In this document: positions 1-64,000 of the stretch, piece after piece
Layout of the letters: the number at the start of each line of letters is the position of its first letter
Numbering within the stretch: the first letter of the stretch is position 1
IMG/VR virus record: IMGVR_UViG_3300035208_001463
Coordinates: 1 to 64,000 of that record
Source: a virus
Lineage: Duplodnaviria; Caudoviricetes
Reading direction: 5' to 3' (one strand)
DNA length: 64,000 nt
The notes under the pieces: generated by a model
The model's database searches: none
Seen by the model: only the letters and a program-made list of their open reading frames with translations
What the model was told of the DNA's origin: nothing
Translations under genes and position numbers: made by a program

Positions 1-322
1 ATCACAGTCTTCTGGATCATCATTTGCATTACTGCCGCTACACGTACCATAATATTTGCGCTTTTTTCGAAGCCATGTTATTAATGGAATTAACATCAGT
101 CCCCGCTCCTGCTTTGCACCCTCTGCCCGTAACGCTGCCTGTGCGGATGGATGGGAAAGGCAACCTACATACCTAAACCAATTAACGCAATTTTCATGCA
201 CCATCATCGGTATTGGTTTTTGGGCGTGACATTTGAACGGATACATTTTCATGTTCGTTGCCTCTGCAAATGGGCAGTTCCCGCAGTGGTATTCGCTGGT
301 GGTCATGGCGCACTGTTGCTGC

Positions 323-646
323 TTATCTGACATTTGGGATCTCCTTGTATTGTTCCGGGTGCAATCTGACATTGCACCGTATGTACGTATCTGCATCACA
401 GGATAGACAATCATCATCGCAAAAGAACGGACGATCTAATAGTTCCGATTCCTGCTGTGCTGTCACGGAACTATTGGAACGGATCAATCTGTTGATTTCA
501 CTTATCTGTTCTCTCTTCTTTTGCTCTCGGATTTGTGTAATTTCCACACCTTCGTATTTCCATTCCCCGCATGGAATATCAGAGGCGTACCCACATTTTT
601 TATCGTAACAATTATTACACGACGCGGGTGGTTGCTGTGCTGTCAT
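323..646 (-). CDS. small Cys-rich hypothetical protein
   Basis: 107 aa ORF with CxxC motifs at both ends, in a leftward run of small overlapping ORFs. Confidence 0.5.
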   Translation of the reverse strand: MTAQQPPASCNNCYDKKCGYASDIPCGEWKYEGVEITQIREQKKREQISEINRLIRSNSSVTAQQESELLDRPFFCDDDCLSCDADTYIRCNVRLHPEQYKEIPNVR

Positions 647-1289
647 GGTGCCAGCCCCATCAACGTGCAGGTTTCAATCTCCTGCTGCCAATTCTTTACC
701 TTACGGGCGTATTCACACGCTTGTTCCATCGTTTCGGCAATCACGTAGATGGAACGGGGCATTTCCCAAACCTTGTCAAACTCAATCCGGAAACAATATT
801 TTTTTACTTCCGTCATACCTCGCTCACTCCTCCTTCGCTCTCTTAAGAATCTCTTCTGGTTTTACTCCATAATCCAACTGCTGCGAACGTGCACACACGA
901 CACATCTATTATCAACAGGATGACAACCCTTCATTAGAAGCGAGTCATCAACATCCGATTCTACCCAACTACAGAATGTTTTGGTCATAGTTTATCCACC
1001 TCACCAATAACCCACTTCAACGCTTCCAATTTTATCTGTTCTGAATACGGGTCTCTTTCATCCATCCCTTCAATCCTACCTTCGAGACGAGCAATCATTA
1101 AGTTCACTTCCTCGTTTGTTTTCATACCAATCTATACGCATTAAAACATTATATACTTTTCTATGTTTATTTTTGCAGGTTTGATCTTCTTTCCAAAATA
1201 CGCATAGACCCCCAATACCTCCACAAGATTTCGCGTTTCTAATGATTTGTTAGTAATTGTGCGTATTACATATTTTTTGAAAGAAACGC

Positions 1290-1580
1290 GATTCTGGAGT
1301 AGAAACTATATGCGTGTGCAAATTTATAAAAAACGGGTATTTCCATTGGAATATAATATGCGTATAAATTTCCACAGGAAATAATATATAACAACCCATA
1401 TTTCCAGTAGAAATGTAACATAGAACGTATTATGAAAAAGTTAATTTAGAAATTTGAGTAAATTAGTAAATTTGGTATCTTTGCCGTTGCTTATAAACCC
1501 CCCCATTTCTTATCGTGTACCGTCAGTTTATATACTAATTAAAAAAATTACTAATTTACATAGATTACATAGATTGCTGA
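1290..1580. repeat. iteron-like repeats, candidate replication origin
   Basis: Three imperfect palindromes TTTCCAnnGGAA/TTTCCAGTAGAAA about 30 bp apart (near 1340, 1368, 1401), TAGATTACA tandem near 1556-1576, AT-rich non-coding DNA just downstream of the primase gene. Confidence 0.4.
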
Positions 1581-1691
1581 TATTCCTTAACTTACTCACT
1601 ATACGCGTGGGAATTGGTGTATAGAAAAGTATATATAGTAGTATTATTAAAAAAGACAATATTTTTTATAACGGTGAGTATATAAATAAAA

Positions 1692-4226
1692 TTATGGCAT
1701 CTTATAAAAAGTTGTCGGTTTTGATGAGTTGCCAACTTTCTTTTCTTCAGATACCACAAGACCGAGTTCCGATATAAAATCGTTGAGTTGTGTTCTCCCA
1801 TGTATTGAAACTATATCTCCTATTTCTGTGCGCGATAATTGTTTTCGTTCAGATAATGCTTTCATGAGTTTCGAGAATTTTCCTTTCCCATATGTAAGTT
1901 TTTGTGCTTTGATTGAAGTTTTATAAAATACATTTTCTGCCCAATCGCAAGCGATTGTTATATATTTTTCCGGAATTTCGAAATATATTTCTTGTAACAT
2001 CTTTGGCATGTTACCTTCGTATAATGATTCGTTTTCTAAAAATGTTTTAAATTCTGATGATGTTAATGTTAAATTCATAGCTGCTTTTCTTGCTTGATCG
2101 TAAACACGATTATATGTGGATCTTTCCATTTCCGAATAATCCGACCCGGCTGATTTTTCACGCAATGTTCGTTTCCAAGTATTCATGCGTTTACTTTCTG
2201 CAAATACAACCGTTCTTCCACCTATCAACTTTATTAAATTTTCAATCTCCGATATTATTTCTTCTTTGAGTCTCAAACATTGATCGCTAATTGCTTCATC
2301 CTCTTTAATTTCTTTTTTCCTAGTTGGCATTATAAAAAATGCACGGAGAAAGAAGCCACTTGTAAATTGTTCCTTATCTGCATAATCCCCAAATGCTTCC
2401 GGGACTGTATTCCACAACGCAGACAGGTGTGGAGTATTCGCTACAACCAACCCGTTTTTCATCGTCTCTTTCGACAATTTTGCTCCGTCGTATGCTTTAA
2501 TATAATCTTCTGCAAGATCTGTTGCATATTCCTTTTTCATAAATTTCATAAATCCGACTGCTTCGTCTACATAATGAATTCCCCGCGTGTGCTCTCCCTG
2601 TAAAGAAATTGCTAATATTTCTGGTGTTATCTTTGTAGCTATTCTTTTTACATGGGATGATATACGATCATCATATGTAATTGCCATTCCACCACTAGTT
2701 GCTGTTGATTTCCCACTGACACCAGATGGACCAAGAATAATCCCAAACATATTATTTGATACGCCGTTCTCTGCATATTGTGGTCGCATTTCAGCCCTTA
2801 TCAAATGACTGATAATGACAAGTATTGTACATAAATGATATTCTTCATATGCATCCTGTGTGAGTTTTCCAAATTCTACCCATTTGGAAATAAGATTTTC
2901 GCTTGGGGGAACATCTAAAAAGAATGGTTCGTCTTCAATAACTGGCATTAAAGCAGGTGTCTCTTCTATTGGTATTTGTTTCGTGGGATTTACCGAAGAT
3001 AATATTCCTGATATATCTACAGGTTCTTTTTGTGATTCGGTATATTGTGGATCATAATGAGAAGTGCTATCGCGTATTGCTTTATCTATAGTATAATTTC
3101 TAATATAATCAACACGGTTCCACTTATCACGAACGAGCCCGGATTTGCGCATTATTCTTTCAATTTGATTCGGATCGGTTGTATAAAATGCAAGGATGTT
3201 TGCCAATGCCATATCTGCTGCACTTCTGTCGTTGTTATTTCCAGATATGGAACCACCCATCAAACTTTTAAATTTATCGGAGTTGTATGATTTTGAAGCG
3301 ATATTTATAATTTCTTCGTCTGACAAAGATTTGGTGATTTGTTGTGAAATCACATGCGTTTCTTTCGTTGGTAATATTTTTTCAATCCCATGTGGATTTA
3401 AAATAGAATCCAACGCGAGTCGTATTACTGATACTGGGTATTCTTTTATATCATCTGTAGAATTTTTCCATTTGTTTCCGGTGAATGTGAAATATCTTTC
3501 TTTCGAATATATTTCAATATTATTTTTTCGCTTACCGAAATGTTCTTTTCCATTTGTATCTTTTGAATAATATGGGTGTTCGTTGCATTTTATAATTATA
3601 TGTAAACCTTTATCACTCGGTGTAATTTCTGTATATGATTTTAGAATTTGTGTGATCGTATTAAATTTTTCATCGGTAATATTATATTCCGAATCCAAAC
3701 ATTTATCGAGATCTATTCCAATAAGCATCTTATTTTCTCTGGAGACCCCATCGAATACAAATCCGATACCCTTCTCTTTTGAAGATTGTATTTCAGAAAC
3801 ATCTTCAAATCGTTTCCATGTGGTAGGATCGGTTGTGGATGCTTTTATTCCGGTCTGCGAATATGGAACTTTGGTTGGTTTACCATCTCGTGTTTCTAGT
3901 TTCCACCCTACCCAGTTGGTCAACGTTTTTAATTCATATGGGATATTTACATATTTATTACTGCGCGCATCAGCACGTGGACCCATTTCCTCTATTATTA
4001 TTATTCGTTTTCCAATTTCATTATCGGTTATTATTCTCAATTTTGTTTTTGTGTCTATATAGTTAGACCACGAAAATTCTTTTCCACAGTAAATGCATCT
4101 TCCATGTTCTGTAAACTTTGTTCCATCTTTTGTACCATCTTCACGCACAAAAATTTCGGTGCCCGTGTGTTCATATTTATGCCCGGGACAAGTTGTTTCT
4201 GTTGGTTTTTCATTCAATAATTGCAC
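1692..4226 (-). CDS. primase-polymerase (NrS-1-like prim-pol plus helix bundle) fused to DUF3987-like P-loop domain
   Basis: WVGWK..TKVPY, ASTTDPTTW, GIGFVF, GIDLD, YTEITPSDKGLH, IEIY..RYFTFTG; helix bundle DRSAADMAL..RDKW; Walker A GPSGVSGKST, Walker B YVDEA. Confidence 0.85.
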   Translation of the reverse strand: MQLLNEKPTETTCPGHKYEHTGTEIFVREDGTKDGTKFTEHGRCIYCGKEFSWSNYIDTKTKLRIITDNEIGKRIIIIEEMGPRADARSNKYVNIPYELKTLTNWVGWKLETRDGKPTKVPYSQTGIKASTTDPTTWKRFEDVSEIQSSKEKGIGFVFDGVSRENKMLIGIDLDKCLDSEYNITDEKFNTITQILKSYTEITPSDKGLHIIIKCNEHPYYSKDTNGKEHFGKRKNNIEIYSKERYFTFTGNKWKNSTDDIKEYPVSVIRLALDSILNPHGIEKILPTKETHVISQQITKSLSDEEIINIASKSYNSDKFKSLMGGSISGNNNDRSAADMALANILAFYTTDPNQIERIMRKSGLVRDKWNRVDYIRNYTIDKAIRDSTSHYDPQYTESQKEPVDISGILSSVNPTKQIPIEETPALMPVIEDEPFFLDVPPSENLISKWVEFGKLTQDAYEEYHLCTILVIISHLIRAEMRPQYAENGVSNNMFGIILGPSGVSGKSTATSGGMAITYDDRISSHVKRIATKITPEILAISLQGEHTRGIHYVDEAVGFMKFMKKEYATDLAEDYIKAYDGAKLSKETMKNGLVVANTPHLSALWNTVPEAFGDYADKEQFTSGFFLRAFFIMPTRKKEIKEDEAISDQCLRLKEEIISEIENLIKLIGGRTVVFAESKRMNTWKRTLREKSAGSDYSEMERSTYNRVYDQARKAAMNLTLTSSEFKTFLENESLYEGNMPKMLQEIYFEIPEKYITIACDWAENVFYKTSIKAQKLTYGKGKFSKLMKALSERKQLSRTEIGDIVSIHGRTQLNDFISELGLVVSEEKKVGNSSKPTTFYKMP

Positions 4227-5598
4227 CTTCTGGCAACTTTATCTTTTTCCCACTGAATACATCTTCTATAGTAAGAATCTGTATTTTTGGAACACCCGGT
4301 TTATATTCTCCTGTATATGTAAGTTCTTCTTTCATTCCCCGTGTTGGCAAATCTCGTATTATAAATACCCCAATATCGGAATGCTCACGATTTGTTACCG
4401 TTATGAGTTCACGTAACTGTGTTGGTGTTGAAGAACCAGATTTTATGGAAGCAATTATTTTTATAATGGAACCATCTTTATTTCTATAATTTATTTTCCC
4501 ATCTATTCCTTTATCTGCACCTTTTTTACCATCCCATCGTAATCCCAGTTTTTTACATATTTCTCTTTGTGATGCATATTTATCTACCGCTGCAAGACGT
4601 AATGCTTCTATTGCATTTGGAGGACGAACTGTGACATCCGGTTCATTTACTCCCGCATCTTTAAAACGTTTTAATATTACATCTTTTGCAATTTGTGTGC
4701 GATCGATTCCTATATATAACAAACCTTTTTTTGCAGCAACAGCGCACGAAGTTCCGCACCCACAAAATGGATCGAATACAATACCATTGGGCGGGCACGA
4801 AGCGGAGATAATGCGTTCTAATAATGCCTCTGGTTTTTGTGTTGGGTATCCAAGGCGCTCTTTTGGTGATATATGCCCACCAGATGGTATATCTACCCAA
4901 AAATCTTCCGGTAATTTGCCACGATCAATATATTTTTGACGGGTTTTTTCATCTTGCAATTTTCCATTGTTGCCCCAAAGTTTAGCACCTTTTCCTTTAT
5001 CTGTATGTAATTCTTTATATGGAATTCTTACAGCATCTATATTGAAATAATAGTTATTGGTTTTAGAATATCTCAAAATAATATCGTGCTTTTTTGGGAA
5101 ATTTGTTTTGATATTTGATGGACCGGTATAACACCACACAATTTCGTTTCTAAAATTTTCTTCTCCGAATATCAAATCCATTATTACTTTTAGATAATGG
5201 CTTTCTGTCGGATCAATATGAAGATAAATAGATCCCGTTGGTTTAAGAATACGATGCATCTCTTTGAGTCGCGCAGACATGAATGTGAGATACGCAAAGT
5301 GATTCATATCTTTTGATGCACCTTCTTTTATGAATGAAAGAAAACGCGATAGTTTATCATGATCAAGTTCTATTGTTTTAAATTCAATATCTGTTGCTTC
5401 TTTGTGGTCAAGATAATTCCAAGTGTCTTCAAATCCATCAACTTGACCAATATCATCAAAATTGCAGTTATAAATCTTTTTTGAGTTAAATGGTGGATCG
5501 AGATATATTAAATCTACACATTTATCTGCAATATCTTCGCGCATTACTTGGAGGTTATCCCCAATATACAATTCTCCGGTTTTCAAAGCGTCAATCAT
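4210..5598 (-). CDS. beta-class amino DNA methyltransferase with C-terminal Mrr-like domain
   Basis: DLIYLDPPF, YPTQKPEALLERII, FDPFCGCGT; C-terminal DKGIDG...IIASIKSG. Confidence 0.9.
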   Translation of the reverse strand: MIDALKTGELYIGDNLQVMREDIADKCVDLIYLDPPFNSKKIYNCNFDDIGQVDGFEDTWNYLDHKEATDIEFKTIELDHDKLSRFLSFIKEGASKDMNHFAYLTFMSARLKEMHRILKPTGSIYLHIDPTESHYLKVIMDLIFGEENFRNEIVWCYTGPSNIKTNFPKKHDIILRYSKTNNYYFNIDAVRIPYKELHTDKGKGAKLWGNNGKLQDEKTRQKYIDRGKLPEDFWVDIPSGGHISPKERLGYPTQKPEALLERIISASCPPNGIVFDPFCGCGTSCAVAAKKGLLYIGIDRTQIAKDVILKRFKDAGVNEPDVTVRPPNAIEALRLAAVDKYASQREICKKLGLRWDGKKGADKGIDGKINYRNKDGSIIKIIASIKSGSSTPTQLRELITVTNREHSDIGVFIIRDLPTRGMKEELTYTGEYKPGVPKIQILTIEDVFSGKKIKLPEGAIIE

Positions 5599-5768
5599 TT
5601 TCTTTCCTCCAAATAATCAGAAAGTTTTAAAACGGTTTCATATCCAACATTACCCGCTTGATTATTTGCTATCCTCCATATTGTAGGAGTGGAGAGCCCC
5701 GTTCTACGGCTCACTTCGCTTAAGTTTCTATCTTGTAAAAGTTCTTGTATTTTTTCCAATTCCAACAT
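5595..5768 (-). CDS. small Cro-like HTH regulator (57 aa, not in ORF track)
   Basis: Hand translation MLELEKIQELLQDRNLSEVSRRTGLSTPTIWRIANNQAGNVGYETVLKLSDYLEERK; ATGA overlap with the MTase start; TATA upstream near 5793. Confidence 0.85.
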   Translation of the reverse strand: MLELEKIQELLQDRNLSEVSRRTGLSTPTIWRIANNQAGNVGYETVLKLSDYLEERK

Positions 5769-5954
5769 ACAAACAATGTAGGAGTTTATAGTATTTATAC
5801 ATTTCGTAAATGGATTATTTTATTCAAATATGTAAATTAAAAATATGGTAAAAATGGTTTGTTTTGAAAGTAGAAAAAGATTTTGTTTGGTCGTGCGCGC
5901 GCAAAATCATAGAAAACTATATAATGAATGGACGCGTATATGGTAGTGATTAAA

Positions 5955-6173
5955 ATGGGCTTATTAGATATTTTTTCTCACGAATATGATATCAGAGCAA
6001 AAGTTTTGTTATCTGATGGAAGAATGGTCAATGTTAAAATTCCGATTAAAGCCAGAGGTGTAAGCAAAGAAGAATTAACAGAAGCGGTAATAAAAGAAAT
6101 TGAAAAGAATATGAGATCTAAAGTAAAGAAAATTATTAAGATGTATGATGCAAACGAAAATGGGGAGAAGTAA
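5955..6173 (+). CDS. hypothetical protein
   Basis: First ORF after the TATA+ACGCGT promoter at 5918-5937; start moved to the internal ATG. Confidence 0.55.
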   Translation: MGLLDIFSHEYDIRAKVLLSDGRMVNVKIPIKARGVSKEELTEAVIKEIEKNMRSKVKKIIKMYDANENGEK

Positions 6174-6175
6174 GG

Positions 6176-6529
6176 ATGAAATATATTTTTATAATTTTAA
6201 TAATAATGTTGTGCGCGGCACCGGTATTGGCAATAACATACCCACAGGAGTATTATACATTACAAACACAATCTGATTCGTATGAACATTATATTTCGGA
6301 TTTAATTGATAACATGAGTAATCTTAATAATATGTGGGATGCAAAAACATATTTAATGTTACATTATGATCTTAAACGTCAAAACATATTGTTGGAAAAA
6401 CAAAACGAACTGCAAGCAGAACTCATAAAGGCACAGTGGGTTGAGACGTGTTACTCTGATTATTCTGGATATGGTAATGTTTCCGCGTGGAAATCCGAAT
6501 GTGCGAATGCGGGATATCCGGTGGGATGA
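6176..6529 (+). CDS. secreted/membrane-anchored hypothetical protein
   Basis: Signal peptide MKYIFIILIIMLCAAPVLA. Confidence 0.6.
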   Translation: MKYIFIILIIMLCAAPVLAITYPQEYYTLQTQSDSYEHYISDLIDNMSNLNNMWDAKTYLMLHYDLKRQNILLEKQNELQAELIKAQWVETCYSDYSGYGNVSAWKSECANAGYPVG

Positions 6530-6862
6530 AGATGAAAGATAATATTGAATTGATCAATGAAATTGAAAAAGATATTATCACTCTTATATATTTAATTCCA
6601 GAAGATCTTTCGAATACGGAGCGAGTATATGAAATTAAAAATTATTTTATGATTAAGAGGCGCGATTTAAAATGATCCAAACAACCATCTCCGAAGAAAC
6701 AATTTCCGAAGCCCTTGCTTTAAGAGTATTAGTTAAGAGATTTATTGAAGATAATAAAATCCGTTGCGCGGAGTCGGTTTATCAAACCGATTGTGTTGCT
6801 GAAAACTCATTGGAGTTTATTGAATCGTTGTGTGAAGTTGTTGGGTATTGTGAGGAATAAAA

Positions 6863-7186
6863 ATGACCGAAAGAAAAGAAATAACGTTGCCAATAAAATG
6901 CAGCACTGTAAAATGCGCATATGAAGTATTACGAGAAATCGCATTGGTCATTGGAGTGTTGCTACCATTTATTGGCGCGGCAATGTGTGTGGCATCGTGG
7001 TATATATTTGCGTATGTTGACCAGATTAAAATTGTTAAGATGACTTCATTGGGGCCAGTTATTTATTATAGTGACACCGCTTTATTCTTGGGATTTGTTG
7101 GATTCTTTTCGTTAATGATAGGAATTATTCCGTGTAGCATGATTTTGTCAGATAGATATAAAATATCATGTATTAAGGATGATTAA
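6863..7186 (+). CDS. two-TM membrane protein
   Basis: Two hydrophobic segments; GAGG RBS. Confidence 0.55.
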   Translation: MTERKEITLPIKCSTVKCAYEVLREIALVIGVLLPFIGAAMCVASWYIFAYVDQIKIVKMTSLGPVIYYSDTALFLGFVGFFSLMIGIIPCSMILSDRYKISCIKDD

Positions 7187-7332
7187 AAATGATTGAAATA
7201 TTAATTGATTATCCTATACTTGGATATGTAATACCAATAGGCTTGTTTATGTTAATAGTTGTTTATTTATTTTATTATGTTTTCATCAAAAAATAAAATA
7301 TTCCTTTACTATTTTCACCCCCACCAACCAAA

Positions 7333-7351
7333 CCTATAAATACTAACGCGT
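7333..7351 (+). promoter_or_regulatory. TATA + ACGCGT promoter (type example of a recurring motif)
   Basis: CCTATAAATACTAACGCGT 13 nt before the ATG; near-identical TTAAATACTAACGCGT at 8186-8201 and TTAAATACTTACGCGT at 12202-12217. Confidence 0.75.
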
Positions 7352-7364
7352 ATTATATATAATA

Positions 7365-8168
7365 ATGACAAAACTCATAAAAACGTTTATAAGATACCCC
7401 GGTGGCAAAAGCAGAATGATTGAACCCATTCTTTCTAGATTGCCACAATCAGAAACATTTACAGATGTTTTTGTGGGTGGTGGAAGCATATCGATTGCGT
7501 ATGCTCAAAAGTACCCCGATTCTATAATACATATGAATGATTTTGATAAGTTTACTTATTCAATATGGAAAGTTATTGTATCTGGATCAGATCAAGACAT
7601 TCAAAAATTGTTTGAATTAATTTGTCAAGTTCCTACAATTGATTTATTTAAAAAAAACAGAGAATTGATGAAGTCCGATGATATAATTATGCGCGCGTAT
7701 TTAGGCATATTTTTTCATAAATGTACATTCTCTGGTATGTTCGACGGGAATCCAATGGGCGGGTTTGGTCAAAAGTCTAAATATAAGATCGGATGCGTTT
7801 ATAATATAGATAATATAATAAATAAAATACAATCTGTTAGAACATTATTGCGTGGAAGAACAATAGTTACCAATACCGATTTCAGAAATTTGGAGTTGGG
7901 GGATGTTAGTTATTTTGACCCACCATATGTTGTTGTTGGAAATAAATTATATGCTATGCCATTTAATGAAAAGGATCACATTGATTTAAAAAATTTTATC
8001 AGTAACAAAAAATCAAAGTGGTTGCTTTCTTATAATGATCACCCATTGGTTAGGGATTTATATTCCAATTACAAAATAGAAGAATTTAATCATATAATGA
8101 ATATGACTTCATTTTGTAAAGAGAAAAAATCTCGCGTTAAAACAGAGTTGTTAATTTCAAAAATTTAA
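7365..8168 (+). CDS. Dam-family (D12 class) DNA adenine methyltransferase
   Basis: RYPGGKS, DVFVGGGS, NDFD, YFDPPY, WLLSYND, ELLIS. Confidence 0.92.
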   Translation: MTKLIKTFIRYPGGKSRMIEPILSRLPQSETFTDVFVGGGSISIAYAQKYPDSIIHMNDFDKFTYSIWKVIVSGSDQDIQKLFELICQVPTIDLFKKNRELMKSDDIIMRAYLGIFFHKCTFSGMFDGNPMGGFGQKSKYKIGCVYNIDNIINKIQSVRTLLRGRTIVTNTDFRNLELGDVSYFDPPYVVVGNKLYAMPFNEKDHIDLKNFISNKKSKWLLSYNDHPLVRDLYSNYKIEEFNHIMNMTSFCKEKKSRVKTELLISKI

Positions 8169-8282
8169 ATTTCTAATAGATACAATTAAATACTAACGCG
8201 TCCTACATATATACGCGATATGACGCGTTGCGCGTCCGACCGCACAGAAACGAACGACGAACAAAACGAATGGAGAACTATT

Positions 8283-9032
8283 GTGATTGATCTTAAAAGT
8301 ATTAGTAAAAATTCTCCGAAGAAACCACGCATCGTAATTTATGGTCCAAGTGGCATTGGAAAAACCACATTTGGTGCGTCTGCTCCAGATCCAATCTTCA
8401 TCATTACGGAAGATGGACTTGGAGATATTGACGTGCCGCACTTCCCGCTTGCGAAGTCCTATGACGATGTAATAGATGCATTGGAATCTTTGCTCAAAGA
8501 AGACCACGAATTTAAAACCGTGGTTGTTGATTCTTTGGACTGGACGGAGAATTTGGTATGGGAAAAAACTTGTAAGCGTCTGCATGTTACCTCCATTGAA
8601 GAACCCGGATATGGACGCGGGTATGTAGAAGCATCTACTGAATGGAAAGACCTGTTGGACATTCTTACACGTCTGCGTGATGAAAAGGATATGGTAGTTA
8701 TCATGATTGCGCACGGCGCGGTTGTGAAAATTGAAGATCCTATTCACCCGGCATATGATCAGAATGGATTGAAACTGCATAAGCGCGCAGCGGCAAAAGT
8801 TGAAGAGTATGCAGACATCATGGGATTCTGCGCGCTTAAAACCCTTGTGACCACAGAGAAGGAAGGATTCAACCAGACTCGCAACCGGGCAATTGATACC
8901 GGAATCCGTGAGATGTATCTTACACCCTCCGCTGGATTTAAGGCAAAGAACAGGTATAGGTTGCCCCCATCAATTCCGCTTGATTATTCGGAACTAGAGA
9001 AACTTTTACCTTATGCACAGAAAGAGGAATAA
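8283..9032 (+). CDS. Sak4-like AAA_24 ATPase/recombinase
   Basis: YGPSGIGKTT, TVVVDSLDW, GYGRGY, AKNRY; GTG start after GGAG RBS (track start 8220). Confidence 0.88.
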   Translation: MIDLKSISKNSPKKPRIVIYGPSGIGKTTFGASAPDPIFIITEDGLGDIDVPHFPLAKSYDDVIDALESLLKEDHEFKTVVVDSLDWTENLVWEKTCKRLHVTSIEEPGYGRGYVEASTEWKDLLDILTRLRDEKDMVVIMIAHGAVVKIEDPIHPAYDQNGLKLHKRAAAKVEEYADIMGFCALKTLVTTEKEGFNQTRNRAIDTGIREMYLTPSAGFKAKNRYRLPPSIPLDYSELEKLLPYAQKEE

Positions 9033-9058
9033 AAATATATAAAGGAGATTGATACAAA

Positions 9059-9550
9059 ATGACTGAACTTAATTTCGATGCGAATGTTGTGGAACCGGCG
9101 ACGGGCCGGTTTGAATTGTTACCGATCAATGACTATCTCGCTGTTATTAGCGAGAGTGCGAAGGTACCCAATAAGAAGACCAATGGAGAACACATTTCAT
9201 TTACATTCACTGTGATTGAAGGCGAGTGTAAGGATCGAAAGGTATTTACGAATCTTAACCTCATTAATGACAATCCCGACACCGTAGAAATTGCAAAGAG
9301 GGATCTCTCTGCGATCTGTCGCGCCACGGGTGTTCTTCATCCGAAGGATACTGCGGAACTTCACAATATCCCGGTTGTGATTTCTGTGGGCATTCGTAAG
9401 GGTAGCAACGGCTATGAAGATTCAAATATTATCAAGAAGTTTTCAAGGGTCGATGGAAAGGAACTCAAGGATGTTACGGATGCAACTCCTGCTACAAAGA
9501 CTGCTGCGCCGGTTGCTGGTGGAGCCAAGCGGAAACCTTGGCAGAAATAA
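9059..9550 (+). CDS. DUF669-like single-stranded DNA-binding protein
   Basis: FELLP..Y.AVI, GECKDRKVF.NLNL, IA..LSAICRATG, low-complexity tail ending KPWQK; follows the Sak4-like gene. Confidence 0.82.
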   Translation: MTELNFDANVVEPATGRFELLPINDYLAVISESAKVPNKKTNGEHISFTFTVIEGECKDRKVFTNLNLINDNPDTVEIAKRDLSAICRATGVLHPKDTAELHNIPVVISVGIRKGSNGYEDSNIIKKFSRVDGKELKDVTDATPATKTAAPVAGGAKRKPWQK

Positions 9551-9608
9551 TTCAACCTCTTTTTTCGGTTCGTTGTTCCGGAGAGAGGTGTTTAGGAGTT
9601 TAAAAAAC

Positions 9609-9776
9609 ATGGAGAAGAACCTCATTATTACATATTGTTTGCAGTGTTATCATTTTGAGCAGTCATCTTCAGAATACCACGGAGAAAGTTTATCGGCTTG
9701 CGAACATCCAGATATTGGACATAAACTCGTAACATATGCAGAACAAGAGTCTTTCCCGGAATGGTGCCCGTTATGA
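9609..9776 (+). CDS. Cys-rich microprotein (PxWCxL family)
   Basis: CLQC...CEHP...FPEWCPL; AGGAG RBS. Confidence 0.6.
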   Translation: MEKNLIITYCLQCYHFEQSSSEYHGESLSACEHPDIGHKLVTYAEQESFPEWCPL

Positions 9777-10402
9777 TTGAAGTTACTTGGTTATTAATTT
9801 CTACTATAACGTTGTGGATATCAATTATTTGTGGATTACCTTTATTTTTATTATTTGCAATAGAAACACACCCGGGTAATTTTGGATCTCCATTTGTATT
9901 TATACCAACCGTAATAAAAATATGCCTTGTATTATTTCTTATATTATGTGTTACTATTCCAACACACTTCTACGCAGAAGATCAACGTCCATATACAATC
10001 ACTCCACAAAATACTTGGAATGATATACAAATTCAAAATATTACAAGTCTTTCTGAAGATCAACGATGGTCTATGAATGGCGGTGGGTCTTTCTTCCTTG
10101 GATGCGGGAGAGCATATATTAACGGGGGATCGGTTAATCAGTATGTATTTTATAAAGTGACTCCGAATGGATATCAACTCGGAACGTTGGATGCAGACAA
10201 TGTATTTATAAAAGAGGACGAAAATAAATATCCATATGTTGAATGGGTTTATTCACATACTACCAATCCATTAAAACAGTGGGATGATGATGGGAAAATA
10301 GATTATACTATGAATGGGGCGGAGACTAGTAAGTTAATTGCTACGTATATTCACGTTCCGAGCGGGACTATAATTAAGGATTATTCTTTAGGAGGGAAAT
10401 AA
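9773..10402 (+). CDS. membrane protein with extracytoplasmic domain
   Basis: Two N-terminal TM segments, then GSFFLGCG...YVFYK and IHVPSGTI. Confidence 0.6.
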   Translation: MIEVTWLLISTITLWISIICGLPLFLLFAIETHPGNFGSPFVFIPTVIKICLVLFLILCVTIPTHFYAEDQRPYTITPQNTWNDIQIQNITSLSEDQRWSMNGGGSFFLGCGRAYINGGSVNQYVFYKVTPNGYQLGTLDADNVFIKEDENKYPYVEWVYSHTTNPLKQWDDDGKIDYTMNGAETSKLIATYIHVPSGTIIKDYSLGGK

Positions 10403-10810
10403 ATGATAACAATAGAATTTTCATTTGCGTGGTTATTTTGTGGTTTGATGGTGTTGATCATATTTGTGATGATGTCCGGAATTTTTGCAACCCCTAAAGA
10501 CACCGTTGCAATAATTATTATCGGAGTTGAGATTATTCTATTATTAGATTTATTTTGTGTATTTGGTTCTGCTTTATATATGAGTCATCCAACAAATGGA
10601 TATAAATTCTATGATAATCAATGGAATCAAGTGTGTAAAGAATATAATTATACAACATATTCTTTTGATGATGCGCAGCCATGTATAATGCCAACACCAC
10701 AAGACAATCCATACGAGAAGCAACCATTGCATCCTATAGCATGGATGTTTGAATTTGTGTGGGATTTGGGTAAAGTGGTAACTGGTGCGGTTCAATTTAA
10801 GGTGATGTGA
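10403..10810 (+). CDS. membrane protein
   Basis: Two hydrophobic segments; GGAGG RBS. Confidence 0.55.
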   Translation: MITIEFSFAWLFCGLMVLIIFVMMSGIFATPKDTVAIIIIGVEIILLLDLFCVFGSALYMSHPTNGYKFYDNQWNQVCKEYNYTTYSFDDAQPCIMPTPQDNPYEKQPLHPIAWMFEFVWDLGKVVTGAVQFKVM

Positions 10811-11078
10811 AAATGTTAAAAATAGAGCATAAAGCAATTATTGTAATTGGGTCGTTGCTTTCATTTTGGGTTGCATATTTTTCGTGTTTGTGCGGAACGA
10901 TGATCGGGTGTGCATTTGGTATTGCAATGATTGTTCTCATATGTCTTATAGATTATAGATTTAAGATTTCTCTTTTTGATTGGGGGAAAAGAGACGGAAA
11001 ATTAATATATGATGTTGATATCGTTGCTATGCAAAACGAACGTGGGGAAATAGAATTGAAATTTTTGAGGTAATATAA

Positions 11079-12047
11079 ATGGCACAACTACCAATTCAAC
11101 ACACACCAACAATAGAATTATTATATAAAGGTTACGCTGATCGTGCAAAAGACTTCCGTCGCGCGCATTTTGGGGCTAGCGTCGTGGGTAAGGAGTGCCC
11201 GCGCGCCCTCTGGTATGATTTCCGATGGTGTAGTGACCCTCGTTTTGAATCAAGAATTTTGAGGCTGTTTGAGTCCGGTTACAAGGAGGAAGATCGTATT
11301 ATTGAAAACCTTCGCTCCGTGGGCATCACAATTTATAGTCGTGATCCAGACAGCGGAGAACAGTTGCATTTCAAGGAAGAAGAATTCGGCCATTTTTCTG
11401 GATCTGTGGACGGTATTGGGGTGGGTTTCCCAGAGGCTCCCAAGACCTTTCACATTTTAGAATGTAAAACTTCGTCGAAGAAGTTGTATGACAAACTTGT
11501 AAAAGAAGGAGTAGAGAAAGCGAAATACCAACACTACTGCCAGATGCAAGTGTACATGAAATGGGCGAAGTTAGATCGTGCTTTTTATATTGTTTGTTGT
11601 AAAGACGACGACAGACTATATGGTGAGCGTGTGTACTATTGTAAGGAAGTGGCAGACAGATTGGTAGAAAAAGCACGCCGTGTTATTTATAGTGATATAC
11701 CACTTGAGAGAATAGGAGAAAGCGAAACCGATTTCCGTTGCAAATTCTGTGACCACGCGGATTTGTGTTGGAATAAAAAACTACCACTGGTAAGTTGTAG
11801 AACATGCAGTTTTTCAACCCCCGAAGTTGATGGCACGTGGACATGTAAGCGAGAGAAGGTGTTGAGTGAGTTTGAACAGAAGAATGGTTGTTCGGGTCAT
11901 ATTTTTATTCCCGAATTAGTTCCATTATCTTTGGTTGGAGCAGACCCAGAAGCGGGGACTATAGAATATGAGGGGGAAATTATAAATGGTGTGGGGTTTA
12001 TTGAGAGTAAAGATCTGGAGAAGGAGATTATAAAAAGGAGTAACTAA
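11079..12047 (+). CDS. Cas4-like/YqaJ-type PD-(D/E)XK exonuclease
   Basis: GAS.VG.ECPRALWY, GSVDG, LECKT, HYCQMQVYM, CKFC, CRTC. Confidence 0.88.
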   Translation: MAQLPIQHTPTIELLYKGYADRAKDFRRAHFGASVVGKECPRALWYDFRWCSDPRFESRILRLFESGYKEEDRIIENLRSVGITIYSRDPDSGEQLHFKEEEFGHFSGSVDGIGVGFPEAPKTFHILECKTSSKKLYDKLVKEGVEKAKYQHYCQMQVYMKWAKLDRAFYIVCCKDDDRLYGERVYYCKEVADRLVEKARRVIYSDIPLERIGESETDFRCKFCDHADLCWNKKLPLVSCRTCSFSTPEVDGTWTCKREKVLSEFEQKNGCSGHIFIPELVPLSLVGADPEAGTIEYEGEIINGVGFIESKDLEKEIIKRSN

Positions 12048-12230
12048 CCATGTGCATCAAAACAACCTCAATTAAATACCCAAACACTAATTGTTGTAAC
12101 AACCCAACATGTGACGTTTCATTAACCCCACCGTTTCTTGAGAAGGCGCGGTGTTTTAATTGTGGGGAAGAGTGTTCTGGTTGTGGGAAGTTTAAGAAGT
12201 ATTAAATACTTACGCGTTCTATACATAGTT

Positions 12231-12542
12231 ATGACCGAACCAACTATAGATGAACTTATTAAAAAGTTTAATTTCATTTCAAACGCGCTTTCCGTTAGTG
12301 AATTTGAGTATCCCGCTTTAGAAATTAAAATGCGGATGAATTGGTCAGAGAAAGAAAGTATTTTCTATGCAAGTTTGAACCACGTTGAAGTAAAAGACGG
12401 TTGTATTTTAATTGCTGCATACGGAAACGGCGAAACACCAGAAGAAGCAATAAGAGATTATTATAAGAAGATTGTTGGTAAGAGGCTTGTTTATCGCGCG
12501 ATGAATAAGGAATATAGAAGGGAATGTGTGGTGGTGGGGTAG
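12231..12542 (+). CDS. hypothetical protein
   Basis: ATG just downstream of a TATA+ACGCGT promoter; YGNGETPEEAI motif. Confidence 0.6.
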   Translation: MTEPTIDELIKKFNFISNALSVSEFEYPALEIKMRMNWSEKESIFYASLNHVEVKDGCILIAAYGNGETPEEAIRDYYKKIVGKRLVYRAMNKEYRRECVVVG

Positions 12543-12965
12543 ATGAAACGCCCAAATAATAACATCGAACAGTTGCAACAGGTACAGAAATTCCGTGACG
12601 ACGCCGTAAAAGACGGTTGGTCTATAAAACCAACATATGATCATCACGAGTCTGTGGAATCGGCATCCAGTTTATCCAAAGATGGATTTTCGATGTTGAT
12701 TTTAACACGAACGCACGATTTAAATAAATATCCAAATGTGAAGAATCTTTACGAAGTGGAAATTTCTATATGGGGGTCAGATGGACTTGCTATAGAACCT
12801 CCACAAGAATATGATATGCAAAAGATTATTGAAGGCATGCGGTTCTGCAAGCATTGTGGAAAAACCGATGTTGAAACCGTTCGATATTCATTTGCTGGAA
12901 GATGTTGTAAAGATTGTTTACCTGCATTAAGAGAGAAGCACGAACAACCGGGATGGTGTGATTGA
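12543..12965 (+). CDS. hypothetical protein with C-terminal Zn finger
   Basis: CKHC...CKDC. Confidence 0.6.
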   Translation: MKRPNNNIEQLQQVQKFRDDAVKDGWSIKPTYDHHESVESASSLSKDGFSMLILTRTHDLNKYPNVKNLYEVEISIWGSDGLAIEPPQEYDMQKIIEGMRFCKHCGKTDVETVRYSFAGRCCKDCLPALREKHEQPGWCD

Positions 12966-13910
12966 TGTCAATAACAACAGTTGAAAATTTAAAAATTAAC
13001 CATTTAATTGCGATTTTGGAAGCAATGGAAGGAACCAATATTCCATTTTTAACCGCAAAGAAAATGAGCGAAATATATTCGGAGTTGAAGGAATTTATTG
13101 AAAGGGAGGATGTGGTTGGTTAATATGTCAGATTGGGCGCGCAGGCAATTGTATATAAAGAACCCCGCAGTGGTCAACAAAAAGAAAGATGTGGTTATTG
13201 ATCCACAAACTGGCAAAGAAGAATGGGAAAACGAATACGATAAAGAAGAAATGTATGAGAATCCATTTTCATAGGAGTAAATTATGACAGAAGATGAATT
13301 TCGTTTTAAAGAAGATGTGAATATGAACGATCTTGCAAAGACTATTGGTGAGTCGCTTGCAACAACACTGGGTACAGACCCGAAAAAAGTAAAATGCAAA
13401 GGCATTCGTATATTTTATACTGATGAAAATGATATATTAATGTCATCAGGATTGTTTGTTAAAGGGTTTTCTCCGGAAGATTGGGATGATGAATAATGTC
13501 ATACCACTTCAAAATTACAATCGAAGGCGATTCCGAAGATAAAGAAAGTATAAACGGATTGTGTGAAAATTTAAAATCGGAAGTATGGCACGAGAATTCT
13601 ATCATACACGAACCAGAAATAACTTCCACAAAAACACACTGTTATCGTTGTGGTGAACATTGTGAATGGGATGGGCCTGCGAAAATATATCCCAAGATAT
13701 TAGACTTTCACGGGCACCCAGCGTGTCCTGTGGATTCGCCAATGCCAAAAGAGTTTAGGGAGGATGGGCCGTGACCGTTGATAGCGAAGATTGTGGTTAC
13801 AATCGTTGTGGATATTGTAGTAATACCGATTGTGATTATTATTTTGTAAAGTGTCCGTTTAAAACATTGGGTGAGTGTCCGGTGCATAATGAAAATATAG
13901 GTGACAACGA

Positions 13911-14300
13911 ATGAACGAAGTCAAACTGGATAATATCTTCCCTCCAAGCGGTATTAGTAACAAAGATTGGTGTGCGTGTATTACTAATAAGATTGGTATG
14001 TTCACACTCGAATATTATAAAGATAAATTAGATCCGACGATTTCTTATTCTAATGGGGGGCATATAAATATTTATTGGAATCCTCGTAAAAATTCTTGTG
14101 TTGGAACATGTAGGAGAATCCCACGTATTATAGCGTATAATGAATCAAAAATAAATGATATGAATAAAGCAAATGTTCTTCATGTTGTAGTTCATGAATG
14201 TGCGCATCTTATTTATGATGGTCATGGAAAAGAATTCTCAAATATTGAGGACTTTATTTTTGATAAATGTATTGAGAATTTAGAAAAGAATAAATTTTAA
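13911..14300 (+). CDS. SprT-like zinc metalloprotease domain protein
   Basis: HECAH...GHGKEF; paralogue of 25094..25498. Confidence 0.75.
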   Translation: MNEVKLDNIFPPSGISNKDWCACITNKIGMFTLEYYKDKLDPTISYSNGGHINIYWNPRKNSCVGTCRRIPRIIAYNESKINDMNKANVLHVVVHECAHLIYDGHGKEFSNIEDFIFDKCIENLEKNKF

Positions 14301-14345
14301 TGATAAACCAACACCCTTAAATAGAACTAACGCGTATAAATTATC

Positions 14346-14723
14346 ATGAAGTTTGTTGCAAGAGATATTGGTGTTGATTCTGGAACAATCCTTTTATCGG
14401 ATATTGATTTTTATGGAAAGGATCATCAACCCATTGAGAAAAGGTTTCAGAAGGTATTCAAAGTAGATCCGGGTCGTTATAAAGTATCGTGGAATATTGA
14501 TAATACATTCGATGGTAAAATTGAAGGTGAAGGTGTTATTAATATTACATCTGGGAAACTTGTGGTGAGCGACCCGTGTTATATTGTTGCTGAAGATAAA
14601 TGGGATGATCTTTTGGAAGCAACCAAGTATTTCGAAAACGCGCCCGATGGGACAATCGTGTTGAATCAGATGGGTGGGGATGGGATTTATGATGTTGAGA
14701 TGGTTCTTGAAAAGATATCATGA
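14346..14723 (+). CDS. hypothetical protein (DUF4241-like motifs)
   Basis: GVDSG, SGKLVVSDPCY, GGDGIY. Confidence 0.55.
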   Translation: MKFVARDIGVDSGTILLSDIDFYGKDHQPIEKRFQKVFKVDPGRYKVSWNIDNTFDGKIEGEGVINITSGKLVVSDPCYIVAEDKWDDLLEATKYFENAPDGTIVLNQMGGDGIYDVEMVLEKIS

Positions 14724-16366
14724 CCCTACAACTTCGTCCTTACCAATTGCAGGCCATTTCGGATTTGTTCGAGTATTGGGCAACAAATAAAGGTAGATCT
14801 CCACTGATCGTCTTGCCAACCGGCGCTGGGAAGAGCCTCGTTGTGGCATCATTTATCAAAACCGTTCTTGATGAATCACCATATGTTCATATAATGGTTC
14901 TCGCGCATGTAAGGGAATTGGTTCAACAGAACCACGACGAATTTGTAGCATTGTGCCCGGAAGTAAGTGCTGGTATATATTCCGCCGGGCTGAATTCGCG
15001 TGACGTAAAAAATTCCGTGATTTTTGCAGGTATTCAATCAATCTATAATAAGGTGTACAGCCTTCCTCATAAAATTGATATTGTCATAATTGACGAAGCA
15101 CATTCCATCTCCCCCAAAGAAACTACTCGTTATGGGAAGTTCATAAAAGATATGAAAGTGGCCAACCCCCACGTGGTGATCTGGGGCGCAACCGCAACAC
15201 CATTTAGAACGAGCGAGGGTTTACTGACGGCAGGAAAAGATCGTCTTTTCGATGGGATCGCTCATTGTACTGATTTGAAAGATTTGATTCGTGATGGGTA
15301 TCTTGTTCCAATCGTTTCAAAGTCCGGAGTAAAGAAAATCGATCTTACTAATGTGCATATTCAAGCCGGGGAGTACAATCAACGGGAATTAGCTCACGCA
15401 GCTGATGATAAAGAACTCGTTCGTCTCGCAGTTGAAGAATTTGTCGAATATGGGAAAACTCGCCGAGCGTGGATTGTTTACTGTTCGGGTGTTGCACACG
15501 CAGAGCACGTTGCACAAGAAATTAGAAAGCACGGTGTTGAATGCAAAGTTCTTACAGGAAATACCAAAACGGAAGAACGCGACAAGATTGTAAATGATTT
15601 TAAAAACGGGAAGTTGAAATGTATTTGCAACGTCGGAGTCCTGACCACCGGGTTCAATGCCCCCATTACAGATATGATCGTTCTCCTTTTTTCAACAATT
15701 AGCACGGGTAAGTATATCCAAGTCGTGGGTCGGGGTGCTAGGACGTATTCTGGAAATGGAGGCTCCCCGAAGACAGAGTGCCTTCTTCTCGATTACGGCG
15801 AAAATGTTTTGCGTCATGGCTTGTTGGATGAAATCGATGTTCAGCGCACAAAAGATGTATTTGGAAAAGAAAAATCTAAACCGCCAATGAAGGAATGTCC
15901 TACCTGCAAAGTCATTCTACATGCGCGCATAATGAAATGCCCAGCGTGTGGATATGAGTTTCCTTTACCAGATGCGGAAGCAAAACACGGAACGGAAGCG
16001 TACAGTGGGCCGGTGACTAGTGATCAAGTGCGTCCTTTTATTGTAGACGTAACCAGCACTTGGGTTTCAAAACATTCCAAACCCGGAAAAACCCCAAGTG
16101 TAAAAATGGAATTTATTGATAGAATGGATAGGGCTTATCCGATTTGGATCTGTTTGGATCACAAGGGGTATCCGGCAGAAAAGGCACGCGCGTTAGTCAA
16201 CCAGTTTGGTGGGAAATCAACTTCGGTAGAAGAAGCACTAAAAGAATATAAAAATTGGCGACAAGTAGAAAAGATAGAAGTGAGGCCCGATGGAAAATTT
16301 AGTCGTGTAACAGGGTTTGTCTTTAAAAAGAACCAGTCAACCCAGCAGAAGTTGATGGGGGAGTGA
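14720..16366 (+). CDS. SF2 DEAH helicase (RadD/YejH-like) with C-terminal Zn finger
   Basis: LRPYQ, PTGAGKS, DEAH, ATATPFR, LTTGFN, QVVGRGAR, CPTC..CPAC. Confidence 0.93.
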   Translation: MTLQLRPYQLQAISDLFEYWATNKGRSPLIVLPTGAGKSLVVASFIKTVLDESPYVHIMVLAHVRELVQQNHDEFVALCPEVSAGIYSAGLNSRDVKNSVIFAGIQSIYNKVYSLPHKIDIVIIDEAHSISPKETTRYGKFIKDMKVANPHVVIWGATATPFRTSEGLLTAGKDRLFDGIAHCTDLKDLIRDGYLVPIVSKSGVKKIDLTNVHIQAGEYNQRELAHAADDKELVRLAVEEFVEYGKTRRAWIVYCSGVAHAEHVAQEIRKHGVECKVLTGNTKTEERDKIVNDFKNGKLKCICNVGVLTTGFNAPITDMIVLLFSTISTGKYIQVVGRGARTYSGNGGSPKTECLLLDYGENVLRHGLLDEIDVQRTKDVFGKEKSKPPMKECPTCKVILHARIMKCPACGYEFPLPDAEAKHGTEAYSGPVTSDQVRPFIVDVTSTWVSKHSKPGKTPSVKMEFIDRMDRAYPIWICLDHKGYPAEKARALVNQFGGKSTSVEEALKEYKNWRQVEKIEVRPDGKFSRVTGFVFKKNQSTQQKLMGE

Positions 16367-16369
16367 GGA

Positions 16370-16729
16370 ATGAAAGACGAATATATAATATTATTTATAT
16401 TTAGTATTCTTTTAATATCATGTGGCATTTTATACATTAATTATGTAGATCGCGAAATTGAAAATAAATATGATAATAATATTGATTTCGGATATATGGA
16501 TCATTACGTAAAATTTCACATCTATCCAGAGAAGGAGGGAATAAGTGTTGCAGCGTGGGCAACAGATGATTTTCCTCCAACGAGCGGATACACAGACAAT
16601 AATTCCGAAATCGTATTCCCTATGATAAGCACCGCAGAGTATAATATACTTATAGATCAGAATAAGTGTAGTTATTATATTTATCCTGCTGAAGATTATT
16701 ATAATATTATTTGCGAAGGGGTAAAATGA
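16370..16729 (+). CDS. membrane-anchored hypothetical protein
   Basis: N-terminal TM helix. Confidence 0.55.
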   Translation: MKDEYIILFIFSILLISCGILYINYVDREIENKYDNNIDFGYMDHYVKFHIYPEKEGISVAAWATDDFPPTSGYTDNNSEIVFPMISTAEYNILIDQNKCSYYIYPAEDYYNIICEGVK

Positions 16730-17361
16730 TTATTCAAGGCGATTGTTTGGAGGTTATGAAAGATATTGAGGATAAATCCGTGGATTTGATTATAACAGAT
16801 ATACCTTATGGTGTAATCAATAGAAACTCCAACGGATTGAGAAGTTTAAATAAGGGTGTTGCCGACATTGTAGAGTTTTCTTTAAATTCGTTAATAAACG
16901 AATTTGTGAGATTGACTACAGGAAGTATTTACATATTTTGTAGTACTGAACAAGTATCTGATTTGCGGGGGCTAATGATATCGAAGGGATTATCAACGCG
17001 ACTTATGATATGGAATAAGACTAATCCGAGTCCGATGAACGGGCAATATATATGGTTATCAAGTGTGGAGTGTTGTGTATATGGAAAATTTAAGAATGCG
17101 ACATTCAACCAGCATTGTAAAGGATCTGTTTTAAATTTCCCGTGTGGTAGAAATAAATTACACCCTACAGAAAAACCATTAAAATTATTTGAATATTTAA
17201 TTGAGTCGTCTAGTAATAAAGGCGATGTTGTTTTAGATCCGTTCCTTGGTTCCGGCACAACAGCAGTTGCTTGTAAGAAATTAAAAAGACAATGTATCGG
17301 CATTGAAAAAGAAGAGAAGTATATTGAGATTTCAAAGAGGAGATTACAAAATGAATTATAA
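16726..17361 (+). CDS. beta-class N4/N6 DNA methyltransferase
   Basis: GDCLEVM, DLIITDIPY, HPTEKP, LDPFLGSGTT. Confidence 0.92.
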   Translation: MIIQGDCLEVMKDIEDKSVDLIITDIPYGVINRNSNGLRSLNKGVADIVEFSLNSLINEFVRLTTGSIYIFCSTEQVSDLRGLMISKGLSTRLMIWNKTNPSPMNGQYIWLSSVECCVYGKFKNATFNQHCKGSVLNFPCGRNKLHPTEKPLKLFEYLIESSSNKGDVVLDPFLGSGTTAVACKKLKRQCIGIEKEEKYIEISKRRLQNEL

Positions 17362-17711
17362 CTACACCCAAGAACAACACGATAAAATAATTGAACTGCT
17401 TTTGAAAATACAAATGAATATCAATAACACTGATATTATTGATGAATCGGTCAAAGACATTTATAAAATTCTTTATTCGGAAATAACAACCACACGAAAG
17501 GTTTATAATCCATTAACGAATAAATATTATAATATTAAATATTATGGAAAGATCGAGTAAGTATAAAGAACCCGGACAAATTAAGGGATTGTGGGGGAGG
17601 AAAGATGACACTCCGTGAAACATTTGATGGATTTACAATATTTGCGATATGGGGTATTGTTGCACTTTTAATTTGGTGGATTCCAAGAAAGTTGTGTGGG
17701 GTCGTATTAAT

Positions 17712-18095
17712 TTGAAAACAAAATCCCAATCCTCCGAGGCATCTCACCAATATGGATTTTTGATTTGGTTCCATCAAAAATTCCCGGGTGTATTGATTTA
17801 TCATTGCCCCAATGGAGAAAAGCGTTCTATAAAAACTGCCGTGCGTCTTAAGAAGATGGGCGTCGTGGCAGGGATACCAGACCTGTTTATACCAGCGTGG
17901 CGCGTTTTTATAGAACTTAAGCGCGAGAAAGGCGGAGTTGTTTCAGAGGAACAGAAGAAAATAATGGCGTATCTGACCCGTGTGGGATACACATGTATAA
18001 TTGGTTATGGAGCAACCGATGCCTCAATAAAAGTGTTGAAGTTTCTGGAAGAGAAGGAAAAAAATTCCCCTAATAAAAGTTGGATATATGAATGA
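17712..18095 (+). CDS. VRR-NUC domain nuclease
   Basis: HCPNGEKR, KKMGVVAGIPDL, FIELK, SEEQ; start uncertain (track start 17649). Confidence 0.85.
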   Translation: MKTKSQSSEASHQYGFLIWFHQKFPGVLIYHCPNGEKRSIKTAVRLKKMGVVAGIPDLFIPAWRVFIELKREKGGVVSEEQKKIMAYLTRVGYTCIIGYGATDASIKVLKFLEEKEKNSPNKSWIYE

Positions 18096-18114
18096 TTAAA
18101 AAAAGAAAAATTAA

Positions 18115-18594
18115 TTACTCCTCCTCCTCCTCCTCACACTCATCCTTGCGCGGTGGGGTGTATCTGTAAAGTTCTTTTGGTGTGGGTTCCGATATTCCTT
18201 TAACACTAATTTCAACATTATCCAAAAAGAACATGAAACACGCCAGCGTGAATGCAATTGAAGGCCCAACGGGTGGATACCACCCCCATGCTACAAAATT
18301 AGGTGTCGTACCCATACCCAATGCGAACCCGATTGTTGCAACAAATCCAATCAATGCTCCAAACCCGGTGAAAAATGGTTCTCCGGTGAATTCATGTGTA
18401 TGTTCCCTCGTCTTTCTCATCAATTCCTTCACATACCCCCTTGTCGCAGGTTTACAATCCGGGTTCTTCGATGTTGCTTTGAATCCTGCCATTTCTTCAG
18501 GAGTGAAATAAGCAACGTTTCCATACTTATCTTCAACTTTGATCATTTTTGCAAACTTTCCGTTTTTATCGCGTGGTTGTTTGTTTTTACTCAT
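18115..18594 (-). CDS. two-TM membrane protein with N-terminal RDKNGKF motif
   Basis: QPRDKNGKFAK, two hydrophobic helices, acidic tail. Confidence 0.6.
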   Translation of the reverse strand: MSKNKQPRDKNGKFAKMIKVEDKYGNVAYFTPEEMAGFKATSKNPDCKPATRGYVKELMRKTREHTHEFTGEPFFTGFGALIGFVATIGFALGMGTTPNFVAWGWYPPVGPSIAFTLACFMFFLDNVEISVKGISEPTPKELYRYTPPRKDECEEEEEE

Positions 18595-18777
18595 AATAAT
18601 CAATATACGTATTGGTAGTATAACATAATAAACCTTTCCATTCCCGCGCGTTTTAGTGTTTCTATTATCTTATTTATTATTTTACTCTCTACACTATACG
18701 AAAACTATTTAAACTAGAAGTGATAATCGTATATAGTCAATCGACTAACGATTGCACTTTTAAAGGAGAATTTAAAA

Positions 18778-18999
18778 ATGACTGAAGTTGTAGGTAAAGA
18801 AGTTATTACGCGTGAGAAGGGATACCTGTATTGCGTCACAGCAGAAGGAAATGTAGATCGTATTCCTGCAAAGTCAAACAAGACTGGAAGCCGTAAGACC
18901 GTGAGCACGCAGAAGGTTACTAAAGAGAAGGGTTATCTCTACTTTGTTGGTAAGGATGGTCGTGTTGCTCGGTCTCCTATGAAGAATGCAGCGCAGTAA
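18778..18999 (+). CDS. small basic protein with internal duplication
   Basis: REKGYLYCV...KEKGYLYFV; own TATA promoter, AAGGAG RBS and T-rich terminator. Confidence 0.75.
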   Translation: MTEVVGKEVITREKGYLYCVTAEGNVDRIPAKSNKTGSRKTVSTQKVTKEKGYLYFVGKDGRVARSPMKNAAQ

Positions 19000-20161
19000 T
19001 AAGAACAAAATCTATTTTTAATATTATTTTTTTAAGTTTTACTGGATACCGAAGGTTTTAAATAGATAGAACGCGTAGTAGTATTGTAGAAAGTTTTTGG
19101 AGTAGGTGAAGAAAGATGGATGACGACATGAATGATCACATGAGAAGTATGGAAGAGATGTTTGGTGTTTGCACCGAATGTGGATCTATATTATGTAATT
19201 GTGGAGTGTGCCACGTATGTGAAGACAGAAATCGTGATGGTGATGAATAATGTCATATTGCCCTATCATTAAAAAGGAATGTCCCGAAAGTCATGACGAA
19301 TGTGAGTTTTGGGAAGAGAAAGAAGAACACGAAAGATGTAAAGATGGTGGATGCGAAGGGTGGGGTTGGGATTGTGATATCTGCCCCAGAATGGTATATT
19401 GGGCAACCGGTGGTAAGTGTTCGTTAAAGAACAATAGGGGGAGACGATGATCCACTACAACCGCACCACCATCACGGAAGAACCAATATCAGATTTACCT
19501 AATAAATGTCGTGAATGTGGATGCAATTGTAGTAAAACGGAACGCGCGATTTGTCTTGCGGAGATGAATGGGTGATGATGGACTTATATTCAAAATCTCG
19601 GATTACCGAATCAGAAGCAAATACTCTGATTAAAGCAGTAGACATTGTTGTTGATGCTAATGGAGCAGCAAGGAAATGGACTGATACACAGATCGCAATG
19701 CGCAAATCATTTGAACACGCAGTAATTAAAGCGCATGTTATTGGGTATGGTGGTAAACCATGATAACAACATTCCACAAAAAACGTTGTGAAAATTGCAA
19801 AAATAATAATAAGGATGGTTGTCCGTTTTCCGAATATTGGAAAACGACGTGGCATTCGGATGTGCAGTATTTCATTAACAAAATGGGTTGTGCGTCGTTC
19901 AAGGAGAAGTGATTTAAATGGGTGTAATGCCATGTTACAGAGAAGGTTGCGAAAACATTATGTGCGACCGTTACAATTCAGAATTTGGTTATATTTGTAA
20001 CGAGTGTTTTGCCGAATTGGTAGAGTTTGCTAATATTAATAATGGTGGCGTCGTAACGGATGAGTTCATTGTTGGATTTATGACAACGAACAAGAAATCT
20101 TATAAACAGAAGAAAGTAGATGCAAGAGAATGTTTAGAAGAAATATTTCCGGGGTATTAAG

Positions 20162-20569
20162 ATGAAACAAAAAGAATACCTTATTGTAGAAAGCAGAACC
20201 GGACACTTCAATTTTCTTAATCCATCGGAAGAATCAGTTTCAACTCACATTGCGATAGTGAATCCCGATGGTTCGAAAAAGATGTATTGTAATATTAAAA
20301 CAGATCGGGAACTTGATAATTCCGATGATATTGTATATGAAATAGATGCATGGCTCAAGCGAATTTTATATGCTACAGACCAAGAGATGGCTAAAACCAT
20401 TCGTGATTATATTATATCTCACGAAGAGGATCTTTGGATCGGTGGTCTACAAAAGGAACGGAATGATTTAATGAAGAAGAGAGATGATTTGAATACAAGA
20501 CTTTCTGTTATTGATAAACATTTATCGGGTCTTGGTTATTTTGAAAACGGGGTGTGGGTGGAACCGTGA
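20162..20569 (+). CDS. hypothetical protein with C-terminal coiled coil
   Basis: 135 aa ORF within an operon of small ORFs. Confidence 0.55.
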   Translation: MKQKEYLIVESRTGHFNFLNPSEESVSTHIAIVNPDGSKKMYCNIKTDRELDNSDDIVYEIDAWLKRILYATDQEMAKTIRDYIISHEEDLWIGGLQKERNDLMKKRDDLNTRLSVIDKHLSGLGYFENGVWVEP

Positions 20570-20852
20570 GAGATTATAAAATTTATAATGTATCTGGCAA
20601 AGAACTTCGGTTTTTAGCAAGTGATACCACTTTAAAAGAGAGGAGTAATTGTTGTTGGGAAATAGTAAAAAGAAGTGATTATAATGAAAAAATAGAAAAG
20701 AATCAAATCGAAGAAGCAGATAATTGTATTGATTAATCCCCAAACATTCAACACCTACATTATCGTCTTTCCACCCAATAACTTTCATCATCAGAAACTT
20801 TTATATACGAGTATAGCATACTCTTTTACAATAATTTTTTAGGAGATCACCT

Positions 20853-21146
20853 ATGAACATTTATTTTGCCGGAACCATGCAATCCATTTTTATACAGCAA
20901 GACGCTGATCTTTTATCAGAGAATCACAAATTGAGAATATTTGATTTTTCAAAACACGCTGCATCATTTTCAAATATACATAATTTTCTATTAGGGTCTA
21001 TGTTAGAATGGAATAACATAAAAAAATCCGACGTGGTTATTTTGTGGTTTGCTGATTATCCTGCATTGCCATTTGTAATATTATCTAAATTATTTCGTAA
21101 ACCTATAATCACTCATGTTGGTGTGGGAAAGTGTCAACTCTTATGA
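20853..21146 (+). pseudogene. truncated GT4-like glycosyltransferase
   Basis: FIQQDADLL...SDVVILWFA...SKLFRKPIITHVG resembles a GT-B N-terminal domain; frame ends after 97 aa. Confidence 0.5.
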
Positions 21147-21535
21147 ACATGCCTGTTCCGGAAAGAGGTTTGATTTTAAATGTGGGTTGCAGACATTGTT
21201 TCTATCGTTTTGATATTATGGTAGGAGATTGGTTCTGGGTCATTAACACGATTACGAAAATATTGGGATTAAAACGAGTGCAGTGGTTGATTGGGTTGAA
21301 AAGAAGAATCTTTAAATATTAATATCACATACTAATATTATGACAAAAATTACAAGTGGTGATTTATCAAAATATATTTCCGAAAGATTAACCAATGTGT
21401 CTAAAAACAATATTAAATTTAGTTTATATCGTCCACGCAGACCATCTCATTTTCAGATCGAAATTGTGAAACGATATGAAGAGTTGTTGCTTAAAAAATT
21501 AAAAGAAGAATAACACTATTGCTATTTTAATATAC

Positions 21536-21560
21536 AACTATATGGAATTTCCATATAGTT
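21536..21560. terminator. 12-bp perfect inverted repeat between convergent units
   Basis: AACTATATGGAA-T-TTCCATATAGTT. Confidence 0.5.
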
Positions 21561-21804
21561 CAAAATTTTGTTTGTAAACGCGTATTTGTTGTATAGCATC
21601 ATATGGTTTATGGACATTTTCATAGACCAAACTACCATCCCGGTTTGTTACACAGTGTTGTGGTAATATTAAAGTGTTGTGCATTTGATGTATTTATACA
21701 ATATAAGTAATATCAAGTTTGTAAGATGTGTATACTCGTTGCAACAATAAGTATTATAACAATCCCTCCGATTATACCTATCAATGCTTCTTGTGTATTG
21801 AAAT

Positions 21805-22455
21805 TCATTGTTTATCTCCTTCGGGTGGGCTTTCAATCAACTTAATATCCGGTTTTCCCTTTTCGATCTGTTGTAACGATTGCTGTGCATATAACATCGA
21901 ATTTTTATTAGCGCATAGATCATCCAATCTTGGAGGAATATCGACCCCGTATTTTCTGAAGTCCAACGAATAAAACTTTTCATATGCCCCACGTGCTTCT
22001 TCAAATGTTCCAGCCATTACAAGCGCGCGGATTGAAGACTCACATACGTCACGAAGTATTTTCGCAGGAACTTCAAGATCTATATTTTGTTTAATATACT
22101 CTACTATTTCGTATTCAAATTGCGAAGTTACTGGAATACCATAAAAATTTGCACCCTCGCATCTCCCGTATTCATTTGATTTTCCACCAAGTTCTATAAC
22201 TTGTTCCACTCGTAATTTTTCACTATTTAAAATATTTTCTATTTCATGCATTCGTTGTTTGATTTCTTTTTGTTTTTGTTCTAATTGCTCCTTTTCTGAT
22301 ATAAGAACATCCCATCCTTTTTCTTTAAGCACTTTATCACGAGCAATTCCCCAAAAGTCTTTTATCTGACTAATAAAACGTTTGTTAATTGCTTTTAAAT
22401 CTTGTGTAAGTATTTTCTCAAATCCTTCGCGTTCTCGCTCGGTTAGTTTTGGCAT
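21805..22455 (-). CDS. hypothetical coiled-coil protein
   Basis: 216 aa ORF with GGAG RBS. Confidence 0.65.
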   Translation of the reverse strand: MPKLTEREREGFEKILTQDLKAINKRFISQIKDFWGIARDKVLKEKGWDVLISEKEQLEQKQKEIKQRMHEIENILNSEKLRVEQVIELGGKSNEYGRCEGANFYGIPVTSQFEYEIVEYIKQNIDLEVPAKILRDVCESSIRALVMAGTFEEARGAYEKFYSLDFRKYGVDIPPRLDDLCANKNSMLYAQQSLQQIEKGKPDIKLIESPPEGDKQ

Positions 22456-22496
22456 TTAATATATCTCCTATAATATTTATATTAATTTAATGTTGG

Positions 22497-25106
22497 TTAT
22501 TTGCCTTCTTTAACTCTTTGTTCTCCAAGTTTGACATATTCGGGATTAAGTTCTATCCCTATATAAGTTCTATTGTGTAATTTACAAGCAACTCCTGTTG
22601 CTGAAGAACCAGAGAAAGGATCAATTACGGTTGCTGGAATCGGATCGAGATTGCAGGTACAGGTTGGTTTCCAATCAATTGTTCGTGTATTTTGTGCAAC
22701 ATGTCCTCCGGTTCGTTCTAGCCCTTGCGAATTTCCGGGAACAAGTTTATTCTTTTGATCATCATTTCCAATCGTAGGGCGGGTTATATAAGATTCTTTC
22801 TTTGTAACTCTAACCCAAGGAGCACCACATTTTGGGCATACCCTGTCGGATGTTCCTGCTAAAATTAGGGGTTCTACAAGTCTTACGGGGAATGAATTTC
22901 CGGTTATAAATGGTCTTCCTCCTCTTCTGGCAACAAATGTTCCATTTTCTACAGAAGGACACCATACAATTCCATCATATGAATAATTATCATGTATTAA
23001 AGAAGATGTGCTATTTTTAAAACATCTATCTTTTTTATTATGAGTTATAAATGCTGACCACATTCCCCCTCCACGCTGTGATAAAATACAAGATCTGTTT
23101 GTTCGAAGAAACATAGCTTGAATAATATCAAGCGGTTGTTTTGATTTTTGAGAGATTGTTATTCTACCATCTGGTCTTATATGTCCATCTCCGCCAACAA
23201 ATCCGGAAATAAACGATTCGATATATTCATCTGGAAGCATTATAAAATGTTCCGGTATCATATATTTATTTGGTATCATATGCCGAATTTTTTTTCTATA
23301 TTCTCCACTTATTTTCCATTCTTGTTCTTCCGATGTTGTGTTTTTATAGATTCGTTTTCTTTGCCATGTATTAAAATCAATTTTAAGAAATTCTAACAAG
23401 TATTGAATTCTTTTACATTTTTGCGGATTTTTTGAAACCGATTGTGATATACCTATTCCACCGTTATCTGTAAAATGTCCTTCTGATAATATCCATCCCA
23501 ATAATTCATAATATTCTTTTGGATCATTTGGAATGATTGGATTAAAATCGAGATGTGAAGATACTATAAATTTCATTCCATCTTTAAGGTTTGAAGCTTC
23601 TACTATTTTTGCAGGGTGTCGTCCATTTTTTATTTTTTTATCGCGTGTTGTTACTACACATCTATGATTTGGGGTCATGAGCATATTGCTAGATCTTCCA
23701 AAAACACTTATGAGATTTCCAGAATATCTATATGAAAAGATACTTTTTATTGGTTGTATTTCTAAACATGCTTTTTTCATATTATAGGTAAAAATTGGAG
23801 TTCCTTCTTTAATTTGATCATAACGTTTCCACCCCCCTATTGTAAGACATTCGGTTTCTGAATCTACACAAGCAAAATGTGCACCCTTATAACCTTTCGG
23901 ATTCACCACCAATGCCATTGGTTCCCCATCTTCATTATGAAGAAGTCCTTGCCATGTTTTGAAGAAGAAATCAGAATCGCGCATGTATCGAAGGCCAAGA
24001 CCATTTGGTTCGTAGCGCGCATTAAAACCGGTATATGTTTCGTTGCCGGTGCCGTCTTGTTTAGGAACCGGCGCTACTAATTCATCTGCAATTGTTTCAA
24101 ATTTTGCATATTGTGGGTCGTTACGATCATATTTTGTATTTTCATTAACTTTTTGTCGAACGACCCCGCGTGGGCGTTTATCTTTGTTATAAGATTCCGA
24201 TGATTTCTGCATTGTGGCTATGTGGTCGTAGTAGTATTTTGGAGATTTGGAAAATAAAAATACGTGTTCAATTGAAGAGCCGGGTCTGTCTGTTACCGAG
24301 GAGGGCATACTGTTTCTTTTAATCCAGACGAGATCACTACGGAGATACCAACCACCTTTTGATGCTTTTAACCATTCTTCATCTAGATCTTCTATTGTTC
24401 TTTTTGTATGTTTTGGAACTTCGTCCCATGTATTGTAATCTTGAAGTAAGGACGATTTAATTTTTTCTACAGTATACATTGTTTGTGGTGATGCTGCACC
24501 ATCCGCGCGCATAGAAAAGGCCAACATCCACGGAATTCCTATAATGTCTTTGGGTTTGATATTCCCGGCAGGTTTGTACCGTTTTTGCGGCCATGATGAT
24601 TCAGTATATGTTGCTTTCCCAGTATCTTTTTGACCAGCCCCAGTCCCCGCATACGAATCCCCAATATTCATCCAGAAAATACCATCATTTCTTAAAATTC
24701 TTTTTAGTTCGTGGAATATAGTTGTGAGATGGCGCACAAACATCTCTGGTGTTGGTTCTTGCCCAAGTTCACCTTTCCACGCCCCACATTTAGAACAGAA
24801 ATTTGAAGTGTCGGAACGGAATTGTTTTGTTTTTCCTATACTGTTTGTATTTCCAGTTGCAATGGTTTTTTCCGATCCAGCAGATACAAGAGTTGATAAT
24901 TCTCTCCCGTTTGTGCTTCCCTTTCTAATTATTGGTTTGGATATCCATTCGTGCTGACAATTTGGATCTCCATCCCAAACAATCGGTTCTGTCCCATAAC
25001 TCCGTAGTCCATAGTAAGGACTACTTGTTACAGCCATATGAACAGACTCGCTATCCATCCTCTTCAATACAGTTAAAGCATCGCCTTGAATAATCAATTT
25101 AAACAC
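22497..25106 (-). CDS. beta-class (likely N4-C) DNA methyltransferase containing an intein
   Basis: GDAL, VTSSPYYGLR, IGIPWMLAF, HFA|intein|SFP..L, DPFSGS, GIELNPEY. Confidence 0.9.
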   Translation of the reverse strand: MFKLIIQGDALTVLKRMDSESVHMAVTSSPYYGLRSYGTEPIVWDGDPNCQHEWISKPIIRKGSTNGRELSTLVSAGSEKTIATGNTNSIGKTKQFRSDTSNFCSKCGAWKGELGQEPTPEMFVRHLTTIFHELKRILRNDGIFWMNIGDSYAGTGAGQKDTGKATYTESSWPQKRYKPAGNIKPKDIIGIPWMLAFSMRADGAASPQTMYTVEKIKSSLLQDYNTWDEVPKHTKRTIEDLDEEWLKASKGGWYLRSDLVWIKRNSMPSSVTDRPGSSIEHVFLFSKSPKYYYDHIATMQKSSESYNKDKRPRGVVRQKVNENTKYDRNDPQYAKFETIADELVAPVPKQDGTGNETYTGFNARYEPNGLGLRYMRDSDFFFKTWQGLLHNEDGEPMALVVNPKGYKGAHFACVDSETECLTIGGWKRYDQIKEGTPIFTYNMKKACLEIQPIKSIFSYRYSGNLISVFGRSSNMLMTPNHRCVVTTRDKKIKNGRHPAKIVEASNLKDGMKFIVSSHLDFNPIIPNDPKEYYELLGWILSEGHFTDNGGIGISQSVSKNPQKCKRIQYLLEFLKIDFNTWQRKRIYKNTTSEEQEWKISGEYRKKIRHMIPNKYMIPEHFIMLPDEYIESFISGFVGGDGHIRPDGRITISQKSKQPLDIIQAMFLRTNRSCILSQRGGGMWSAFITHNKKDRCFKNSTSSLIHDNYSYDGIVWCPSVENGTFVARRGGRPFITGNSFPVRLVEPLILAGTSDRVCPKCGAPWVRVTKKESYITRPTIGNDDQKNKLVPGNSQGLERTGGHVAQNTRTIDWKPTCTCNLDPIPATVIDPFSGSSATGVACKLHNRTYIGIELNPEYVKLGEQRVKEGK
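22896..23870 (-). mobile_element. intein with LAGLIDADG homing endonuclease (325 aa) in the MTase
   Basis: Starts CVDSETECLT, block B TPNHR, LLGWILSEG and FISGFVGGDG, ends FITGN followed by Ser. Confidence 0.92.
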
Positions 25107-25498
25107 CTATTACATTCTCTTAAATTTTTAATACAAACATCTATTAATAAATTATATACGTCGTTAAAATCCTTTCCGTGCCCATCATAAATCAAGTGCG
25201 CACATTCATGTGAAGCGAGGTCTATTAATTCTTCATATTCCAAATCACGGATTTTTGTTTCATTGTAATATATTATTCTAGGGATTCTTCTACATATTCC
25301 TACACATGCGTTTTTTCTATTACTAAAACCTATATTTATTTTATCGGCGGAATACGAAACGGAAGGATCTAATTTGTCTTTATAAGTATCAAGAACAAAT
25401 TTTGAGATTTTATTTGTAATATCTATAAGATATTCTTTTTTGTCTGGGTGATTGAATGGGAAAATGTTTTCTAATGTAAACGAATTATTAATAATCAT
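25094..25498 (-). CDS. SprT-like zinc metalloprotease domain protein
   Basis: HECAHLIYDGHGKDF; shares YKDKLDP.(I/V)SYS and CVG.CRRIPRII with 13911..14300. Confidence 0.75.
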   Translation of the reverse strand: MIINNSFTLENIFPFNHPDKKEYLIDITNKISKFVLDTYKDKLDPSVSYSADKINIGFSNRKNACVGICRRIPRIIYYNETKIRDLEYEELIDLASHECAHLIYDGHGKDFNDVYNLLIDVCIKNLRECNRCLN

Positions 25499-25713
25499 CG
25501 CCTCCAATAACGCGTATTAAAATAGGTGGTATTCGTATTTATAGTTATTCTTTATTTGTAAACTTCTTCAAATACTCGCTCATCACCCAATGCCCACAAA
25601 CGAGATAATCATCTGTTTCTGTATCATCCAAATCACAAGTCTTGTGTGTATGACACGAACTTTCTTTTGTTTTCATATGTTCGCACGTCGCACAACATGT
25701 AAATGCTATAAAT

Positions 25714-26049
25714 TTAATCATTTTTAACATCCCCATCAACCATATGCAAAATCGACAACCATTCCGGTACATCAATATTAACGCTACCAGCATATCCTTT
25801 TTCAATCGCTTCTTCTATTTCCTTCCTAAATAAATTGCGCCTGCTCTGTGGCATATGATTCCAATTTGCTTTGATAATATCAGCGATTGCTCCGACTACA
25901 TATGTTTGCCTGCCTAATGCATAACGGAACGCGCAGAAAAGAAGGATGTCTTGATTGCAATCTTCAAAGTTGATGTAGATTTCTCCAGTTCTACGACCGG
26001 GTAGAGGGGGTGTTAGTTTTTGTGGTTGCGATTTTGGTGTTCGTTTCAT
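25714..26049 (-). CDS. hypothetical protein
   Basis: AFRYALGRQTY motif; overlapping operon structure. Confidence 0.6.
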   Translation of the reverse strand: MKRTPKSQPQKLTPPLPGRRTGEIYINFEDCNQDILLFCAFRYALGRQTYVVGAIADIIKANWNHMPQSRRNLFRKEIEEAIEKGYAGSVNIDVPEWLSILHMVDGDVKND

Positions 26050-26251
26050 GTTATATGTTCCCCCTCGCTACTTGTGTAACTATATGGATTTTGAACTGGT
26101 GATTCGCGGTTTTCAATAAATGTCTCTTCCAAGCATTTTGGACATTTATACCCAACTATGATGAGATTGCTTCCCCCAGTCCATTCAGTTATAGGATTTA
26201 CAATTGGGCAATCACAATCTTTCTTATGATTAAATTTATTTATATTTCGTT

Positions 26252-26677
26252 TCATTTCTTTTTCCTCATTTTATCAACAAATTTTGATAGATCTTTACCA
26301 ACCGGTGTAGTCTCAAAATATTCTTCGCAGGTTAATATTGTTCCATTTTTAAGTTGCACCATCCCCGTTACGGGATCTTCCATTCTCCCATCGTCTCCCC
26401 ATGTTATAATGCCATCTGGGTTATAAAAATCATTGTGGATGGTACGGATTTCTCCATTGAATATAACTTCATTCCATCTTGGTATTCTATTCATGTATAG
26501 GGGATTCATGGGATTGTTTACGCGTTCTCCCTTTATTGTTCTCCATGTGCAATATGTAATACATTCTACATATTCATTGTCATATTTATTACATACACAA
26601 CCACATGGATATGGGTCATAAAAGTCGCATCTATCAGAACGATCTTCCTTTATTCCAGCACATTCGGGGCGGGTCAT
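26252..26677 (-). CDS. Cys-rich hypothetical protein
   Basis: ATGA-coupled to neighbours. Confidence 0.55.
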   Translation of the reverse strand: MTRPECAGIKEDRSDRCDFYDPYPCGCVCNKYDNEYVECITYCTWRTIKGERVNNPMNPLYMNRIPRWNEVIFNGEIRTIHNDFYNPDGIITWGDDGRMEDPVTGMVQLKNGTILTCEEYFETTPVGKDLSKFVDKMRKKK

Positions 26678-27105
26678 TTATCTTCCTCATCTGGTATTGA
26701 ACATCCTTTTAATGGTGCAAAAGGCGCGCCGAACCAATATCCTTCAGCTCCACATTTTCCGCAAACACAATGATCAACAAGTTTTTCATCGATTTCCATT
26801 GTTACAAGATTATCTTTACTCCAATTGTGATTATATGGCCCTGCGTTAATTTTTGGATCTGTGTTGATTTCTTTTTTACCCCCGGATATAAGACCGTTAA
26901 AAAATTCGATTTTATAATCTGTGTTTAATATAGTATCAACACAATTATTACATACAGAAATCCACCCCGTTTGAAATTGATTGGAAGTCTCTCGTTTGAG
27001 ATAATATCTTCCAACTGCTTCCGTTCCCGGGTTTCCCGTAGATCCGTTTCCATAGGGATTACAAATCATACAAAATTTTTTGCCGTGTCTGCTCATGTTT
27101 ATCAC
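26674..27105 (-). CDS. Cys-rich hypothetical protein
   Basis: CMIC, CNNC, CGKC; preceded by a TATA+ACGCGT promoter. Confidence 0.55.
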   Translation of the reverse strand: MINMSRHGKKFCMICNPYGNGSTGNPGTEAVGRYYLKRETSNQFQTGWISVCNNCVDTILNTDYKIEFFNGLISGGKKEINTDPKINAGPYNHNWSKDNLVTMEIDEKLVDHCVCGKCGAEGYWFGAPFAPLKGCSIPDEEDK

Positions 27106-27134
27106 TTATACGCGTTGTTAGTATATATAATTTA

Positions 27135-28483
27135 TCATGAACATTTACTCTTTCCACAATTCGTACAAATCCTACATCCGCCTTCCATAACATAATGGGG
27201 ATTATCACAACACTTCTCTTCATTCTTTCCAATCACGATTTCCTTGGGTTGGAGTGTTTTTATGGAGTCATCAATACATTTTCCTGTAATGTCAGCACAT
27301 GATTTTCCACACGATTTTTTATTATTCATGGCAGTCATACACTTTACTTTCGAGAATTGCTTTACATAATTTTCTGCCGGTGTCCCCCATTCAAGACCCG
27401 CAGAAATCGAACGTCCCATTGCTGCCATGTTTGCCTGACATCCACCAACACCATCACCCTCAACAAAGATCATTGTTGGTTCCTCTTTGTCGTGTCCTAT
27501 GATAACATAGAATTTCCCACATCCGCTATGAACTTTATAAATTATAGCAGGTGTTTTTGATTCGTAGAAAGTATTTTCAGTATCGATCCAATCTACTATC
27601 TTATCTTCTACCACGGGTTTCTTTAGGGATAGGACTTCATTTTCACGGCTTCCATTTCTATAAATTGTGAGTCCTTTGCACCCACTCTTCCATGCGTCGA
27701 AAATAATTTGTTTTATTTCTTCTTTGGTAGCAGAGTTTGGAAGGTTGATTGTCTTACTAATTGACATATCAACATTCTTTTGGAATGCTGCTTGCATTTG
27801 GACGTGCATTGAGGATGGGATGTCCATTGCGTTACTAAAGAGAGTTCTAAAAGATTCGGGTAAGAAATCAATATCACGAATAGTTCCTTTCTCGTGACAA
27901 TGCTTAACAATATCGTGCACTTCGTTTAAATCTCTATTATTGTCTTTTACAAACTTTTCTAGTGCTTTTTCAAATAACGGATGCACAATATAATGTTCTC
28001 CCATAGTATCCCTCCGCGTGTATACCCAATTGAACACGGGTTCAATACCCGACGACGCGCCTGCTATAATACTGATTGTTCCGGTTGGCGCTATTGAAGT
28101 TAATGAAGCGTTCATACGGTTTTGTTTGATGTTGGGGTTCTTACCTAACGATTCGGATACCGTGTGCGCGCGTTCATTAATGAATTTCATTACTTCTTCT
28201 GCAAGGTTGATTGCTTTTTGGCTGTTATAAGGAATACCCATTTTAATCAGTGCATCGTGGAATCCCATGATTCCAAGACCGATCTTGCGTGTACGTTTGG
28301 ATGCGAAATCAATTTCCGGGATTGGGTATTTGTTTTTATCGATTACATTGTTTAGGAACACCACTGCTGAATCGATTGTGGATTTGAGTTTGTCGTAGTC
28401 TATTGTGTTGTTTTTGATGTGGTTGGATAGGTTTATGCTGCCGAGATTGCAGCTCCCAAATGATTCCAATAACGCCTCTCCGC
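27135..28483 (-). CDS. nrdJ: class II ribonucleotide reductase, exon 2 (with TSCPD-like domain and Zn ribbon)
   Basis: After splicing reads (C)GEALLESFGSCNLGSINL; RKIGLGIMG, IAPTGTISII, SSGIEP, SISKTIN, KGLTIYR, GKSCAD, EGGCRICTNCG. Confidence 0.92.
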
Positions 28484-28756
28484 CTTGTAGTGAGGCTTTT
28501 TGTTACAGCAACGATGTTTTGTTGCAGGTGCGATCATTTCTGTCGCACTCTCATACTTTCATATGAGATCGGACTATATCATCAATGTCGCGTCTATAGT
28601 CTCTGAACCTTCATCTCATTGAGATGCTTGGCTGCTGATTGCCCAATCATTTCTATTCTTAAAACATTCACGTTTACCATTTCTGATTGCGTTGTAGTTA
28701 GAAATGCTTAAGGGTGTTCCAGCAATTTACGCGATTTTAAATCCGCACGGAATTTA
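28484..28756 (-). ncRNA. group I self-splicing intron (273 nt, no ORF) in nrdJ
   Basis: P AAUUGCUGGAA, Q AAUCAGCAGC, R GUUCAGAGACUAUA, S AUGAUAUAGUCC; P1 AAUCCGU/GCGGAUU with U.G at the 5' splice site; terminal G; removal restores NPCGE in frame. Confidence 0.93.
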
Positions 28757-29450
28757 ACGGATTGGGATCGAGTTCTCCATATTCTGGAGCAGGATTGTGT
28801 TTTTCGATGGTGTCTTTGAATAAAATACCCGGCTCCCCGTTTTTATAAATACCATCAACGATTAAACTCATAATCTCGTTGTTTGGAGATTTCATAAATT
28901 CATCAGTGAGTTTTACAGATATGTTGAAATTTGAAAGTTTTCCTTCGTGTTGTTTACATGTGATAAAGGTTTTGATTTCTGGGTGGGTGATATCAAGGCA
29001 TCCCATCATTGCGCCTCTTCGTGCACCTCCTTGTTTTACAACCTCTGTCATTGTATTAAAAACTTCCATGAAAGAAACCACACCGGAGGAAACACCATTG
29101 CGTTTTCCAACCCTGCTTCCAGCAGGACGGAGTTTTGAGAAATTGAATCCAACGCCTCCCCCCTTCGCAAAGATCTTTGCTGCGTTTTTGTTAGCATCAA
29201 AAATACTTTCAATGGTGTCTTCAACTGGTAATCTGAAGCAAGCCGACAGCATTGGGTTGTCTGTACCGGCGTTCATCAGCGTGGGGGAGTTGGGCAAAAA
29301 ATCTTTATCAAGCATTAATGTCATGAAACTAACAACTTGATTGGGGTCGTTTCCTATATAGTTTGCAACACGTTTACAAACATCTTCATAACAATGCTCT
29401 CCTTCCACACAATATCGTTCTTTAATGAGTTTATCTTCGTAAGTTCCCAT
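28757..29450 (-). CDS. nrdJ: class II ribonucleotide reductase, exon 1
   Basis: FLPNSPTLMNAG, LSACF, GGGVG..FS.LRP, QGGARRGAMM, NFNISV, GEPG; ends NP plus the first base of the Cys codon. Confidence 0.92.
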
Positions 29451-29606
29451 TTGTGGACTCCTATAATTGAATGGTCTGATAACTATACAAAATTGCGTTT
29501 TGGTATGACGCGTGTTATGTGTTTGTTGTTGTTTGTATTTAATCCTTCCGACACAAGAATTAAATACAATCGCGTCCTATATGAACAATCATAGAGGTTT
29601 AGAAAT

Positions 29607-30116
29607 ATGGAAAATGCAATTGAAACCAACGAATCTGTAACGATCAAGATAACAATTGAAGTTATACCGGGAAGGAAGAAGGAAGAAGTTGCTGCTGTTA
29701 AAATGCCAGTAGTAGAAGTTCCCCCCAAAGAACCAATCGTGGAAGTTTCTACACCAATTGTCGAAGAACCCGAAATGGTGTTTGAACCAATGACCCCGCC
29801 TGCACCAGAAAAGAAAAAGCGCGCATACACAAAGAAGACAAAAGAAGTTACACCTGTGGAAATTTCTAATGAGAATCCCGCTTCTGTTGGAATACCCGAC
29901 ACAAAACCCATTGTTCCTGTTACTCCCGTTACTTCAACTACTAACAAAGTAACCGCGCGCCTTGCGCAGATGATTAGATTCTATTGTAAGGCATCTAATA
30001 TCCCGACTACCGAAGTTACAAAGAAATATTTGATTGACCACGGTGCGGCTGATATTATTGAAGGTGCTACAGATGAAGATATCGAAGAGGCGTTTAAAGA
30101 GGTTGTAAAGAAATGA
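29607..30116 (+). CDS. Pro/Glu/Thr-rich low-complexity protein
   Basis: Divergent from nrdJ; GAGGT RBS. Confidence 0.6.
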   Translation: MENAIETNESVTIKITIEVIPGRKKEEVAAVKMPVVEVPPKEPIVEVSTPIVEEPEMVFEPMTPPAPEKKKRAYTKKTKEVTPVEISNENPASVGIPDTKPIVPVTPVTSTTNKVTARLAQMIRFYCKASNIPTTEVTKKYLIDHGAADIIEGATDEDIEEAFKEVVKK

Positions 30117-30520
30117 TTCCGTTTGATGTTGATCCTATGTTATATTTTCCATTTATAATTGCAATAATTGGAGCATGTATATTATTTATCATGTCCATTT
30201 TGTTGAAATTTAATCTTTGTTGTTATTTGTCTATAATTTTGTTTGTTGTTGGTATCATTGCTTCTTCGTTCTTCGTATTTGGATCTACATATACAGATAC
30301 AATAACGGTGTGTAAACATATTTCTTCTTATTATGATATGACTGTTATTGATACTAATGAAAACGTATATTATGTTCGAGACGTTGTTACGAAACTTAAA
30401 GTTAAAGACAATCTTACTACAAAGGTAAAAATAAAAGAATATTGGGGTTTTAAATGGATTTATTCCATCGACGCTCCAATCACATGCGGAAACCAAACAT
30501 GCGGGGTGGTTACATCATGA
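30113..30520 (+). CDS. membrane protein
   Basis: Two TM helices plus a soluble domain. Confidence 0.55.
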   Translation: MIPFDVDPMLYFPFIIAIIGACILFIMSILLKFNLCCYLSIILFVVGIIASSFFVFGSTYTDTITVCKHISSYYDMTVIDTNENVYYVRDVVTKLKVKDNLTTKVKIKEYWGFKWIYSIDAPITCGNQTCGVVTS

Positions 30521-30915
30521 CCCCGCAAGAAACAATCGCGCGCAACCTCATACGTTTCTTCATTTTGATCGTATTTGAAGCGGGAGTATTCTCTGGTATT
30601 GCGGCAACGCTTCTATTAGGAGATGTTAGAGCACTAGTTGTTACCCTCGCTTTAATAACATTGGTCTTTTGTGGCTGGATCATCTGGAAACAGAAAACAC
30701 AATTTATAGGTAAAGAAGCAGTTGAGAGTGCCGCACAAAGCATTGCGAAGATATTTATTATCATCGTGTTTGTTGCTGGTATCATATTAGGAATCGCGGC
30801 TGCACTTCTTACTGGAATAAGCGCGGGCCTGCTTGTTGTGATTTTGTTTGGTGCGCTGTTGGTAATGGGGGTTTGGTTGTTTAAGGGACTTCTGTTAGGG
30901 AAATGGTGGAAGTGA
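30517..30915 (+). CDS. four-TM membrane protein with internal duplication
   Basis: FILIVFEAGVFSGIAATLL vs FIIIVFVAGIILGIAAALL. Confidence 0.6.
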   Translation: MTPQETIARNLIRFFILIVFEAGVFSGIAATLLLGDVRALVVTLALITLVFCGWIIWKQKTQFIGKEAVESAAQSIAKIFIIIVFVAGIILGIAAALLTGISAGLLVVILFGALLVMGVWLFKGLLLGKWWK

Positions 30916-31384
30916 ATGACCAAAAGTGAGTTGTTGTATTATACAATAAAATCACAACATTACAGAATGAAGGGATTATATTATAAAATCCTATCTATGC
31001 TATCTTTAAGTAAAGATAATAAAACAAAATTTTTAATTGCAAAATTTTGTAACGATGCAATGTATTTTTCAGAAAAAATGTGTATAAAAGCGGGGTGCTA
31101 TGATTGACCACACCAACCTACACAAAAGAAGAATGGGATTCTCGCAGGCTCACATATAGTGGAGCATTATGCGCGCTCCTTGATATTATGTTAATGGGTC
31201 TTTATTTAATTGGGGGTATTGCATTTGTGCGTGCGTCTTCAATAGAAACTAATTATCTCATGTGGGGATATTTAGCAGTAGGTATTTTCCTGATGTTTAA
31301 TGCTATTGGAAAATTTATGTGTCTCGTGCATCCCCGAGATTGGTATGAGACGGAGATTACTATTAAGAAGGGTGAAGGATCAGA

Positions 31385-32161
31385 ATGATTTTAAAAACTG
31401 TAACAATAACTGGAGCGGATGATAAAGTAAATCCAGAAGAATTATATGAATTATCAAAAGAATTCCCATTTGTAGAATGGGGTATTTTATGGTACCCAAA
31501 GAAAATGGATCAGCCAAGATATCCATCGAAACAATGGATCAAAACATTATTTGATGGAAATCTTAAGAATGTAAATATTTCTCTTCATATTTGTGGTGCT
31601 GATGCAGAAAACTTTGCTTTCGGATCTAAAGATTTTCTTTTTGATGAACAAGAAATATGGCGGTATATTTTCAAATCCAATCGCATTCAATTAAATTTTC
31701 AAAAATCATCATTTGATCTCGATGATGTATTAGAGTTACTTACACGAAGAAAAAATTATGATTTTCGATATGCCATAAATCGTTATCATGCACTCGACCC
31801 CGGAAGATATGTCGTTATTCAGGCAAACGAAGGGAATAAAATTTTGAATGCCTGCTTGGAGAGAGAACCGGCAATAGAATTCCTGTTTGATGAATCCCGT
31901 GGAAAAGGAAAATCGATAAGGGAATATCCATCTCCAATATTACATAAATTTAATGGATATGCAGGAGGGATAACCCCGGATAACGTTTTGTCTGTATTAC
32001 ATGATTTAAGAAAGGTTGTTCCCGATAAGGAGGAAATATGGATTGATATGGAATCTGGAATTAGAACTAATAATGAATTTGATTTCGAGAAGGTCAAATC
32101 TGTTTTAAATGATGTTAAATCTCATATACCGTCAAAGTTTTTAAAACCCGGTGACGTATAA
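31385..32161 (+). CDS. TrpF-like TIM-barrel protein
   Basis: TITGAD, EWGIL, PRYP, LHICG, FDESRGKG, GYAGGITPDNV, WIDMESGIRT. Confidence 0.7.
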   Translation: MILKTVTITGADDKVNPEELYELSKEFPFVEWGILWYPKKMDQPRYPSKQWIKTLFDGNLKNVNISLHICGADAENFAFGSKDFLFDEQEIWRYIFKSNRIQLNFQKSSFDLDDVLELLTRRKNYDFRYAINRYHALDPGRYVVIQANEGNKILNACLEREPAIEFLFDESRGKGKSIREYPSPILHKFNGYAGGITPDNVLSVLHDLRKVVPDKEEIWIDMESGIRTNNEFDFEKVKSVLNDVKSHIPSKFLKPGDV

Positions 32162-32659
32162 ATGTCTCTAAAAATAATCTCGGGTGGACAGTCCGGCGCG
32201 GATCAAGGCGGATTGTTTGGCGCGCGCGATGCTGGATTTCCGACAGGTGGATACGCTCCATCCAATTTCTATACTGAAAATGGCCCACGACCGGAACTTC
32301 TAAAGAGTTTTGGATTAATAGATTCCGGTTTAGATTATGTTGGAAGGACACGATTGAATGCTAAAAATTCCGACTTTACAATATGGTTTGGAAATGTTTA
32401 TTCTCCGGGTGGAATTGCTACTAAAAGAGAAGTTTTGAAAGCAAAAAAATTATTTTATGATGCTTCATATTCTGCACCGGAAAGAATAGCAGAAGAATTA
32501 TTTGTTCATGGAAAAACTTGTGTTAATATTGCAGGAAATAGAGAATCGCATGCAGTTGGTATGTGTGAGTATGTAAGAAAAATAATTAAAAATTCATTGG
32601 AAATCTATAAACTTTATAATAATGATTTAAAATTATCCGACACCAGACGAAACCCTTAA
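32162..32659 (+). CDS. SLOG-family (cpYpsA / putative molybdenum carrier) protein
   Basis: KIISGGQSGADQGGL, TGG.AP, RT..N...SD.T, NIAGNRES. Confidence 0.82.
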   Translation: MSLKIISGGQSGADQGGLFGARDAGFPTGGYAPSNFYTENGPRPELLKSFGLIDSGLDYVGRTRLNAKNSDFTIWFGNVYSPGGIATKREVLKAKKLFYDASYSAPERIAEELFVHGKTCVNIAGNRESHAVGMCEYVRKIIKNSLEIYKLYNNDLKLSDTRRNP

Positions 32660-32774
32660 ATAGAATACGCGTATAACAAGTTACAATAATCTTTTTACCA
32701 GAGGTATTAGAATTGACAAAACTTAAACATTCATTGTTCGCTTGCTCGAAGACCTATATTTTCGGTGTTATATC

Positions 32775-33707
32775 ATGAGTCACGGAAAAGAAAACCCTTT
32801 GACTGTTAAAGCCAGAAACGCAAGACGAAATCGTTCTCATCAACGTTCCGCACAGGGGAACGCATATCAATTTACTCATCCCGACCGTGCGGCAGAGTAT
32901 AAAAAACGCTATAAAGCAAAGAAAGGAAAATTCGCAGAGCAACTTATAAACGCGCGCGCACCTCTTACATTCACTGCTGGTGATATCTGCCTAGCGTGTG
33001 ATTTTCATATACCGTGTCACGATGATGCGCTTGTTGATTACATGATTTCTGTGTGCAAAGATTTAAATATTAAGAAACTTGCCATTGATGGAGATTATTT
33101 AAGTTGTGATAATTTAAGTATTTTTACATCCACTACCGAATCCAACTCTCCTATTACTATCACTTGGAAAGCAGAGAAAGATGAAGGTCGCAAGATGATG
33201 ACTCGTCTTTTGGAATGGTTTGATGAAATTTATATCTGCGCTGGAAATCACGAGAATCGTATTATTGCACTTACAGGTGGTAAAGAAGGGTTCCTCGAAA
33301 TTGTTCATGCTATAATGCCAGAGAATATTACTATATCCGATTATCGCAAACGGGTTCATGCAACCATAGATGATCATATGTTTTTGGATCACAAATATAG
33401 AGACGAAAATGGAAACGAACAGATCCAAGAATGGATGCTCTGCCATCCTAAGAACTTTAGCATTCTTCCTTTGAGAGTAGCGCGCGCATTGTGTGCCAAA
33501 TTTGGAAAGAATATCCACATGGCGCACGGTCACAATTTGTTGAAGGGACGCGATATAAGTGGGAAGTTTATATGTGTAGAAGGTGGAGGATTGTTTGACA
33601 GAGAGGCTTTGGATTATACTTGCAGGACTACTACACACCCGGTAATGAGAAGTGGGTTTTATATTTTGAAGAATGGGGAAGTGTTGCAATTTGAGGGGAA
33701 GTTGTGA
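32775..33707 (+). CDS. calcineurin-like metallophosphoesterase
   Basis: DFH, GDYLSCD, GNHE, HP, HGH. Confidence 0.8.
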   Translation: MSHGKENPLTVKARNARRNRSHQRSAQGNAYQFTHPDRAAEYKKRYKAKKGKFAEQLINARAPLTFTAGDICLACDFHIPCHDDALVDYMISVCKDLNIKKLAIDGDYLSCDNLSIFTSTTESNSPITITWKAEKDEGRKMMTRLLEWFDEIYICAGNHENRIIALTGGKEGFLEIVHAIMPENITISDYRKRVHATIDDHMFLDHKYRDENGNEQIQEWMLCHPKNFSILPLRVARALCAKFGKNIHMAHGHNLLKGRDISGKFICVEGGGLFDREALDYTCRTTTHPVMRSGFYILKNGEVLQFEGKL

Positions 33708-33871
33708 TGGATAAAATGTTTGTTAAATGTGAACTTTGTGATAACCCATCTGGAAGTTCAGATGGTGTCCCGATTCAAGTTGGTAATAAAAAATTCTGTT
33801 CGCTCGAACATATGCGAGATTATCTAGTTGAATCTTTAGAAAGGTTTGATAAGAAGGGATGGATGTAACGT

Positions 33872-34117
33872 ATGTGGCAAGATATCGTAATGTCAATTGT
33901 GGGATTGGTATTCGCATTAGTAATGATTCCACAATTGATAGATTGTTATAAGAAAAAATGTAAAATGAATTCCATATCGTGCAGTATTACCATTGCAGGA
34001 TTAATTGCAATGGGAATATGCATGTTTACTCTAGAGGCTTATTATACTGCATTCATGGAAACGATTACGGCATGTGTATGGGGGTTGTGTTGGTATTTTT
34101 CTGGTGATAAATCGTGA
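33872..34117 (+). CDS. PQ-loop/SemiSWEET-like three-TM protein
   Basis: IPQL after TM1, three hydrophobic helices, 81 aa. Confidence 0.55.
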   Translation: MWQDIVMSIVGLVFALVMIPQLIDCYKKKCKMNSISCSITIAGLIAMGICMFTLEAYYTAFMETITACVWGLCWYFSGDKS

Positions 34118-34424
34118 CCGCCAACTGTTCCACTTGCGCGCGTAAAGATTTCTGTTCCGGGTTGTTTCAATGTGAACAGCAAGAAAAACCAGTTGATTGT
34201 GGATGTTATGTTAAAAAAGAAGATTAATCCCTATTATTCCCACCCTTAATCTGACGCCCCCAAACTTTTATTCCGGAATAATAATCTTTCTTGGGTTCTT
34301 CTGTTAGGTGTCTGCCAACGTTTGGTTCTTCTCTGTTGAATACACGAGAGAATTGGTTTTTGATATCGATAACCATATATAAGTGTCGTGGGTTTTAGTA
34401 TTTAAGGATTTTGGTTGGTGTTGT

Positions 34425-34667
34425 TTAAATTATTCCATTTTCTTCAAGGAAAACATATACTTCATTTCGGAAAAGAATCCAATTCAATAACTCTTCTTTT
34501 ATTTTCTCATTATATTTATTTTCTCTACAAAAATCATCAATATAATCAAATGGTGCATCATCAATTTGTTCTTGTTTCAGATCTCTATCTTCTGATACGA
34601 CATAAATTGGTTGATTTCTTAACCAACTACGGAATTCATCTAAAATTTCATCTTCATTTAATGTCAT
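34425..34667 (-). CDS. acidic hypothetical protein
   Basis: MTLNEDEILDEF...; start moved to the internal ATG. Confidence 0.5.
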   Translation of the reverse strand: MTLNEDEILDEFRSWLRNQPIYVVSEDRDLKQEQIDDAPFDYIDDFCRENKYNEKIKEELLNWILFRNEVYVFLEENGII

Positions 34668-34936
34668 GATTATAAACCAATTTTTCTTAATGCACCCATA
34701 GCACCCGCGCAACATTCCATCATGCGATCTTCACATTTCTTGTGTACAAAGGCTGGGTGTTTCCCATCTTTTTGCAATCCACATTTGCTTTTTACTGGAT
34801 TTCTAACACCTTTTCCACAGAACATACAGACATTCATGATTTTCTCATCACATTACTATACGCGGGTTTAGTATTTATATTTATCTCCACGCTCTTTTAG
34901 ATACCTTTTTATCCTTTAAACACGTATACATATACA

Positions 34937-37900
34937 ATGCCCGAACTCTGTTTAACCCAATGCGAATATAGTTTTCATAATAATCAACCAATCATTCATC
35001 TCTTCGGTCGTGATTCCACAGGAATCACCCATCGCGTTGATGTTGTAGGGTTTAAACCTTATTTCTTTATCCCCGCTTCCGAATCCCCCAAGGTTCTCCC
35101 ACCCGCTGAACTAGATCCAAACGAATATTTTTCTATTCGTCACGAACCACTTGTTAAAGTTTTCGTACCGAAACCCACTGATATTAAAGACGCGCGCGAG
35201 AAATTTTCAAAACATTTTGAAGCAGATATTTTATATACCCTACGATTTTTGATCGATGTAAAAATCAAATCGGGTTTTTCATATACACAATCTCCCTGTA
35301 CCCCAGAAGATATAACTCCCAAAGAGTTGAATTTCCCTGCGCGCGTTTGTATTGTGGATATCGAATGCAGTGACGAAAATGGGTTTCCCGATGCAACCAA
35401 AGATCCAATTTTCTGTGTAACTGCTTATGATAGTTTCACCAAGCGATATATTACATTTGTCGTTGCTACGTTGCCAATTGATGAAACTCCCAAAGAAAAT
35501 GGATGTTTCAATACTAATCAGCATGATGTTTTAACATACATGGATGAAAAATCCCTTCTCGTGGATTTTGCCGAATATATTAAATCCACAGACCCCGATA
35601 TCATTACTGGGTGGAATTGTGTTCCAGAAGATACAATGGTTGATACACAAAATGGTCTTATTCCAATTAAGAATTTAAATAATGATATTGTTTTAAATAC
35701 CGGAGGGAAAGTTGTATCAGTTTATAATACTGGGGTAAAAAATACATCTCGTATAAAAACATCTATTGGTTGGAATTTTGTTGTTGGGGAAGATCATAGA
35801 ATAATGGTTTCCGAAATTCCACATGATCGCAATTATGTATGGGAGCATTGTGAACATTATGAATCGATATATACGACTCCCGAAAATATAACTTCAAATA
35901 GTATATTGCATGTTCCAATACGACAATATGAAAGCAATATTGGACTTGGGCTCGATCTTTTTAATTGTTATCGAGCAGGACTTATTTATTCCGACGGATC
36001 TAGACCGGATAAGTGGAGATTTAGATTTTACAATAAAAATACAAATCTCGTTGATAGATGCTGTGGAAAAAATCATAGGTGGTTTTCAAAAGGTGTTTGG
36101 TGCTCAAACATATTACAGCGAGATCTCAATGGGGCAGAAAATCTTATTCTTGTTGGTGATAAAAAACAACTTAATTTCGGTTTGCTATCTCGTTTGTCGG
36201 TTGAAGAATTTGGAGCGTTTGTAGCTGGGTGGTATGATGGAGATGGATATTCAGATAGTTTTGCTATAGGAGATCACACCATTGATATTAGGCACTTTCA
36301 GTTGTTTGCTGGTTTTGGAGCAATAACATCATCTTCGTGCAATATAAATTTAAGAATTTTATGCATAACAGAAAAATTATTGACGTGTATAAATATATTT
36401 TTGCAAAAAAAGGTAAAACCAAGAATTCATATAATGAAGAGAAAACGAGTTACTAGGAAAGATCATTTTAGATTTAATTTTAATAAAAATCTTACGAAGA
36501 TGTACTTACGTGTAAAAAATGTAAGGAGAGACACACCAAAAAACTGTTATGATATAACAACAACAGAACATAATTTTTCGATTGGTTGTATTGTGCACAA
36601 TTGTAATGATTTCGACGTGCCATATATTCTTGGTCGTTTTGATAAACTCGGGATTCCTCGTAATGCACTATCCCGTCTTAACACTACAAACGCAGATAGA
36701 GTAGAAATAAAAGGTCGTCAACTCTTTGATTTGCTTGCCGGTTACAAGCGAATGCACCTTGGTGAGCAACCCTCTTACCGTCTTGATGCAATTGCGGCAG
36801 AGGAACTTGGTAAACAGAAAATTCGATTTACTGGGAAAGTTTGCGACCTTTGGAAAAATGATCCAACAAATCTGGTTTATTATAATTTTACAGACGTGGA
36901 ATTGTGTGTGGGTATTGATGAGAAAGACGAAACGGTTGAATTCCACAGACATGTAGCTCAATATGCTGGTTGCCCTCTAGAAAAGACAACAAATTCGATG
37001 CCTATTATTGATATGCTGGTTTTGAGAGAGGCAAAAGAAAATGGATTTGTTCTTCCATCAAAAGCGGGTGTAATTAATACACAAGATTCATTTGAGGGTG
37101 CGACTGTTATTCCACCAGTAAAGGGAATGCATGAAAATGTTGTTATTCTTGATTTGAAATCATTATACCCAATGGCAATGATGACTATTAATGCATCTCC
37201 GGAAACGAAAGATCCAAATGGTGAATTGCACGCTCCAAATGGTGTCAGATTTAAAAAATCCCCCGATGGATTGGTTAGAAAGATTCAGGAAAAGTTCTTG
37301 CGCGAACGAGATGAAATGAAAAGGGAGAGAAATAAATATCCGTTCGATTCACACGAATATAAACTCCTGAATATGAAACAGGATGTTATTAAAGTTTGTA
37401 TGAATTCTTATTATGGTGTATCAGCGAATCCGATGTTTAGACTCAATGATCGCGATGTTGGATCTGCTATTACATCGGTTGGGCGCGCACTTTTGGAACA
37501 CAACAAGAAACTTGTTGAAGCAGAAGGGTTTAAGGTTATTTTTGGTGATACCGATTCAAATGGGGTTAAAATTCCAAAAAGTATCGGCCCCGAAAGTACA
37601 ATGATTATTGCAAAAGAACTTGAAAAACTTCTCAATGATAGTTATCCAATTTTCGCAAAAGAAGTTCTCAATGCAGATGTTTCCTATTTTTCCGTGAAAT
37701 TCGAAAAACTTTATGCGCGCTTCTTTAGCGGTGGGAAAAAGAAACGTTACGCCGGTTTACTCGTCTGGAAAGAAGGCGTGGACGCGCATAAAATTGATAT
37801 TGTTGGTTTTGAGACCAAGCGTTCTGATTCTCCAAAGGTTACGCGTGATGCAATGAAAACACTCATTAAGATGGTTCTCGAAGGCGAACCCTATGAAGAA

Positions 37901-38305
37901 ATCCGTTTTACTATTTCCGATGTTATTAGAAAATATCGCGCGGGGAAATATAGTCTTGACGAGATTGGAATTCCCGGTGGTATCGGAAAAGCACTCGAAG
38001 ATTACGATATCCAAGATGCACAGGTGCGCGCGGCAGTATATTCTAATACGTATCTCGGAACGAATTTTGGTAAAGGGAGCAAACCGAAACGTTTATATAT
38101 TAAGAATGTTACTTCGAAGTATCCACGCACGGATGTAGTTTGTTTTGAGTATGCTGATCAGATACCTCCGGAGTTCGTTGTGGATTTAGATACTATGTTG
38201 GAGAAGACATTACAATTGCCATTGACACGGATATTGGAGCCGTTGGGTTGGTCGTGGTCTTCATTTGATCCGGAAATCACAACGTTGTCGCAGTGGGGAA
38301 TTTAG
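34937..38305 (+). CDS. polB: family B DNA polymerase containing an intein
   Basis: ExoI DIEC, ExoII GWN|intein|CNDFD, ExoIII YNFTD, DLKSLYP, KVCMNSYYG, GDTDS, KKRYAG. Confidence 0.96.
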   Translation: MPELCLTQCEYSFHNNQPIIHLFGRDSTGITHRVDVVGFKPYFFIPASESPKVLPPAELDPNEYFSIRHEPLVKVFVPKPTDIKDAREKFSKHFEADILYTLRFLIDVKIKSGFSYTQSPCTPEDITPKELNFPARVCIVDIECSDENGFPDATKDPIFCVTAYDSFTKRYITFVVATLPIDETPKENGCFNTNQHDVLTYMDEKSLLVDFAEYIKSTDPDIITGWNCVPEDTMVDTQNGLIPIKNLNNDIVLNTGGKVVSVYNTGVKNTSRIKTSIGWNFVVGEDHRIMVSEIPHDRNYVWEHCEHYESIYTTPENITSNSILHVPIRQYESNIGLGLDLFNCYRAGLIYSDGSRPDKWRFRFYNKNTNLVDRCCGKNHRWFSKGVWCSNILQRDLNGAENLILVGDKKQLNFGLLSRLSVEEFGAFVAGWYDGDGYSDSFAIGDHTIDIRHFQLFAGFGAITSSSCNINLRILCITEKLLTCINIFLQKKVKPRIHIMKRKRVTRKDHFRFNFNKNLTKMYLRVKNVRRDTPKNCYDITTTEHNFSIGCIVHNCNDFDVPYILGRFDKLGIPRNALSRLNTTNADRVEIKGRQLFDLLAGYKRMHLGEQPSYRLDAIAAEELGKQKIRFTGKVCDLWKNDPTNLVYYNFTDVELCVGIDEKDETVEFHRHVAQYAGCPLEKTTNSMPIIDMLVLREAKENGFVLPSKAGVINTQDSFEGATVIPPVKGMHENVVILDLKSLYPMAMMTINASPETKDPNGELHAPNGVRFKKSPDGLVRKIQEKFLRERDEMKRERNKYPFDSHEYKLLNMKQDVIKVCMNSYYGVSANPMFRLNDRDVGSAITSVGRALLEHNKKLVEAEGFKVIFGDTDSNGVKIPKSIGPESTMIIAKELEKLLNDSYPIFAKEVLNADVSYFSVKFEKLYARFFSGGKKKRYAGLLVWKEGVDAHKIDIVGFETKRSDSPKVTRDAMKTLIKMVLEGEPYEEIRFTISDVIRKYRAGKYSLDEIGIPGGIGKALEDYDIQDAQVRAAVYSNTYLGTNFGKGSKPKRLYIKNVTSKYPRTDVVCFEYADQIPPEFVVDLDTMLEKTLQLPLTRILEPLGWSWSSFDPEITTLSQWGI
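35618..36601 (+). mobile_element. intein with LAGLIDADG endonuclease (328 aa) in PolB ExoII motif
   Basis: Starts CVPEDT, GEDHR, AGLIYSDG and VAGWYDGDG, CYDITT, ends IVHN followed by Cys. Confidence 0.93.
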
Positions 38306-38492
38306 AAAGGTGGAAAGATTTAAATACTAAATAATTTTATAGTATATAAATTAGTATGTAATAATTTTTAACAGTATATAAAGTTAACCAATATAGTTTA
38401 GAGTGTAACAATTATAATTTATGAGATAAAATTAATAGTATATAAATCTTTCTACAAATGTTATAAATACAAATAACACCTATTACTTATGC

Positions 38493-38574
38493 TGGTGGAT
38501 ACCCTAGTGGTCAACGGGGCGAGATTCAAAATCTCGTGATTAGTTCTTCGAGGGTTCGACTCCCTCTCCACCAA
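38493..38574 (+). tRNA. tRNA-Leu(CAA)
   Basis: Acceptor TGGTGGA/TCCACCA plus discriminator A; D-arm CCC/GGG with TGG loop; anticodon stem CGAGA/TCTCG with TT-CAA-AA loop; long variable region; T-arm GAGGG-TTCGACT-CCCTC; TATA at 38461. Confidence 0.88.
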
Positions 38575-38638
38575 TTTTGAAATCCCCCTTTCAAACACAA
38601 TTGTTATCATTTTCGTTAATATTTGTGCTTATAATGGG

Positions 38639-38678
38639 GAATTATAAAAAATAGAATTATAAAAAATAGAATTATAAA
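38639..38678. repeat. 15-bp tandem repeat (about 2.7 copies)
   Basis: GAATTATAAAAAATA x2 plus GAATTATAAA. Confidence 0.8.
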
Positions 38679-38687
38679 TTCCCAAAC

Positions 38688-38942
38688 TTAATTTACGTCT
38701 TTATCTTCTTTTTCTTTCGGCTGCTGCGCGCGCGGGTACAGACCTGTGAATGTTTGCGTGTCCAGCGAATCAGGAAGAAGTTTATCTTCGATAATCAGGA
38801 TGATAAGTTCATTAAGCACTTCTGCATAGATCGGTGCTTCTGCTGTGCGCACCGCGCTGTTGAGCGCACTGATAAGGCGTTCTTTCTTCTGTACATACTT
38901 CAATACTTTCTTCATTTCATCTTCAGTATAAGATTCAGTCAT
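38688..38942 (-). CDS. hypothetical protein
   Basis: MTESYTEDEMKK...; GGAGG RBS. Confidence 0.6.
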   Translation of the reverse strand: MTESYTEDEMKKVLKYVQKKERLISALNSAVRTAEAPIYAEVLNELIILIIEDKLLPDSLDTQTFTGLYPRAQQPKEKEDKDVN

Positions 38943-39075
38943 ATTTATCGGATTCCTCCAGTTTTTTTGTTTTTTTCTCAATTGCCAATTCTGCAATTGT
39001 AGCCAAATTTAAACCGCGCGCGCGTCCGGCTTCGGCGATCTTTCTTTCGATTTTAACAACTGCATCGCGTGTCAT
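38935..39075 (-). CDS. ribbon-helix-helix (CcdA-like) regulator (46 aa, not in ORF track)
   Basis: Hand translation MTRDAVVKIERKIAEAGRARGLNLATIAELAIEKKTKKLEESDKYD; beta-helix-GLNL-helix pattern. Confidence 0.6.
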   Translation of the reverse strand: MTRDAVVKIERKIAEAGRARGLNLATIAELAIEKKTKKLEESDKYD

Positions 39076-39082
39076 GATTTAC

Positions 39083-39109
39083 ACATATGTTCCATTTGGA
39101 AACATATGT
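39083..39109. promoter_or_regulatory. operator-like inverted repeat between divergent promoters
   Basis: ACATATGTTCCA-TT-TGGAAACATATGT. Confidence 0.5.
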
Positions 39110-39178
39110 ATATAATAACAACCAACTACTATATATACCTTTTGTTTGATATTAGTTTATGAGAGAGGTGCATTTTAC

Positions 39179-39517
39179 ATGTTTGAGAAAGTTACGACTT
39201 ACCTCAAGAGCGCATACACCAAGGGTATGGAGCTGATTCACGACTCCGAGGCAATCGGTGAGGCAACCCTCGCCGGTATCGGGATGGTCGTCGGCGGGGC
39301 CATATTCATCGTCATAGGTATATTCATGGTAGGAACGCTGTTCAACAGCCTCCCGATCCTCACGGGGATCATGAATACAACCATGAGTAATGCACAGAGC
39401 AATGTTTCTCTCGCGTTTACCTTCTTGGGTATTGCACTCTTCCTGTTGGGAGCTATCGTTCTGCTCCTCGAATTCATCCCGGTTATCCGGATTTTCGTAG
39501 GTGGAGAACGCCAGTAA
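39179..39517 (+). CDS. candidate major capsid protein of spindle-shaped-virus type
   Basis: Polar leader, then EATLAGIGMVVGGAIFIVIGIFMV, loop with NTT and NVS sequons, second hydrophobic helix; GC-richer codons than neighbours, GAGGTG RBS, own promoter and terminator. Confidence 0.6.
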   Translation: MFEKVTTYLKSAYTKGMELIHDSEAIGEATLAGIGMVVGGAIFIVIGIFMVGTLFNSLPILTGIMNTTMSNAQSNVSLAFTFLGIALFLLGAIVLLLEFIPVIRIFVGGERQ

Positions 39518-39527
39518 ATTCGGTTTG

Positions 39528-39554
39528 ACAAATGGAGACAAATTCTCCATTTGT
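39528..39554. terminator. hairpin between convergent genes
   Basis: ACAAATGGAGA-CAAAT-TCTCCATTTGT. Confidence 0.7.
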
Positions 39555-39574
39555 TTAAACTCGTTAAAATAAAT

Positions 39575-40444
39575 TTAGTTTCTTTTTTGATAATAGAAAG
39601 ATCTTGGAAATATCATAAGTTTGAATTTTTTATGATGTTTTATGTGTGAATCTTTAAATATTGTTACTCCGTTATCGACATCCCATAGCATTTTACAATT
39701 TAAAGCATCCTTTATCGTTTGTATTTTATATTTTTCTATAATTATAGCAATAGCAACAATATGGTGTGCTTCTATGTTATGATTTCCTAATATTCCGGTG
39801 AAGCAATCTTTATACTCGTCTCGTTTAAAAACTTCCGATCTCCATATACTCATTTCTGGAAGCGCCCTGATAGCATGTTCTATTGCTGAAACCCCACCCT
39901 TCCAATTAAGATTTCGATCACCACTCATATTTTTTCTAAACTCTTCAGACTTCTTTATTCCAGTCATAGATTTACTCATTTTTTCTCTTATTTCAACCGG
40001 TGTTGTCAATCCTTTGTTCCAAGGAATTTGATCCTTGTGTGATATGCTCATCAATCTTTTGGTTTCTTCAGATGCTTTTTTATTAAGATGTTTTTCTCGG
40101 TTTTTCTGTTTTGATTCTTCGGTATGTTTCTTATTTTTTCTACTATTTTTAATTTTATCTTTTGTTTCTTGTGTACGTGTTTTGCCTTTATTACTGCCCC
40201 CAATTTTCTTTTTGTGTGATTCGGATAACGGGCCTGTTTTCTTTCCCTTGTTCCAAGGTATTTTACCTTTAAGAGATTTGCTTAATTTTTTCTTTGTTTC
40301 TTCTTTAATAGGTGTCCCTTTATTCCAAGGTTTGCGACCCTTTAATTTATCAAGTGTTTCTTCTGAAGGATGTTTATTTAAATGCCACTCTCTGTTCTTT
40401 TTAATCCATTCGTTGTATTTAATTGGATCTTTCGGAGGTGGTAT
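39575..40444 (-). CDS. NUMOD3-repeat HNH endonuclease paralogue 3 (ATA start, degenerate Cys ligands)
   Basis: Frame extends 390 nt upstream of the track ORF to ATA-CCA-CCT-CCG-AAA-GAT-CCA (IPPPKDP); PWNKG repeats, NWKGG, EAHHI..NGVT. Confidence 0.7.
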   Translation of the reverse strand: MPPPKDPIKYNEWIKKNREWHLNKHPSEETLDKLKGRKPWNKGTPIKEETKKKLSKSLKGKIPWNKGKKTGPLSESHKKKIGGSNKGKTRTQETKDKIKNSRKNKKHTEESKQKNREKHLNKKASEETKRLMSISHKDQIPWNKGLTTPVEIREKMSKSMTGIKKSEEFRKNMSGDRNLNWKGGVSAIEHAIRALPEMSIWRSEVFKRDEYKDCFTGILGNHNIEAHHIVAIAIIIEKYKIQTIKDALNCKMLWDVDNGVTIFKDSHIKHHKKFKLMIFPRSFYYQKRN

Positions 40445-40446
40445 AA

Positions 40447-41139
40447 CTATTCACTCCCAAAATGTTCTTCGTCGTGGCAATCTTCGCAATAAGTTACCCC
40501 GTTGTCGATGTTCCACAATTCTTTACAATTTTTAGCATCTTGTAATGTTTTAATATTATTTTCTTTTAATATTATAGAAAATAATTTTATGTGATGTGCT
40601 TCTAAGTATCCGCCACGAGTTTTACATTTTTGACAGGTATAATTATCTCTTTCAAATATTTTATGTATCCATTCTCTATATTCAAACGATTCACGTATTG
40701 CTTTACTCAATGGCGTCGTATAAACAAATCCCATCAAAGCATGTTTAATTAATCGTTCCTCGCTCATTCTTTTTCTGGTTTCTATTGGGAAATGATATCC
40801 CAATTTTTTAGTATTTCCCAACTGGGCGTTATGCATTTTTATATGTGCATCGAAAGTATGATGTTGACCAAACATAGGATTATTTTCTCCCATCTTGGAT
40901 TTACTTATATTTTCACAATGTTCTTTGGAACGTGGTGGTTTTGGTTTGTTTTTTAAAGCAACGCTTTGATTATATTTTGTTAATTCCGAAGAAGGGATTC
41001 CTTTGTTCCAAGAGGTTTGTCCTTTATGTGACTTACTCATTTTATCTATAGTAGATTGCGATGCGCGCTTTCCAATATGAGATAATCTATTCTTCTCAAT
41101 CCACAACTTATATTTTTCCGGGTCTTTAGGAGGTGGCAT
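40447..41139 (-). CDS. NUMOD3-repeat HNH endonuclease paralogue 2
   Basis: MPPPKDP, SWNKG, RDNYTCQKC, LEAHHI, NGVTYCEDCH. Confidence 0.88.
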   Translation of the reverse strand: MPPPKDPEKYKLWIEKNRLSHIGKRASQSTIDKMSKSHKGQTSWNKGIPSSELTKYNQSVALKNKPKPPRSKEHCENISKSKMGENNPMFGQHHTFDAHIKMHNAQLGNTKKLGYHFPIETRKRMSEERLIKHALMGFVYTTPLSKAIRESFEYREWIHKIFERDNYTCQKCKTRGGYLEAHHIKLFSIILKENNIKTLQDAKNCKELWNIDNGVTYCEDCHDEEHFGSE

Positions 41140-41141
41140 TT

Positions 41142-41870
41142 TTATGTTTCCTTTGAGTGTCTTTTATCATGACAATCGACACACAATGTGACACCATTTT
41201 CAATATCCCACAAGTCCTTGCATTTTAATGCATCCTCAACAGTTTGAATATTATTCTCCTGTATAATTTGAGCAAACGTTTTTGGGTCGTGGTGACCTTC
41301 TAGATCTCCTCCATGTTTCCCGCAATCACGACAGGTATAATTATCTCTTTTAAATACGGCACCCCTCCATTTATCATACTCGGGTAATCTTCGTATTACC
41401 TTATCAAGTTCCGTTATACCACCTTTATAATTGTGATGATCGGAACCACGATGTGCGGATTCCCTCATTTTAAGTTTTGTTTCCTCCGTGTGGATGTAAC
41501 CAAGTGTTCTAGTATTTCCGATTAAAGATTCACTTATCTTCTCACACGTTTCAATAGATGATTTTGTTCCAATGTGTGCAACACGAATTTTATTCTTTGT
41601 TTCTTCAGATAATTTTACACCTTTACGCGGAGATGTTTTTCCTTTATTAGCCTCGCTTAAATGTTTTCGATGTTCTGGCGACTTGGGTTTATTTTTAAGT
41701 CCTTCACTAATATGTTTGATTTCTTCTTCCGATTTTATACGTCCTTCATTAGATTTGCTTATCTTGTCACAATGTTCTAAAGATAATGGAATCCCACGTC
41801 TTTTTGCGGCTGCTTCATCTATATGTAGTTTCCATAACCTATATCGTTCCGTTCCTTTTTGTGGTGGCAT
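41142..41870 (-). CDS. NUMOD3-repeat HNH endonuclease paralogue 1
   Basis: MPPQKG, HTEETKLKM repeats, NYKGG, RDNYTCRDC, LEGHH, NGVTLCVDCH. Confidence 0.88.
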   Translation of the reverse strand: MPPQKGTERYRLWKLHIDEAAAKRRGIPLSLEHCDKISKSNEGRIKSEEEIKHISEGLKNKPKSPEHRKHLSEANKGKTSPRKGVKLSEETKNKIRVAHIGTKSSIETCEKISESLIGNTRTLGYIHTEETKLKMRESAHRGSDHHNYKGGITELDKVIRRLPEYDKWRGAVFKRDNYTCRDCGKHGGDLEGHHDPKTFAQIIQENNIQTVEDALKCKDLWDIENGVTLCVDCHDKRHSKET

Positions 41871-42506
41871 TTATAACACCGGTTCCCATGCTTCTGAAAA
41901 CTCTCGCTCTTTATATAATTCGGCCAAACCAGTTACCTGTTTTAATCTTAATACTTCGTCTGGTTCCATCCCCAATTCGTGACCAATCTTTTCGTTGCTC
42001 CATCTTCTACGTGATAATTCTTGAACAATTTCACTCATACCAGAAACACTATGTTTCCCTCTCGCTCGGTTGTGCCGTATTGTGGAAGCCATACGATCTC
42101 CCCGCGCTGTGCGTTCGTTATTTACTTTCACAATGGGTAAATAACCATGCGTGCGCTTTATAACTTCTTTGCTTTCTTTACCAACTCTACTTCTATGGAA
42201 TCCGTCTACAACTTCATAGACATTGTTGGTTTCCCACGAAACCACTGGTTGCGTGTATCCGTCTTCAACAATCGAGGTTTCGAGTAATTTCATCTCCGGA
42301 TTTGCAACATTATTGGGATTATAATCGTTCTTTCCTACGATATCCGATTTAACCCATAGAACCAGATCAACGGGTTCGTTTTTCATCGGGGATGCGTCGT
42401 GAAGAATTGTTCTTATTTGGTTAAGTAAAGATAGTTGTTCATCTTCAGAATATTTAGACAATTCTTCTACAATTTCTCGCGTTTTATTAATTAAATCAGA
42501 TTCCAT
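41871..42506 (-). CDS. ibrB: IbrB/YbdM-like ParB-family protein
   Basis: EPVD.V.WV, NDYNPN.VA.PEM.LL, DGYTQP, VDGFHR, MASTIRHNRARGKH, LGMEPDEVLRLKQ. Confidence 0.88.
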   Translation of the reverse strand: MESDLINKTREIVEELSKYSEDEQLSLLNQIRTILHDASPMKNEPVDLVLWVKSDIVGKNDYNPNNVANPEMKLLETSIVEDGYTQPVVSWETNNVYEVVDGFHRSRVGKESKEVIKRTHGYLPIVKVNNERTARGDRMASTIRHNRARGKHSVSGMSEIVQELSRRRWSNEKIGHELGMEPDEVLRLKQVTGLAELYKEREFSEAWEPVL

Positions 42507-43696
42507 TTTTCTCTCCTCGTTTTCATGAGTTTCAAATATTTTTCATATGCAGATGTTTTTGTAGGGGCGAATGATAGTGTGCGGCACCAGTAATCTAATC
42601 GTAGAAGCGTTTTACAAATCCGTTTCCATGATGGATGATTATCAGTGCTTCCACAATCTCCGGGTTGTGTATCGGGAATTGTAATACCTCTATCTTTATA
42701 CCATTTTAAATATACCGATATTTTGTTTTTATAATGTTCTGAAGTTGACGTTGGCATTGAATTGAGAAGATGCATAGCGAAAGACTGCCAAGTGTGATTT
42801 GGTGGAAGTATAATTTGGTTAATACCCAATACGTTTCCTTTTTCTTTTGCATAAATGGCTCCCATATTCGCCCCGTTAACGCGCGCAACAATTTTGCCCC
42901 AAGTTTCTGGTTCGATTGCATGAAATAACCATAATCCTTGACGCTGTTCAGAACCATACGGTTCACAAATTCGCATTTTGTGTAGAGATAACCCCGCGCG
43001 ACTCATTTGATCATAGAGTTTATTGTATGGAAGATTCGTTTTTCCATGAAAGGTCCATATATCTTCTGTAGTCCAATCATAGATTGGAAATACGTTACAA
43101 ACATTATTGTTGGTTGTGGTATAGCATTTGTTATCATATGAGTGTTTAACCCCAGCATTTATAGTTCTCCATCTGTTTAGAGATTCTAGTGTACGGATGC
43201 CTATAAATGAGGCGCTGGGTGTAACATTTGAATAATAATGAAGAAACGCGGGAACGAATTCTTCAAATGTCATAGCATATGTATAGAAGGGAAAATGCGA
43301 TGTATCTGTAATAGCAATTTCGGGTGGATGTCTGACCCATATGGATTCTTTTCCTTTCTCCCACGAAATCCACTCGGGTTCAAATTGTGAAACCGCATTA
43401 ACAGTTTTTAAAGGAAGGCAAACCCAAAATGGAATTATGAGATCTTTATAAAGGTTAAACATTTCTGCGACATGAACAATTGTATATTTATATTGTGCTT
43501 CCCAATCGACAAATAAAACAGCAAATTTTTGGTTGCGTTTTTTTGCTTCTGCTGCTACGAGATGAAACATTACAGTGGAATCTTTACCACCAGAAAAGCT
43601 TACACAGATTTTCGGGAACGTATCGAAAGCCCACGCGATGCGTCGCTGTGCGGCTTCTAGTACATTGATACCAAGAGGTTGTTTCCAAGAAGACAT
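42491..43696 (-). CDS. ibrA: IbrA/YbdN-like PAPS-reductase-family protein (DUF3440)
   Basis: SFSGGKDS, GIRTLESLNR, PIYDW...DIW, MRICEPYG.EQR.GL, PSWKRICK. Confidence 0.88.
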   Translation of the reverse strand: MSSWKQPLGINVLEAAQRRIAWAFDTFPKICVSFSGGKDSTVMFHLVAAEAKKRNQKFAVLFVDWEAQYKYTIVHVAEMFNLYKDLIIPFWVCLPLKTVNAVSQFEPEWISWEKGKESIWVRHPPEIAITDTSHFPFYTYAMTFEEFVPAFLHYYSNVTPSASFIGIRTLESLNRWRTINAGVKHSYDNKCYTTTNNNVCNVFPIYDWTTEDIWTFHGKTNLPYNKLYDQMSRAGLSLHKMRICEPYGSEQRQGLWLFHAIEPETWGKIVARVNGANMGAIYAKEKGNVLGINQIILPPNHTWQSFAMHLLNSMPTSTSEHYKNKISVYLKWYKDRGITIPDTQPGDCGSTDNHPSWKRICKTLLRLDYWCRTLSFAPTKTSAYEKYLKLMKTRREKWNLI

Positions 43697-44132
43697 CCAT
43701 ATAATATATGCTTTATTAGTATATAAAAGTATTGGTAGTGAGTTAAAAACGTGGAACTAAAATATCTTATTCTCCCTCTTCCCCTCCACCGGGTCACGCG
43801 TGAACCAATAACAAACAATTTCCCGCATCGAAGTTATAGCATTGGTTTCATTTCGCTTATGACGAATGTTACAACCATACCCGGACAATCTACATTTTCC
43901 ATTGTTGTATCGTGTGCATTGGCGGATGAATTTCATATTAACACAAAATATTTTCTGGAATCATTTCCCAATTAGAAGGATCTTTTTCCATAATGGGATC
44001 TTGATATTTCTTATCGTGCATTGTAATGTCGAGGCATATTAAATATCGTTCGAGATGCTCATCTAACGTGCCTTCAATAGAATGCTTGCATTTTCGAACG
44101 CATCCATTGCATTGAAAATTAAGGGTTGACAT

Positions 44133-44426
44133 TTATTTACCCTCCAATTTACACCACATCGGAAACACACCAACTTCTCCACAATTCGCCGGAAGTATCT
44201 TATATCCAATCTCGCGTGACCTCTCCCACAATTCCTCATCGTCTACCTGATATTCATACTCATGCATGTGGTCTTCTTCATACCCCGTTTTAATTTGTGG
44301 GTGCGTGCATGTTAATTCATCGCTGTAATCATAGTGTTGTGTGCGCTTGAAATACGGGCAGACACCTTCGATACATCCAGACACAGGAATATTTTTCATC
44401 TTCTCACTCACTCCGTTATTTGACAC
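44133..44426 (-). CDS. Cys-rich protein (PxWCxL family)
   Basis: C..CP...CTHP...FPMWCKL. Confidence 0.55.
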   Translation of the reverse strand: MSNNGVSEKMKNIPVSGCIEGVCPYFKRTQHYDYSDELTCTHPQIKTGYEEDHMHEYEYQVDDEELWERSREIGYKILPANCGEVGVFPMWCKLEGK

Positions 44427-44645
44427 ATACTACTAGAACGCGTAAGTATAAAAGTCTTGTGGTTTAAGAAAAGAATGTGATTACTTTTTGGAATTTGATG
44501 TAAATTCTTTATAATGTTTTTCACAAAAGTGGAACATTCCTGCTTTGTGAGTTCCCTCTTGTCTGCATCTCCGTACATCGCAAGGTGTTTTTGTTTTAGT
44601 TGTCATAATAAAAGATTGTGTTCAAAGTATAAATAAGTTGTGATA

Positions 44646-44849
44646 TCAGGAAGAGATTTCTTCCAACCTACACCATTCCGGTATCTCCCCATGTATATCC
44701 GGTATCAAATGACGACCCAGATCGTTTTCTATATCGCTATAATTCAGTGTATGAATTCTGCAAAAAAATCTATCTGCTGCATAAGATGTACAATTAGGGC
44801 ATCGTGCACACTTATCAATTTTTTGTGTATATATCCGTGTCATCTTCAA
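44646..44849 (-). CDS. Cys-rich microprotein (PxWCxL family)
   Basis: CARCP...IPEWCRL. Confidence 0.55.
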   Translation of the reverse strand: MKMTRIYTQKIDKCARCPNCTSYAADRFFCRIHTLNYSDIENDLGRHLIPDIHGEIPEWCRLEEISS

Positions 44850-45060
44850 ACCTCCTCCAAAAACTCCTCAAAATCATCTTTCGAAAACCCATCGGTAATA
44901 TCACCCCAAGAAATATTCAGACCATAAAGATTTCCCATATTGTACATGTCTGTAACCATTCCTATAGTTCCGCGTGGTAGTTGATAAAAAGAAACTTTTG
45001 TTCTAACCTTTTTACCAAGTTTGGATTTTGCTTCTGCATGAGTGAAGTAGGTGGATGGCA

Positions 45061-45522
45061 TTATCCCCCCATGTCGAAATAAATATCAGTTAACCACTCT
45101 TCCACTTCCGATAAATTATTCCAACTGATAATTTCTCCCTTTTCCGGAATTGCATTTTCAATAGTCCCGTTTGTACAAACGTAAGCACCAACATCTTTCT
45201 TGTGGATATATGCTTCTTTACGTTTGCAACGTGTATATTTTGGATCTGCGTTTATGCGCGCGCCTTTCATAAGATTGGAAAGATGATCCATAATATACGA
45301 CGAGTTTGTAATAACTACAAACTTGCGATCTTCGGATCGTGAAATCAATCGTGTTATATGTTCGATCTCTTCGATGTGATCCCAAGGATGATATGATGAA
45401 TGTTCTGGGAAGGCCACAAATCCCCCCCTGCGCATGTTTTCTATGTCTCCAATACGATCTCTTGCTTCATCTCCGAAAAATACAATTAGTTTCTTGTTCC
45501 AATCAATATCTTCGAGTTTCAT
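45061..45522 (-). CDS. protein resembling the C-terminal half of ABC-type (AAA_15/AAA_21) ATPases
   Basis: FPEHSSYHP...FVVITNSSYIMDHL; no Walker A; GGAGG RBS. Confidence 0.5.
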   Translation of the reverse strand: MKLEDIDWNKKLIVFFGDEARDRIGDIENMRRGGFVAFPEHSSYHPWDHIEEIEHITRLISRSEDRKFVVITNSSYIMDHLSNLMKGARINADPKYTRCKRKEAYIHKKDVGAYVCTNGTIENAIPEKGEIISWNNLSEVEEWLTDIYFDMGG

Positions 45523-45906
45523 TTAATACTCCTCCTGTTCATAATTGGTAGAGCAAATTCCGAAAACGTCTTTATATCCATTTTCAAATTTACATCTTAC
45601 TTCTTCAATACATGAACTTGTGTTATTCTTACACGTCCCGCAACACCGCGCGCGATAGGATGGGAACATGATTGGTGGGGTCATGGTTTATACACCCCAT
45701 TCCCTTCGTTTAATGCTTGATCAATAGAAAGATTGATTTTCCTTTTTGTTTTCAACGGGCAATTATCAAGTGAACACCTGCATCCACTCGGAAGCATCTG
45801 ACACCCAACGTAGTTTGCAGGATAATACACCAGAGGACACTTCCTCCGGTTAATCGTTACTTCCCATTCGCGTGGGTCTTCGGGTTCCATGTGTACCATG
45901 TTTATT

Positions 45907-46290
45907 TCACTCCTTTCCATAAACTTCTTTCGATCTCTTTGCTGCTGAATCAATATCATTGAATATTTCGTATTCAACATCCCACTTGTCGGGTTTCCTA
46001 CCATCAGGAATTGTGCGATCATTACTGCCCATCACAAGTATCTCACCAATAGTAAATACCGGGACGTTGCAAAATACCATCTGTTTTTTAGTAAGATTTA
46101 TAGTGGTATCGCGACCGCGTTTTACAGCATCGGAGAAATATTCCTTCACAAGATGAAATGGTGGATTCACGATAATATTTGCTCCAACTGTGTTGGGGTT
46201 TGCATCCGGGTTGATTAACATTTCTGCACAAGAATAGTTACCGGACGAGTCATCACTTACTTTTGTGATTACTGCAAAATATGCTACCAT
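45907..46290 (-). CDS. hypothetical protein
   Basis: 127 aa ORF in a leftward operon. Confidence 0.55.
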   Translation of the reverse strand: MVAYFAVITKVSDDSSGNYSCAEMLINPDANPNTVGANIIVNPPFHLVKEYFSDAVKRGRDTTINLTKKQMVFCNVPVFTIGEILVMGSNDRTIPDGRKPDKWDVEYEIFNDIDSAAKRSKEVYGKE

Positions 46291-47404
46291 CTCACTTCAC
46301 CACCCTACGAATTACAGAATCTATTTCCACGATGTAGTATCCATCGAGTTGTGTGTAGTTGTGCTCAAGATACTCGGATTTCATGTTGTCGTAGGAACCT
46401 GTTGATAACCTCTGAATGTTACCAAGCGAATCGGATTTGATAATCCAATAATTTGTGATATTGATCCCGACGAATTTAAAGTTTCCGTTTAGGGTTTCTG
46501 GCATGTTAATTACCACCTGTCAATACGTTTGCCGCGTGTGATTTCTTCGATTGCATTCGATACCCATTCTGGCCACTCGCCATACATTTCAAAAGCAAGC
46601 ATCCCATTATATTTTTGAATCAAACCCTTTGTTCCGATTTCTTTCATTTCATACTTGAAACATTCGGAATGTTCGATTATAAATTTTTCATCAATATTGA
46701 AAAAGTAACTATCTCTATCGAAGTTACTCCATTCTGGGTGCTGTTTCTTTGCACATTCTACGATCCCGTTGATCTGTGCCTTCATACCATTTATTGCGCA
46801 ACCGCGTGGAATAATGAATGTGGTCATGTTAGATCACTCACCAAGAAACCACTTGTAATGTGCCATCATCACATTGCAGCGGTCGATTGTATCTTCCTTT
46901 TTGCAAGCATAATCAATTTCTGTGATATACTTGTAGAATTCGTCAGATACTTCAATTGTTTTCACCATCTTTCTTCACTCCTTCAAATATACCTCTCATC
47001 TCCGAGTGCAGCCATCTGCATATCGTGGACTTCGGCTTCGTGTTCTTCCTGTTCTCGTGCCTTTTGCGCTTCAAAGCATTCTTTTGCATGTACACAGTGA
47101 GCTACAAGGCATCCACGGTATTCTCCGAAACACTCTGGATGGCGATATTCATTCGTTTCGTCTTTCATGTTAGTCTTGGTCATGGATACCCCTCTGCATA
47201 GAAGAACGTTTCGAGATCGACCATTAAGTCCTGCATCTGTCGTGTAGTTAATGTTACGTGCTCTGATCCAACGGTAACTTGATATCCGCATTTGCAGGAA
47301 TACTTCTGTGGCATAGAGAATCTTACTACAGAAACTTCTTTTTCGAAATCCGATCCATTTGTGATTTTGTAGTCCTTTCTGTGAATTGTTGTGCTCATCT
47401 TCTT

Positions 47405-47614
47405 TCACTCCATCCCCTCAAATGCCGGAAGCGAGCGGTAATATTCCTTGAACTTTGCCCAAACTTTCTTCATTTCCGGAAATTCCATAACCCACGGTGT
47501 ATCTGCTGAATTCACAAGTTCATCTACCGCCCATTTTGTAGATTCGTTGTTCTCATGTGCATGAGTCATTATTACAGAATACGCTTCATCCGAAATCTCA
47601 ATTGTTTTCACCAT
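47405..47614 (-). CDS. RHH antitoxin-like DNA-binding protein
   Basis: KTIEISDEAY...ES....VDEL; first gene after a TATA+ACGCGT promoter; a short paralogous N-terminus MVKTIEVSDEFY starts at 46968. Confidence 0.6.
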   Translation of the reverse strand: MVKTIEISDEAYSVIMTHAHENNESTKWAVDELVNSADTPWVMEFPEMKKVWAKFKEYYRSLPAFEGME

Positions 47615-47745
47615 TTTTTCACAACTCCTCTAATTTTTGTATAATACTACTACGCGTCCTAACAATATAAATCTTTCTATGATTTTATACGAAACCTTTA
47701 TTAACAATCAATACCTAATACAAATATTAATATAGGTGAACAATT

Positions 47746-48135
47746 TTGGCGGTTGCAGAAACTTTTACATATTCAACAATGAATTCCACCCCTGAAGCTG
47801 TGTGGATGTTAATGGCATTGATAGCAGTATCTTTCTTTATAATCGCGTTTTCCCACAAACTACGAGATGAAGATGGTTCTATATCAACGGTGCGTGTAGC
47901 ATTCTCGTTATTCGGCAGTGTTATTTGTGGCATTGTTGCTTATCTGTCGTTAGTTATAGATGTGAATACGGGATCGCAGACCCACGCGCTTTATCAATCT
48001 CCCGTGGTTGCAATAGTGTTTGTGATATTTAGTATAATTTTGTTTGCTAATTTTGTATATTCTATTATTGCTCCAGAAATGATAAAACCAAGTAAGGATG
48101 ATTATCACTTCAAACCGGAGGAGAATAAGAGATGA
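47746..48135 (+). CDS. three-TM membrane protein (putative virion/envelope)
   Basis: Paralogous to the C-terminal domain of the next gene. Confidence 0.7.
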   Translation: MAVAETFTYSTMNSTPEAVWMLMALIAVSFFIIAFSHKLRDEDGSISTVRVAFSLFGSVICGIVAYLSLVIDVNTGSQTHALYQSPVVAIVFVIFSIILFANFVYSIIAPEMIKPSKDDYHFKPEENKR

Positions 48136-49154
48136 AGAAAATAATAATAGGATTGGTTGTTTTTTGTTTGTTTGTTGGCGGTGTTTCTGCACTTCTTCCG
48201 CCAGTTGCACCCCCAAACATCCCTATAACCGGGGATGTTAATTTCTTCTTTTGGAATGACTCTAGCGATTTTGGAATTACATATAATAAGCTCGCTACAT
48301 ATCCCCAGTTGCAGGACGAAGTTATTTATTCTGCAACTGTATCTCAATCAACTGGCGAAAAAACAATTGCTTCATTCATAAGCGAACCATTTCCAACAGG
48401 AAAAATTCTGGAACCCGGTCTAACACGATATAGAATGTATCTTAATACTTCAAGCGATGTAGGTATAACAACATTTAATTTCATACCATATAATGTAAGT
48501 TCTACTGGTATAGAAACCAGAATGTTTTTCGGAGTTCCACAAACTGTTGATATCAATACTCAAGTATCTTCCGAGTATTTAGTATCATATGCTCGAAGAA
48601 ACTATACATATTTCTTACCGGGCGAAAGGCTTCTCATAAGAGCAAATCTTTCAACAACAAGTGTTGTTAGCAGAACTGGTTATATAAGTGTTGCTGGTAC
48701 AACTGAAGCCAGTATGGTTCAAATCGGGTATTGGATGGATACACCCAACGAAAGTTACGCCTACTCACCCAACGAAAGTTACGCCTACTCACCCTCCGGC
48801 GCAACGCCATTGACCCAATGGATAGTTGTCGCTCTGACCGCAATAGCATTATTTGTATGCGCGTTTTATTTTAAAATGAGAAATGAAGACGGTGAAATTT
48901 CTAAAGAGCGCATAGTATTTTCAATAGTATCCACCGTCGTGTGTGGAATAGCAGCATATTTATCATTGGAGATTATTATACCGAGTGGGGGATTGGCGAC
49001 AAGTGTTGTATATCAGCAACCCGTGATAGCAATTCTATTCACAATGGCAAGTATTATATCCTTTGCGAACTTTATATATTGCATCACACAAAAAGATATG
49101 TTGAAACCGGAGAAGAAAGATTATAAAAATGATGGAGAGGGGGAGAGGAGATAA
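48132..49154 (+). CDS. signal-peptide glycoprotein with three C-terminal TMs (putative virion surface protein)
   Basis: Signal peptide, beta-rich ectodomain with several N-x-S/T sequons, membrane domain duplicated from 47746. Confidence 0.7.
   Translation: MKKIIIGLVVFCLFVGGVSALLPPVAPPNIPITGDVNFFFWNDSSDFGITYNKLATYPQLQDEVIYSATVSQSTGEKTIASFISEPFPTGKILEPGLTRYRMYLNTSSDVGITTFNFIPYNVSSTGIETRMFFGVPQTVDINTQVSSEYLVSYARRNYTYFLPGERLLIRANLSTTSVVSRTGYISVAGTTEASMVQIGYWMDTPNESYAYSPNESYAYSPSGATPLTQWIVVALTAIALFVCAFYFKMRNEDGEISKERIVFSIVSTVVCGIAAYLSLEIIIPSGGLATSVVYQQPVIAILFTMASIISFANFIYCITQKDMLKPEKKDYKNDGEGERR
48742..48794 (+). repeat. 24-bp in-frame tandem duplication (PNESYAYS x2)
   Basis: CACCCAACGAAAGTTACGCCTACT x2 plus CACCC. 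Confidence 0.9.
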
Positions 49155-49456
49155 TGCACGTCAGTAGTTTATTTTTTTTAGTTGTTGTAGTCACGGTATG
49201 TTTATTTGGCGGTATAATGGCTGCTGGAACCTATCAGGCAAACGCGCCGACCAGTCAACCAGATAGTTTGGGGAATATGCCTTCTCAGTCAACAAATACG
49301 ACCGCTGGAATGATCGGAAACGTAACTGCTTTCGAGCAGGAAGGATCGGGATGGATGGTTTTATTAATCGCGGTGATTATAGTAATATGTGTTATAATCG
49401 GCGGAATGGTAATGTTGCGACAAAGCAAGTTGGGTGGGAATAAGTATAGGACTTGA
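49154..49456 (+). CDS. two-helix hydrophobic protein (candidate minor capsid protein)
   Basis: TM - loop with NTT/NVT sequons - TM - basic tail. Confidence 0.55.
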   Translation: MHVSSLFFLVVVVTVCLFGGIMAAGTYQANAPTSQPDSLGNMPSQSTNTTAGMIGNVTAFEQEGSGWMVLLIAVIIVICVIIGGMVMLRQSKLGGNKYRT

Positions 49457-49460
49457 TATT

Positions 49461-49748
49461 ATGAAAAGACTTGTAATAGGATTAATGTTGATATGTTTGT
49501 TGATTGGTAGTGCAAGCGCGTGGACAATAGATGATAGAGAAAATAGAGTGGCCGGAACTGTAGATTTTTATAGTGATGGACATGGTATTTTGAATGTTAC
49601 CGGATACCCGCTTATAAATTTTAATTGGTATCAGAGTGGTGATATGATAAGAGCGAGTTATTTGTTTTATGGGATCAATGTTTATTATAATGCGAGCACG
49701 GATGAGTTGTATAGTCCGTCAGTTGAAAATGTAACATTAAAAAGATAA
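49461..49748 (+). CDS. small secreted glycoprotein
   Basis: Signal peptide MKRLVIGLMLICLLIGSASA; NVT/NAS sequons. Confidence 0.6.
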   Translation: MKRLVIGLMLICLLIGSASAWTIDDRENRVAGTVDFYSDGHGILNVTGYPLINFNWYQSGDMIRASYLFYGINVYYNASTDELYSPSVENVTLKR

Positions 49749-49791
49749 AAAATTTTTAAAACTCCGGATAAACCATCCGAACATTGTTCAT

Positions 49792-51022
49792 CTAAAATGC
49801 AGCGATGATACCCCAAACTTTAGGTTGGGGAGGAGCGCGTTCACCACCAAAAAGTATTTATACTAATAGTGTTAATATATGAATGTGATTAGGACAATTA
49901 AGTTGAAACTTAATGTTTCTTCTGATGATAAGCAATGTCTCCTGCAAACAATGAGAGATTACACTGTAGCTTTTAACATCTGCTCAAATTGGGGTTTTAA
50001 TAACCACACTGTCAGCAAGATTGACTGTCACAATGCTACTTATAAAATTATTCGACAATCTGTTCCTAATCTACCCTCATCGCTCGTACAAGGTGCAAGA
50101 GATGTTGCATGTGAATCTTTGAAAGCAGTAAAATGCCATTTCAAACCCATTCGAAAAGAACATTCTGCAATGCGATATAACCAAAGAGTTATCCGTATCT
50201 GCCTTGACTCCGGGTATGCAACCATCTCCACATCCAATGGTAGAATTAAGGCCACGTTTTGTATCCCGGAATATTACCGACAATATCTTTCGTGGAAGAT
50301 TAAATCCTCTAATATATCCCTTCGTAAGAACGATGATATTTTCTACTTGCATTGCCAACTTGAAATCGATACCCCGAAGGTAACTACGGAGCGGTCGGTT
50401 ATTGGAATAGACAGAGGCATTGTTAATATTGCAGTATGCTCTAATAATGTTTTCTTTAATGCTAGGGCGATGAAGAATACGCGTGCAAAATATGCATATC
50501 TCCGAGCCGAATTACAGTCTAAAGGCACTCGATCCGCTAAACGAAAGTTGAAAAAACTTTCTGGTCGAGAAAGACGGTTTGTGACTGATGTTAATCATTG
50601 TATTTCGAAGCAAATTATTCAATTCCCATATACAATCCTTGCACTTGAAAACCTTACTAAAATACGCGTACAGAAACGTAGAAGTAAGAAGTTTAATATG
50701 AAATTAAATAGATGGGCTTTTTATGAACTAGAACGGTTTATTCGATACAAGGCAGAGAGTCTTGGTAAACTGGTTATTACTGTTGATGCTCGTTATACCT
50801 CGCAGAAGTGTTCTGCCTGTGGTCATATCTATAAAGGCAACCGGAATGGTTCTCAATACCTCTGTCGTAACTGCGGTTTTGAACTCCATGCTGACCTCAA
50901 TGCTTCCCGCAACATCGCTCAAGATGGTATATCTGTTTTGAGTAGGCTGCCCGTCAACCAGCCAAATGTAGCATGTCCTTGACATAGTTACAAGCCCCGT
51001 CGTTTACGGTGGGGCGGTTGAC
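49792..51022 (+). mobile_element. IS200/IS605-family (IS1341-type, tnpB-only) element
   Basis: Left-end hairpin CCCCAA-ACTTTAGG-TTGGGG (49811-49830); right end GCCCCGTCGTTTACGGTGGGGCGGTTGAC; no tnpA; exact left boundary inferred. Confidence 0.85.
49879..50982 (+). CDS. tnpB: RNA-guided endonuclease TnpB
   Basis: RTIKLKL, RuvC-I GIDRG, RuvC-II LENL, TSQKCSACG..CRNCG, RuvC-III HADLNASRNI. Confidence 0.95.
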   Translation: MNVIRTIKLKLNVSSDDKQCLLQTMRDYTVAFNICSNWGFNNHTVSKIDCHNATYKIIRQSVPNLPSSLVQGARDVACESLKAVKCHFKPIRKEHSAMRYNQRVIRICLDSGYATISTSNGRIKATFCIPEYYRQYLSWKIKSSNISLRKNDDIFYLHCQLEIDTPKVTTERSVIGIDRGIVNIAVCSNNVFFNARAMKNTRAKYAYLRAELQSKGTRSAKRKLKKLSGRERRFVTDVNHCISKQIIQFPYTILALENLTKIRVQKRRSKKFNMKLNRWAFYELERFIRYKAESLGKLVITVDARYTSQKCSACGHIYKGNRNGSQYLCRNCGFELHADLNASRNIAQDGISVLSRLPVNQPNVACP

Positions 51023-51186
51023 CGATTCGGTTGTTTTCTTGTACATTTTTGTTTCCTCGTTTTGTTTGGGACTTCGGTTGTCCCTAAACATAATGTGCGA
51101 TATTAGTATTTATAACTTTTGAATACGCGTTCTAACATATATAACTCACACAAACTCTTTTATAGAATGAACCACTATGGTTATTT

Positions 51187-51438
51187 ATGGTTAAAGAAGA
51201 TACAACAAAACTTTTTACGCGCGACCAAGAGACAACCGTGAGATTCCAGTTGGCGTATGGTACGGGAATGATAATTGTCGCGCTTATCACATTTTGGATT
51301 TGCTCGCAGATATTTACCGTGGATATTAAATATGCTGTATTAGCAATCGGCATTATTCTAGCGTTGACGTGGTTCCGGGATGGACTTATGATCTTGGCAG
51401 ACGTTGCGATTAACATTATGAAGAACCGCGAGAACTAA
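51187..51438 (+). CDS. two-TM membrane protein
   Basis: Two hydrophobic helices. Confidence 0.55.
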   Translation: MVKEDTTKLFTRDQETTVRFQLAYGTGMIIVALITFWICSQIFTVDIKYAVLAIGIILALTWFRDGLMILADVAINIMKNREN

Positions 51439-52060
51439 CCACAACCTTTTTATATAAACGCGTCTAATCATAATACATGAAAATCATAGGAACATTTTCT
51501 GTTACAAACGGGATGATCCGAGCACCACCCGGTACAGAAGGACGATTCACACTTGAATTGAATAGCAATGGATCTTTTATTTATCACCCACTAAAAAAAT
51601 GTGATACAGAATATCCTTTTGAAGTTTATGATGGTAATGAATTGCTTGCTTCATTTCCTACAGAAGCAAAAGCCATCGAATATAAACTTACAATGGAAAA
51701 ATCTTGTGGGCACACCTTACGCATGAAGAAAATGTTCCCTTCTGCTGGGAAGAATGGGAAGATTGTGGGGGATTAAAAACATGATTAATCCTGCCAACAT
51801 TGGTTATTTGAAGGGTATCATCATAAAAGAACTTTCCGCCGGTCGTCAATGTGAAATAACAGGTAGTATGCTAGTTCACATTAAGAATATTGAAGATTAC
51901 GAAAGCAAAAAAGAAAAATTCGTGGGAAAATTTGGAGAGGTCATTGCCAGAACACCAATTACAATAATTGCCACGCGATTTCCACCACCGTGGGCAGAAA
52001 AGAAAATTGACGAAGTGATATGGGATTGTGACGAGATGTTACGGTGGGATGCTGATATTA

Positions 52061-52486
52061 ATGACCGATGAAGAATGTCCATTAACAGCAAACCCGTGTA
52101 GGCATTGTTCTAGTGAACACGTATATCGTCCATATACGAAGGTAGAAAAAGATCCGAAAACCAATTTGTTCAGACCCGTAGGTATTGGGAAAATGGAAAT
52201 ATTTTTGGGTCACTACTGTAATAATGTTTGTTGTTGGTGCGATCAATTGGGAGGGTGTCCGATACCCGATGATCTGATACGACAGGGGAAGATGATTGAA
52301 GAAAACGAATTGGTGAAAGAGAAGGAGCGTGTGAAGGAAGAGAGGAGGAAAGCGAGAGAAAAAGCAAAGCGTGTGGCTGTTAAAAGTGCTGCGGGGAAAC
52401 CAATTAAACGACTCACAAAGGTAACAAAAGCAAAACCACAGAATAAGAAAGGTGTTACGAAGGGTGTGACAAAACGAAAACTTTAA
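52061..52486 (+). CDS. Cys-rich protein with Lys-rich tail
   Basis: CRHC, CNNVCCWC, basic C-terminus. Confidence 0.55.
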   Translation: MTDEECPLTANPCRHCSSEHVYRPYTKVEKDPKTNLFRPVGIGKMEIFLGHYCNNVCCWCDQLGGCPIPDDLIRQGKMIEENELVKEKERVKEERRKAREKAKRVAVKSAAGKPIKRLTKVTKAKPQNKKGVTKGVTKRKL

Positions 52487-53526
52487 ATAAAATAATTCTC
52501 TTTATATTTATACTTGTTGGTGCTTTTCTTCGTATTTTTAATGTGGGGTATCAATGTTTGTGGACGGAGGAAATTTACAGTCTCGAAATATCTTCTTTGT
52601 CAATCACAGACTTAATATTTAAATCTTTCGCTTCTGATTTCAATCCTCCCATTTACTATATCTTCGCGCACATATCACTTATTTTAACGAGTGGATTAGA
52701 TTTTTCGATTAGATACCCATCGGTAATAACAGGGATATTATTAATTCCTGTGATGTATTGGCTTGGTGCTACGTATAAAGATGAGGCGACGGGAATTTAT
52801 TGCGCGGGTCTTACAACCATACTACTTCCATTCATATATTACGCTCAATTCGGACGCGCGTATTCAATGTCTTTATTGTTCTTCGCGCTCGCGTTGGTTT
52901 ATTATATTAAAGTGAAAAACGAAAACACACGAACCGATAGAATTTTGTTTTGGGCGTTGGCAGTAATAAACGTGTGGATACATCTGTTTGCTGCAATACC
53001 CATTGGATTAATGTGTGTAGACCTATTACTTGACCGAAAACATTGGTTGTGTGGAATTGGTGCAGGAATATGTAGTTTGCCGCTTCTAGGTATGCTGGTG
53101 AATGTTTTAAGCACACGTACACACCAAGCGTTTAATTATGGTGCTTCAATTATTCAAATGGTTGTGCTGACACCAATGGAATTTTTCAACACTATATTCT
53201 TGAATATCTTTGTATTGGCGGGTGTAGGCGCGTGGTATGATAAAAATCCCATTAAAAAGAATTTAATAGTGATAACGGTAATTACGTTGATTGTGGGGGT
53301 TGTGGGATCTTGTTATACTCCGTTCTTCCCACGATACTATATGACGGTATCGTTGATTATTCTGTTGATGTGTTCGGCGGGTATTGTAGAATTGACGAAA
53401 ACATGTTCCAAAAAAATAGGTAAAAATTTAGATTATATTATTCTGATAATACTATTTGTGGTATTTATCTGGATGGAATTTCCTAATTTGGTGAGTCATT
53501 ATACTATAATGCAGTATGAGTGTTAA
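52474..53526 (+). CDS. GT-C (PMT/ArnT-like) membrane glycosyltransferase
   Basis: LRIFNVGYQCLWTEE, DFNPPIYY, IRYPS, YYAQFGRAYS, PRY; multiple TMs; frame extends upstream of track start 52543 to an ACG codon. Confidence 0.8.
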   Translation, partial: TKTLNKIILFIFILVGAFLRIFNVGYQCLWTEEIYSLEISSLSITDLIFKSFASDFNPPIYYIFAHISLILTSGLDFSIRYPSVITGILLIPVMYWLGATYKDEATGIYCAGLTTILLPFIYYAQFGRAYSMSLLFFALALVYYIKVKNENTRTDRILFWALAVINVWIHLFAAIPIGLMCVDLLLDRKHWLCGIGAGICSLPLLGMLVNVLSTRTHQAFNYGASIIQMVVLTPMEFFNTIFLNIFVLAGVGAWYDKNPIKKNLIVITVITLIVGVVGSCYTPFFPRYYMTVSLIILLMCSAGIVELTKTCSKKIGKNLDYIILIILFVVFIWMEFPNLVSHYTIMQYEC

Positions 53527-54014
53527 AAAAGAATTAAATCTTATGATCCTTCACGTATTCCAGAAACGCCAAATATGCAAATTTCTTTCCTTCTTCTCTT
53601 GATTTGAATCCTTGAATATCATGGAAAGAAAATGCACTCATTAATTTGTCTGATGTTATCATAGGGCTTTTTACTTTATGCGACCAGAAAAATTCAAAAG
53701 CATCTTTAGTATTGGTGAAATTCTTTGAAGTAAGAGCACCATTTGCTTTGTTGTAAATGACTTTGTAGATCACTTTTTTCCCACCTCATAATAAAATTAA
53801 ATTTTGTCTCTTAATGCTTCATAAGCATTTTTATATTCAATACCATTTACAAATTTCCATTGATCTCCTTTTGAAACATATTTAGTAAGTCTCCAATGAT
53901 CACCTATTGAAACGGCACGGAGTTTTTCTCCTTTCTTCCCAATCGCATAAACATTATTTTTAGTAGAAGATATGATTTTTCCAGATTTAATAGATTTTGA
54001 TTTTTTGGTTGCTC

Positions 54015-54194
54015 TCATTTCCCCAACCCCCCAATAACAGATCCAGCTAAAGCTACCCCCATTCCAGCAATAGCGACATTTCCAACCATTTGAGTGGTTG
54101 CTTCCATCGTCCTTTCCATACTTTTAATTCCCTCGAATTCGGGGGATTTGCGCTTCTGCGGCTTACGTTTTGTTGTTTTTGTTTTGCGTGGCAT
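54015..54194 (-). CDS. basic protein with C-terminal Gly-rich membrane helix (59 aa, not in track)
   Basis: MPRKTKTTKRKPQKRKS...VAIAGMGVALAGSVIGGLGK. Confidence 0.65.
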   Translation of the reverse strand: MPRKTKTTKRKPQKRKSPEFEGIKSMERTMEATTQMVGNVAIAGMGVALAGSVIGGLGK

Positions 54195-54589
54195 GATTAC
54201 TCGTCCGTTTTATTTCTATGATAATTTGAATAGTTTATATCAGTGCGGTGTTTACTCGATTTTCCTTTAACCTTTCTAATTTTTCGCGTGTTTGCTACCG
54301 ATTCGTTAACATCTAATCTATATCTTCCCCGCGATTCTTTCTTTAATTTAACTGTACCTATTCTTTTATGTGATTGTACCATGTTATTTCACACCTTCTT
54401 CGTATGCGCCCAAACTGTGTAAATGTATCTATCTACATCTTTGTCTTTAGTTACATGCACAATTTCGGTGCCATATTTACGAACTCTCTTTGCTTCAGCA
54501 TCAGCATCTTTTTTAGTGTTGTGATATCCAACAACATAAAATTTCTTGTGATTAAAGATTCTCGATTGCATTTTTCACTTCCTCCCTTT

Positions 54590-54790
54590 CTAAATCCCCA
54601 ACTTCTTCTCCATCTTTTTCAATTCTACATAATACTGTGAACTTTCCAAAAGATGATCTTTCGCAATTGCTTTTGCCACACGTTTGCTTTTGGTATGTTC
54701 CATCTCTACCTTTATACCATATTTTAATTGTGTGGCATCAAAAAAAGAATCTGGATATTTTGAACCTTTGCCACCAATTTTTGTAGTCAT
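54590..54790 (-). CDS. DUF5661-like protein
   Basis: GIKVEMEHT....AKAIAKDHL.E...YY.EL. Confidence 0.7.
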   Translation of the reverse strand: MTTKIGGKGSKYPDSFFDATQLKYGIKVEMEHTKSKRVAKAIAKDHLLESSQYYVELKKMEKKLGI

Positions 54791-57700
54791 TCCCTCTTAC
54801 CTCCAATCTTATTCCTTGCTAATGTTTCCCAAATGCTAAATGGCTTCATATACGTTTTTTCTTCTGTCGCTATTTTTACTTCCGGTTCTCCTTTTAGATG
54901 AAGACGGAGAAATTCGGACATGGTTATTTACCACTCAAACGTATCAAATCTTTTTCCACCGATGCTCTTCTTAAATGCGTGTTTACCCTTGTGCCGCCTT
55001 CCGAAATATAGATCATCTACAGCAAGTTTGGTTGGTTCATAACCACCCATCATAGAACTATGACGGTGGACTTTGGATTTTGTGCGTGTTCCGTATTTTC
55101 TTGTAGAAGTCATTTTAATCTACCTCAATTTCCCATTATAAAATTCATGCGCGGTCTTTTCAATAAGATGAAGTCTCCAATTCTTCCCAACCTTTTTGAC
55201 TTCGTAGCGTTTAATCATACTACCAATCTTTTGCACATAAGTCAGACCTACCGCGCGCTGCCCGGCTTTCTGTGCCTCAATTTTAGTTGGGTATTCACCT
55301 TCAACGTATCGTTTTCTTGACATTTCACAACCTCTAGATATACTTTCTACGTTATAGAAAATATTGCTATGTCTAATAGGTTAAATGTCAAAGTATAAAT
55401 AGTTATCTATTGTTGGAAAAAAGAGAAAATATTTGATTATATTATTATACAATAGGCTTCATCTGTTTAATTGCATATGGGACATCGCGCTTCAATCTAA
55501 TATATGAACTCAAATTAACATTGTGATAATTGGCAAATTTTTCTCTTGCTTGTTTCCCATTAATTGCAACAACGGGTCTGAAATCTTCTGTTCCACTCCA
55601 CCCGATATAAAAAATCTTTGGTTCTCCGGTTTTTGATTTAACAGCAACCATGATTTTTTTCCTATTTATTAGCGCGATCCGCATTCAACAACGCATTCGC
55701 GCGCTTCTTCATAAGTGCCGTTACACGAACCATCTTATTTCCCGTGGTTGTCGGGTTGTGTGCCACCATTCCAATCTTGGTATCCACAATTGCTTGGAGA
55801 AAAGTTAAAGGAATCTTTTCACTTGACGGTACACCGAGCTGCTTGTGAAATACACCTTTACCGGCCCGCTTAAAAGCGTCTTGCATCCATAGATTTGTTT
55901 TGCGCATTTTTGTTTCACCTTTAATCAATATTACTCTCTATTCCCACCACGACCAATAATATGAATCTTCCCCAATGGGTTTCGATTCATCATGGTGTTT
56001 TCCCCATCCGGCTGCAAAGCAACCTTATCCGACCCACCACCAGCCTCCTTCGCGCGGTTCATAAGGCCAAAGATGTCAACTTTCATCTTAATCCCTGTTC
56101 CCGCCCTTACCGGTAACGTTTCGGAATCTTCCAAGAAGCCCGTTGGAAAGCATACTCTCTCCCTGCGCTCCGGGTACGCTGTCTTGGCGTTCCTTCGTGT
56201 ATCCAGCAGTGCGATCCATGATTCCTTTTAAGTCAGGTGTCTTCATAAAGTCTTAATCTTCCCGAGGATTTTGGTTGTTTCCTCTTTTGTCTTACCCCAC
56301 GCATTATTGGCATCAAGCGGTTGCCCGTGATGCTTATTGTGGAGTATTGTTTGATCAGTTGTATGTTCCATATACTTAAACCTTTTGGTTAGTTTTTCGT
56401 TTGCTTCTTCGGCTACGTTGAATAGGTGTTTCATAATAATCTACCTCTTGTGTATATAAACAACATACCATGTTTGTGTATCCACAACACGAGCAAGATA
56501 TCCTTCTTTTCTTAATCGTTTTGCTTCCAAATTTGCTCTTTCTTTTGTTGAGAATGGATGATAAACATGATATGTTTTATCTCCAAATTTTCGTGTTCTT
56601 TCACTCATTTCCTCACCATCTTCTTCGTCTCTTTTTCCACACGCTCTACAACACCAGAAACAATCTTCTTCATTGATTCCAAACTAGACATTTTCTTGTG
56701 TGCTTCACAATGCGACTTTGACACTTCTTTGTTAAGTGTGTTGTATTTCAATACATCTTTGGGGTTGACTTTTTCAAGACCCCCTACTGTAGGTTCTTTC
56801 ATATTACTTCTCCCTCACATGTGTAGGCACATTATCTGCGCGAACGGGATTGATATTGCCCGTCGACGGGTGGAACTTGAACCACGCTCGTGCGCCACCC
56901 GGATGTGTTACAACAATATAGTTGTCTCCGGTCTCGCTGTCATACCGCGTTCCATACTTATCACCACGGAAGAATTTCATTGTTGAGTGGTCAAAGAAAT
57001 GACCACTTGATCGATTCTTCATTTCTTGTAGTGTATATCTACGTGTTTTGTTGGTCATGATAAATTACTTCCCCTTCTTCATTTCTCTCACTACATCTTC
57101 AATTTCCCCCTGCATTCCAGAAAGAAGTTCAACGGCAATTGCTTTTTTGGTAGAAGTGGGGATAACACCAATTTTCTTTTCATAATATTCTTCCGCTGCT
57201 CTTTTATATTTTTTAATGCCGGTTTCGGCGAGATATGTGACTAGTTTGATTGCCTTCTCGCGTTCATATATTCCTTTCACTTTCTTCTTCGCGAGATTCA
57301 CAACAATCGGTCTGTATTGCTGACGATAAAGTGTGCCATCAGATTCTACAGAGTCAACAATATATTGTGCAAATCCTCCGATACGTGTTCCAGATTTCAT
57401 TTCAAACCCTCGCACCCTTCGCAACAAACACTCCATAACGGAGTCGCCCTGCTTCCTTACCGAGATCCACAACAATAGCGAGTGTCATATAATCCTTATG
57501 CATTCGTCCTGCTTGTGTTCCCAAGTCGCGCGCAGATGCCTTTGCAGTCTGCACGTTTTCATATGCATCATAAATCGAATAAACATGACCACGGAATGAA
57601 TATCGCGTGATGTCTGGTGATTTCGCTCTGTGAATCATAGTTATTTCCTCCCCAAAATTTCAATCTCGTATACTCTAAATGGGGCGTCTGTATACATATA

Positions 57701-58963
57701 GTTTACGGAAAGTTTGTGTCCCTTTGCAGAAGGGTGATTCTTACGAAATGTTGCTTCTGCATTCTTTTTGTTGTGTGCTGCTTGGAGAGTCATATTATTT
57801 CCTTCCTCCGGACTTCCCTTTAATTGATGTAGGTGATTTCCATGTGCTATACTGATATCCGGTAATATATCCTCCGATGTATAGAGTGTGGATATAATTT
57901 TTCCATGCTTCTCGCATTTCAAATTTATTGCTTTCTCCGTAATGTTTAATAGTGGATGGTAAAATGTTTTTTATAAAATATTTTTCTGCTTCTCGTTTTA
58001 ATAATTTAGTTACCATAATTATTTCCTCCGTTTAGGAACTTTCACAAGTGATTTTTCCGCCCATGTTAAATACTGTCCTTGTGGTCCATGTACCTTATAA
58101 TGCCAACCAATATGTCCTTCAAATCTGTAATCAAGGTATCCAATTTTCCCCACATAATATGTGGAATCTTTAACTTTAACAATATCGCCAATTTTGTATT
58201 TTGGTTTTCTTACATTGCGTCCGTTGTAATACATTTTACTTACTCCCCCAATAAATAAACACCGCGTATGGTTTTGATTCAATATAACTTTTTCTGATTA
58301 TAAGTTTACTATTTGAATTACCTTTGTGTATCATTGCAGATTTACCCTTAATTTCAGCATATCGTTTTGAAGAATATGAGTTGTAATAAACATAAAGTTT
58401 TCCATTTATTTTCCTAGTTGGTTCAAATACCATTTTAAACCACCACAATCCTCCCCCCTCTTGAAGAGGTAGGAACCAATGTAATCTTGTTGTTCCCCAG
58501 ATCCTTTCTGATTTCTACTTGTCCCTCTGACATCGGAATTGGATCATCCGGATCTCCAAGAATCTTAACTTTGTAAGGAACAGGACGTCCATTAACGCGC
58601 CGTCCCTTTGGAACGGTCATTACGAGATTGCCTTTTGCGCGGGAATAGTGGCCTATTTCGATGGACATGGTTACTTCCTCCTGACGTAAACATGATACCA
58701 ATTTCTCATTTCTTTTTCAATTCGCACGTAGTGCGTGGGTTCATAATATTTTTTCCAATAATTTGCCCGAGCCATTGTGTGTACAGAATGTGCGTGTCTA
58801 AATCTCATACCATTAAAAACTTCTGTTTTTTCTGATTCGCCACGGTGATTTTCAACCATTTTTCTCTCCTATCCCATATAGTGAGTTTTCACGATAAATT
58901 AATTTTGTTGTTATGAGATATGAAAATAGTTTGTGGTTATAGTATATAAATGTTTGCTTAAAA

Positions 58964-60148
58964 TTATTTTTTGTATTTCTTAATAATATTTGCATGTTTA
59001 ACTTTGTAAATCTCATATTCTTCTTTTGTCAAATAACACTTTTTACCTTCTTTCGTTCGTTGTTCAACACGATCTTCTAAAAATTTAATCCACCAAATTT
59101 TATCCCTTCCAGATTTTTTATTCCCCCTCACAATTCCGTGTTCTTCATGTGTTAATAAAACAAATTTATTGGGATCTTCTTTGATATAATATTTAATCCA
59201 ATCCGGGTTTTTATTTGAACCGTTATTAATCCAAGCGTAATATCCTCCAGCGTCCTCATCCCAAATGCAACATGCTTTCTCTTGCCAGTATAAGTGATGT
59301 CTATCTAATGCATATCCCCTATGGTTTTCAAATCTCGTTTTACCAGATAATATGCTTTTAAAATCATAAGCTGCATCTATACGATTCTTTAAATCTTTAT
59401 TCCATTTTTCACAATAATATAATCTCGTTGGGCCGCGTAAAATATGGTGACCATACCAAAATAGTTCTCCGGTTAATTGTTCTATCCAAGATACATTTTC
59501 ACTTCGGAGTATCATGCTTTCTTTATTTTTAGGATCATTCATCCTTTTTATCATACCACTTTTAAAATTTTTTATATACTCTTCGTTTTCTTTATGGAGA
59601 AGTAACACAGTATTTCGTATTTTTTCTACATTTTCCTTGTTTTTACAAGCGCAATCAAAACATCTATAATTCTCCTCGGGTTTATCAAAATTGCATTTAT
59701 AGTCGGTTCTTTCCTTCCCACAGTCTATACATTTATAAGTTACGGTTCCAACACGTATGTGTTTTCTAGAACATTTGTAGCACCTGTATTCAGATATTTT
59801 GTAGTGTTTGGCATCACTCGGTCTTACTTTTCTTTCTCTACCACAATCAGAACATTTTAATACTATTCGTTCGGATCTTCTATTTTTCTGTGCACATGTA
59901 TAACATCTATACTCTTCACGTGGCTTTTTAAAATCGGATGGGTATAAAGTTCTCTCTTTTCCACAATCTATGCACGCATAAGTTACTTTATTATTTTTCC
60001 TTCTATCCGGATTTATTTCCCACCAATGTTTACCAGCACATGAATGGCATCTATAGTCTTCTATCCATACACCGTCTTTATAAAAACGAGATTTTTGTGC
60101 TGTCTTCTCTTTTCCACAATCAACACAATATCTAGTGATTATTACCAT
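58964..60148 (-). CDS. Zn-ribbon repeat protein with C-terminal HNH-like domain
   Basis: Four CxDCG(K/R)E(R/K)...YRCxxC units; YCEKWN...LDRHH...FVLLTHEEH. Confidence 0.75.
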   Translation of the reverse strand: MVIITRYCVDCGKEKTAQKSRFYKDGVWIEDYRCHSCAGKHWWEINPDRRKNNKVTYACIDCGKERTLYPSDFKKPREEYRCYTCAQKNRRSERIVLKCSDCGRERKVRPSDAKHYKISEYRCYKCSRKHIRVGTVTYKCIDCGKERTDYKCNFDKPEENYRCFDCACKNKENVEKIRNTVLLLHKENEEYIKNFKSGMIKRMNDPKNKESMILRSENVSWIEQLTGELFWYGHHILRGPTRLYYCEKWNKDLKNRIDAAYDFKSILSGKTRFENHRGYALDRHHLYWQEKACCIWDEDAGGYYAWINNGSNKNPDWIKYYIKEDPNKFVLLTHEEHGIVRGNKKSGRDKIWWIKFLEDRVEQRTKEGKKCYLTKEEYEIYKVKHANIIKKYKK

Positions 60149-60259
60149 TATTTAATTATATGTTTTTATAGTATATAAATTGTTCTGATCATAAAATACT
60201 ATAATAAATTTCAAAAGTTTCATCGAAAAAAGATATTTTATTTTTATTTTATTAGGAGT

Positions 60260-60341
60260 GGTGAAAAACATCCTCTTATGAGAGAGGGAAGCATAAACCG
60301 CTTGCCACGCGTGGCAGTCTCACCGTCACGGATTTTGACGG
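60260..60341. ncRNA. candidate structured RNA/DNA element (multi-hairpin)
   Basis: GC-rich intergenic island: GGTGA/TCACC enclosing CCTCT/AGAGG, AAGC/GCTT, TGCCAC/GTGGCA, followed by CCGTCA/TGACGG. Confidence 0.4.
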
Positions 60342-60358
60342 ATCATCGCCGGGTTAAA

Positions 60359-60547
60359 TTAATCCATAGTATATGGGTATTTATAAAATTTGTGCTTTAC
60401 TCCACTACCGTTGCAACACGGGCACACAACATTTAGGCCCGTTTGAGCATTTCGTTGTACCCCAGATCCACCACAGCATTTACAAGTATTATCTTTTGGA
60501 ATAGGATCTCCAATTCGATTATTATTAAGTTTATTAAATTCAATCAT
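60359..60547 (-). CDS. DnaJ-type zinc-finger microprotein
   Basis: CKCCGGSG...CPCCNGSG. Confidence 0.65.
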   Translation of the reverse strand: MIEFNKLNNNRIGDPIPKDNTCKCCGGSGVQRNAQTGLNVVCPCCNGSGVKHKFYKYPYTMD

Positions 60548-60697
60548 ATTGTCGTCACCAACTCATAAGGTGGAACAGAAATTCCCAATGCACACATATG
60601 TGGAATATCCTCAACATTGTGTGTTTTGAACACACATTCTCTACTATCGCACCATTTGCATATCCAAATGTATGAATATCTCATGTCTTTCATATGA

Positions 60698-61366
60698 TCA
60701 CCTCACCCCCACTTTCGCACGAAACCCATCAAAGATTTCACTCATCCGAATATCATACAAGAAATCTTCGAATGGTTTTGGATCTACTTCATCCGGAAGC
60801 ATAGACTTTTCTTTTGCAAGATCAAGATATCTAAACCATTTTCCGATATTCTCATTTGTTATTTCATCTTCGGGTGGTTTGAATTCGATTTTGTGATTCA
60901 TAAGCATTGTAACCCCGAATTGAAGTGTTCGCATAGTGGTTGCTTTGCTTTTTAACGGGTCTTTTACACTTGCACGTTTTATTGCATCATTGAGTTGTGA
61001 ATGTGCCATTCCATTAATAGATGCATAGGATGACTTTGAAAGATTGTCGGTTACAATATCACGAAGTTTTGAAAGCCATTCGCTATCTTTATGAATGATT
61101 GGCGAGCATACGCTCCATATTGCATTTACATTGCCTTTTTTAAGCAGGTTGACAAGATGACCAATCTCCATATATTGTGCATCGATTTCTTTTGTATTCT
61201 CGAAGTAGGATTTTGCTGCACGGGTCTTTTCGAATGTGCTACCGCGCAGGTATTCGGAAGATGGCTGTTGAAATACATGGAACAGATCATAATCTGAACT
61301 GGGAGTGGCCATTCCCCACATACGGGAGCCTACTTCGGTGATGAAGAGATAGTTATCAGTCATCAT
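60698..61366 (-). CDS. Pol-beta superfamily nucleotidyltransferase (YcgL/RlaP-like)
   Basis: GSRMWGMATPSSDYD, KGNVN. Confidence 0.82.
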   Translation of the reverse strand: MMTDNYLFITEVGSRMWGMATPSSDYDLFHVFQQPSSEYLRGSTFEKTRAAKSYFENTKEIDAQYMEIGHLVNLLKKGNVNAIWSVCSPIIHKDSEWLSKLRDIVTDNLSKSSYASINGMAHSQLNDAIKRASVKDPLKSKATTMRTLQFGVTMLMNHKIEFKPPEDEITNENIGKWFRYLDLAKEKSMLPDEVDPKPFEDFLYDIRMSEIFDGFRAKVGVR

Positions 61367-61874
61367 ACCATCTCGAAGGTCTCCCATTCACCCAATCGTG
61401 TTTATAAGCCTCATCCCTCGTCACTTCAATTGTAACGCGGTCATCGTCTCTCCAATACCTGTCATTGTAGTAATAATATCGTGTATTGCTCCAATGGTGC
61501 GAGATGATGTTTATGTAGTCCACTTTATAAACAATCGCATTATATGGCGTGTATGTCGATACAACATGAAACTGTACACGATCTCCAATATTTAATTCAT
61601 CGTAGTATGAATAAGGAACATCAAAGATCCTAGTATCCTCTCTTATATTGACCTGCGCGAAACCCGCTGCACACGTCATGCTCGATATTGTAACCACATT
61701 CGTGAGATATGTAGGATCAGGCGTTGGTGTAGGCACAGGAGTAGGTGCAACCGTTACTACTGTGGGAGCGTTTACGTGTCCGTAGTTGTATCCTGCGTAG
61801 GCAATTGATGCTGATAAAAGCAGGATTGCGATGACAAAGATCGGGGTTGTGATGTCTTTTGTGTCGATGGTCAT
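61356..61874 (-). CDS. membrane-anchored protein with Pro/Thr linker
   Basis: N-terminal TM, PTPVPTPTP. Confidence 0.6.
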   Translation of the reverse strand: MTIDTKDITTPIFVIAILLLSASIAYAGYNYGHVNAPTVVTVAPTPVPTPTPDPTYLTNVVTISSMTCAAGFAQVNIREDTRIFDVPYSYYDELNIGDRVQFHVVSTYTPYNAIVYKVDYINIISHHWSNTRYYYYNDRYWRDDDRVTIEVTRDEAYKHDWVNGRPSRWYDD

Positions 61875-62085
61875 TTAAATCACCTCATCATGATATTTAC
61901 ATTCAATTGCATCATCATCACCGTTAACATAATATTCGCAACCAAGACAATCCTCTGCGTTTGCGGAACCATCTTCTGAAATGGGGCAATCTCCTATGAT
62001 TTTAGAAATGTTATGAAACGTTGTCATTTCTTTTCACCACTTTGTTAATTCTGTATACGCGTTATTAGTATTTATACTTTATCTT

Positions 62086-62439
62086 TCAATGTCCGGGTTT
62101 CTTTATAACGAATTCCCCATTCTTCTTTAGTATAATTCTCGTGTGCATCTTGTGTTTTTGCCAATGTGCGAAAACATCAAATTTGGACTGTATTTCGTTT
62201 CCTCCCCATGTATATATTCCACCTTCGAGTTCCCAAACGTATGGAGTGGAATCTTTCTTTTGATGTCCATATACCTTTCTTCGGGGTTTCCCAAATAGTT
62301 CATTTAAAGCGTGTTTTAAATTAATATTTATATCTTTCCACAATTGTTTTCCTTCTACACCAACCGCAATTATCGAATCCCCATTTATCCTAGCATCGGG
62401 GCGACCTGTTAGAAACACCATTGTTATTTTTTCAGTCAT
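62086..62439 (-). CDS. hypothetical protein
   Basis: 117 aa ORF. Confidence 0.5.
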   Translation of the reverse strand: MTEKITMVFLTGRPDARINGDSIIAVGVEGKQLWKDININLKHALNELFGKPRRKVYGHQKKDSTPYVWELEGGIYTWGGNEIQSKFDVFAHWQKHKMHTRIILKKNGEFVIKKPGH

Positions 62440-62476
62440 ATAATATACACTTCGCTGTTTGCATATTTATACTTTT

Positions 62477-62896
62477 TCAAACTTCCACAAATTTCCCATA
62501 CTTCTCCCCACTATCAGGTGGAAGATACACCTCTTCCAATTCTGGATACCCTACAATAATATTACCATTTTCAACACGCGCGGTATACGTGCACCTTTTC
62601 ACTTGCTCATGCCACGCTTGGTGACTTCGAAAATACAAAACATCCCCACGAGTTGTAACAACTTTGAGATTTGTTGGGTCTGTAGATCTCACTGTATAGG
62701 TGATAAATTCGGGATAATCGATGGGTGATGCTGTAACAACTGGCGCAACCGTGGATGTGGGAGTAGTAGTCTGATAAATAACCACCGTTTGTGGATTTGT
62801 TCGATCTACTACAATTCCAATACCACATGCTAGGATAAACCCTGCTATTAGGGTTATGGTGATGAGGTATGCGGCTCCAAGTAGTTTTTCTTTCAT
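62477..62896 (-). CDS. membrane-anchored protein with Thr/Pro linker
   Basis: N-terminal TM, TTTPTSTVAP. Confidence 0.6.
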   Translation of the reverse strand: MKEKLLGAAYLITITLIAGFILACGIGIVVDRTNPQTVVIYQTTTPTSTVAPVVTASPIDYPEFITYTVRSTDPTNLKVVTTRGDVLYFRSHQAWHEQVKRCTYTARVENGNIIVGYPELEEVYLPPDSGEKYGKFVEV

Positions 62897-62951
62897 AGAA
62901 TAATAGTATTGGGGATTAAAGTATAAATGGTTTGTGGTGTGTTATTTGGTA

Positions 62952-63581
62952 TTAAATAATATCCCCACCACAAGAAAGTATTGTTTTTGCTACTACATAT
63001 GTTTTAAATGCTTCAAATTCATCATCATATGTTCCCAAATTATATCTTTTTCCGTTATATGAAATTCTTGATTTCCATTTAGATGCATCCTTATTCCAAT
63101 ATACTCCTTTATATTGTGAGGTTTGTATTTCTTTTTGAATTTTATATGGGTTTTTACATGCTATATTATATGCATTGGCAGCGTCATCTTCTAAATCATA
63201 ATATCCCAAACTATTTTGTTTTCCATCTACTATAATTCTAGCGTACCATTTTTTATCACGTGAATGCCATACTACACCCGGATATTTTGATGTTTTTATT
63301 TGATGTCTATTCTGTGCGTTTTGTCTAGTAGTTACAATTCTCAAATTATATTTTTGATTGTTCAATCCGTTTCCATCAATATGATCTGTGAACATACCAT
63401 CTGGTATATATTTTAATACTTCTCGATGCATACGAATTATTTTTCTAGTTTTTGATTCCTTCCTCTCTGCGTATGATGTGTGTTCACGCACACGAGCACA
63501 CCATTTGTATTTATTTAACTCTTCAAAATCATCGTCATCAACTAGTGCAATTTTACCTTGCGTAAGTGGTATTTCTCTCAT
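62952..63581 (-). CDS. HNH endonuclease with two AP2 domains
   Basis: IPLTQGKIALVDDDD, DHIDGNGLNN...NLR, TSKYPGV.W and TSQYKGV.W AP2 repeats. Confidence 0.92.
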   Translation of the reverse strand: MREIPLTQGKIALVDDDDFEELNKYKWCARVREHTSYAERKESKTRKIIRMHREVLKYIPDGMFTDHIDGNGLNNQKYNLRIVTTRQNAQNRHQIKTSKYPGVVWHSRDKKWYARIIVDGKQNSLGYYDLEDDAANAYNIACKNPYKIQKEIQTSQYKGVYWNKDASKWKSRISYNGKRYNLGTYDDEFEAFKTYVVAKTILSCGGDII

Positions 63582-64000
63582 ATCTCATCCTCACAATATC
63601 CACAAAAACAACACCAATATTTTTCCACAACTCCGTTATTTCCCGGAACAAACATTCGGTACATGTTCCAGTGACAGTATGGGCAGAATTCTTCCGAATC
63701 ATGTTCCATCATTGTATTTTATTACCGCTTTAATAAGTTCCTTATCAAGTTCATCGGACTCCACATTACTATTTCCACCAATAACATGCAGCGCGTCTAT
63801 CTCTTCCATCATACACGAGATAAATTTTGCACAATTTGAACCATCGCATTTATAGCGTGGTTGGTGTGGGCATAATTTGTTAATGTATAAATCTGTGAGT
63901 TTCATTCTTTTTCTCATTCCTTTCTATGCTCAATAATAAATGCATCGTAGACTTCTCCTTCATTAAAATCGCAATCTTCTTCTGGAGGTATTTCGATTTC

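Follow-up and report, generated by a model that had tools for sequence, protein, structure and literature searches.

The palindromic hexamer ACGCGT is a real promoter-linked element in the genome of an uncultivated archaeal virus, and it is conserved in relatives of this virus. The analysis covered a 64,000-nt window, representing the whole stretch of DNA under study, of a 112.5-kb virus record (G000) that is 82% complete. The hexamer, referred to here as the box, is found mainly ahead of certain operons in which genes for replication and DNA modification are abundant. In our interpretation, to which a probability of roughly 60% was assigned, it represents a clade-specific accessory cis-regulatory element, that is, a putative operator, within the host-type (TBP/TFB/RNA polymerase) promoters of an archaeal virus family featuring genomes of approximately 110–140 kb. 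According to the best reading, the operator would serve a sequence-specific dimeric factor, the effect of which is probably repressive.

In total, 25 ACGCGT sites were counted in the window, as opposed to 6.1 ± 2.6 in dinucleotide-preserving shuffles, and none of the 100 shuffled sequences reached 25. Each of the 15 positions listed in the initial annotation turned out to be an exact ACGCGT, and the three variants named there were confirmed as well (1136, ATGCGT; 29570, TCGCGT; 34860, CCGCGT). Ten further exact sites of the window (1603, 8223, 18808, 21578, 26520, 37841, 43796, 50479, 50664, and 60307) are mostly coding or distant from TATA boxes. Within the whole 112.5-kb record, 20 of the 33 sites are intergenic, with intergenic DNA accounting for 14.4% of the sequence, whereas the other eight hexamers with a CGCG core occur between genes at the background rate (50 out of 339; Fisher p 2.2e-8 for the comparison with ACGCGT). 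Since these other hexamers show no intergenic bias, the enrichment survives modelling of the CGCG background, which had been set beforehand as a refuting check; CGCG itself is over-represented 2.5-fold genome-wide. The intergenic ratio of A-CGCG-T to T-CGCG-A is 20 to 1. Coding occurrences are neither enriched nor avoided (13 compared with 10.7 ± 3.0 in synonymous-codon shuffles), and a restriction-target test revealed strong avoidance in the genome of at least 12 other 6-bp palindromes, but not of ACGCGT. The element is a strict 6-bp palindrome, and information drops to background beyond the six bases in an alignment of 15 boxes. As a class, one-mismatch variants at the box position are weakly enriched (12 vs. 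6.3 expected).

Regarding the position of the box, a strict TATA 8-mer was found 1–7 nt upstream of it at 11 of the 20 intergenic sites, against a background of 10.7% (binomial p 1.3e-6). Application of a TATA weight matrix resolved discrete spacers of 3, 4, and 6 nt between TATA and box. In a second class, the box precedes TATA by 9–10 nt and is in some cases flanked by divergent promoters. The previous description of a box mostly a few bp downstream of TATA holds, but it overlooked the upstream class. Thirteen promoters of the window feature the box 3–6 nt (in one case 20 nt) after TATA; it is followed either, after 10–18 nt, by a leaderless start or by a leader. In leaderless promoters, the distance from TATA to ATG is 22 nt, and a transcription start approximately 23 nt after TATA, in keeping with these leaderless ATGs, was assumed; under this assumption, the box occupies positions −19 to −14 or −16 to −11. 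The initially melted region of archaeal promoters comprises approximately 12 bp, and TFB contacts the DNA just downstream of TATA until promoter escape (PMC7289017). The notion of a GC-rich box at the site of promoter melting was largely wrong, as the box, at about −19 to −11, lies mostly upstream of the melted region.

The element was also detected in V2, a 139-kb relative with 56% helicase identity, which contains 28 ACGCGT sites, 15 of them intergenic (p 1e-6), and uses the same spacers. V2 boxes are present at the orthologues of promoters 5932, 8196, 12212, 19071, 29508, 32667, 47652, and 51125, and in close relatives the hexamer is retained while the spacer changes. Relatives of higher GC content sharing the same TATA consensus contain neither ACGCGT nor any other enriched GC-rich motif, indicating that the box is accessory and not core; a replacement box in these genomes was rejected, since only TATA-type words are enriched there. 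The archaeal bin holding V2 contains no mcrA match and shares neither the (CG)n nor the ACGCGT signal, which makes it uninformative on the host. In the phage collection, no near relative was found, and primase and polymerase queries against the viral contig collection gave no useful relatives.

Among the promoters with a 6-nt spacer, the one at 5918–5937 (plus strand) consists of the TATA-like TATATAAT (5918–5925) and ACGCGT at 5932–5937, with ATG 5955, in frame with a longer ORF, as the likely start. It is identical in the relative L015, and the box also occurs at the orthologous V2 promoter (135896). The leaderless promoter at 14316–14335 (plus strand; CTTAAATA, ACGCGT at 14330, ATG 14346) heads an operon encoding a 125-aa protein, a SNF2/ResIII helicase, and an N6_N4 methylase; in L011, L015, L018, and L022, its hexamer is invariant, while four of the six spacer positions vary. 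At 19057–19076 (plus strand), TTTAAATA and ACGCGT (19071) are followed by a leader with GGTGA and by ATG 19116. The V2 orthologue (8937) retains ACGCGT with a different TATA and spacer, and L060 has ACGTGT. On the minus strand, TATATATA and ACGCGT at 27110–27129, 13 nt away from ATG 27096, drive four small genes (25714–27096), and TTTATATT and ACGCGT at 47652–47671 precede a leader with GAGGAG and ATG 47614 of a gene for a 69-aa protein; at the orthologous promoter in V2 (46086), the box is kept and a different gene is driven. Likewise on the minus strand, TATAAATA is combined with ACGCGT at 62057–62076, upstream of a leader with GGTGA and ATG 62027 in an operon including an RlaP-type nucleotidyltransferase, and with the variant CCGCGT at 34860–34879, upstream of a small leftward gene.

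A spacer of 3 nt separates TATAAATA from ACGCGT (7346) in the plus-strand promoter at 7335–7351, which belongs to the gene of a D12-class (Dam-type) DNA methyltransferase; its ATG 7365 is located 22 nt past TATA, so that the transcript is leaderless. The promoter at 8185–8235 (plus strand) harbors a whole CGCG cluster, in which ATTAAATA, the 3-nt spacer, and ACGCGT (8196) are followed by ACGCGA (8213), ATG 8220, ACGCGT (8223), and GCGCGT (8230). It drives an AAA_24/DUF669 replication-recombination operon; the first box and ACGCGA are kept in V2 (136680), and L015 has ACGTAT instead. The same ATTAAATA and spacer recur on the plus strand at 12201–12217 (ACGCGT at 12212, ATG 12231), a cassette that is near-identical from TATA to just short of the start across five genomes with differing downstream genes, and at 29559–29575, where the variant TCGCGT heads the operon 29607–32659. 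The spacer was also found with CTTTTATA at 44438–44454 (minus strand; ACGCGT, 11 nt to GTG 44426) and with TTTTTATA at 51447–51463 (plus strand; ACGCGT at 51458, leaderless with ATG 51477). The promoter at 32655–32672 (plus strand) features CTTAAATA, a 4-nt spacer, ACGCGT (32667), and then a longer leader, and its box is kept in V2 (30180), the spacer there likewise being 4 nt.

Other arrangements include a box over the predicted start point at 25510–25543 (minus strand), 20 nt downstream of a strong TATAAATA (25543–25536); the operon, with the in-frame ATG 25498, encodes an SprT-like protein and an N6_N4 DNA methylase with a LAGLIDADG intein. At 29484–29513 (minus strand), ACGCGT (29508) lies 16 nt upstream of the TATA-like TTTGTATA of a leftward ribonucleotide-reductase gene, an arrangement repeated in V2 at 26332 with different flanks. 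The box at 51125 is placed between divergent TATAs (51107–51144), 10 nt away from a strong leftward TATAAATA (51114–51107) and 6 nt away from a rightward TATA-like ATATATAA (51137–51144). This layout recurs in V2 at 47905 and 84724, and the V2 box at 66360 occupies the middle between two strong TATA boxes of divergent orientation. Furthermore, the variant ACACGT (34920–34925, plus strand) is located 11 nt before ATG 34937 of the family B DNA polymerase gene, the V2 polymerase-gene promoter region featuring a perfect ACGCGT at 32571.

The genes behind boxes comprise those for a Dam-type methylase, AAA_24, DUF669, a helicase, N6_N4 methylases, SprT, and RlaP. In contrast, no box was found in the block of large surface/structural-type proteins (PKD, CarboxypepD_reg, and DUF3821 proteins; eight promoter regions), so that the values are 0 out of 8 promoter regions at 84.7–105.3 kb vs. 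14 out of 32 at 1–53.5 kb; on these small numbers, the split between replication/modification genes and the surface block is a tendency. The box is also missing from the surface-protein block of V2. As had been noticed before, the TATA boxes of the capsid-candidate gene, the 47746 gene, the basic-protein array, and the 18778 gene have no box beside them, and the window-wide site list contains no exact ACGCGT near the tRNA. The initial annotation had postulated a regulon that excludes putative structural genes, which agrees with the absence from the surface/structural-type block. Many non-structural promoters are devoid of the box as well, such as those of the primase/HTH genes, the PAPS-reductase/ParB pair, and the small basic protein array. 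A simple divider between early and late transcription is contradicted by these promoters and by the fact that only approximately one third of the promoter regions (about 22 of the 66 promoter-bearing intergenic regions) carry the box.

As an operator, ACGCGT would be the docking site of one dimeric sequence-specific DNA-binding protein of viral or host origin. In the downstream position, the bound protein would let TBP/TFB bind and block the recruitment of RNA polymerase, which is a common mode of archaeal repression also seen with the aCcr1-box. Bound upstream of TATA, it could either obstruct TFB or serve as an activator. Replication/modification genes would in this way form a regulon that is controlled in concert, depending on time or state, and kept apart from the capsid and surface-protein genes. 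The enrichment, the discrete spacers, and the retention of the hexamer while neighbouring bases change all argue for an operator. What counts against it is the length of 6 bp, which is short compared with a typical archaeal operator, as well as the non-unique position (three different spacers downstream, a further class ahead of TATA, and a single box covering the predicted start), the restriction to approximately one third of the promoter regions, and the barely enriched variants. Moreover, the 12212 cassette is conserved over the whole promoter, and this part of the conservation could therefore reflect recombination and not selection on the hexamer.

The box might alternatively be an intrinsic core-promoter element acting without a dedicated regulator, either as a TFB contact like the eukaryotic BREd or as a discriminator-like GC clamp tuning open-complex formation. 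It forms a GC island within AT-rich promoters and lies just downstream of TATA in TFB-contacted DNA and just upstream of the approximately 12-bp melted region (PMC7289017). However, neither the fixed TATA distance nor the general use of a BREd-like element was observed, given the three spacers and the class 9–10 nt upstream, and the strict preference for A-CGCG-T over T-CGCG-A (20 vs. 1) is unlike a mere GC clamp. As relatives with the same TATA consensus manage without the box, and a viral TFB was not found in the record, a core element is considered unlikely. That a functionless hexamer was passed on by duplication or recombination of promoter cassettes, in a genome rich in CGCG, would fit the 2.5-fold excess of CGCG, the 12212 cassette, which is conserved whole ahead of differing genes in five genomes, and three paralogous promoters at 70.6–72.6 kb that have long stretches in common. 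This is hardly probable at all, since the flanks of the 15 aligned boxes are almost information-free, the hexamer is kept while spacer and TATA change, and other CGCG hexamers are not enriched intergenically.

Quite improbable, too, is that the hexamer represents the target of one of the four viral DNA methyltransferases (7365, D12 class; 4210, 16711, and 22497, N6_N4), the methylation state setting promoter activity directly or via a methylation-sensitive binder, with sites free of methylation on entry or following replication and becoming methylated at a later stage. Two or three of these genes reside in box-headed operons, the site is a type II-like palindrome, and the virus shows a separate strong excess of (CG)n tracts. 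Nevertheless, the sequence does not allow any specificity to be assigned to the methylases, the box-bearing V2 clearly shares only the one of the 22497 type, and coding ACGCGT is neither enriched nor avoided. The excess of (CG)3+ tracts is 5-fold and virus-specific. That this excess and the promoter box both reflect a single CGCG-recognising system encoded by the virus, e.g., a methyltransferase plus a methylation-sensitive reader, is very improbable; if true, the modification state of the incoming and the replicated genome would time the regulon, so that an archaeal virus would possess an epigenetic infection clock.

Among the closest known counterparts of the box are two archaeal elements. 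In Sulfolobales, a 58-aa RHH repressor binds the aCcr1-box, a palindrome of 9 bp located between TATA and start codon; this repressor is a small dimeric protein that prevents formation of the pre-initiation complex and has homologues in large spindle-shaped viruses (PMC9976878). Both elements are short palindromes between TATA and the start of several genes, but the aCcr1-box has 9 bp and cell-division targets, whereas the 6-bp ACGCGT, a putative operator, precedes replication/modification genes; the additional class upstream of TATA occurs only with ACGCGT. The rudiviruses SIRV1 and SIRV2 feature a GTC motif right after TATA (Kessler et al. 2004, as summarised in PMC5569661), which is likewise a short virus-specific motif immediately adjoining TATA in host-type promoters and proposed to be cis-regulatory. 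It is a non-palindromic trinucleotide of most SIRV promoters, unlike the palindromic hexamer, which is used in about 22 out of 66 cases, and hence not in a majority, and also upstream of TATA. The fungal MluI cell-cycle box is the identical hexamer ahead of DNA-synthesis genes, bound by the MBF/SBF APSES (KilA-N-derived) factors, the DNA-binding domain of which is thought to be of viral origin (PMC4862756). However, it belongs to another domain of life and promoter architecture, and no KilA-N/APSES was found in the virus or in V2's bin, so that the parallel is regarded as resemblance only.

In the literature, no paper linking ACGCGT with archaeal or archaeal-virus promoters was found. Most likely, the box is a viral switch of an ordinary type whose sequence is new, and current ideas are not overturned, since short virus-specific TATA-adjacent boxes are already known in Sulfolobales viruses. 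Gene regulation in large viruses that infect non-extremophilic archaea is, to our knowledge, almost entirely unexplored. What has been gained is a six-base element of defined sequence and mapped positions, together with approximately 20 promoters that carry it and, in a second genome of complete size, conserved sites at orthologous positions. These can be used for finding the regulator, for testing whether repression after TATA times the replication genes of archaeal viruses, and for regulon annotation on related metagenomic contigs.

With respect to the protein reading the box, the Pfam scan of 59 small window proteins revealed no DNA-binding family beyond a weak PAX-like match, and RHH_1 had no match in the record or V2's bin. 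A virus-encoded TFB was discarded as reader, as no TFIIB-like (TFB) domain was found in the 82%-complete record, and so was a KilA-N/APSES reader by analogy with the yeast MCB, KilA-N (PF04383) having no match at the family cut-off in the record or V2's bin. The binders initially proposed, an HTH and two RHH-like proteins, gained no support either. The protein encoded at 5595–5768 was confirmed as a real HTH; it is conserved in box-negative relatives too, and its recognition helix does not change in step with the presence of the box, the helix of the box-positive L015 being closer to the box-negative copies. The 69-aa protein behind the 47652 box has no homologue in the box-bearing V2 and shows only a weak SeqA_N hint. 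The 46-aa RHH-like protein (38938–39075) is not favoured, because the promoter of its own gene contains a conserved inverted repeat that presents a more obvious target. A homodimer model computed from its own two-row alignment scored 0.50, the best control scoring 0.02, with a pLDDT of 78 and a contact agreement of 96% or higher; it thereby passed a mark reached by 20 of 30 solved pairs and by 1 of 23 single chains. In this model, residue 7 pairs with residue 7.

The palindromic hexamer ACGCGT, proposed in the initial annotation as a promoter element, is a real, well-delimited, and probably regulatory box. Boxes of this general kind are known, but the sequence is new, and little is known about the virus family that carries it. 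The 112.5-kb IMG/VR record, of which the window represents the first 64 kb, has a G+C content of 37% and an estimated completeness of 82%. Genes in the window encode a family B DNA polymerase, a primase-helicase, an SNF2-type helicase, AAA_24 and DUF669 proteins, and a ribonucleotide reductase, accompanied by four DNA methyltransferases, homing endonucleases, and TnpB; a block at 84–105 kb is occupied by genes for very large proteins, whose domains are of the PKD, galactose-binding-like, CarboxypepD_reg, and DUF3821 types. The promoters are of the archaeal type, featuring the TATA 8-mers TTTAAATA, TATAAATA, or TTTATATA, often directly followed by CTA. For many genes, the distance from the TATA 8-mer to the ATG is exactly 21–24 nt, representing leaderless transcripts, and other genes possess a leader carrying a GGAGG/GGTGA site. 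Inspection by eye also revealed a C/A-rich stretch, ACCAACAC(A)AA, immediately 5′ of TATA in many strong promoters, whether or not they carry the box (e.g., 7320–7334, 14305–14315, 32640–32654, and 51433–51446); the exact word CCAACAC is in modest excess (14 vs. 6.2 expected), most copies lying away from the pre-TATA position.

Within the window, ACGCGT occurs 25 times, compared to 6.1 ± 2.6 expected copies, and all 15 coordinates initially reported were exact. Of the 33 copies in the whole record, 20 fall within the 14.4% of DNA that lies between our own gene calls. CGCG itself is abundant (372 copies); however, the other eight CGCG-core hexamers were intergenic at the background rate (50 out of 339), and the comparison with the CGCG background that the initial annotation had suggested as a check on itself came out in favor of the box (Fisher p = 2.2e-8). 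Intergenic A-CGCG-T exceeds T-CGCG-A by 20 to 1. Since the other CGCG hexamers are not biased towards intergenic DNA and coding ACGCGT is at expectation (13 vs. 10.7 ± 3.0 in shuffles preserving protein sequence and codon usage), the excess is specific to ACGCGT and to non-coding DNA. When 15 boxes were aligned in the orientation of their promoters, information content was at background beyond the six bases. Two non-promoter intergenic copies are located at the center of longer perfect palindromes, namely GGTTCACGCGTGAACC (43791–43806) and TGCCACGCGTGGCA (60303–60316). Another copy (18808–18813), 30 nt into the small 18778 gene, is kept in the 139-kb relative V2 (8673) and the related contig L015 (15392), which may merely reflect protein conservation.

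Eleven of the 20 intergenic boxes follow a strict TATA 8-mer at a distance of 1–7 nt, a placement shared by 10.7% of intergenic positions (p = 1.3e-6). According to a TATA weight matrix trained on box-free leaderless promoters, the spacers between TATA and the downstream box fall into discrete classes of 3 nt (7346, 8196, 12212, 44438, and 51458), 4 nt (32667), and 6 nt (5932, 14330, 19071, 27110, 47652, and 62057, as well as a canonical box after TATAAATA at 107843, beyond the window). The box at 25510 overlaps the predicted start point, 20 nt beyond a strong TATA. A second geometry, missing from the initial annotation, features the box 9–10 nt 5′ of a strong TATA (51125 in the window; 70641, 71118, and 72538 beyond it), and the box at 29508 precedes the TATA-like TTTGTATA of the reductase gene by 16 nt. 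The promoters at 70641, 71118, and 72538 are paralogous, each with an upstream box, a long conserved leader, and a small gene behind it. Given 22 nt from TATA to the leaderless ATG, the downstream box spans approximately −19 to −14 or −16 to −11, i.e., 3′ of the TBP/TFB site and mostly 5′ of the initially melted region, which comprises about 12 bp (PMC7289017). The remark that a GC-rich box occupies the place where promoters melt is therefore only marginally right.

Related contigs were gathered by protein-anchored searches. The box is retained in the close relatives L010, L011, L015, L018, and L022 (helicase identity about 92%), in which the BRE/TATA and ACGCGT of the helicase-operon promoter are invariant, whereas the spacer differs at four of its six bases. 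V2, a contig of 138,951 bp that was binned in an archaeal MAG and is also present in IMG/VR, is collinear with the genome studied, with a homologue for 100 of 198 proteins (helicase 56%, polymerase 83%). Of its 28 ACGCGT copies, 15 fall in the intergenic 14% of the contig (p = 1e-6). The geometries are the same (3, 4, or 6 nt after TATA, and the 9–10 nt upstream class), and boxes are present at the orthologues of promoters 5932, 8196, 12212, 19071, 29508, 32667, 47652, and 51125; at its position 66360, a box occupies the midpoint between two strong TATA boxes that face in opposite directions. The polymerase promoter carries a perfect ACGCGT in V2 and ACACGT in the record studied. Turnover at orthologous places was also detected (ACGTAT in L015, ACGTGT in L060), and two promoters of L020 have no box. 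In the higher-GC relatives L021, L063, L064, and L065 (42–48% G+C), neither ACGCGT nor any other enriched GC-rich word was found. Because these relatives use the same TATA consensus without ACGCGT, the box is, judging from sequence, an accessory element of one clade, outside the core promoter.

Operons headed by the box encode a Dam-type methylase, AAA_24/DUF669, the helicase with an N6_N4 methylase, SprT with an intein-bearing methylase, an RlaP nucleotidyltransferase, and many small unknown proteins. The reductase gene has its box upstream of TATA, and one-mismatch variants replace the exact box at the polymerase gene and the 29607 operon (TCGCGT). ACGCGT was found in 14 of 32 promoter-bearing intergenic regions at 1–53.5 kb, compared to none of eight at 84.7–105.3 kb; the corresponding values for V2 are 9 of 26 and 1 of 25. 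The capsid candidate, a protein with two hydrophobic helices whose gene starts near 39179, has a strong promoter that, as initially noted, is free of the box. The proposed regulon excluding structural genes agrees with the empty 84.7–105.3 kb block, but the box is also missing from many non-structural promoters, including those of the primase/methylase/HTH operon, the PAPS-reductase/ParB pair, and the leftward small basic-protein array. The functional split represents a tendency on small numbers and does not establish a simple division into early and late genes. The PAPS-reductase/DUF3440 protein adjoins the ParB_N protein (41871–43696); this IbrA/IbrB-like pair is a candidate DNA-modification module.

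Retention of a strict compact palindrome at more than one position around TATA would be expected of a one-major-groove site for a dimeric protein. Maintenance independent of the flanks and restriction to one clade would also be expected of such a site. A TFB-contact or GC-clamp element is disfavored by the variable spacing to TATA, the upstream class, the strictness of the hexamer, and the relatives without the box. That the box merely hitch-hikes with promoter cassettes could be suggested by the approximately 28-nt cassette of 12212 (TATA, box, and the bases up to the start), which is nearly identical in five genomes (12197–12230; L010:1199; L011:4200; L015:6749; V2:984), with different genes after it and unrelated sequence before it, and which looks like a mosaic junction; however, box flanks are not conserved, and this explanation is disfavored as well. 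A methylation-gated switch would be compatible with the four methylase genes of the virus.

A dimeric protein bound downstream of TATA would block polymerase recruitment, the usual mode of repression in archaea. The same block was proposed for the aCcr1-box (PMC9976878), which, together with the SIRV GTC motif (PMC5569661), is the nearest known element. The box promoters possess good TATA boxes, which would fit promoters that are strong unless repressed; upstream boxes might affect TFB binding or serve as activator sites. The yeast MluI cell-cycle box shares the hexamer, a resemblance only (PMC4862756). No TFB, KilA-N, or Pfam RHH_1 domain was found in the 82%-complete record. Full-text literature searches yielded no description of an ACGCGT promoter element, and a paper on spindle-shaped viruses of methanogens contains no promoter analysis.

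The binders initially suggested were not borne out. The conserved Cro/C1-type HTH protein (5595–5768) does not co-vary with the box, the 69-aa RHH-type candidate behind the 47652 box is absent from V2, and the 46-aa candidate (38938–39075) has a likelier target in the conserved inverted repeat of its own promoter. The reader could possibly be a host factor. The 46-aa protein is without a Pfam match, is 83% identical in V2, and its predicted structure is a symmetric dimer in which strand pairs with strand at residue 7. Its repeat, whose arms measure about 12 bp each (ACATATGTTCCA / TGGAAACATATGT), lies between TATA and the start of the gene (38938–39178 locus), recurs in V2, and precedes the TATA of the divergently oriented capsid-candidate gene by approximately 20 nt. 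Protein and repeat likely constitute an autoregulated switch for the latter gene.

Alternating (CG)n runs of at least six bases number 90 in the whole genome (e.g., 5895, 32220, 32951, 38726, and 39015), and GCGCGC reaches 81 copies at 37% G+C. Coding copies, found in all frames and on both strands, amount to 70, compared to 13.5 ± 3.6 in synonymous-codon shuffles. V2 contains 83 copies, compared to 22 in the remaining ~960 kb of its bin, and the higher-GC relatives contain none. This excess represents a signal at the DNA level that is specific to the virus and distinct from the promoter box. Many 6-bp palindromes are strongly avoided (observed vs. expected: CTGCAG, 0 vs. 15.8; GGATCC, 2 vs. 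23.5; CCATGG, 1 vs. 11.9; CCGCGG, 0 vs. 7.1), which, together with the four DNA methyltransferase genes (7365, 4210, 16711, and 22497), suggests that the host exerts heavy restriction pressure.

What the first reader, a model, noticed from the sequence alone, without database searches (positions are those of the whole stretch)
28484..28756. Group I intron splitting the catalytic cysteine codon of an archaeal-virus class II RNR
The two RNR ORFs are one gene. Removing 273 nt joins AAT CCG T|GC GGA GAG and recreates NPCGE, the thiyl-radical motif, in a 680 aa protein. Seen: P1 (AAUCCGU/GCGGAUU), P10 (UCCGU/GCGGA), P3 (UCGCGU/ACGCGA), P4, P5abc-like extension, P6a, P7 (GACUA/UAGUC), P9 with a GAAA loop, P9.1, P9.2 and terminal G. 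To my knowledge archaeal group I introns are described mainly from rRNA, so an mRNA intron in an archaeal virus is unusual. Unspliced RNA stops within a few codons, so dNTP synthesis would be gated by guanosine-dependent splicing.
Basis: partly seen in the sequence, partly recalled or inferred. Interest (0 to 1): 0.9.

Follow-up and report, generated by a model that had tools for sequence, protein, structure and literature searches.

The report
P8-less group I intron, archaeal-virus RNR
A 273-base self-splicing-type (group I) intron splits the catalytic cysteine codon of the B12-type ribonucleotide reductase gene of a large archaeal virus; such introns are routine in bacteriophages, but this one sits in an archaeal virus and lacks a helix (P8) normally counted as part of the ribozyme core.

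Summary
Rfam's group I model scores 72.4 bits (cut-off 50). Removing 28484-28756 (minus strand) joins AAT CCG T|GC GGA GAG, giving NPCGE and a 680-aa NrdJ. Close intron-free homologues run straight through this point.

Six variants of the intron sit at the same site in related viral contigs. The proposed structure is 99.3% paired across them. Six pairs show compensatory changes, including the exon-guide pair in P1.

The archaeal host is supported by my own tests:
- a viral tRNA(CAU) carries a canonical 22-nt bulge-helix-bulge intron at position 37/38;
- TATA/BRE-like boxes lie about 22 nt before start codons and before a tRNA;
- the PolB's nearest isolates are haloarchaeal viruses.

Helix P8 is absent: 11 nt join P3' to P7'. 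The intron is 90-96% identical between viruses whose RNR four-fold sites are only 40-53% identical, so it spread recently despite having no endonuclease gene.

Splicing itself is not shown, and "gating" of dNTP synthesis is speculation.

The scan found this intron family earlier on other DNA (e1-3261946, e1-2067538, e1-3183677).

Verdict: a new variant of a known kind.

The parts
28757..29450 (-). nrdJ exon 1 (231 codons plus the first base of the Cys codon); ends ...AAT CCG T
   Evidence: Pfam Ribonuc_red_lgN and the first part of Ribonuc_red_lgC. Best solved relative is the Thermotoga B12-dependent RNR, 1xjk. Aligns to the N-terminal 231 residues of intron-free homologues.
28484..28756 (-). 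Group I intron, 273 nt, with no ORF and no P2, P7.1/7.2 or P8
   Evidence: Rfam RF00028 72.4 bits. Boundaries fixed by the intron-free allele L004 and by five further intron-bearing alleles. Structure counts.
27135..28483 (-). nrdJ exon 2 (GC GGA GAG ... stop); rest of the barrel domain plus a C-terminal TSCPD/Cys-rich domain
   Evidence: Pfam Ribonuc_red_lgC and TSCPD. 88% identical to the matching part of 680-aa intron-free proteins.
28740..28763 (-). P1: exon AAUCCGU (28763-28757) paired with the internal guide GCGGAUU (28746-28740), with U.G at the 5' splice site. The loop holds the P10 guide UCCGU (28751-28747).
   Evidence: Read from the sequence. The pair exon G/guide C in 3 variants becomes exon A/guide U in 3 others (columns 11/24).
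28474..28483 (-). 3' exon partner of P10 (GCGGA, 28483-28479) and the exon strand (GAGGC, 28478-28474) of a hairpin that bridges the 3' splice site with intron GCCUC (28496-28492)
   Evidence: P10 is 100% paired in 6 variants; the bridging hairpin is 96.7% paired (helices 2 and 14).
28588..28734 (-). P3 (UCGCGU 28734-28729 with ACGCGA 28593-28588), which encloses the P4-P6 domain: P4 28724-28719/28638-28633, P5 28714-28712/28644-28642, P5a 28706-28699/28655-28648, P5b 28675-28662, P6 28632-28630/28609-28607, P6a 28626-28612
   Evidence: Rfam alignment, the RNAfold minimum-energy structure and pair counts. Compensatory changes in P5a and P6a.
28572..28601 (-). P7 (GACUA 28601-28597 with UAGUC 28576-28572). 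The 11-nt stretch CAUUGAUGAUA (28587-28577) stands where J3/8, P8 and J8/7 would be, so there is no P8.
   Evidence: The Rfam alignment skips 59 model positions here and leaves 1 nt. The same gap is present in all six variants. Phage relatives keep a short P8.
28484..28568 (-). 3' domain: P9 with a GAAA loop (28568-28551), P9.1 (28548-28528), P9.2 (28525-28508), a tail, and the terminal G at 28484
   Evidence: Pair counts with compensatory changes in P9.1 and P9.2. P9.2 is a different sequence in L010 but still forms a hairpin.

Best explanation
The two RNR reading frames are one nrdJ (B12-type, class II) gene of a large DNA virus of archaea, interrupted by an ORF-less 273-nt group I intron inside the codon of the thiyl-radical cysteine.

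Inferred mechanism: the standard group I pathway. The guide GCGGAUU pairs with the end of exon 1 (P1, U.G at the cleavage site). An external guanosine attacks the 5' splice site. The neighbouring guide bases UCCGU then hold the start of exon 2 (P10). The terminal G (28484) occupies the G site, and the exons are ligated to give ...AAT CCG TGC GGA GAG... (NPCGE). Without splicing, translation stops 7 codons into the intron, and neither half carries the catalytic Cys.

The ribozyme is a stripped-down relative of bacteriophage introns. It keeps P1, P3-P7, P9-P9.2 and P10 but has lost P2, P7.1/7.2 and P8, together with any homing-endonuclease gene.

It has spread recently among related viruses. The likely routes are recombination or a free-standing endonuclease acting in trans.

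Shown here: sequence, boundaries, structure conservation, selection on the exons and the archaeal signals. Inferred: splicing, its autonomy, and the route of spread.
For: - Rfam RF00028 scores 72.4 bits. The same model scores 67-79 bits on the copies in L002, L003, L008, L010, L100, L105, L111 and L115.
- Intron-free alleles P0003, P0004, P0008 (L004) and P0009 are continuous across the site.
- On six variants, 76 pairs are 99.3% paired. Six pairs show double changes, in P1, P5a, P6a, P9.1 and two in P9.2. Slid controls are 35-45% paired.
- Exons of intron-bearing alleles are 82-87% identical in protein, while four-fold degenerate sites are only 40-53% identical. The protein is therefore under purifying selection and must be made.
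- The introns of the same genomes are 90-96% identical.
- The intron's 5' half is 76-80% identical to introns of Staphylococcus, Bacillus, Listeria and Vibrio phages. Those relatives have P7.1, a short P8 and an HNH gene after P9.
- Archaeal host: tRNA(CAU) with a 22-nt BHB intron at 37/38. TATA/BRE-like boxes have an ATG 20-23 nt downstream in 15 of 74 cases against 6 expected, P = 8e-4, and one lies 22 nt before tRNA-Leu. PolB's best isolates are haloarchaeal tailed viruses. The nearest clearly cellular NrdJ proteins are from Methanomicrobiales, at 43-44%.
- No terminase, portal or HK97 capsid was recognised among the larger ORFs scanned.
- Class II: named homologues are adenosylcobalamin-dependent RNRs, the best solved relative is 1xjk, and the record holds no NrdB.
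Against: - No splicing was observed. No run on record as RNA holds the locus.
- P8, normally part of the conserved core, is absent. Autonomous catalysis is therefore uncertain.
- Related contigs were binned once into an 'archaeon' MAG and once into a 'Patescibacteria' MAG, so bin labels give no host.
- The six variants are 90-96% identical, so most pairs never vary and carry no information.
- The P1 covariation could have been inherited by co-conversion of exon flanks rather than arising repeatedly.
- Patchiness of the intron on the RNR tree is not forced by well-supported branches.
Confidence: 0.8

Rival explanations
1. It is a real group I intron, but it cannot splice on its own. With P2 and P8 gone, it needs a viral or host protein (or very high Mg2+) to hold the P3-P9 domain together.
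For: P8 is absent in all six variants, and no P2-L2/P8 clamp is possible. Many organellar group I introns depend on proteins (established knowledge).
Against: Large peripheral elements remain that usually stabilise the core in phage-type introns: the P5a/P5b extension, the L9 GAAA loop, P9.1 and P9.2, all with covariation. P8-less relatives occur in unrelated viral genes and contigs (L097, the second intron of L103, and the L099 group). A cofactor specific to one virus cannot explain those cases.
Confidence: 0.2
2. It is a dead intron remnant. Loss of P8 inactivated the ribozyme, and nrdJ is a pseudogene in these viruses.
For: A core helix is missing. No spliced RNA was seen.
Against: In five diverged intron-bearing alleles both exons are intact. 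Protein identity is 82-87% while four-fold sites are near saturation at 40-53%. Compensatory changes keep P1, P5a, P6a, P9.1 and P9.2 paired. The frame is restored exactly in every allele.
Confidence: 0.05
3. The contig is a bacteriophage, for example of Patescibacteria, so this is an ordinary phage RNR intron.
For: One related contig lies in a MAG labelled Patescibacteria. The replication genes (AAA_24, DUF669, SNF2 helicase, NrS-1-type primase-polymerase) and the HNH/NUMOD3 nucleases are common in phages. The intron's nearest sequence relatives are in phages.
Against: A canonical BHB intron at 37/38 in a viral tRNA needs the archaeal splicing endonuclease. The promoter boxes have archaeal spacing. 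There is no excess of sigma-70 sites or intrinsic terminators. PolB groups with haloarchaeal viruses. The sister contig is in an 'archaeon' MAG. No tailed-phage hallmark genes were recognised.
Confidence: 0.04
4. The two ORFs are made as separate polypeptides that assemble into a split RNR without RNA splicing.
For: Gene callers predict two proteins, and in some alleles an in-frame ATG inside the intron extends exon 2 (P0005, P0006).
Against: The Cys codon itself is split, so neither product has the catalytic Cys. The in-frame extension is not conserved: the window has a 5-nt longer tail, which shifts the frame. The spacer is a conserved ribozyme fold.
Confidence: 0.01

Closest known systems
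Group I introns in bacteriophage and Bacillus ribonucleotide reductase genes. T4 nrdB and nrdD/sunY, SPbeta bnrdE/bnrdF and Twort are from my own knowledge. B. cereus-group nrdE/nrdF introns: PMC2248736. RNRdb curated over 100 group I introns in RNR genes: PMC2795772.
   Same: A group I intron sits in a highly conserved, catalytically important stretch of a viral RNR gene. There is an early stop in the intron, P1/P10 guide pairing, and a sporadic presence among close relatives.
   Different: The host is an archaeon. The gene is class II nrdJ. The intron has no ORF and no P2, P7.1/7.2 or P8.
Nearest by sequence: introns in the Staphylococcus phage PT1-4 lysin gene (L014), next to the Vibrio phage 1.232.O major capsid gene (L015), and in Bacillus phage vB_BsuM-Goe20 (L016)
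   Same: 76-80% identity over P3-P4-P5 extension-P6-P7. Same J6/7 and J8/7 core sequences and a GNRA-capped P9.
   Different: The phage introns keep a short P8 (about 4 bp). Two of them keep a P7.1 hairpin, and they carry an HNH endonuclease gene after P9. No cultured phage record matches across the P7-P3'-J8/7 junction without P8.
Archaeal group I introns of Nawrocki, Jones and Eddy 2018 (PMC6125680)
   Same: Group I introns in an archaeal setting. One such LSU-rRNA intron from the same landfill sample series (L104) shares the J8/7-P7-J7/9-P9 sequence pattern.
   Different: All 39 are in rRNA genes, are of subtypes IB4 or IA3, and often carry LAGLIDADG genes. The authors set aside IA2-type hits in 'archaeal' records as possible phage contamination. 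The intron here is in an mRNA and in a virus.
[quoted passage not shown]
   Same: A self-splicing mobile intron carried by viruses of archaea, present in only some genomes.
   Different: A different ribozyme class with a reverse transcriptase. It does not interrupt a catalytic codon of a core enzyme.

Membership tests
Group I intron (Rfam RF00028) | Covariance-model score above the curated threshold | tested here: met
   72.4 bits against 50, E = 2e-16. Sister copies score 67-79 bits.
Group I intron (Rfam RF00028) | P1 formed by the 5' exon end and an internal guide, with U.G at the 5' splice site, and P10 with the 3' exon | tested here: met
   AAUCCGU/GCGGAUU with U.G, and UCCGU/GCGGA. Both are 100% paired in 6 variants, with one compensatory pair in P1.
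Group I intron (Rfam RF00028) | Terminal G at the 3' end, and exact restoration of the host frame | tested here: met
   G at 28484. Only this junction gives TGC and the 680-aa frame. All five alleles whose joined frame was checked restore NPCGE.
Group I intron (Rfam RF00028) | Conserved core: the P3/P7 pseudoknot, P4-P6, and the J6/7 and J8/7 sequences | tested here: met
   Rfam alignment. P3, P4, P5, P6 and P7 are 100% paired.
Group I intron (Rfam RF00028) | Helix P8 between P3' and J8/7, part of the canonical P3-P8 core (definition taken from my own knowledge of the field) | tested here: not met
   Only CAU lies between ACGCGA and UGAUGAUAUAGUC. Rfam skips 59 model positions. The same holds in all variants. 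I therefore file it as a variant, not a canonical member.
Group I intron (Rfam RF00028) | Guanosine-dependent self-splicing | not testable with these tools
   No run on record as RNA holds the locus.
Subgroup IA2 (phage type) | P7.1/P7.2 hairpins between P7 and P3' (from my own knowledge) | tested here: not met
   Only UAG lies between GACUA and ACGCGA. Relatives L014 and L015 have an insert there. Sequence kinship to phage introns is shown, but subgroup membership is not.
Homing (mobile) intron | An endonuclease gene inside the intron | tested here: not met
   273 nt with no ORF. HNH/NUMOD3 and HNH-AP2 genes lie elsewhere in the genome. No nuclease domain was found in the genes flanking nrdJ.
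Homing (mobile) intron | Intron far more alike between genomes than the host gene, and patchy presence | tested here: inconclusive
   Introns are 90-96% identical against 40-53% at four-fold sites, so this half is met. The best tree needs 3 gains or losses, but well-supported branches allow a single origin.
Class II ribonucleotide reductase (NrdJ) | RNR alpha barrel with the N-x-C-x-E loop, kinship to B12-dependent enzymes, and no radical-generating small subunit | tested here: met
   Pfam domains. Best solved relative 1xjk, B12-dependent. Homologues named adenosylcobalamin-dependent. No PF00268 in the 112.5-kb record. Cofactor use itself is not testable here.
Virus of archaea | Dependence on archaeal RNA processing and transcription signals | tested here: met
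   tRNA(CAU) at genome 109025-109120 has a 22-nt intron at 37/38. It forms helix-bulge(UAA)-4 bp(CUCA/UGGG)-bulge(CGA)-helix. T[AT][AT]A[AT]ATAC boxes lie about 22 nt before ATGs and before tRNA-Leu.
Virus of archaea | A direct host link (CRISPR spacer, provirus, isolate) | not tested
   Bin labels conflict. The host lineage is unresolved. The Methanoregula and methanogen readings in earlier notes were not checked.

The most novel reading that the evidence does not exclude
This is a working member of a natural class of group I ribozymes that splice without helix P8 (and without P2). They circulate without their own endonuclease between bacterial and archaeal viruses. It would be the first group I intron reported in a protein-coding gene of an archaeal virus, and it co-exists in one genome with an archaeal BHB intron and two inteins.
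Probability: 0.45. Interest if true: 0.75.

Novelty: new variant of a known kind. Interest (0 to 1): 0.6.

Why it matters
Group I introns in phage RNR genes are textbook material. In archaea, by contrast, they are reported only from rRNA genes (PMC6125680). My literature searches found no report of one in an archaeal virus or in an archaeal mRNA.

If the intron splices, three things follow:
- Phage-type group I introns cross the domain boundary through viruses.
- An archaeal cell can express a gene that depends on a self-splicing ribozyme.
- A compact natural ribozyme works without P8. That makes the role of the P3-P8 stack directly testable with a 273-nt RNA, and natural comparators with a 3-4-bp P8 are in hand.

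The finding also bears on the IA2-type hits in 'archaeal' records that the 2018 survey set aside as possible contamination. Some of those may have been viruses like this one.

Tried and rejected
- **RNA evidence.** No listed holder is on record as RNA. I laid four wastewater runs labelled 'RNA-Seq cDNA' (a guess; contigs up to 50 kb, probably holding DNA) on the gene. Several contigs run unspliced through one or both junctions. One contig joins 28442 to 28773 (skips 330 nt, letters between not known). This cannot be told from the intron-free DNA alleles that exist, so it counts neither way. High depth over 28539-28694 comes from other organisms' intron cores.
- **Host from MAG bins.** Contradictory ('archaeon' against 'Patescibacteria'), so rejected as evidence. 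Methanoregula nrdJ contigs come from the same two JGI samples as two intron-bearing contigs. That is only co-occurrence.
- **Homing endonuclease next to nrdJ.** None found.
- **Literature on natural P8-less group I introns.** Nothing relevant found. This does not prove novelty.
- **First P5a pairing (with 72-79).** Replaced by the long-range pairing, which has a compensatory pair.
- **P8-less pattern scan.** At least six of 20 metagenome hits are chance matches in epimerase-type coding sequence (RDYIHVEDIV) and were discarded, and three more look like chance matches.
- **Tree test for repeated gain and loss.** Suggestive only.
- **Radical-SAM gene of L097 against that of L004.** 27% identity, so it says nothing about a shared host.

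Full report
**1. What is there**

Two RNR reading frames lie on the minus strand, at 28737-29450 and 27135-28469. They carry the N-terminal and C-terminal parts of the RNR alpha barrel (Pfam).

Reading the minus strand, exon 1 ends ...GAT CCC AAT CCG T at 28757. The intervening 273 nt run from 28756 to 28484. Exon 2 starts GC GGA GAG at 28483. Exon 1 is 694 nt, so the final T is the first base of a codon. Joining gives TGC and the motif NPCGE in a 680-aa protein. Unspliced, the frame reads NPLNSVRI and stops at 28739-28737.

Rfam's group I model hits the minus strand with 72.4 bits against a threshold of 50, E = 2e-16. It is the only such hit in the whole 112.5-kb record. The Rfam alignment misplaces P1 in exon 1 and ends at P9. 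The true ends follow from the exons and from comparison with relatives.

**2. Comparative proof of the boundaries**

A protein search with exon 2 found two kinds of relative:
- full-length proteins of 680-682 aa at 80-88% identity to exon 2 (P0003, P0004, P0008, P0009);
- 'split' proteins (P0005, P0006, P0007).

In the alignment the full-length proteins run NPC(T/A)EALL straight across the junction. More distant homologues, including Methanomicrobium, have NPCGE.

The DNA of L004 (P0008) has no insert. L002/L003, L010, L012, L013 and L093 carry a 267-273-nt insert at exactly the same phase-1 position of the Cys codon. The metagenome scan added more copies: L100, L105, L111 and L115.

**3. Structure**

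I wrote the helices onto an alignment of six variants with short exon flanks (A3).
- The 76 pairs are 99.3% paired.
- Sliding the 3' partners by 1-3 columns gives 35-45% paired.
- Six pairs show changes on both sides.

The most telling pair is in P1. Exon CCG pairs with guide GCGGAUU in the window, L093 and L010. Exon CCA pairs with guide GUGGAUU in L003, L012 and L013.

Other compensatory pairs lie in P5a, P6a and P9.1, with two in P9.2. In L010 the P9.2 hairpin is a wholly different sequence that still folds.

The covariation C:G <-> U:A and the RNAfold minimum-energy structure both favour a long-range P5a, 51-58 with 102-109 (z = -2.86 against shuffles).

A further conserved hairpin (GCCUC in the intron with GAGGC in exon 2) bridges the 3' splice site.

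The caveat is that the variants are 90-96% identical. Most pairs never vary, and the P1 change may have spread by co-conversion rather than arising repeatedly.

**4. What is missing**

Between the 3' strand of P3 (ACGCGA) and the 3' strand of P7 (UAGUC) there are 11 nt, CAUUGAUGAUA. The last 8 match the J8/7 consensus. Rfam's alignment jumps 59 model positions (P8) with 1 nt left. There is also no P2 and no P7.1/7.2.

The nearest sequence relatives are introns of Staphylococcus, Bacillus, Listeria and Vibrio phages. They are 76-80% identical over P3 to P7. These keep a short P8 of about 4 bp. Two of them keep a P7.1 hairpin, and they carry an HNH gene after P9. No cultured phage record matches across the P8-less junction.

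A pattern scan for the short P7-to-J8/7 spacing found further natural cases:
- L097: an intron in a capsid-like gene of a 40.8-kb viral contig (Rfam 57 bits, again skipping P8).
- L103: twin introns in a capsid-like gene. The first has a 3-bp P8; the second has none.
- L099, L107, L109 and L114: an AT-rich group.
- L104: an archaeal LSU-rRNA intron with a 4-bp P8 and the same J8/7-P7-P9 pattern. It comes from the same JGI landfill sample (Ga0172381) as sister contig L003.

L097, L103 and the window share a 3' domain: P9 with a GNRA loop, P9.1 with an AGAAAU loop, P9.2, and a GUAACA tail.

P8 therefore looks vestigial to absent in a whole lineage. This argues that the loss is tolerated. It does not prove activity.

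**5. Is the gene in use?**

Across five intron-bearing alleles the exons are 76-81% identical in DNA and 82-87% identical in protein. Four-fold degenerate sites are only 40-53% identical, which is close to saturation. The protein is thus under purifying selection.

A split product would lack the catalytic Cys, and the in-frame start inside the intron is not conserved. Splicing is therefore the only reading that gives a working enzyme. This is an inference, not an observation.

**6. Mobility**

The introns of these same genomes are 90-96% identical. That is far above the neutral expectation from their host genes, and it includes loops. This points to recent lateral spread.

On an RNR tree, intron-bearing and intron-free alleles are interleaved. 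L010 groups with the intron-free P0008 and P0009 at 94/89 support, and the best tree needs three changes. Strongly supported branches do not exclude one origin.

The intron has no ORF, and no nuclease gene flanks nrdJ. The genome does hold free-standing NUMOD3-HNH and HNH-AP2 genes. All intron-bearing alleles read NPCGE, while the four closest intron-free alleles read NPC(T/A)E. This removes the P10 partner and may mark resistant or never-invaded sites.

**7. Host domain**

The record is an IMG/VR virus, 112,520 bp, estimated 82% complete. Five lines support an archaeal host.
Its sequence folds as anticodon stem CACGG/CCGUG, a 4-bp helix CUCA/UGGG, 3-nt bulges UAA and CGA, and an outer helix GAAUG/CAUUC. 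This is a canonical bulge-helix-bulge motif. ARAGORN in intron mode calls tRNA(CAT) with a 22-nt intron at 37/38. To my knowledge, BHB introns are cut only by the archaeal/eukaryal splicing endonuclease.
- (b) A box T[AT][AT]A[AT]ATAC, often preceded by GAAAG-like purines, occurs 74 times. An ATG follows at 20-23 nt in 15 cases against 6 expected (P = 8e-4). Reversed and reverse-complement controls show no peak. The same box lies 22 nt before the first base of tRNA-Leu. This fits archaeal TATA/BRE promoters with leaderless transcripts.
- (c) Sigma-70-like sites (76 against 82 +/- 8.5) and intrinsic terminators (14 against 13.6 +/- 3.5) are not enriched.
- (d) The best PolB matches among 50,697 phage and virus records are haloarchaeal tailed viruses. 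The nearest clearly cellular NrdJ proteins are from Methanomicrobiales.
- (e) No terminase, portal or HK97 capsid was recognised among the larger ORFs scanned.

Against this, sister contigs sit in one MAG labelled 'archaeon' and one labelled 'Patescibacteria'. I take that as mis-binning. The host lineage stays open.

**8. Direct evidence of splicing**

None. No run on record as RNA holds the locus. The four possible RNA runs gave unspliced contigs and one ambiguous joint.

**9. Comparison with what is known**

RNR genes are the classic home of phage group I introns. RNRdb curated over 100 (PMC2795772), and PMC2248736 describes the B. cereus-group nrdE/nrdF introns.

In archaea, Nawrocki et al. 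found 39 group I introns, all in rRNA genes. They set aside IA2-type hits as possible phage contamination (PMC6125680). Group II introns are reported in Methanoperedens viruses. Six literature searches found no group I intron in an archaeal virus or an archaeal mRNA. The library is incomplete, so this is absence of a report and not proof.

The scan itself met this intron family before, on other genomes (e1-3261946, e1-2067538, e1-3183677). Those readings agree with mine.

**10. Verdict**

It works like a group I intron and passes every membership test except P8. I class it as a new variant of a known kind, of moderate to good interest, mainly for the archaeal-virus setting and the natural P8-less core.

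Noticed in passing
L007:5026-5120 (-), genome 109025-109120, outside the window: A viral tRNA(CAU) carries a canonical 22-nt bulge-helix-bulge intron at 37/38, next to tRNA-Ile(UAU). One genome therefore holds a BHB intron, a group I intron and two inteins.
   Followed up: yes
window 35618-36601 (+): The PolB (1122 aa) carries an insert of about 328 aa after ...DIITGWN, ending ...VHN|C, with a LAGLIDADG-like WYDGDGY block. The homologue in L004 (795 aa, 80% identical) lacks it. This is very likely an intein.
   Followed up: partly
window 22896-23870 (-): The N6/N4 DNA methylase (869 aa) carries an insert of about 325 aa with a LAGLIDADG_3 hit, ending ...TGN|S. The insert is absent from the 518-aa homologue in L003. 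It is a probable second intein.
   Followed up: partly
whole genome, e.g. window 7335, 25543, 27129, 38462, 43727, 60179: A box T[AT][AT]A[AT]ATAC occurs 74 times, often with ACGCGT just downstream, and lies about 22 nt before start codons and before tRNA-Leu. These look like archaeal TATA/BRE promoters with leaderless transcripts.
   Followed up: partly
L007:1662-1734 (-), genome about 105662-105734: Rfam DUF3800-X RNA motif (RF02984) at 57.3 bits against a threshold of 38.2, lying between the tRNA-Pro and tRNA-Gln genes.
   Followed up: no
L103:1145-1670 (+): Two group I introns of the same family lie back to back in a capsid-like gene of a groundwater contig. The first has a 3-bp P8 (CGCUACAGCG); the second has none.
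   Followed up: partly
L097:2040-2260 (-): A second P8-less group I intron (Rfam 57 bits) sits in a capsid-like gene of a 40.8-kb viral contig. Two LAGLIDADG genes lie just upstream, suggesting more introns in the same gene.
   Followed up: partly
L104:3700-4160 (+): An archaeal LSU-rRNA group I intron has a LAGLIDADG-type ORF running into P7. It shares the GAUGAUAUAGUCCGAUCU...GAAA pattern with the viral intron and comes from the same JGI sample (Ga0172381) as sister contig L003.
   Followed up: no
window 28479-28483 and homologues: All intron-bearing alleles read NPCGE. The four closest intron-free alleles read NPCTE or NPCAE, which removes the P10 partner. These may be resistant or never-invaded target sites.
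   Followed up: partly
window 28580-28587 (-): The stretch standing in place of P8 reads CAUUGAUG (CAUCGAUG in three variants). It is self-complementary, with no room for a loop. This may be chance, because its 3' half is the conserved J8/7.
   Followed up: no
window 40447-41870 (-), 62952-63581 (-), 49879-50982 (+): Free-standing NUMOD3/HNH and HNH-AP2 nuclease genes and a TnpB gene. These are candidates for moving the ORF-less intron in trans.
   Followed up: no

Follow-up and report, generated by a model that had tools for sequence, protein, structure and literature searches.

The gene P0001 occupies positions 39179-39517 on the plus strand of the window, the opening 64,000 nucleotides of a viral contig of 112,520 bp, and codes for a 112-aa two-helix (hairpin) membrane protein, a candidate major virion or capsid protein. 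In translation, its N-terminal region is an amphipathic helix whose leader ends in ...HDSEA and is followed by IGEAT. Hydropathy places two hydrophobic helices at residues ~29-58 and ~78-103, separated by a loop with two sequons, NTT (66-68) and NVS (75-77), so that the layout described in the sequence-only reading of this DNA (a DSEA leader, EAT, a helix, an NTT/NVS loop and a second helix) is borne out. An AF2 model built on a 10-sequence alignment is a hairpin with helices at residues 2-20, 25-61 and 67-107 (pLDDT 65), and the model from a 5-sequence alignment is a single long helix; for the low-confidence model Foldseek and VIA return generic hairpins only. Archaeal type IV pilin-like proteins begin with a class III signal peptide, short and basic, and a single hydrophobic helix, followed by a globular beta-rich domain. 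In P0001, the N-region is acidic/amphipathic and 28 residues long, two TM helices follow it and a globular domain is lacking; no pilin family in Pfam matches, and the protein does not fit that type. A closer resemblance to pilins or to membrane proteins of the host would have spoken against a capsid protein; it was looked for and not found. Two antisense ORFs (39152-39550 and 39238-39531), larger than P0001, are shadows of this gene.

The gene is flanked by a compact set of regulatory signals. A ribosome-binding site, GAGAGAGGTG (39161-39170, plus strand), lies 8 nt 5' of the ATG and is identical in four related contigs (L004, L005, L006 and L008). Upstream of it, a TATA-like box, TATATATA (39130-39137, plus strand), which appears in the relatives as a conserved block ACTA-TATATATAC, is likely to be the archaeal promoter of the gene. 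An imperfect palindrome (39080-39112), with 12-nt arms at 39080-39091 and 39101-39112 that are 92% complementary, is a candidate operator; it is kept in L004 and L006 and degenerate in L005 and L008. On its other side, a divergent 46-aa ORF (38935-39075, minus strand) could encode a ribbon-helix-helix (RHH) regulator; its identity is 80-83% in L004-L006 and 56% in L008, and the RHH label denotes a sequence pattern only, because the ORF has no Pfam match. Downstream of P0001, a terminator-like hairpin (39528-39554; an 11-bp perfect stem and a 5-nt loop, with a T-rich run after it) separates two convergent genes. Its predicted RNA fold has -19.2 kcal/mol (z = -4.69), with none of 200 shuffled sequences equally stable, and it is also found in L006. 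The strong ribosome-binding site, terminator and palindrome claimed earlier are all present, and the signals 5' of the gene (TATA-like box, ribosome-binding site and, with the differences just given, palindrome) recur in the four related contigs; of the RHH regulator said to face P0001 over the palindrome, the conserved ORF and palindrome stand and the RHH assignment stays a pattern. The convergent gene is of the HNH/NUMOD homing-endonuclease-like type (39575-40054, minus strand) and paralogous to NUMOD3/HNH genes at 40447-41870; an HNH gene flanks the hairpin gene in the relatives L036 and L038 too. The neighbours of P0001 in the contig are PolB, a tRNA, the small regulator and HNH nucleases.

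P0001 is the most conserved gene of this virus. In a comparison of the contig with a 138,951-bp, apparently circular relative (the 139-kb relative), it ranks first among 96 orthologue pairs, at 97.3% against a median of 67.6%. Its synonymous/non-synonymous codon changes relative to its relatives are 31/0, 37/1 and 44/3 (the last for the 139-kb relative), with all non-synonymous changes confined to residues 11-20, a pattern that indicates long-term purifying selection and not recent transfer. The GC-richer codons noticed earlier can be quantified: at an overall GC of 0.50, the GC3 of the gene (0.646) is the highest of 149 genes (median 0.337), and a high GC3 recurs in the hairpin genes of L004-L006, L036, L038 and L039. 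This codon usage suggests high expression. In its extreme conservation, extreme purifying selection and strongest codon bias, P0001 resembles a major virion protein.

When 1.8 billion representatives were searched exhaustively with a profile, only seven distant relatives of P0001 came up (E 5e-7 to 8e-4), all of identical architecture. They belong to small MCM-ATPase elements of Methanosarcinia, often with tandem paralogues of the hairpin gene, and the set includes L013 (a Methanoperedenaceae MAG), L014 and a copy integrated in the closed genome G063. The module of these elements is headed by the hairpin genes, with MCM 5' of them, and comprises two to three tandem paralogues (as with VP1/VP3; in one of them the loop is long and rich in sequons), a P-loop ATPase and a 900-aa or DUF2341 lectin-like protein, an order that parallels that of TPV1 (gp15 ... 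gp20 ATPase, gp21, gp22/23 lectins). In larger relatives of 45-58 kb (L036, L038 and L039; E 1e-13 to 3e-18), the hairpin gene lies inside a morphogenesis module, together with an ATPase, g179/g180-like membrane proteins, a GT-C gene, DUF3821 and PKD giants. In L013, L014, G063, L036 and L038, the hairpin gene precedes the genes of a gp20-like ATPase and of large adhesins; in the contig itself, P0001 stands beside PolB, ~40 kb from the ATPase and outside the putative virion module. Within the family, N66-T67 is nearly invariant and the sequon N-T-[TS] is found throughout. The GEAT motif is limited to the closest relatives and absent from distant members, and the N-terminal amphipathic helix is family-wide, even in members with an N-terminus of only 15 aa, which argues against a discarded leader and makes the previously proposed N-terminal processing at G|EAT doubtful. 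Relatives of this family have been deposited as 'Patescibacteria' and 'archaeon' MAG contigs.

At the level of HMMER, P0001 has no match to PF06281, PF25665 or any PHROG. The search for PF06281 covered P0001 and six relatives by hmmscan and the contig in six frames (0 candidates), and that for PF25665 (His1_capsid) P0001 by hmmscan and the contig in six frames, with no match. Pfam gave only sub-threshold DUF7139 and DUF6463, and nothing was found among PDB sequences or, by tblastn, in 50,697 phage and archaeal-virus records. Profile-profile comparison by hhalign gave an unstable score between the P0001 family and the TPV1 gp15 family, 80.6% (E 1.3e-5) with one alignment and 30%, 10% and 5% with others of the same family; g140, an unrelated Cys-rich two-TM protein of the contig (67361-67585), reaches 78% against the P0001 family through a TM-only alignment. 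This protein had been considered as a second capsid paralogue and was rejected because its alignment is TM-only and it is Cys-rich. With a 10-sequence VP1/VP3 alignment the P0001 family scores 5-10%, over TM1 only, and with His1 VP21 2-13.5%, at best over 55 columns. In an identical set-up, the known spindle families score 12%, 11.5% and 0.5% against each other, and no more than 1% is reached by any of sixteen further membrane proteins from SSV1, His1 and TPV1. In the ESM Atlas, the two named clusters nearest to P0001 are, in this order, VP1_VP3 and His1_capsid (0.85), neither of which was returned for a control two-TM protein of the same genome. What stands of the match to VP1/His1-type capsid proteins proposed earlier is the two-helix hairpin architecture, whereas homology is not demonstrable (nil by HMMER, 1-13% by hhalign, generic hits by Foldseek and VIA).

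A close likeness in layout is to TPV1 gp15, which we take to be the capsid protein of TPV1 and whose record annotation is 'membrane protein'. Although no BLAST or HMMER match links it to P0001, gp15 is likewise 112 aa long and is laid out in the same way: its N-terminal helix is charged, the loop between TM1 and TM2 holds a Pro and an N-x-[ST] sequon, TM2 starts with [AS]-F-[TS]-x-x-G, and the C-terminus is short and basic. Its slot, 5' of the gp20-like ATPase and lectin/adhesin genes, is filled by P0001 relatives in the MCM-encoding elements. The relatives of P0001, in contrast, are found in mesophilic Methanosarcinia-type elements, a host lineage unlike that of TPV1 and PAV1 (Thermococcales), and the genome of the P0001 virus is 5-6 times larger than that of TPV1 and, where the latter has MCM only, encodes PolB, RNR and primase. 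The capsid proteins VP1 and VP3 of Fuselloviridae (PF06281; SSV1, SSV19) are also hydrophobic two-helix hairpins with a sequon-bearing loop, and P0001 shares their small size, two helices and glycosylatable loop, according to hydropathy and the AF2 model. In SSV1, an N-terminal propeptide is removed and mature VP1 begins at Glu. Both SSV1 VP1 (...TKG-EATNIGVLLG...) and P0001 (...AIG-EATLAGIGMVVG...) have a precursor-like N-extension, and VP1 and VP3 are tandem paralogues, as are the hairpin proteins of P0001 relatives; the C-terminal block LVPLFYIL... conserved in fuselloviruses is, however, absent from P0001. His1 VP21 (PF25665; Halspiviridae) likewise has two hydrophobic helices and an N-x-[ST] loop, and its 13.5% against the P0001 family equals its scores against the fuselloviral and TPV1 families. 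It lacks the N-terminal helix that P0001 has, and His1 is a 14.5-kb virus with a protein-primed PolB. TPV1 and PAV1 are spindle-shaped, and the spindle-shaped viruses of Thermococcales have been grouped as 'Sethviridae'/'Osirisviridae' (PMC12934983).

The contig encodes a single morphogenesis-type ATPase, g173 (contig positions 79157-80134), whose sole match by tblastn in the 50,697 phage and archaeal-virus records is TPV1 gp20 (E 4e-4; blastp 1.6e-9; hhalign 88.5% over 188 columns). Its hhalign probability against the ATPase of L013/L014 is 99.3%, and its relatives carry PF05707 (Zot), an ATPase of the extrusion/assembly type. Judged from its sequence, g173 would be the ATPase that accompanies a hairpin capsid protein in spindle-shaped viruses. 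The 82-104 kb region of the contig encodes conserved membrane proteins (8-TM and 2-3-TM) and giant surface proteins with PKD/DUF3821 (1526 and 1282 aa). When nine other families of this module were compared by profile with the proteins of TPV1 and L013/L014, nothing but the ATPase matched, and the hairpin protein and the ATPase are the only morphogenesis genes common to the contig and TPV1 or the small elements. In the window, a protein with seven hydrophobic segments (52543-53526, plus strand) has no Pfam match itself and is 35% identical to a protein of L038 (7714-8817; PF13231, PMT_2) encoded two genes 3' of the L038 hairpin gene; this GT-C glycosyltransferase-like protein could possibly glycosylate virion proteins. 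The contig also carries PolB, RNR and PAPS reductase genes, and the 139-kb relative AsnB and large glycan-synthesis islands.

The favoured explanation, held with moderate confidence, is that a large archaeal dsDNA virus has P0001 as its major virion (coat) protein, one of the hydrophobic alpha-helical hairpin type of spindle-shaped viruses. The gene would be transcribed as its own unit from the strong TATA promoter, possibly gated by the divergent small DNA-binding protein at the palindrome, and translated efficiently thanks to the strong Shine-Dalgarno site and the atypical G/C-ending codons. The protein would enter the host membrane as a two-helix hairpin, its N-T-[TS] loop facing outward and probably glycosylated, and copies of it would assemble laterally as a shell around the genome. 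The Zot/TPV1-gp20-like ATPase and the membrane and giant surface proteins of the 82-104 kb region would join shell assembly, and virions would be released without a terminase-portal packaging machine. The abundance of P0001 in the virion, its topology, its glycosylation, any leader cleavage and the spindle shape of the virion are all predictions of this model.

P0001 might instead reside, in large amounts, in the envelope or an internal membrane of a virus that is enveloped, pleomorphic or of novel shape and whose genome is condensed by another protein, g183 and g194 being the candidates. This is unlikely, although several observations fit it: the link to TPV1-like viruses consists of the hairpin protein and the ATPase only, and everything else in the 82-104 kb module is unique; the Zot domain in the relatives of the ATPase belongs to the extrusion/assembly type; the 139-kb relative has large glycan-synthesis islands; g183 is a disordered, low-complexity protein of 451 aa, K/E/P/Q-rich and basic/acidic; and g194 (contig positions 94722-94979; two TM) is 95% conserved, second of the 96 pairs. 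However, g194, which had also been tried and rejected as a second capsid paralogue, shows no similarity to the P0001 family or to known capsid proteins. Moreover, hairpin proteins of such size and hydrophobicity form the shell in every studied spindle virus (PMC9894754, PMC12934983), and the small elements with the P0001 family are organised like TPV1, which, as PAV1, is spindle-shaped (PMC12934983). It is still less probable that P0001 is a non-structural protein of the infected-cell membrane, such as a holin/viroporin-like egress factor, a superinfection-exclusion protein or a membrane-remodelling factor. Typical holins are small two-TM proteins with a charged C-terminus, and few phage genes evolve faster than those of holins and exclusion proteins. 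P0001 is also small, with two TM and a charged C-terminus, its weakest-level PHROG match is a holin family (E 0.19), and it is monocistronic in the contig, near replication genes and with a dedicated putative repressor. Nevertheless, unlike holins, it is the slowest-evolving gene and the one with the strongest codon bias, and the gene of the relatives lies inside the morphogenesis module, with VP1/VP3-like tandem paralogues in the small elements. P0001 shows neither membership of a holin family nor linkage to a lysin, as Pfam detected no lysin gene near it.

A head-tailed (Caudoviricetes) or other icosahedral virus, in which P0001 would be an accessory membrane protein and the capsid, portal and terminase genes would be too divergent to recognise or located on missing sequence, is very improbable. 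CheckV-type completeness estimates (82%, 84% and 74%) leave room for missing sequence, a PHROG 'tail protein' domain (galactose-binding) matches the 1282-aa protein, the recombination module (AAA_24, DUF669 and a Cas4 exonuclease) is phage-like, and the nearest PolB sequences come from haloarchaeal tailed viruses. Against this, the 139-kb relative is circularly permuted with respect to the contig and its own ends overlap by 126 nt, which indicates that little or nothing is missing. The sequence-only reading found no HK97 capsid, portal, terminase or tail gene in 64 kb, and this absence extends to the whole 112.5-kb contig, where the rest of the sequence was also inspected for head-tail genes, and to the 139- and 58-kb relatives: no TerL, portal, HK97 capsid or tail gene was detected by Pfam and PHROGs among all contig ORFs of at least 300 aa, no HK97, portal, terminase or tail gene by Pfam among ten ORFs specific to the 138,951-bp relative, and in all six frames of the 112-, 139- and 58-kb records nothing scored above threshold against PF03237, PF03354, PF05065 or PF04860. 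The only Walker-A proteins of the contig are AAA_24, helicases and g173, and its unannotated proteins of at least 400 aa, which are disordered, of the Zn-ribbon type or membrane-bound, all lack Walker motifs.

If P0001 is the hairpin coat protein, its virus can be placed beside other large spindle-shaped viruses. Those of ANME-1 archaea, Itzamnaviridae and Tepeuviridae, have PolB and genomes of up to 72.6 kb (PMC9894754). They and the contig have an RNA-primed family B polymerase in common and, as predicted for the contig, euryarchaeal (Halobacteriota) hosts and hydrophobic helical capsid proteins. On both sides, the genome is split into a structural and an enzymatic arm and carries auxiliary genes for PAPS reductase, nucleotide metabolism and asparagine synthase, here PAPS reductase and RNR in the contig and AsnB in the 139-kb relative. 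At 112-139 kb, the contig and its relative exceed the ANME-1 maximum, in a comparison made by description only. Smaller viruses have been reported from methanogens: Methanosarcina spindle-shaped virus 1 (MSSV1, Eurekaviridae), with a predicted spindle shape (PMC12451623), and the contigs C1359 and C1697 (8.2 kb), predicted methanogen spindle viruses (PMC9796341). These were recognised only via SSV1/His1-like capsid proteins found by HHpred (in two copies in MSSV1), and their small genomes, also compared by description only, are unlike those of 112-139 kb described here. A literature search found no described lineage like this in methanogens or Methanoperedens. Of the claim of a spindle-shaped or enveloped virus of >64 kb with its own PolB and RNR, possibly forming a new lineage, the genome size (112-139 kb), both enzymes and the lack of detectable head-tail genes hold, while the shape is predicted, and large spindle viruses that encode PolB have precedents in those of ANME-1 (PMC9894754). 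In our reading, the virus of the contig represents a new lineage within a known kind, and its genome is much larger.

More tentatively, and with slightly less than even confidence, P0001 and its relatives may define a new hairpin capsid family, and the 45-139 kb genomes with a Zot/gp20-like ATPase, g179/g180, GT-C and PKD/DUF3821 giants a new non-icosahedral (probably spindle-shaped) archaeal lineage at the level of family or higher, linked to TPV1-like proviruses of Methanosarcinia. The P0001 family would be a capsid marker missed by current Pfam and PHROG models, so that contigs of this kind are labelled 'unclassified' or mis-binned. [quoted passage not shown] If the proposal is true, this capsid design would scale to genomes of ~140 kb that encode replication, nucleotide metabolism and glycan metabolism of their own; the largest spindle-virus genome in PMC9894754 (72.6 kb) is about half that size. 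The spindle group would then also reach mesophilic archaea of the methane cycle and include viruses that are self-sufficient in replication and glycosylation.

The P0001 gene (39179-39517, +; 112 aa by ORF translation) lies in the window, the first 64 kb of a 112,520-bp contig that is a single IMG/VR virus record without terminal repeats. Hydropathy and a predicted model give its product an N-terminal amphipathic helix (residues 2-20), a short break at HDSE and two hydrophobic helices (about 25-61 and 67-107), separated by a loop (62-66) that adjoins an NTT sequon; the C-terminal tail is GGERQ. The larger antisense ORFs covering this DNA are shadows of the P0001 gene. A TATA-like box (39130-39137) and GAGAGAGGTG (39161-39170) can be read upstream, a perfect 11-bp hairpin (39528-39554; -19.2 kcal/mol, z = -4.7) follows downstream, and a 46-aa ORF (38935-39075, -) diverges from the gene across an imperfect palindrome (39080-39112). 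These elements recur around the P0001 gene in related contigs, and therefore the description of the locus in the sequence-only reading (ORF, helices, loop sequon, upstream and downstream signals and divergent ORF) is accurate. Further upstream, a tRNA-Leu(CAA) (38493-38574, +) precedes three 15-bp direct repeats, GAATTATAAAAAATA, at 38639-38678.

A 138,951-bp relative (G001:C3, IMGVR_UViG_3300035208_001349) is a syntenic, circularly permuted counterpart of the contig (65-83% nucleotide identity); its first 126 nt are found again 20 nt from its end, so that it is probably a closed genome. P0001 ranks first among the 96 orthologue pairs of both genomes (97.3% identical; median of all pairs, 67.6%), and its gene has the highest third-position GC of 149 genes (0.646 versus a median of 0.337), bearing out the distinct, GC-richer codons previously ascribed to it; this high value is common to the relatives. 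Codon changes with respect to three relatives are 31, 37 and 44 synonymous and 0, 1 and 3 non-synonymous, the latter all within residues 11-20. The gene has been under very strong purifying selection over a long time, and its codon usage is selected as well. Next in conservation (95%) comes g194 (85 aa, two TM; contig 94722-94979, equal to 12722-12979 of L002, a later part of the contig, -), which is located inside the putative virion module, beside a protein with 8 TM segments and a PKD protein of 1282 aa; no similarity to known capsid proteins was detected, and g194 may be another major virion protein.

Apart from near-identical P0001 copies, searches by word match and by exhaustive profile comparison returned no more than seven distant relatives (E 5e-7 to 8e-4). 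Each of these has the P0001 layout, and they share a conserved N-[TS]-T ... N-[VI]-x-x-A-F-T-x-x-G block. A family gene heads a conserved module in three small elements: L013 (a Methanoperedenaceae MAG contig), L014 (a 14-kb metagenomic contig) and an element integrated in G063 (a closed genome of 3.28 Mb, also of that class). Tandem copies of the hairpin gene, two or three in number, are frequent there, and one paralogue has a sequon-rich loop insertion of about 110 aa. An MCM or integrase gene lies upstream; downstream come four to six small genes, then a P-loop ATPase, and after it proteins of 700-900 aa and a DUF2341 lectin-like protein. The order matches that of TPV1, a spindle-shaped Thermococcus virus: gp15 (a 112-aa membrane protein), gp16-19, the gp20 ATPase, gp21 and the gp22/23 lectins. 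The TPV1-like G063 element (L048/L049; G063:C1 ~943.8-956 kb) encodes an integrase, the hairpin protein, four small genes, a gp20-like ATPase and proteins of 665, 729 and 730 aa. In L014, a 222-aa paralogue (986-1654, +), whose inter-helix loop carries the insertion of about 110 aa (Thr/Asn/Gly-rich, with many sequons), forms with a 135-aa form a tandem pair that recalls fuselloviral VP1/VP3.

The hairpin gene of three more distant large relatives (L036, L038 and L039; 47.4-, 45.8- and 58-kb contigs) matches the family model (E 1e-13 to 3e-18) and lies inside a morphogenesis block with homologues of the contig genes for the ATPase g173, g172, the membrane proteins g179/g180, the 8-TM g195, the giants g187/g196 (PKD), the GT-C-like g95 and the DUF3821 protein g201. 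In the contig, the P0001 gene and its flanking HNH nuclease have moved beside PolB. An HNH/NUMOD homing-endonuclease-like gene adjoins the hairpin gene on the opposite strand in three diverged lineages (window 39575-40054; L036 16598-17395; L038 5680-6429; all -), and it may have mobilised the putative capsid gene, which in the contig adjoins PolB and lies outside the virion module. PolB itself (34937-38305, +; 1122 aa) carries a large, intein-like insert that separates its exonuclease domain from its polymerase domain. An N6/N4 DNA methylase (22497-25106, -; 869 aa) carries a LAGLIDADG domain, and a B12-radical-SAM gene of the 139-kb relative contains an intein.

The evidence for a link to spindle viruses is weaker for P0001 than for g173 (79157-80134), the contig's only morphogenesis-type ATPase, whose sole match in a phage and archaeal-virus collection is TPV1 gp20 (hhalign 88.5%, and 99.3% to the small-element ATPase); Pfam Zot is present in some of its relatives. 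P0001 had been taken for an SSV1 VP1/His1-type capsid protein: the two-helix hairpin with its loop sequon stands, and the family assignment found no backing in HMMER (no match to Pfam VP1_VP3, Pfam His1_capsid or PHROGs), in fold searches, which returned generic hairpins, or in profile-profile scores, which were low for fuselloviral VP1/VP3 (about 10%) and His1 VP21 (13.5%). Recognised spindle capsid families score at the same level against each other in this set-up (12%, 11.5% and 0.5%), and no score above 1% came from sixteen further SSV1, His1 and TPV1 membrane proteins. The 18-member TPV1 gp15 family scored 80.6% (E 1.3e-5) once and 30%, 10% and 5% with other alignments of that family. Such scores do not prove homology, because an unrelated Cys-rich two-TM contig protein reached 78% with a TM-only alignment. 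In a language-model look-up, the two named clusters nearest to P0001 were VP1_VP3 and His1_capsid (0.85), neither of which was returned for a control two-TM protein of the same genome; this proximity is a lead only. The proposed cleavage at G|EAT resembles that of SSV1 VP1, but N-terminal processing is unproven, since only close relatives share the motif and the whole family conserves the N-terminal helix, even where it is only 15 residues long.

The most economical reading, which we hold to be reasonably probable, is that P0001, a protein of hydrophobic-hairpin type, is the major one of the virion. Its own regulated promoter would drive abundant synthesis, and the protein would then insert into the membrane, probably be glycosylated on the conserved loop sequon and, with the gp20/Zot-like ATPase, assemble into a non-icosahedral particle, most likely a spindle by analogy with TPV1 and PAV1. 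There is a much smaller chance that it is an envelope protein, in a virion of pleomorphic or novel form. A non-structural membrane protein is improbable, as its conservation and codon bias are what an abundant structural protein should show, unlike those of a holin or exclusion factor. It is very improbable that a head-tail virus has gone undetected: no terminase, portal or HK97 capsid was detected in Pfam and PHROG scans of all contig ORFs of at least 300 aa, in ten ORFs peculiar to the 139-kb relative, scanned with Pfam (enzymes of glycan synthesis, methylases, a radical-SAM enzyme, a restriction-like nuclease and one 510-aa ORF without a match) or in six-frame family searches of the 112-, 139- and 58-kb records, so that the absence first noted for 64 kb extends to the rest of the contig. 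The large contig proteins that still lack annotation comprise a K/E/P/Q-rich disordered protein, one with Zn-ribbon repeats and membrane proteins, and Walker-A motifs occur only in AAA_24, helicases and g173.

The contig also encodes a phage-like recombination module (8220-12047, +; AAA_24 ATPase, DUF669 protein and Cas4-domain exonuclease), a ribonucleotide reductase split in two ORFs (27135-28469 and 28737-29450, both -), an operon (40447-43696, -) of IbrA/IbrB-like PAPS-reductase/DUF3440 and ParB-like proteins followed by tandem NUMOD3-HNH nucleases, and two TnpB/Cas12f-like (OrfB_IS605) genes (window 49879-50982, +; L003, a later part of the contig, 6376-7752, -). Sugar-nucleotide and glycan genes (AsnB, UDP-glucose dehydrogenase, GFO/IDH oxidoreductase, DegT aminotransferase and two GT4 transferases) are present in the 139-kb relative (L026/L027, G001:C3 111.9-118.6 kb; L021 13306-17769) and not in the 112-kb contig.

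Small elements with the P0001 family were found in Methanoperedenaceae, where 6 of the 151 genomes sampled from that class carry them, and the large virus encodes PKD, CarboxypepD_reg and DUF3821 surface domains, which are typical of methanogen envelopes. Its close relatives L011 and L012 were deposited in MAG bins under the labels 'Patescibacteria group bacterium' and 'archaeon', probably binning artefacts. Euryarchaeal spindle viruses of ANME-1 have RNA-primed PolB, PAPS reductase, split structural and enzymatic arms and genomes of up to 72.6 kb (PMC9894754), and small methanogen spindle viruses have been published (PMC9796341, PMC12451623). This lineage was not found described in a literature search; its genomes are about twice the largest in PMC9894754, and its putative capsid-protein family is invisible to current profile libraries.

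Follow-up and report, generated by a model that had tools for sequence, protein, structure and literature searches.

The question raised by this locus is what a virus does with 25 different tiny basic proteins encoded side by side. The window, a stretch of 64,000 nt, belongs to a 112.5-kb viral genome, and a sequence-only reading of it had described an array of about 25 ORFs of about 40-110 aa with strong ribosome-binding sites and promoters lacking ACGCGT. ORF listing combined with start refinement gave 25 co-oriented, tightly packed minus-strand genes of 44-111 aa within 53534-58859, spaced by 0-25 nt with the single exception of a 121-nt gap (55324-55444), and a GGAGG/GAGGT-type ribosome-binding site precedes 80% of them versus 59% of genes elsewhere. 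The array forms two polycistronic operons, each with Shine-Dalgarno sites, a putative TATA box and a putative oligo-T end. The TATA box TTTATATA, to which the archaeal TATA consensus would assign a promoter role, sits in a 104-nt gap after a gene for a 394-aa zinc-ribbon protein. In the 121-nt gap, an oligo-T run (55417-55429) after o10 is a candidate terminator and is followed by the TATA-like ATTTATAC, a candidate promoter; an oligo-T run also follows o02/o01 at the end of the downstream operon. ACGCGT, although enriched in the window (25 sites observed versus 6 expected), is absent from the whole of 51464-60306 and hence from the vicinity of TTTATATA, as had been proposed. The surroundings of the array are replication/repair-type genes, and the putative structural block lies 25 kb away. 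The features are as follows.

60698-61387, minus strand: RlaP-family nucleotidyltransferase (Pfam PF10127, E 2e-17)
58943-58950, minus strand: TTTATATA, putative TATA box for the upstream operon, read from the sequence; the o25 start codon follows after about 85 nt
58671-58859, minus strand: o25, 62 aa, pI 9.9; mini-domain family member (blastp to o15 2e-6), Shine-Dalgarno AGGAG upstream
58435-58668, minus strand: o24, 77 aa, pI 10.2; core gene in 4/4 compared arrays, orthologues 82-95% identical, dN/dS 0.08-0.16; no match in family and PDB searches
58236-58433, minus strand: o23, 65 aa, pI 10.0; divergent mini-domain family member (hhalign probability 88%, E 3e-6)
58019-58234, minus strand: o22, 71 aa, pI 10.0; possibly an SH3-like barrel (weak matches only, SH3 domain 1uff E 0.046 and MS_channel beta-domain E 0.015); L012 orthologue 83% identical, dN/dS 0.08
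57795-58016, minus strand: o21, 73 aa, pI 9.9; family common to large bacteriophages (phrog_10097 E 3e-5, phrog_336 E 3e-4; weak tblastn matches in T4-like cyanophages and a jumbo Xanthomonas phage)
57641-57793, minus strand: o20, 50 aa, pI 9.9; extremely conserved core gene, 100% amino-acid identity with the L005 and L007 orthologues despite dS 0.23-0.32; start refined to the ATG behind GGAGGAAGG
57402-57638, minus strand: o19, 78 aa, pI 9.9; remote mini-domain member and core gene, 23 homologue clusters, dN/dS 0.06-0.15
57065-57400, minus strand: o18, 111 aa, pI 9.7; largest array gene, start refined to the ATG directly after the o19 stop; no relative in other arrays and no significant family or PDB match
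56804-57058, minus strand: o17, 84 aa, pI 10.0; core gene, orthologues 89% identical, dN/dS 0.05-0.10; weak matches to DUF7447 (E 4e-4, below cut-off) and phrog_4655 (E 2e-3)
56605-56802, minus strand: o16, 65 aa, pI 9.7; dN/dS 0.15 versus L012; holds the single Cys of the array
56441-56608, minus strand: o15, 55 aa, pI 10.1; best mini-domain family member
56243-56434, minus strand: o14, 63 aa, pI 9.4; core gene in 4/4 arrays, dN/dS 0.10
56088-56246, minus strand: o13, 52 aa; tandem paralogue of o12
55931-56086, minus strand: o12, 51 aa; tandem paralogue of o13 (blastp 4e-4; dN/dS of the pair 0.04-0.07)
55662-55907, minus strand: o11, 81 aa, pI 11.2; core gene in 4/4 arrays, orthologues 78-96% identical, dN/dS about 0.1; family and PDB searches empty
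55445-55651, minus strand: o10, 68 aa, pI 10.0; last gene of the upstream operon
55393-55400, minus strand: TATA-like box ATTTATAC, putative, of the downstream operon, read from the sequence
55120-55323, minus strand: o09, 67 aa, pI 10.2
54928-55113, minus strand: o08, 61 aa, pI 10.5
54787-54921, minus strand: o07, 44 aa, pI 9.2; L012 orthologue 79% identical, dN/dS 0.06
54590-54790, minus strand: o06, 66 aa, pI 9.6; DUF5661 (Pfam PF18905, E 1e-13, 51.9 bits versus a cut-off of 27)
54389-54571, minus strand: o05, 60 aa, pI 9.8; mini-domain family member (blastp to o15 4e-6)
54197-54382, minus strand: o04, 61 aa, pI 10.7; 34% Lys/Arg/His; search for relatives negative
54015-54194, minus strand: o03, 59 aa, pI 10.8; orthologues in 4/4 arrays; N-terminal half very basic, C-terminal segment hydrophobic and Gly/Ala-rich in the translation, a possible membrane anchor
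53797-54018, minus strand: o02, 73 aa, pI 10.2; near the end of the downstream operon
53534-53773, minus strand: o01, 79 aa, pI 9.5; last gene of the downstream operon, orthologue dN/dS 0.08

Since these ORFs are short and 20 of the 25 lack a family match, they might have arisen by chance in purine-rich DNA that is non-coding or degenerate. Such an annotation artefact is refuted by conservation and by the dN/dS values, and we give it practically no weight: collinear orthologues occur in at least four other contigs, and those in L005, L007 and L012 evolve at dN/dS 0.04-0.2, indicating that the array ORFs are real, constrained proteins that purifying selection maintains, in line with the frequent Shine-Dalgarno sites, the packing of the genes without overlap problems and high-confidence fold predictions. 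The same kind of array was found on five related virus contigs, in sizes from 26 to over 41 genes. Including the array studied here, gene content thus ranges from 25 to over 41 on a collinear backbone with a highly conserved core; genes turn over singly among the relatives, and one has been replaced at a microhomology junction. The paralogues o13 and o12 share the C-terminal end G[KR]GGNR[DE] and belong to a seven-member cluster across arrays, with the C-terminal GNRD seen again in a third L012 gene. Arrays of this kind grow and shrink by tandem duplication and single-gene swaps.

The proteins had been called basic and almost Cys-free, unlike accessory ORFs elsewhere, and this description holds throughout. 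All 25 have a pI of 9.2-11.2 and a net charge of +2 to +12. When pI was computed along the genome, the array stood apart from the 110 other small ORFs with a ribosome-binding site, which have a median pI of 6.0 with 25% above 9 (Mann-Whitney p 1e-9). Only one of 1697 array residues is Cys, whereas Cys makes up 2.3% of residues elsewhere in the genome and 3.2% of those in the remaining small ORFs (binomial 5e-16). Because a 25-fold drop in Cys goes with Trp at 0.7x and Tyr at 1.2x, base composition was rejected as the cause; the loss of Cys is specific, and the shared physico-chemistry of the array is not due to chance. Across all arrays, pI exceeds 9 in 166 of 173 proteins (96%), with 0.4% Cys; in the relatives the basic proteins number 26/26 (L005), 40/42 (L007), 35/39 (L012) and 40/41 (L016), and on the unrelated contig L011, 20/21. 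What had been proposed as a diversified set is therefore a distinct and real array of diverse small basic proteins, kept in five related contigs.

A repeated family within the array had also been proposed, with members at 54389, 57402, 58236, 58671 and probably 55120. A family HMM matched o15 (E 3e-26), o05 (2e-18), o25 (9e-18) and o23 (3e-6), so that three of the proposed members were recovered directly, and the best member, o15 at 56441, had been missing from the list. The gene at 57402, o19, fails against the HMM (E 0.76); we count it as a remote member because profile-profile comparison by hhalign gave a probability of 90% (E 2e-6) and its AF2 model (pLDDT 94.5) has the same predicted beta-beta-alpha-beta-beta topology. 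Membership of o09 (55120) is unsupported (HMM E 2.3, hhalign probability 3.7%). The mini-fold common to these five proteins is predicted, in o15 at pLDDT 91.4, to be a four-stranded sheet packed on one helix; the proposed beta-alpha-beta-beta pattern stands as its core, to which the model adds a short N-terminal strand. Conserved R40, Y/W51 and R/K53 alternate with core residues along the last two strands; the helix has conserved K22, K30 and R33. The family is without a Pfam model of its own; among 1.8 billion representative proteins it returned 87 clusters at E < 1e-3, all of small proteins. In four arrays the HMM matched 41 of 132 proteins, and in L016 about 18 of 41. About one third of the array proteins across the lineage, five of them here, are thus paralogues of one mini-domain of 52-67 residues.

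Fold comparison of the mini-domain gave weak and generic matches (Z 4-6), including designed EHEE mini-proteins, SPOR domains, LAGLIDADG halves and ring-building motifs. The best natural small-domain matches were to SPOR domains, those of CwlC (1x60) and RlpA (6i0n) (Z 4.5-4.8), and o15 scored 23.1 bits against Pfam SPOR (PF05036), above the gathering cut-off of 21. The mini-domain and SPOR are alike in being alpha/beta sandwiches whose sheet face carries an aromatic residue and Arg; in the mini-domain this face resembles the SPOR glycan groove, and the mini-domain could accordingly be read as a true SPOR relative that binds glycans of the host wall or surface, for example in entry or lysis. 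We consider this very improbable. Only 5 of 74 family members match SPOR; the alignment is limited to profile positions 12-48 of 76, and of the 70-residue SPOR fold the mini-domain, at about 55 residues, has neither the second helix nor the last strand. SPOR is moreover a C-terminal module of wall proteins, whereas the mini-domain makes free-standing, multiplied single-domain proteins whose translations show neither signal peptide nor membrane segment; the virus looks archaeal, so that host murein is not expected, and the equal basicity of 20 unrelated neighbours would be left unexplained. The mini-domain is at most a distant, truncated SPOR relative.

The genomic neighbourhood bears on a second alternative, in which the basic mini-proteins bind host or viral RNA (tRNA, rRNA, mRNA) and, together with adjacent RNA-repair genes, keep or redirect translation during infection. 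In all four relatives whose upstream side is on the contig (L005, L006/L007, L012, L016), the array begins just downstream of an RlaP homologue; an RNA ligase lies upstream in L016 and a peptidyl-tRNA hydrolase (PTH2) in L005. Ribosomal-protein operons are likewise long, tightly packed and rich in small basic proteins, which the operons of small basic Cys-free proteins resemble, and an alpha/beta sandwich with aromatic and Arg residues on the sheet face recalls RNP-type folds. However, adjacency by itself is weak evidence, in this genome the zinc-ribbon gene separates RlaP from the array, and significant similarity to ribosomal or RNA-binding families was not found, the best PDB sequence match being S16 at E 1.3. 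An RNA- or translation-directed role therefore appears doubtful.

The turnover of the array suggests a third alternative, namely a cassette for host takeover or counter-defence in which each small protein binds, redirects or inhibits a different host protein or defence system. No named system of the present kind was found in Pfam, PHROGs, NCBIfam, PADLOC or the papers retrieved, as the sequence-only reading had maintained. Hyperplastic accessory and host-takeover regions are familiar from large phages, as in the early regions of T4-type phages and the host-takeover module of SPO1, and the array would be their equivalent: dozens of unrelated, co-oriented small ORFs stand in operons between conserved modules; genes are gained, lost and replaced among relatives; T4-like cyanophages and jumbo phages have some of the same families among their accessory ORFs; and the paralogues are strongly diversified, mini-domain orthologues being only 40-60% identical. 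The nearby RlaP, RNA ligase and PTH2 genes are of RNA-repair type and could be read as counter-defence, and the proteins would be basic because their host targets are acidic or because they bind the RNA parts of defence systems, rather than for bulk coating of nucleic acid. Against this, known anti-restriction proteins mimic DNA and are acidic, as are many anti-CRISPR proteins, unlike the array proteins, 96% of which are basic; core genes with dN/dS 0.04-0.15 and an invariant o20 do not show an arms-race pattern, and PADLOC returned no meaningful match. The array also differs from the phage regions in that all its proteins are basic and near Cys-free, one mini-domain accounts for a third of the genes, the collinear core is highly conserved, and the virus is without detectable tailed-virus hallmark genes. 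We regard a takeover cassette as possible, although on balance unlikely.

The best explanation, held tentatively and at somewhat less than even confidence, is that these basic proteins coat nucleic acid and are in part borne by the virion. The common selective constraint would be polyanion binding, most likely of DNA or RNA, through the exposed sheet face with its nearly invariant Arg, invariant Tyr/Trp and basic residue, joined by the basic helix and tails. The infected cell would produce the proteins in large amounts, and they would coat, compact or shield nucleic acid; some of them at least would accompany the genome inside the virion. Such travel would explain why Cys is avoided both by the array and by the putative large virion proteins encoded at 85-104 kb, of which those of 1526 and 451 aa contain no Cys and that of 1282 aa contains two; ACGCGT is absent from this block too. 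DUF5661, the domain of o06, also occurs within a DUF2213 head-module protein of the cultured Vibrio phage VPs20, and the gene for that protein lies between those for terminase and capsid. Together with the basic charge of all the proteins, these shared features favour, indirectly, a link to virion or nucleic acid. Terminase, portal and HK97 capsid genes were not detected in the virus, which leaves room for a genome that may be protein-coated.

Small basic chromatin or DNA-condensing proteins are known from archaea (Sso7d, Cren7, Alba, MC1), adenovirus (VII/mu) and baculovirus (P6.9), and the array proteins are similarly small, of high pI, Cys-free and beta-rich with aromatic and basic surfaces. 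Sequence or convincing fold links are nevertheless lacking: none of these proteins is among the top fold matches, MC1 yielded no match, and Pfam, PHROGs, NCBIfam and PDB sequence searches returned no member of known nucleic-acid-binding families. Stoichiometric coating of a genome calls for one or few abundant proteins, as in those systems, and 25-50 different proteins per genome with single-gene turnover count against a simple chromatin role, as do the families common to accessory regions of T4-like phages and the distance of the structural block from an array set amid replication/repair-type genes. A basic Cys-free composition is equally typical of binders of acidic proteins, and in its diversity and gene turnover the array comes closer to a hyperplastic accessory region or one for host takeover. 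What the sequences show is an accessory cassette, conserved yet plastic, that belongs to a lineage of large uncultivated archaeal viruses. Its proteins most likely bind a polyanion, nucleic acid being the probable one, and some of them may be packaged in the virion.

The minus strand between positions 53534 and 58859 holds 25 consecutive ORFs of 44-111 aa, numbered here by rising coordinate from o01 (the downstream end) to o25 (the first gene). Start codons were selected according to the ribosome-binding sites and to how closely each ORF abuts the stop codon before it. The intergenic gaps measure 0-25 nt, the single exception being a gap of 121 nt (55324-55444), and two short elements on the same strand mark the borders of the transcription units that we read:

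58943-58950, minus strand: canonical TATA box TTTATATA, preceding the first array gene
55393-55400, minus strand: ATTTATAC, inside the 121-nt gap, after an oligo-T run

Together with a further oligo-T run downstream of the last array gene, these elements lead us to read the array as two operons, one of 16 genes and one of 9, whose putative promoters and terminators were assigned by consensus. Before the array genes only ordinary Shine-Dalgarno sites were seen, and no shared long leader sequence.

All 25 proteins are basic, with pI values of 9.2-11.2, and together they contain one cysteine in 1697 residues. By a uniform whole-genome ORF call, the other small ORFs with a ribosome-binding site (n=110) have a median pI of 6.0 and exceed 9 in 25% of cases (Mann-Whitney p 1e-9), while cysteine makes up 2.3% of residues elsewhere in the genome (binomial 5e-16). 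In composition the array is raised in Lys, Arg, His and Gly and lowered in Asp, Leu, Ile and Pro; cysteine is 25-fold lower, yet Trp stands at 0.7x and Tyr at 1.2x, and because these two are not depleted alike the loss is specific to cysteine. The hexamer ACGCGT, with 25 sites in the window where 6 would be expected, is absent from two long blocks of the genome, one comprising the array and its neighbours (51464-60306) and the other encoding large Cys-free proteins (87611-107156). The sequence-only reading, which had described basic, almost cysteine-free small proteins behind promoters lacking ACGCGT, is therefore borne out on both points. In the second part of the same genome, at 85051-103657, large proteins of 1526 and 451 aa have no cysteine and those of 1282 and 539 aa have two and one, respectively; the 1526-aa protein is basic too (pI 9.5) and matched no family. 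The replication-type and zinc-ribbon proteins of the genome contain 2-6% cysteine. Positive charge and cysteine avoidance are common to small array proteins of unrelated sequence. A common ligand class or destination, rather than common descent, would lie behind such a pattern, and the simplest candidate ligand would be nucleic acid.

Relatives of the array were located via profile search and exact-protein look-ups, which yielded a 110-kb NCBI contig (L005), two 18-kb contigs (L006/L007), a 139-kb IMG/VR contig (L012), a 21-kb contig (L016) and a fragment (L017). The arrays comprise 26 genes in L005, 42 in L007, 39 in L012 and at least 41 in L016, and when these four are pooled with that of the window, the pI exceeds 9 in 166 of the 173 proteins and cysteine accounts for 47 of 12,068 residues. 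They share a collinear core (o25, o24, o22, o20, o19, o17, o16, o14, o13, o12, o11, o10 and others) with lineage-specific genes interspersed. The dN/dS values lie between 0.04 and 0.2 across orthologue pairs, and the 50-aa protein of o20 is identical between orthologues at a dS of 0.23-0.32, which excludes chance ORFs and demonstrates strong constraint on a conserved array of genuine genes. Its content nevertheless varies among close relatives, in which many small co-oriented operon ORFs lie between conserved modules and the collinear core is accompanied by insertions and by one chimeric replacement. In these respects the array matches a phage-type hyperplastic accessory or host-takeover region. 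The replacement is a case of single-gene turnover: at the position of o20 (57641-57793 in the window), the L012 gene at 12800-12985 retains the initial nine codons of o20 (MTLQAAHNK) and, past a junction at an AACAAA microhomology, turns into an unrelated gene, which L007 carries as well (3919-4104). The array is thus a conserved, constrained and at the same time plastic two-operon block. Separately, an apparently unrelated 7.4-kb Logan contig (L011, GC 44%) was found to carry 21 small genes in a row on one strand, 20 of them encoding proteins with a pI above 9 (median 10.9); three belong to the domain family described below, one being a tandem two-domain fusion.

Within the window, blastp connects o05 (54389), o15 (56441) and o25 (58671), and a profile built from these three retrieved 87 clusters at E <1e-3 from a set of 1.8 billion representative proteins; almost all are free-standing proteins of 52-67 aa, and a few are tandem two-domain fusions (P0063, P0077). 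The HMM of the 74-sequence family alignment has the consensus TRKFNGKxY ... TKxxAxxxAKxLRKxGYLARV ... YxVYxRKK, in which F8, A25 and R40 are near-invariant and R6, G10, K11, Y13, K22, K30, R33, G36, Y48, V50, Y/W51 and R53 conserved. In the genome this HMM matches o15 (3e-26), o05 (2e-18), o25 (9e-18) and o23 (58236; 3e-6), and nothing outside the array. The protein of o19 (57402) has no significant match to the HMM; a 24-sequence alignment of its own family joins the larger one in hhalign (probability 90%, E 2e-6). Roughly a third of all proteins in the arrays match the family HMM, so that one expanded mini-fold supplies this share of the array proteins of the lineage. The repeated family proposed from sequence is accordingly real, although its best member, o15, had been missed, and o09 (55120), which had been listed as a probable member, is unsupported (HMM E 2.3, hhalign probability 3.7%). 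The two members modelled with AF2 share a beta-beta-alpha-beta-beta order, o15 (pLDDT 91.4) with E5-8 E11-19 H22-34 E37-43 E48-54 and o19 (pLDDT 94.5) with E12-15 E18-26 H29-39 E50-58 E68-77. On the last two strands, R40, Y/W51 and R53 alternate with the core residues A39, V41, Y48 and V50, and for this reason should, on the predicted model, face the open side of the sheet. Such an aromatic-plus-arginine open face would be a surface typical of nucleic-acid or glycan binders, and array proteins that bind glycans are a weaker rival to the nucleic-acid reading.

With the SPOR model of Pfam (PF05036), o15 reached 23.1 bits, the cut-off being 21, and 20.8-21.6 bits when the genome was scanned; none of the other 24 array proteins matched this model, and of the 74 family members only 5 did. 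SPOR domains need a complete RNP-type fold of about 70 residues, beta-alpha-beta-beta-alpha-beta; o15 aligns with profile positions 12-48 of 76 only, and its model has one helix and ends after the strand aligned to profile position 48. SPOR proteins bind denuded peptidoglycan and are exported or anchored in the membrane; by eye, no N-terminal hydrophobic segment is visible in the mini-domain members. Fold searches with the o15 and o19 models (PDB by Foldseek, VIA-wide, BFVD) returned designed EHEE mini-proteins at Z ~6, the SPOR domains of CwlC and RlpA at Z 4.5-4.8, and then a LAGLIDADG half-domain and ring-building motifs, all of them generic small alpha/beta matches at Z <=6, a range that by the tool's own statement is non-discriminating. 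Since the SPOR match is partial, is found in 5 of 74 members and comes with fold scores of this kind, we treat the mini-domain as unnamed and at most a truncated, distant relative of SPOR, not a member of it. The archaeal chromosomal protein MC1 (PF05854) has a strand-helix order similar to that of the mini-domain. A six-frame HMM search of the 112.5-kb record found nothing for MC1 even with E values up to 10 allowed, although the control genomes of Methanosarcina and Haloferax gave matches. MC1 was also absent from the best 50 fold matches, and it was set aside as a candidate. For the 25 proteins, Pfam, PHROGs, NCBIfam and PADLOC gave only DUF5661 (o06), SPOR (o15) and sub-threshold DUF7447 and phrog matches; PDB sequence searches with the family profile, o24, o22, o11 and o18 gave no significant match, no match to o15 or o17 was found by tblastn in 50,697 phage records, and ESM Atlas scores for o15, being below 0.85, serve as leads only. 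A full-text search found no papers on SPOR with an archaeal virus or on DUF5661, and a methanogen-virus paper does not mention such arrays. Thus, no description of the array or of the mini-domain was found in the library models, solved structures or literature searched; arrays of small accessory genes as such are a known feature of large phages.

Among the other array members, o06 is a DUF5661 protein (PF18905; 51.9 bits, cut-off 27, E 1e-13). In the cultured Vibrio phage vB_VpaM_VPs20 (OP056089.1, 27628-28896), DUF5661 lies amid a 422-aa DUF2213 protein, which sits between the terminase and a DUF2184 capsid gene and hence in the head module. This location hints that DUF5661 may be a capsid-interior module and, by analogy, is consistent with the idea that array proteins enter the virion. 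Also consistent with a virion destination are the avoidance of cysteine common to the array and to the large proteins at 85-104 kb, which are probably exposed on the virion, and the absence of ACGCGT from both blocks. As for the remaining members, o21 has matches to two PHROGs whose function is unknown, and weak ones to ORFs of T4-like cyanophages; in o03 a highly basic N-terminal half is followed by a hydrophobic Gly/Ala-rich tail; o12 and o13, paralogues arranged in tandem, both carry a conserved C-terminal GGNR[DE]; and no family was detectable for the other array proteins. The o12 and o13 proteins (55931-56246) and a third paralogue (L012:18951-19100) end in G-x-GGNR[DE] or GNRD, which may be a short linear interaction motif.

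The virus record is a single sequence of 112,520 bp, of IMG/VR class 'linear' and 82% CheckV completeness. It encodes a family B DNA polymerase with best matches in haloarchaeal tailed viruses (~32% identity), an NrS-1-type primase-polymerase, methylases, a split RNR, TnpB copies, an AP2-HNH protein and an RlaP nucleotidyltransferase, and in its second half large PKD, DUF3821 and CarboxypepD_reg proteins; no terminase, portal or HK97-type capsid gene was found by Pfam and PHROGs among the large proteins tested. A close relative of 139 kb (JBBABY010000003.1; L014, contig C3 of G001) was deposited in a MAG of 1.1 Mb titled 'archaeon'; the genomes of the GTDB relatives of this MAG are all between 0.3 and 1.4 Mb, and one protein of that contig is labelled 'Candidatus Paceibacterota' by one source. 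Given the 'archaeon' MAG and this label, the host of the lineage is less certain than 'methanogen'.

In each related contig with the upstream side present, a homologue of RlaP, an RNA-repair-type nucleotidyltransferase encoded at 60698-61387 in the window, lies just upstream of the array start; an RNA ligase is also found just upstream in L016 (locus 478-3108) and a peptidyl-tRNA hydrolase further upstream in L005 (locus 1018-1362). An RNA-repair or translation-maintenance module may therefore be tied to the array, and proteins directed to RNA form a second, likewise weaker, rival. In a more distant, GC-rich locus (L013), where RlaP is 55% identical, there is no array. Between RlaP and the array, 58964-60148 encodes a protein of 394 aa that has numerous repeated CxxC pairs, 5.6% cysteine and a weak DUF7836 match. 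The homologue of this protein in the 139-kb relative (46% identity) adjoins putative structural genes and is separated from RlaP by tens of kb; no array lies beside it, the array there being found elsewhere, behind RlaP. The region has thus been rearranged between the two genomes.

A simple chromatin model is disfavoured by the 25-50 different proteins per genome, by single-gene turnover, by the place of the array amid replication and repair genes and by families common to phage accessory regions. The same four features, protein diversity, turnover, replication and repair surroundings and shared accessory families, favour a cassette for host takeover or counter-defence, which is a strong rival to the nucleic-acid reading. 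In its fullest form the latter would hold that, in a lineage of large archaeal viruses that lack recognisable tailed-virus genes, the 25-50 small basic proteins assemble on the genome as a virus-specific nucleoprotein, a viral chromatin, and are packaged with it, an expanded SPOR-derived mini-domain having been repurposed from glycan to nucleic-acid binding; we consider this improbable, and give a genuinely new viral nucleoprotein system a modest chance.

The mini-domain, of FNGK type, defines a family that has no name but is well delimited and widespread, with 87 clusters at 50% identity and a high-confidence predicted fold. With its 55 residues the domain ranks among the smallest alpha/beta domains in nature and closely resembles de novo designed EHEE mini-proteins. 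Uniform charge and cysteine avoidance over unrelated folds provide a clean, testable mark of a shared cellular destination. If nucleic-acid binding is true, the array would represent a novel means by which a prokaryotic virus organises or protects its genome or RNAs, through a large evolvable battery of mini-proteins as opposed to one coat or histone-like protein.
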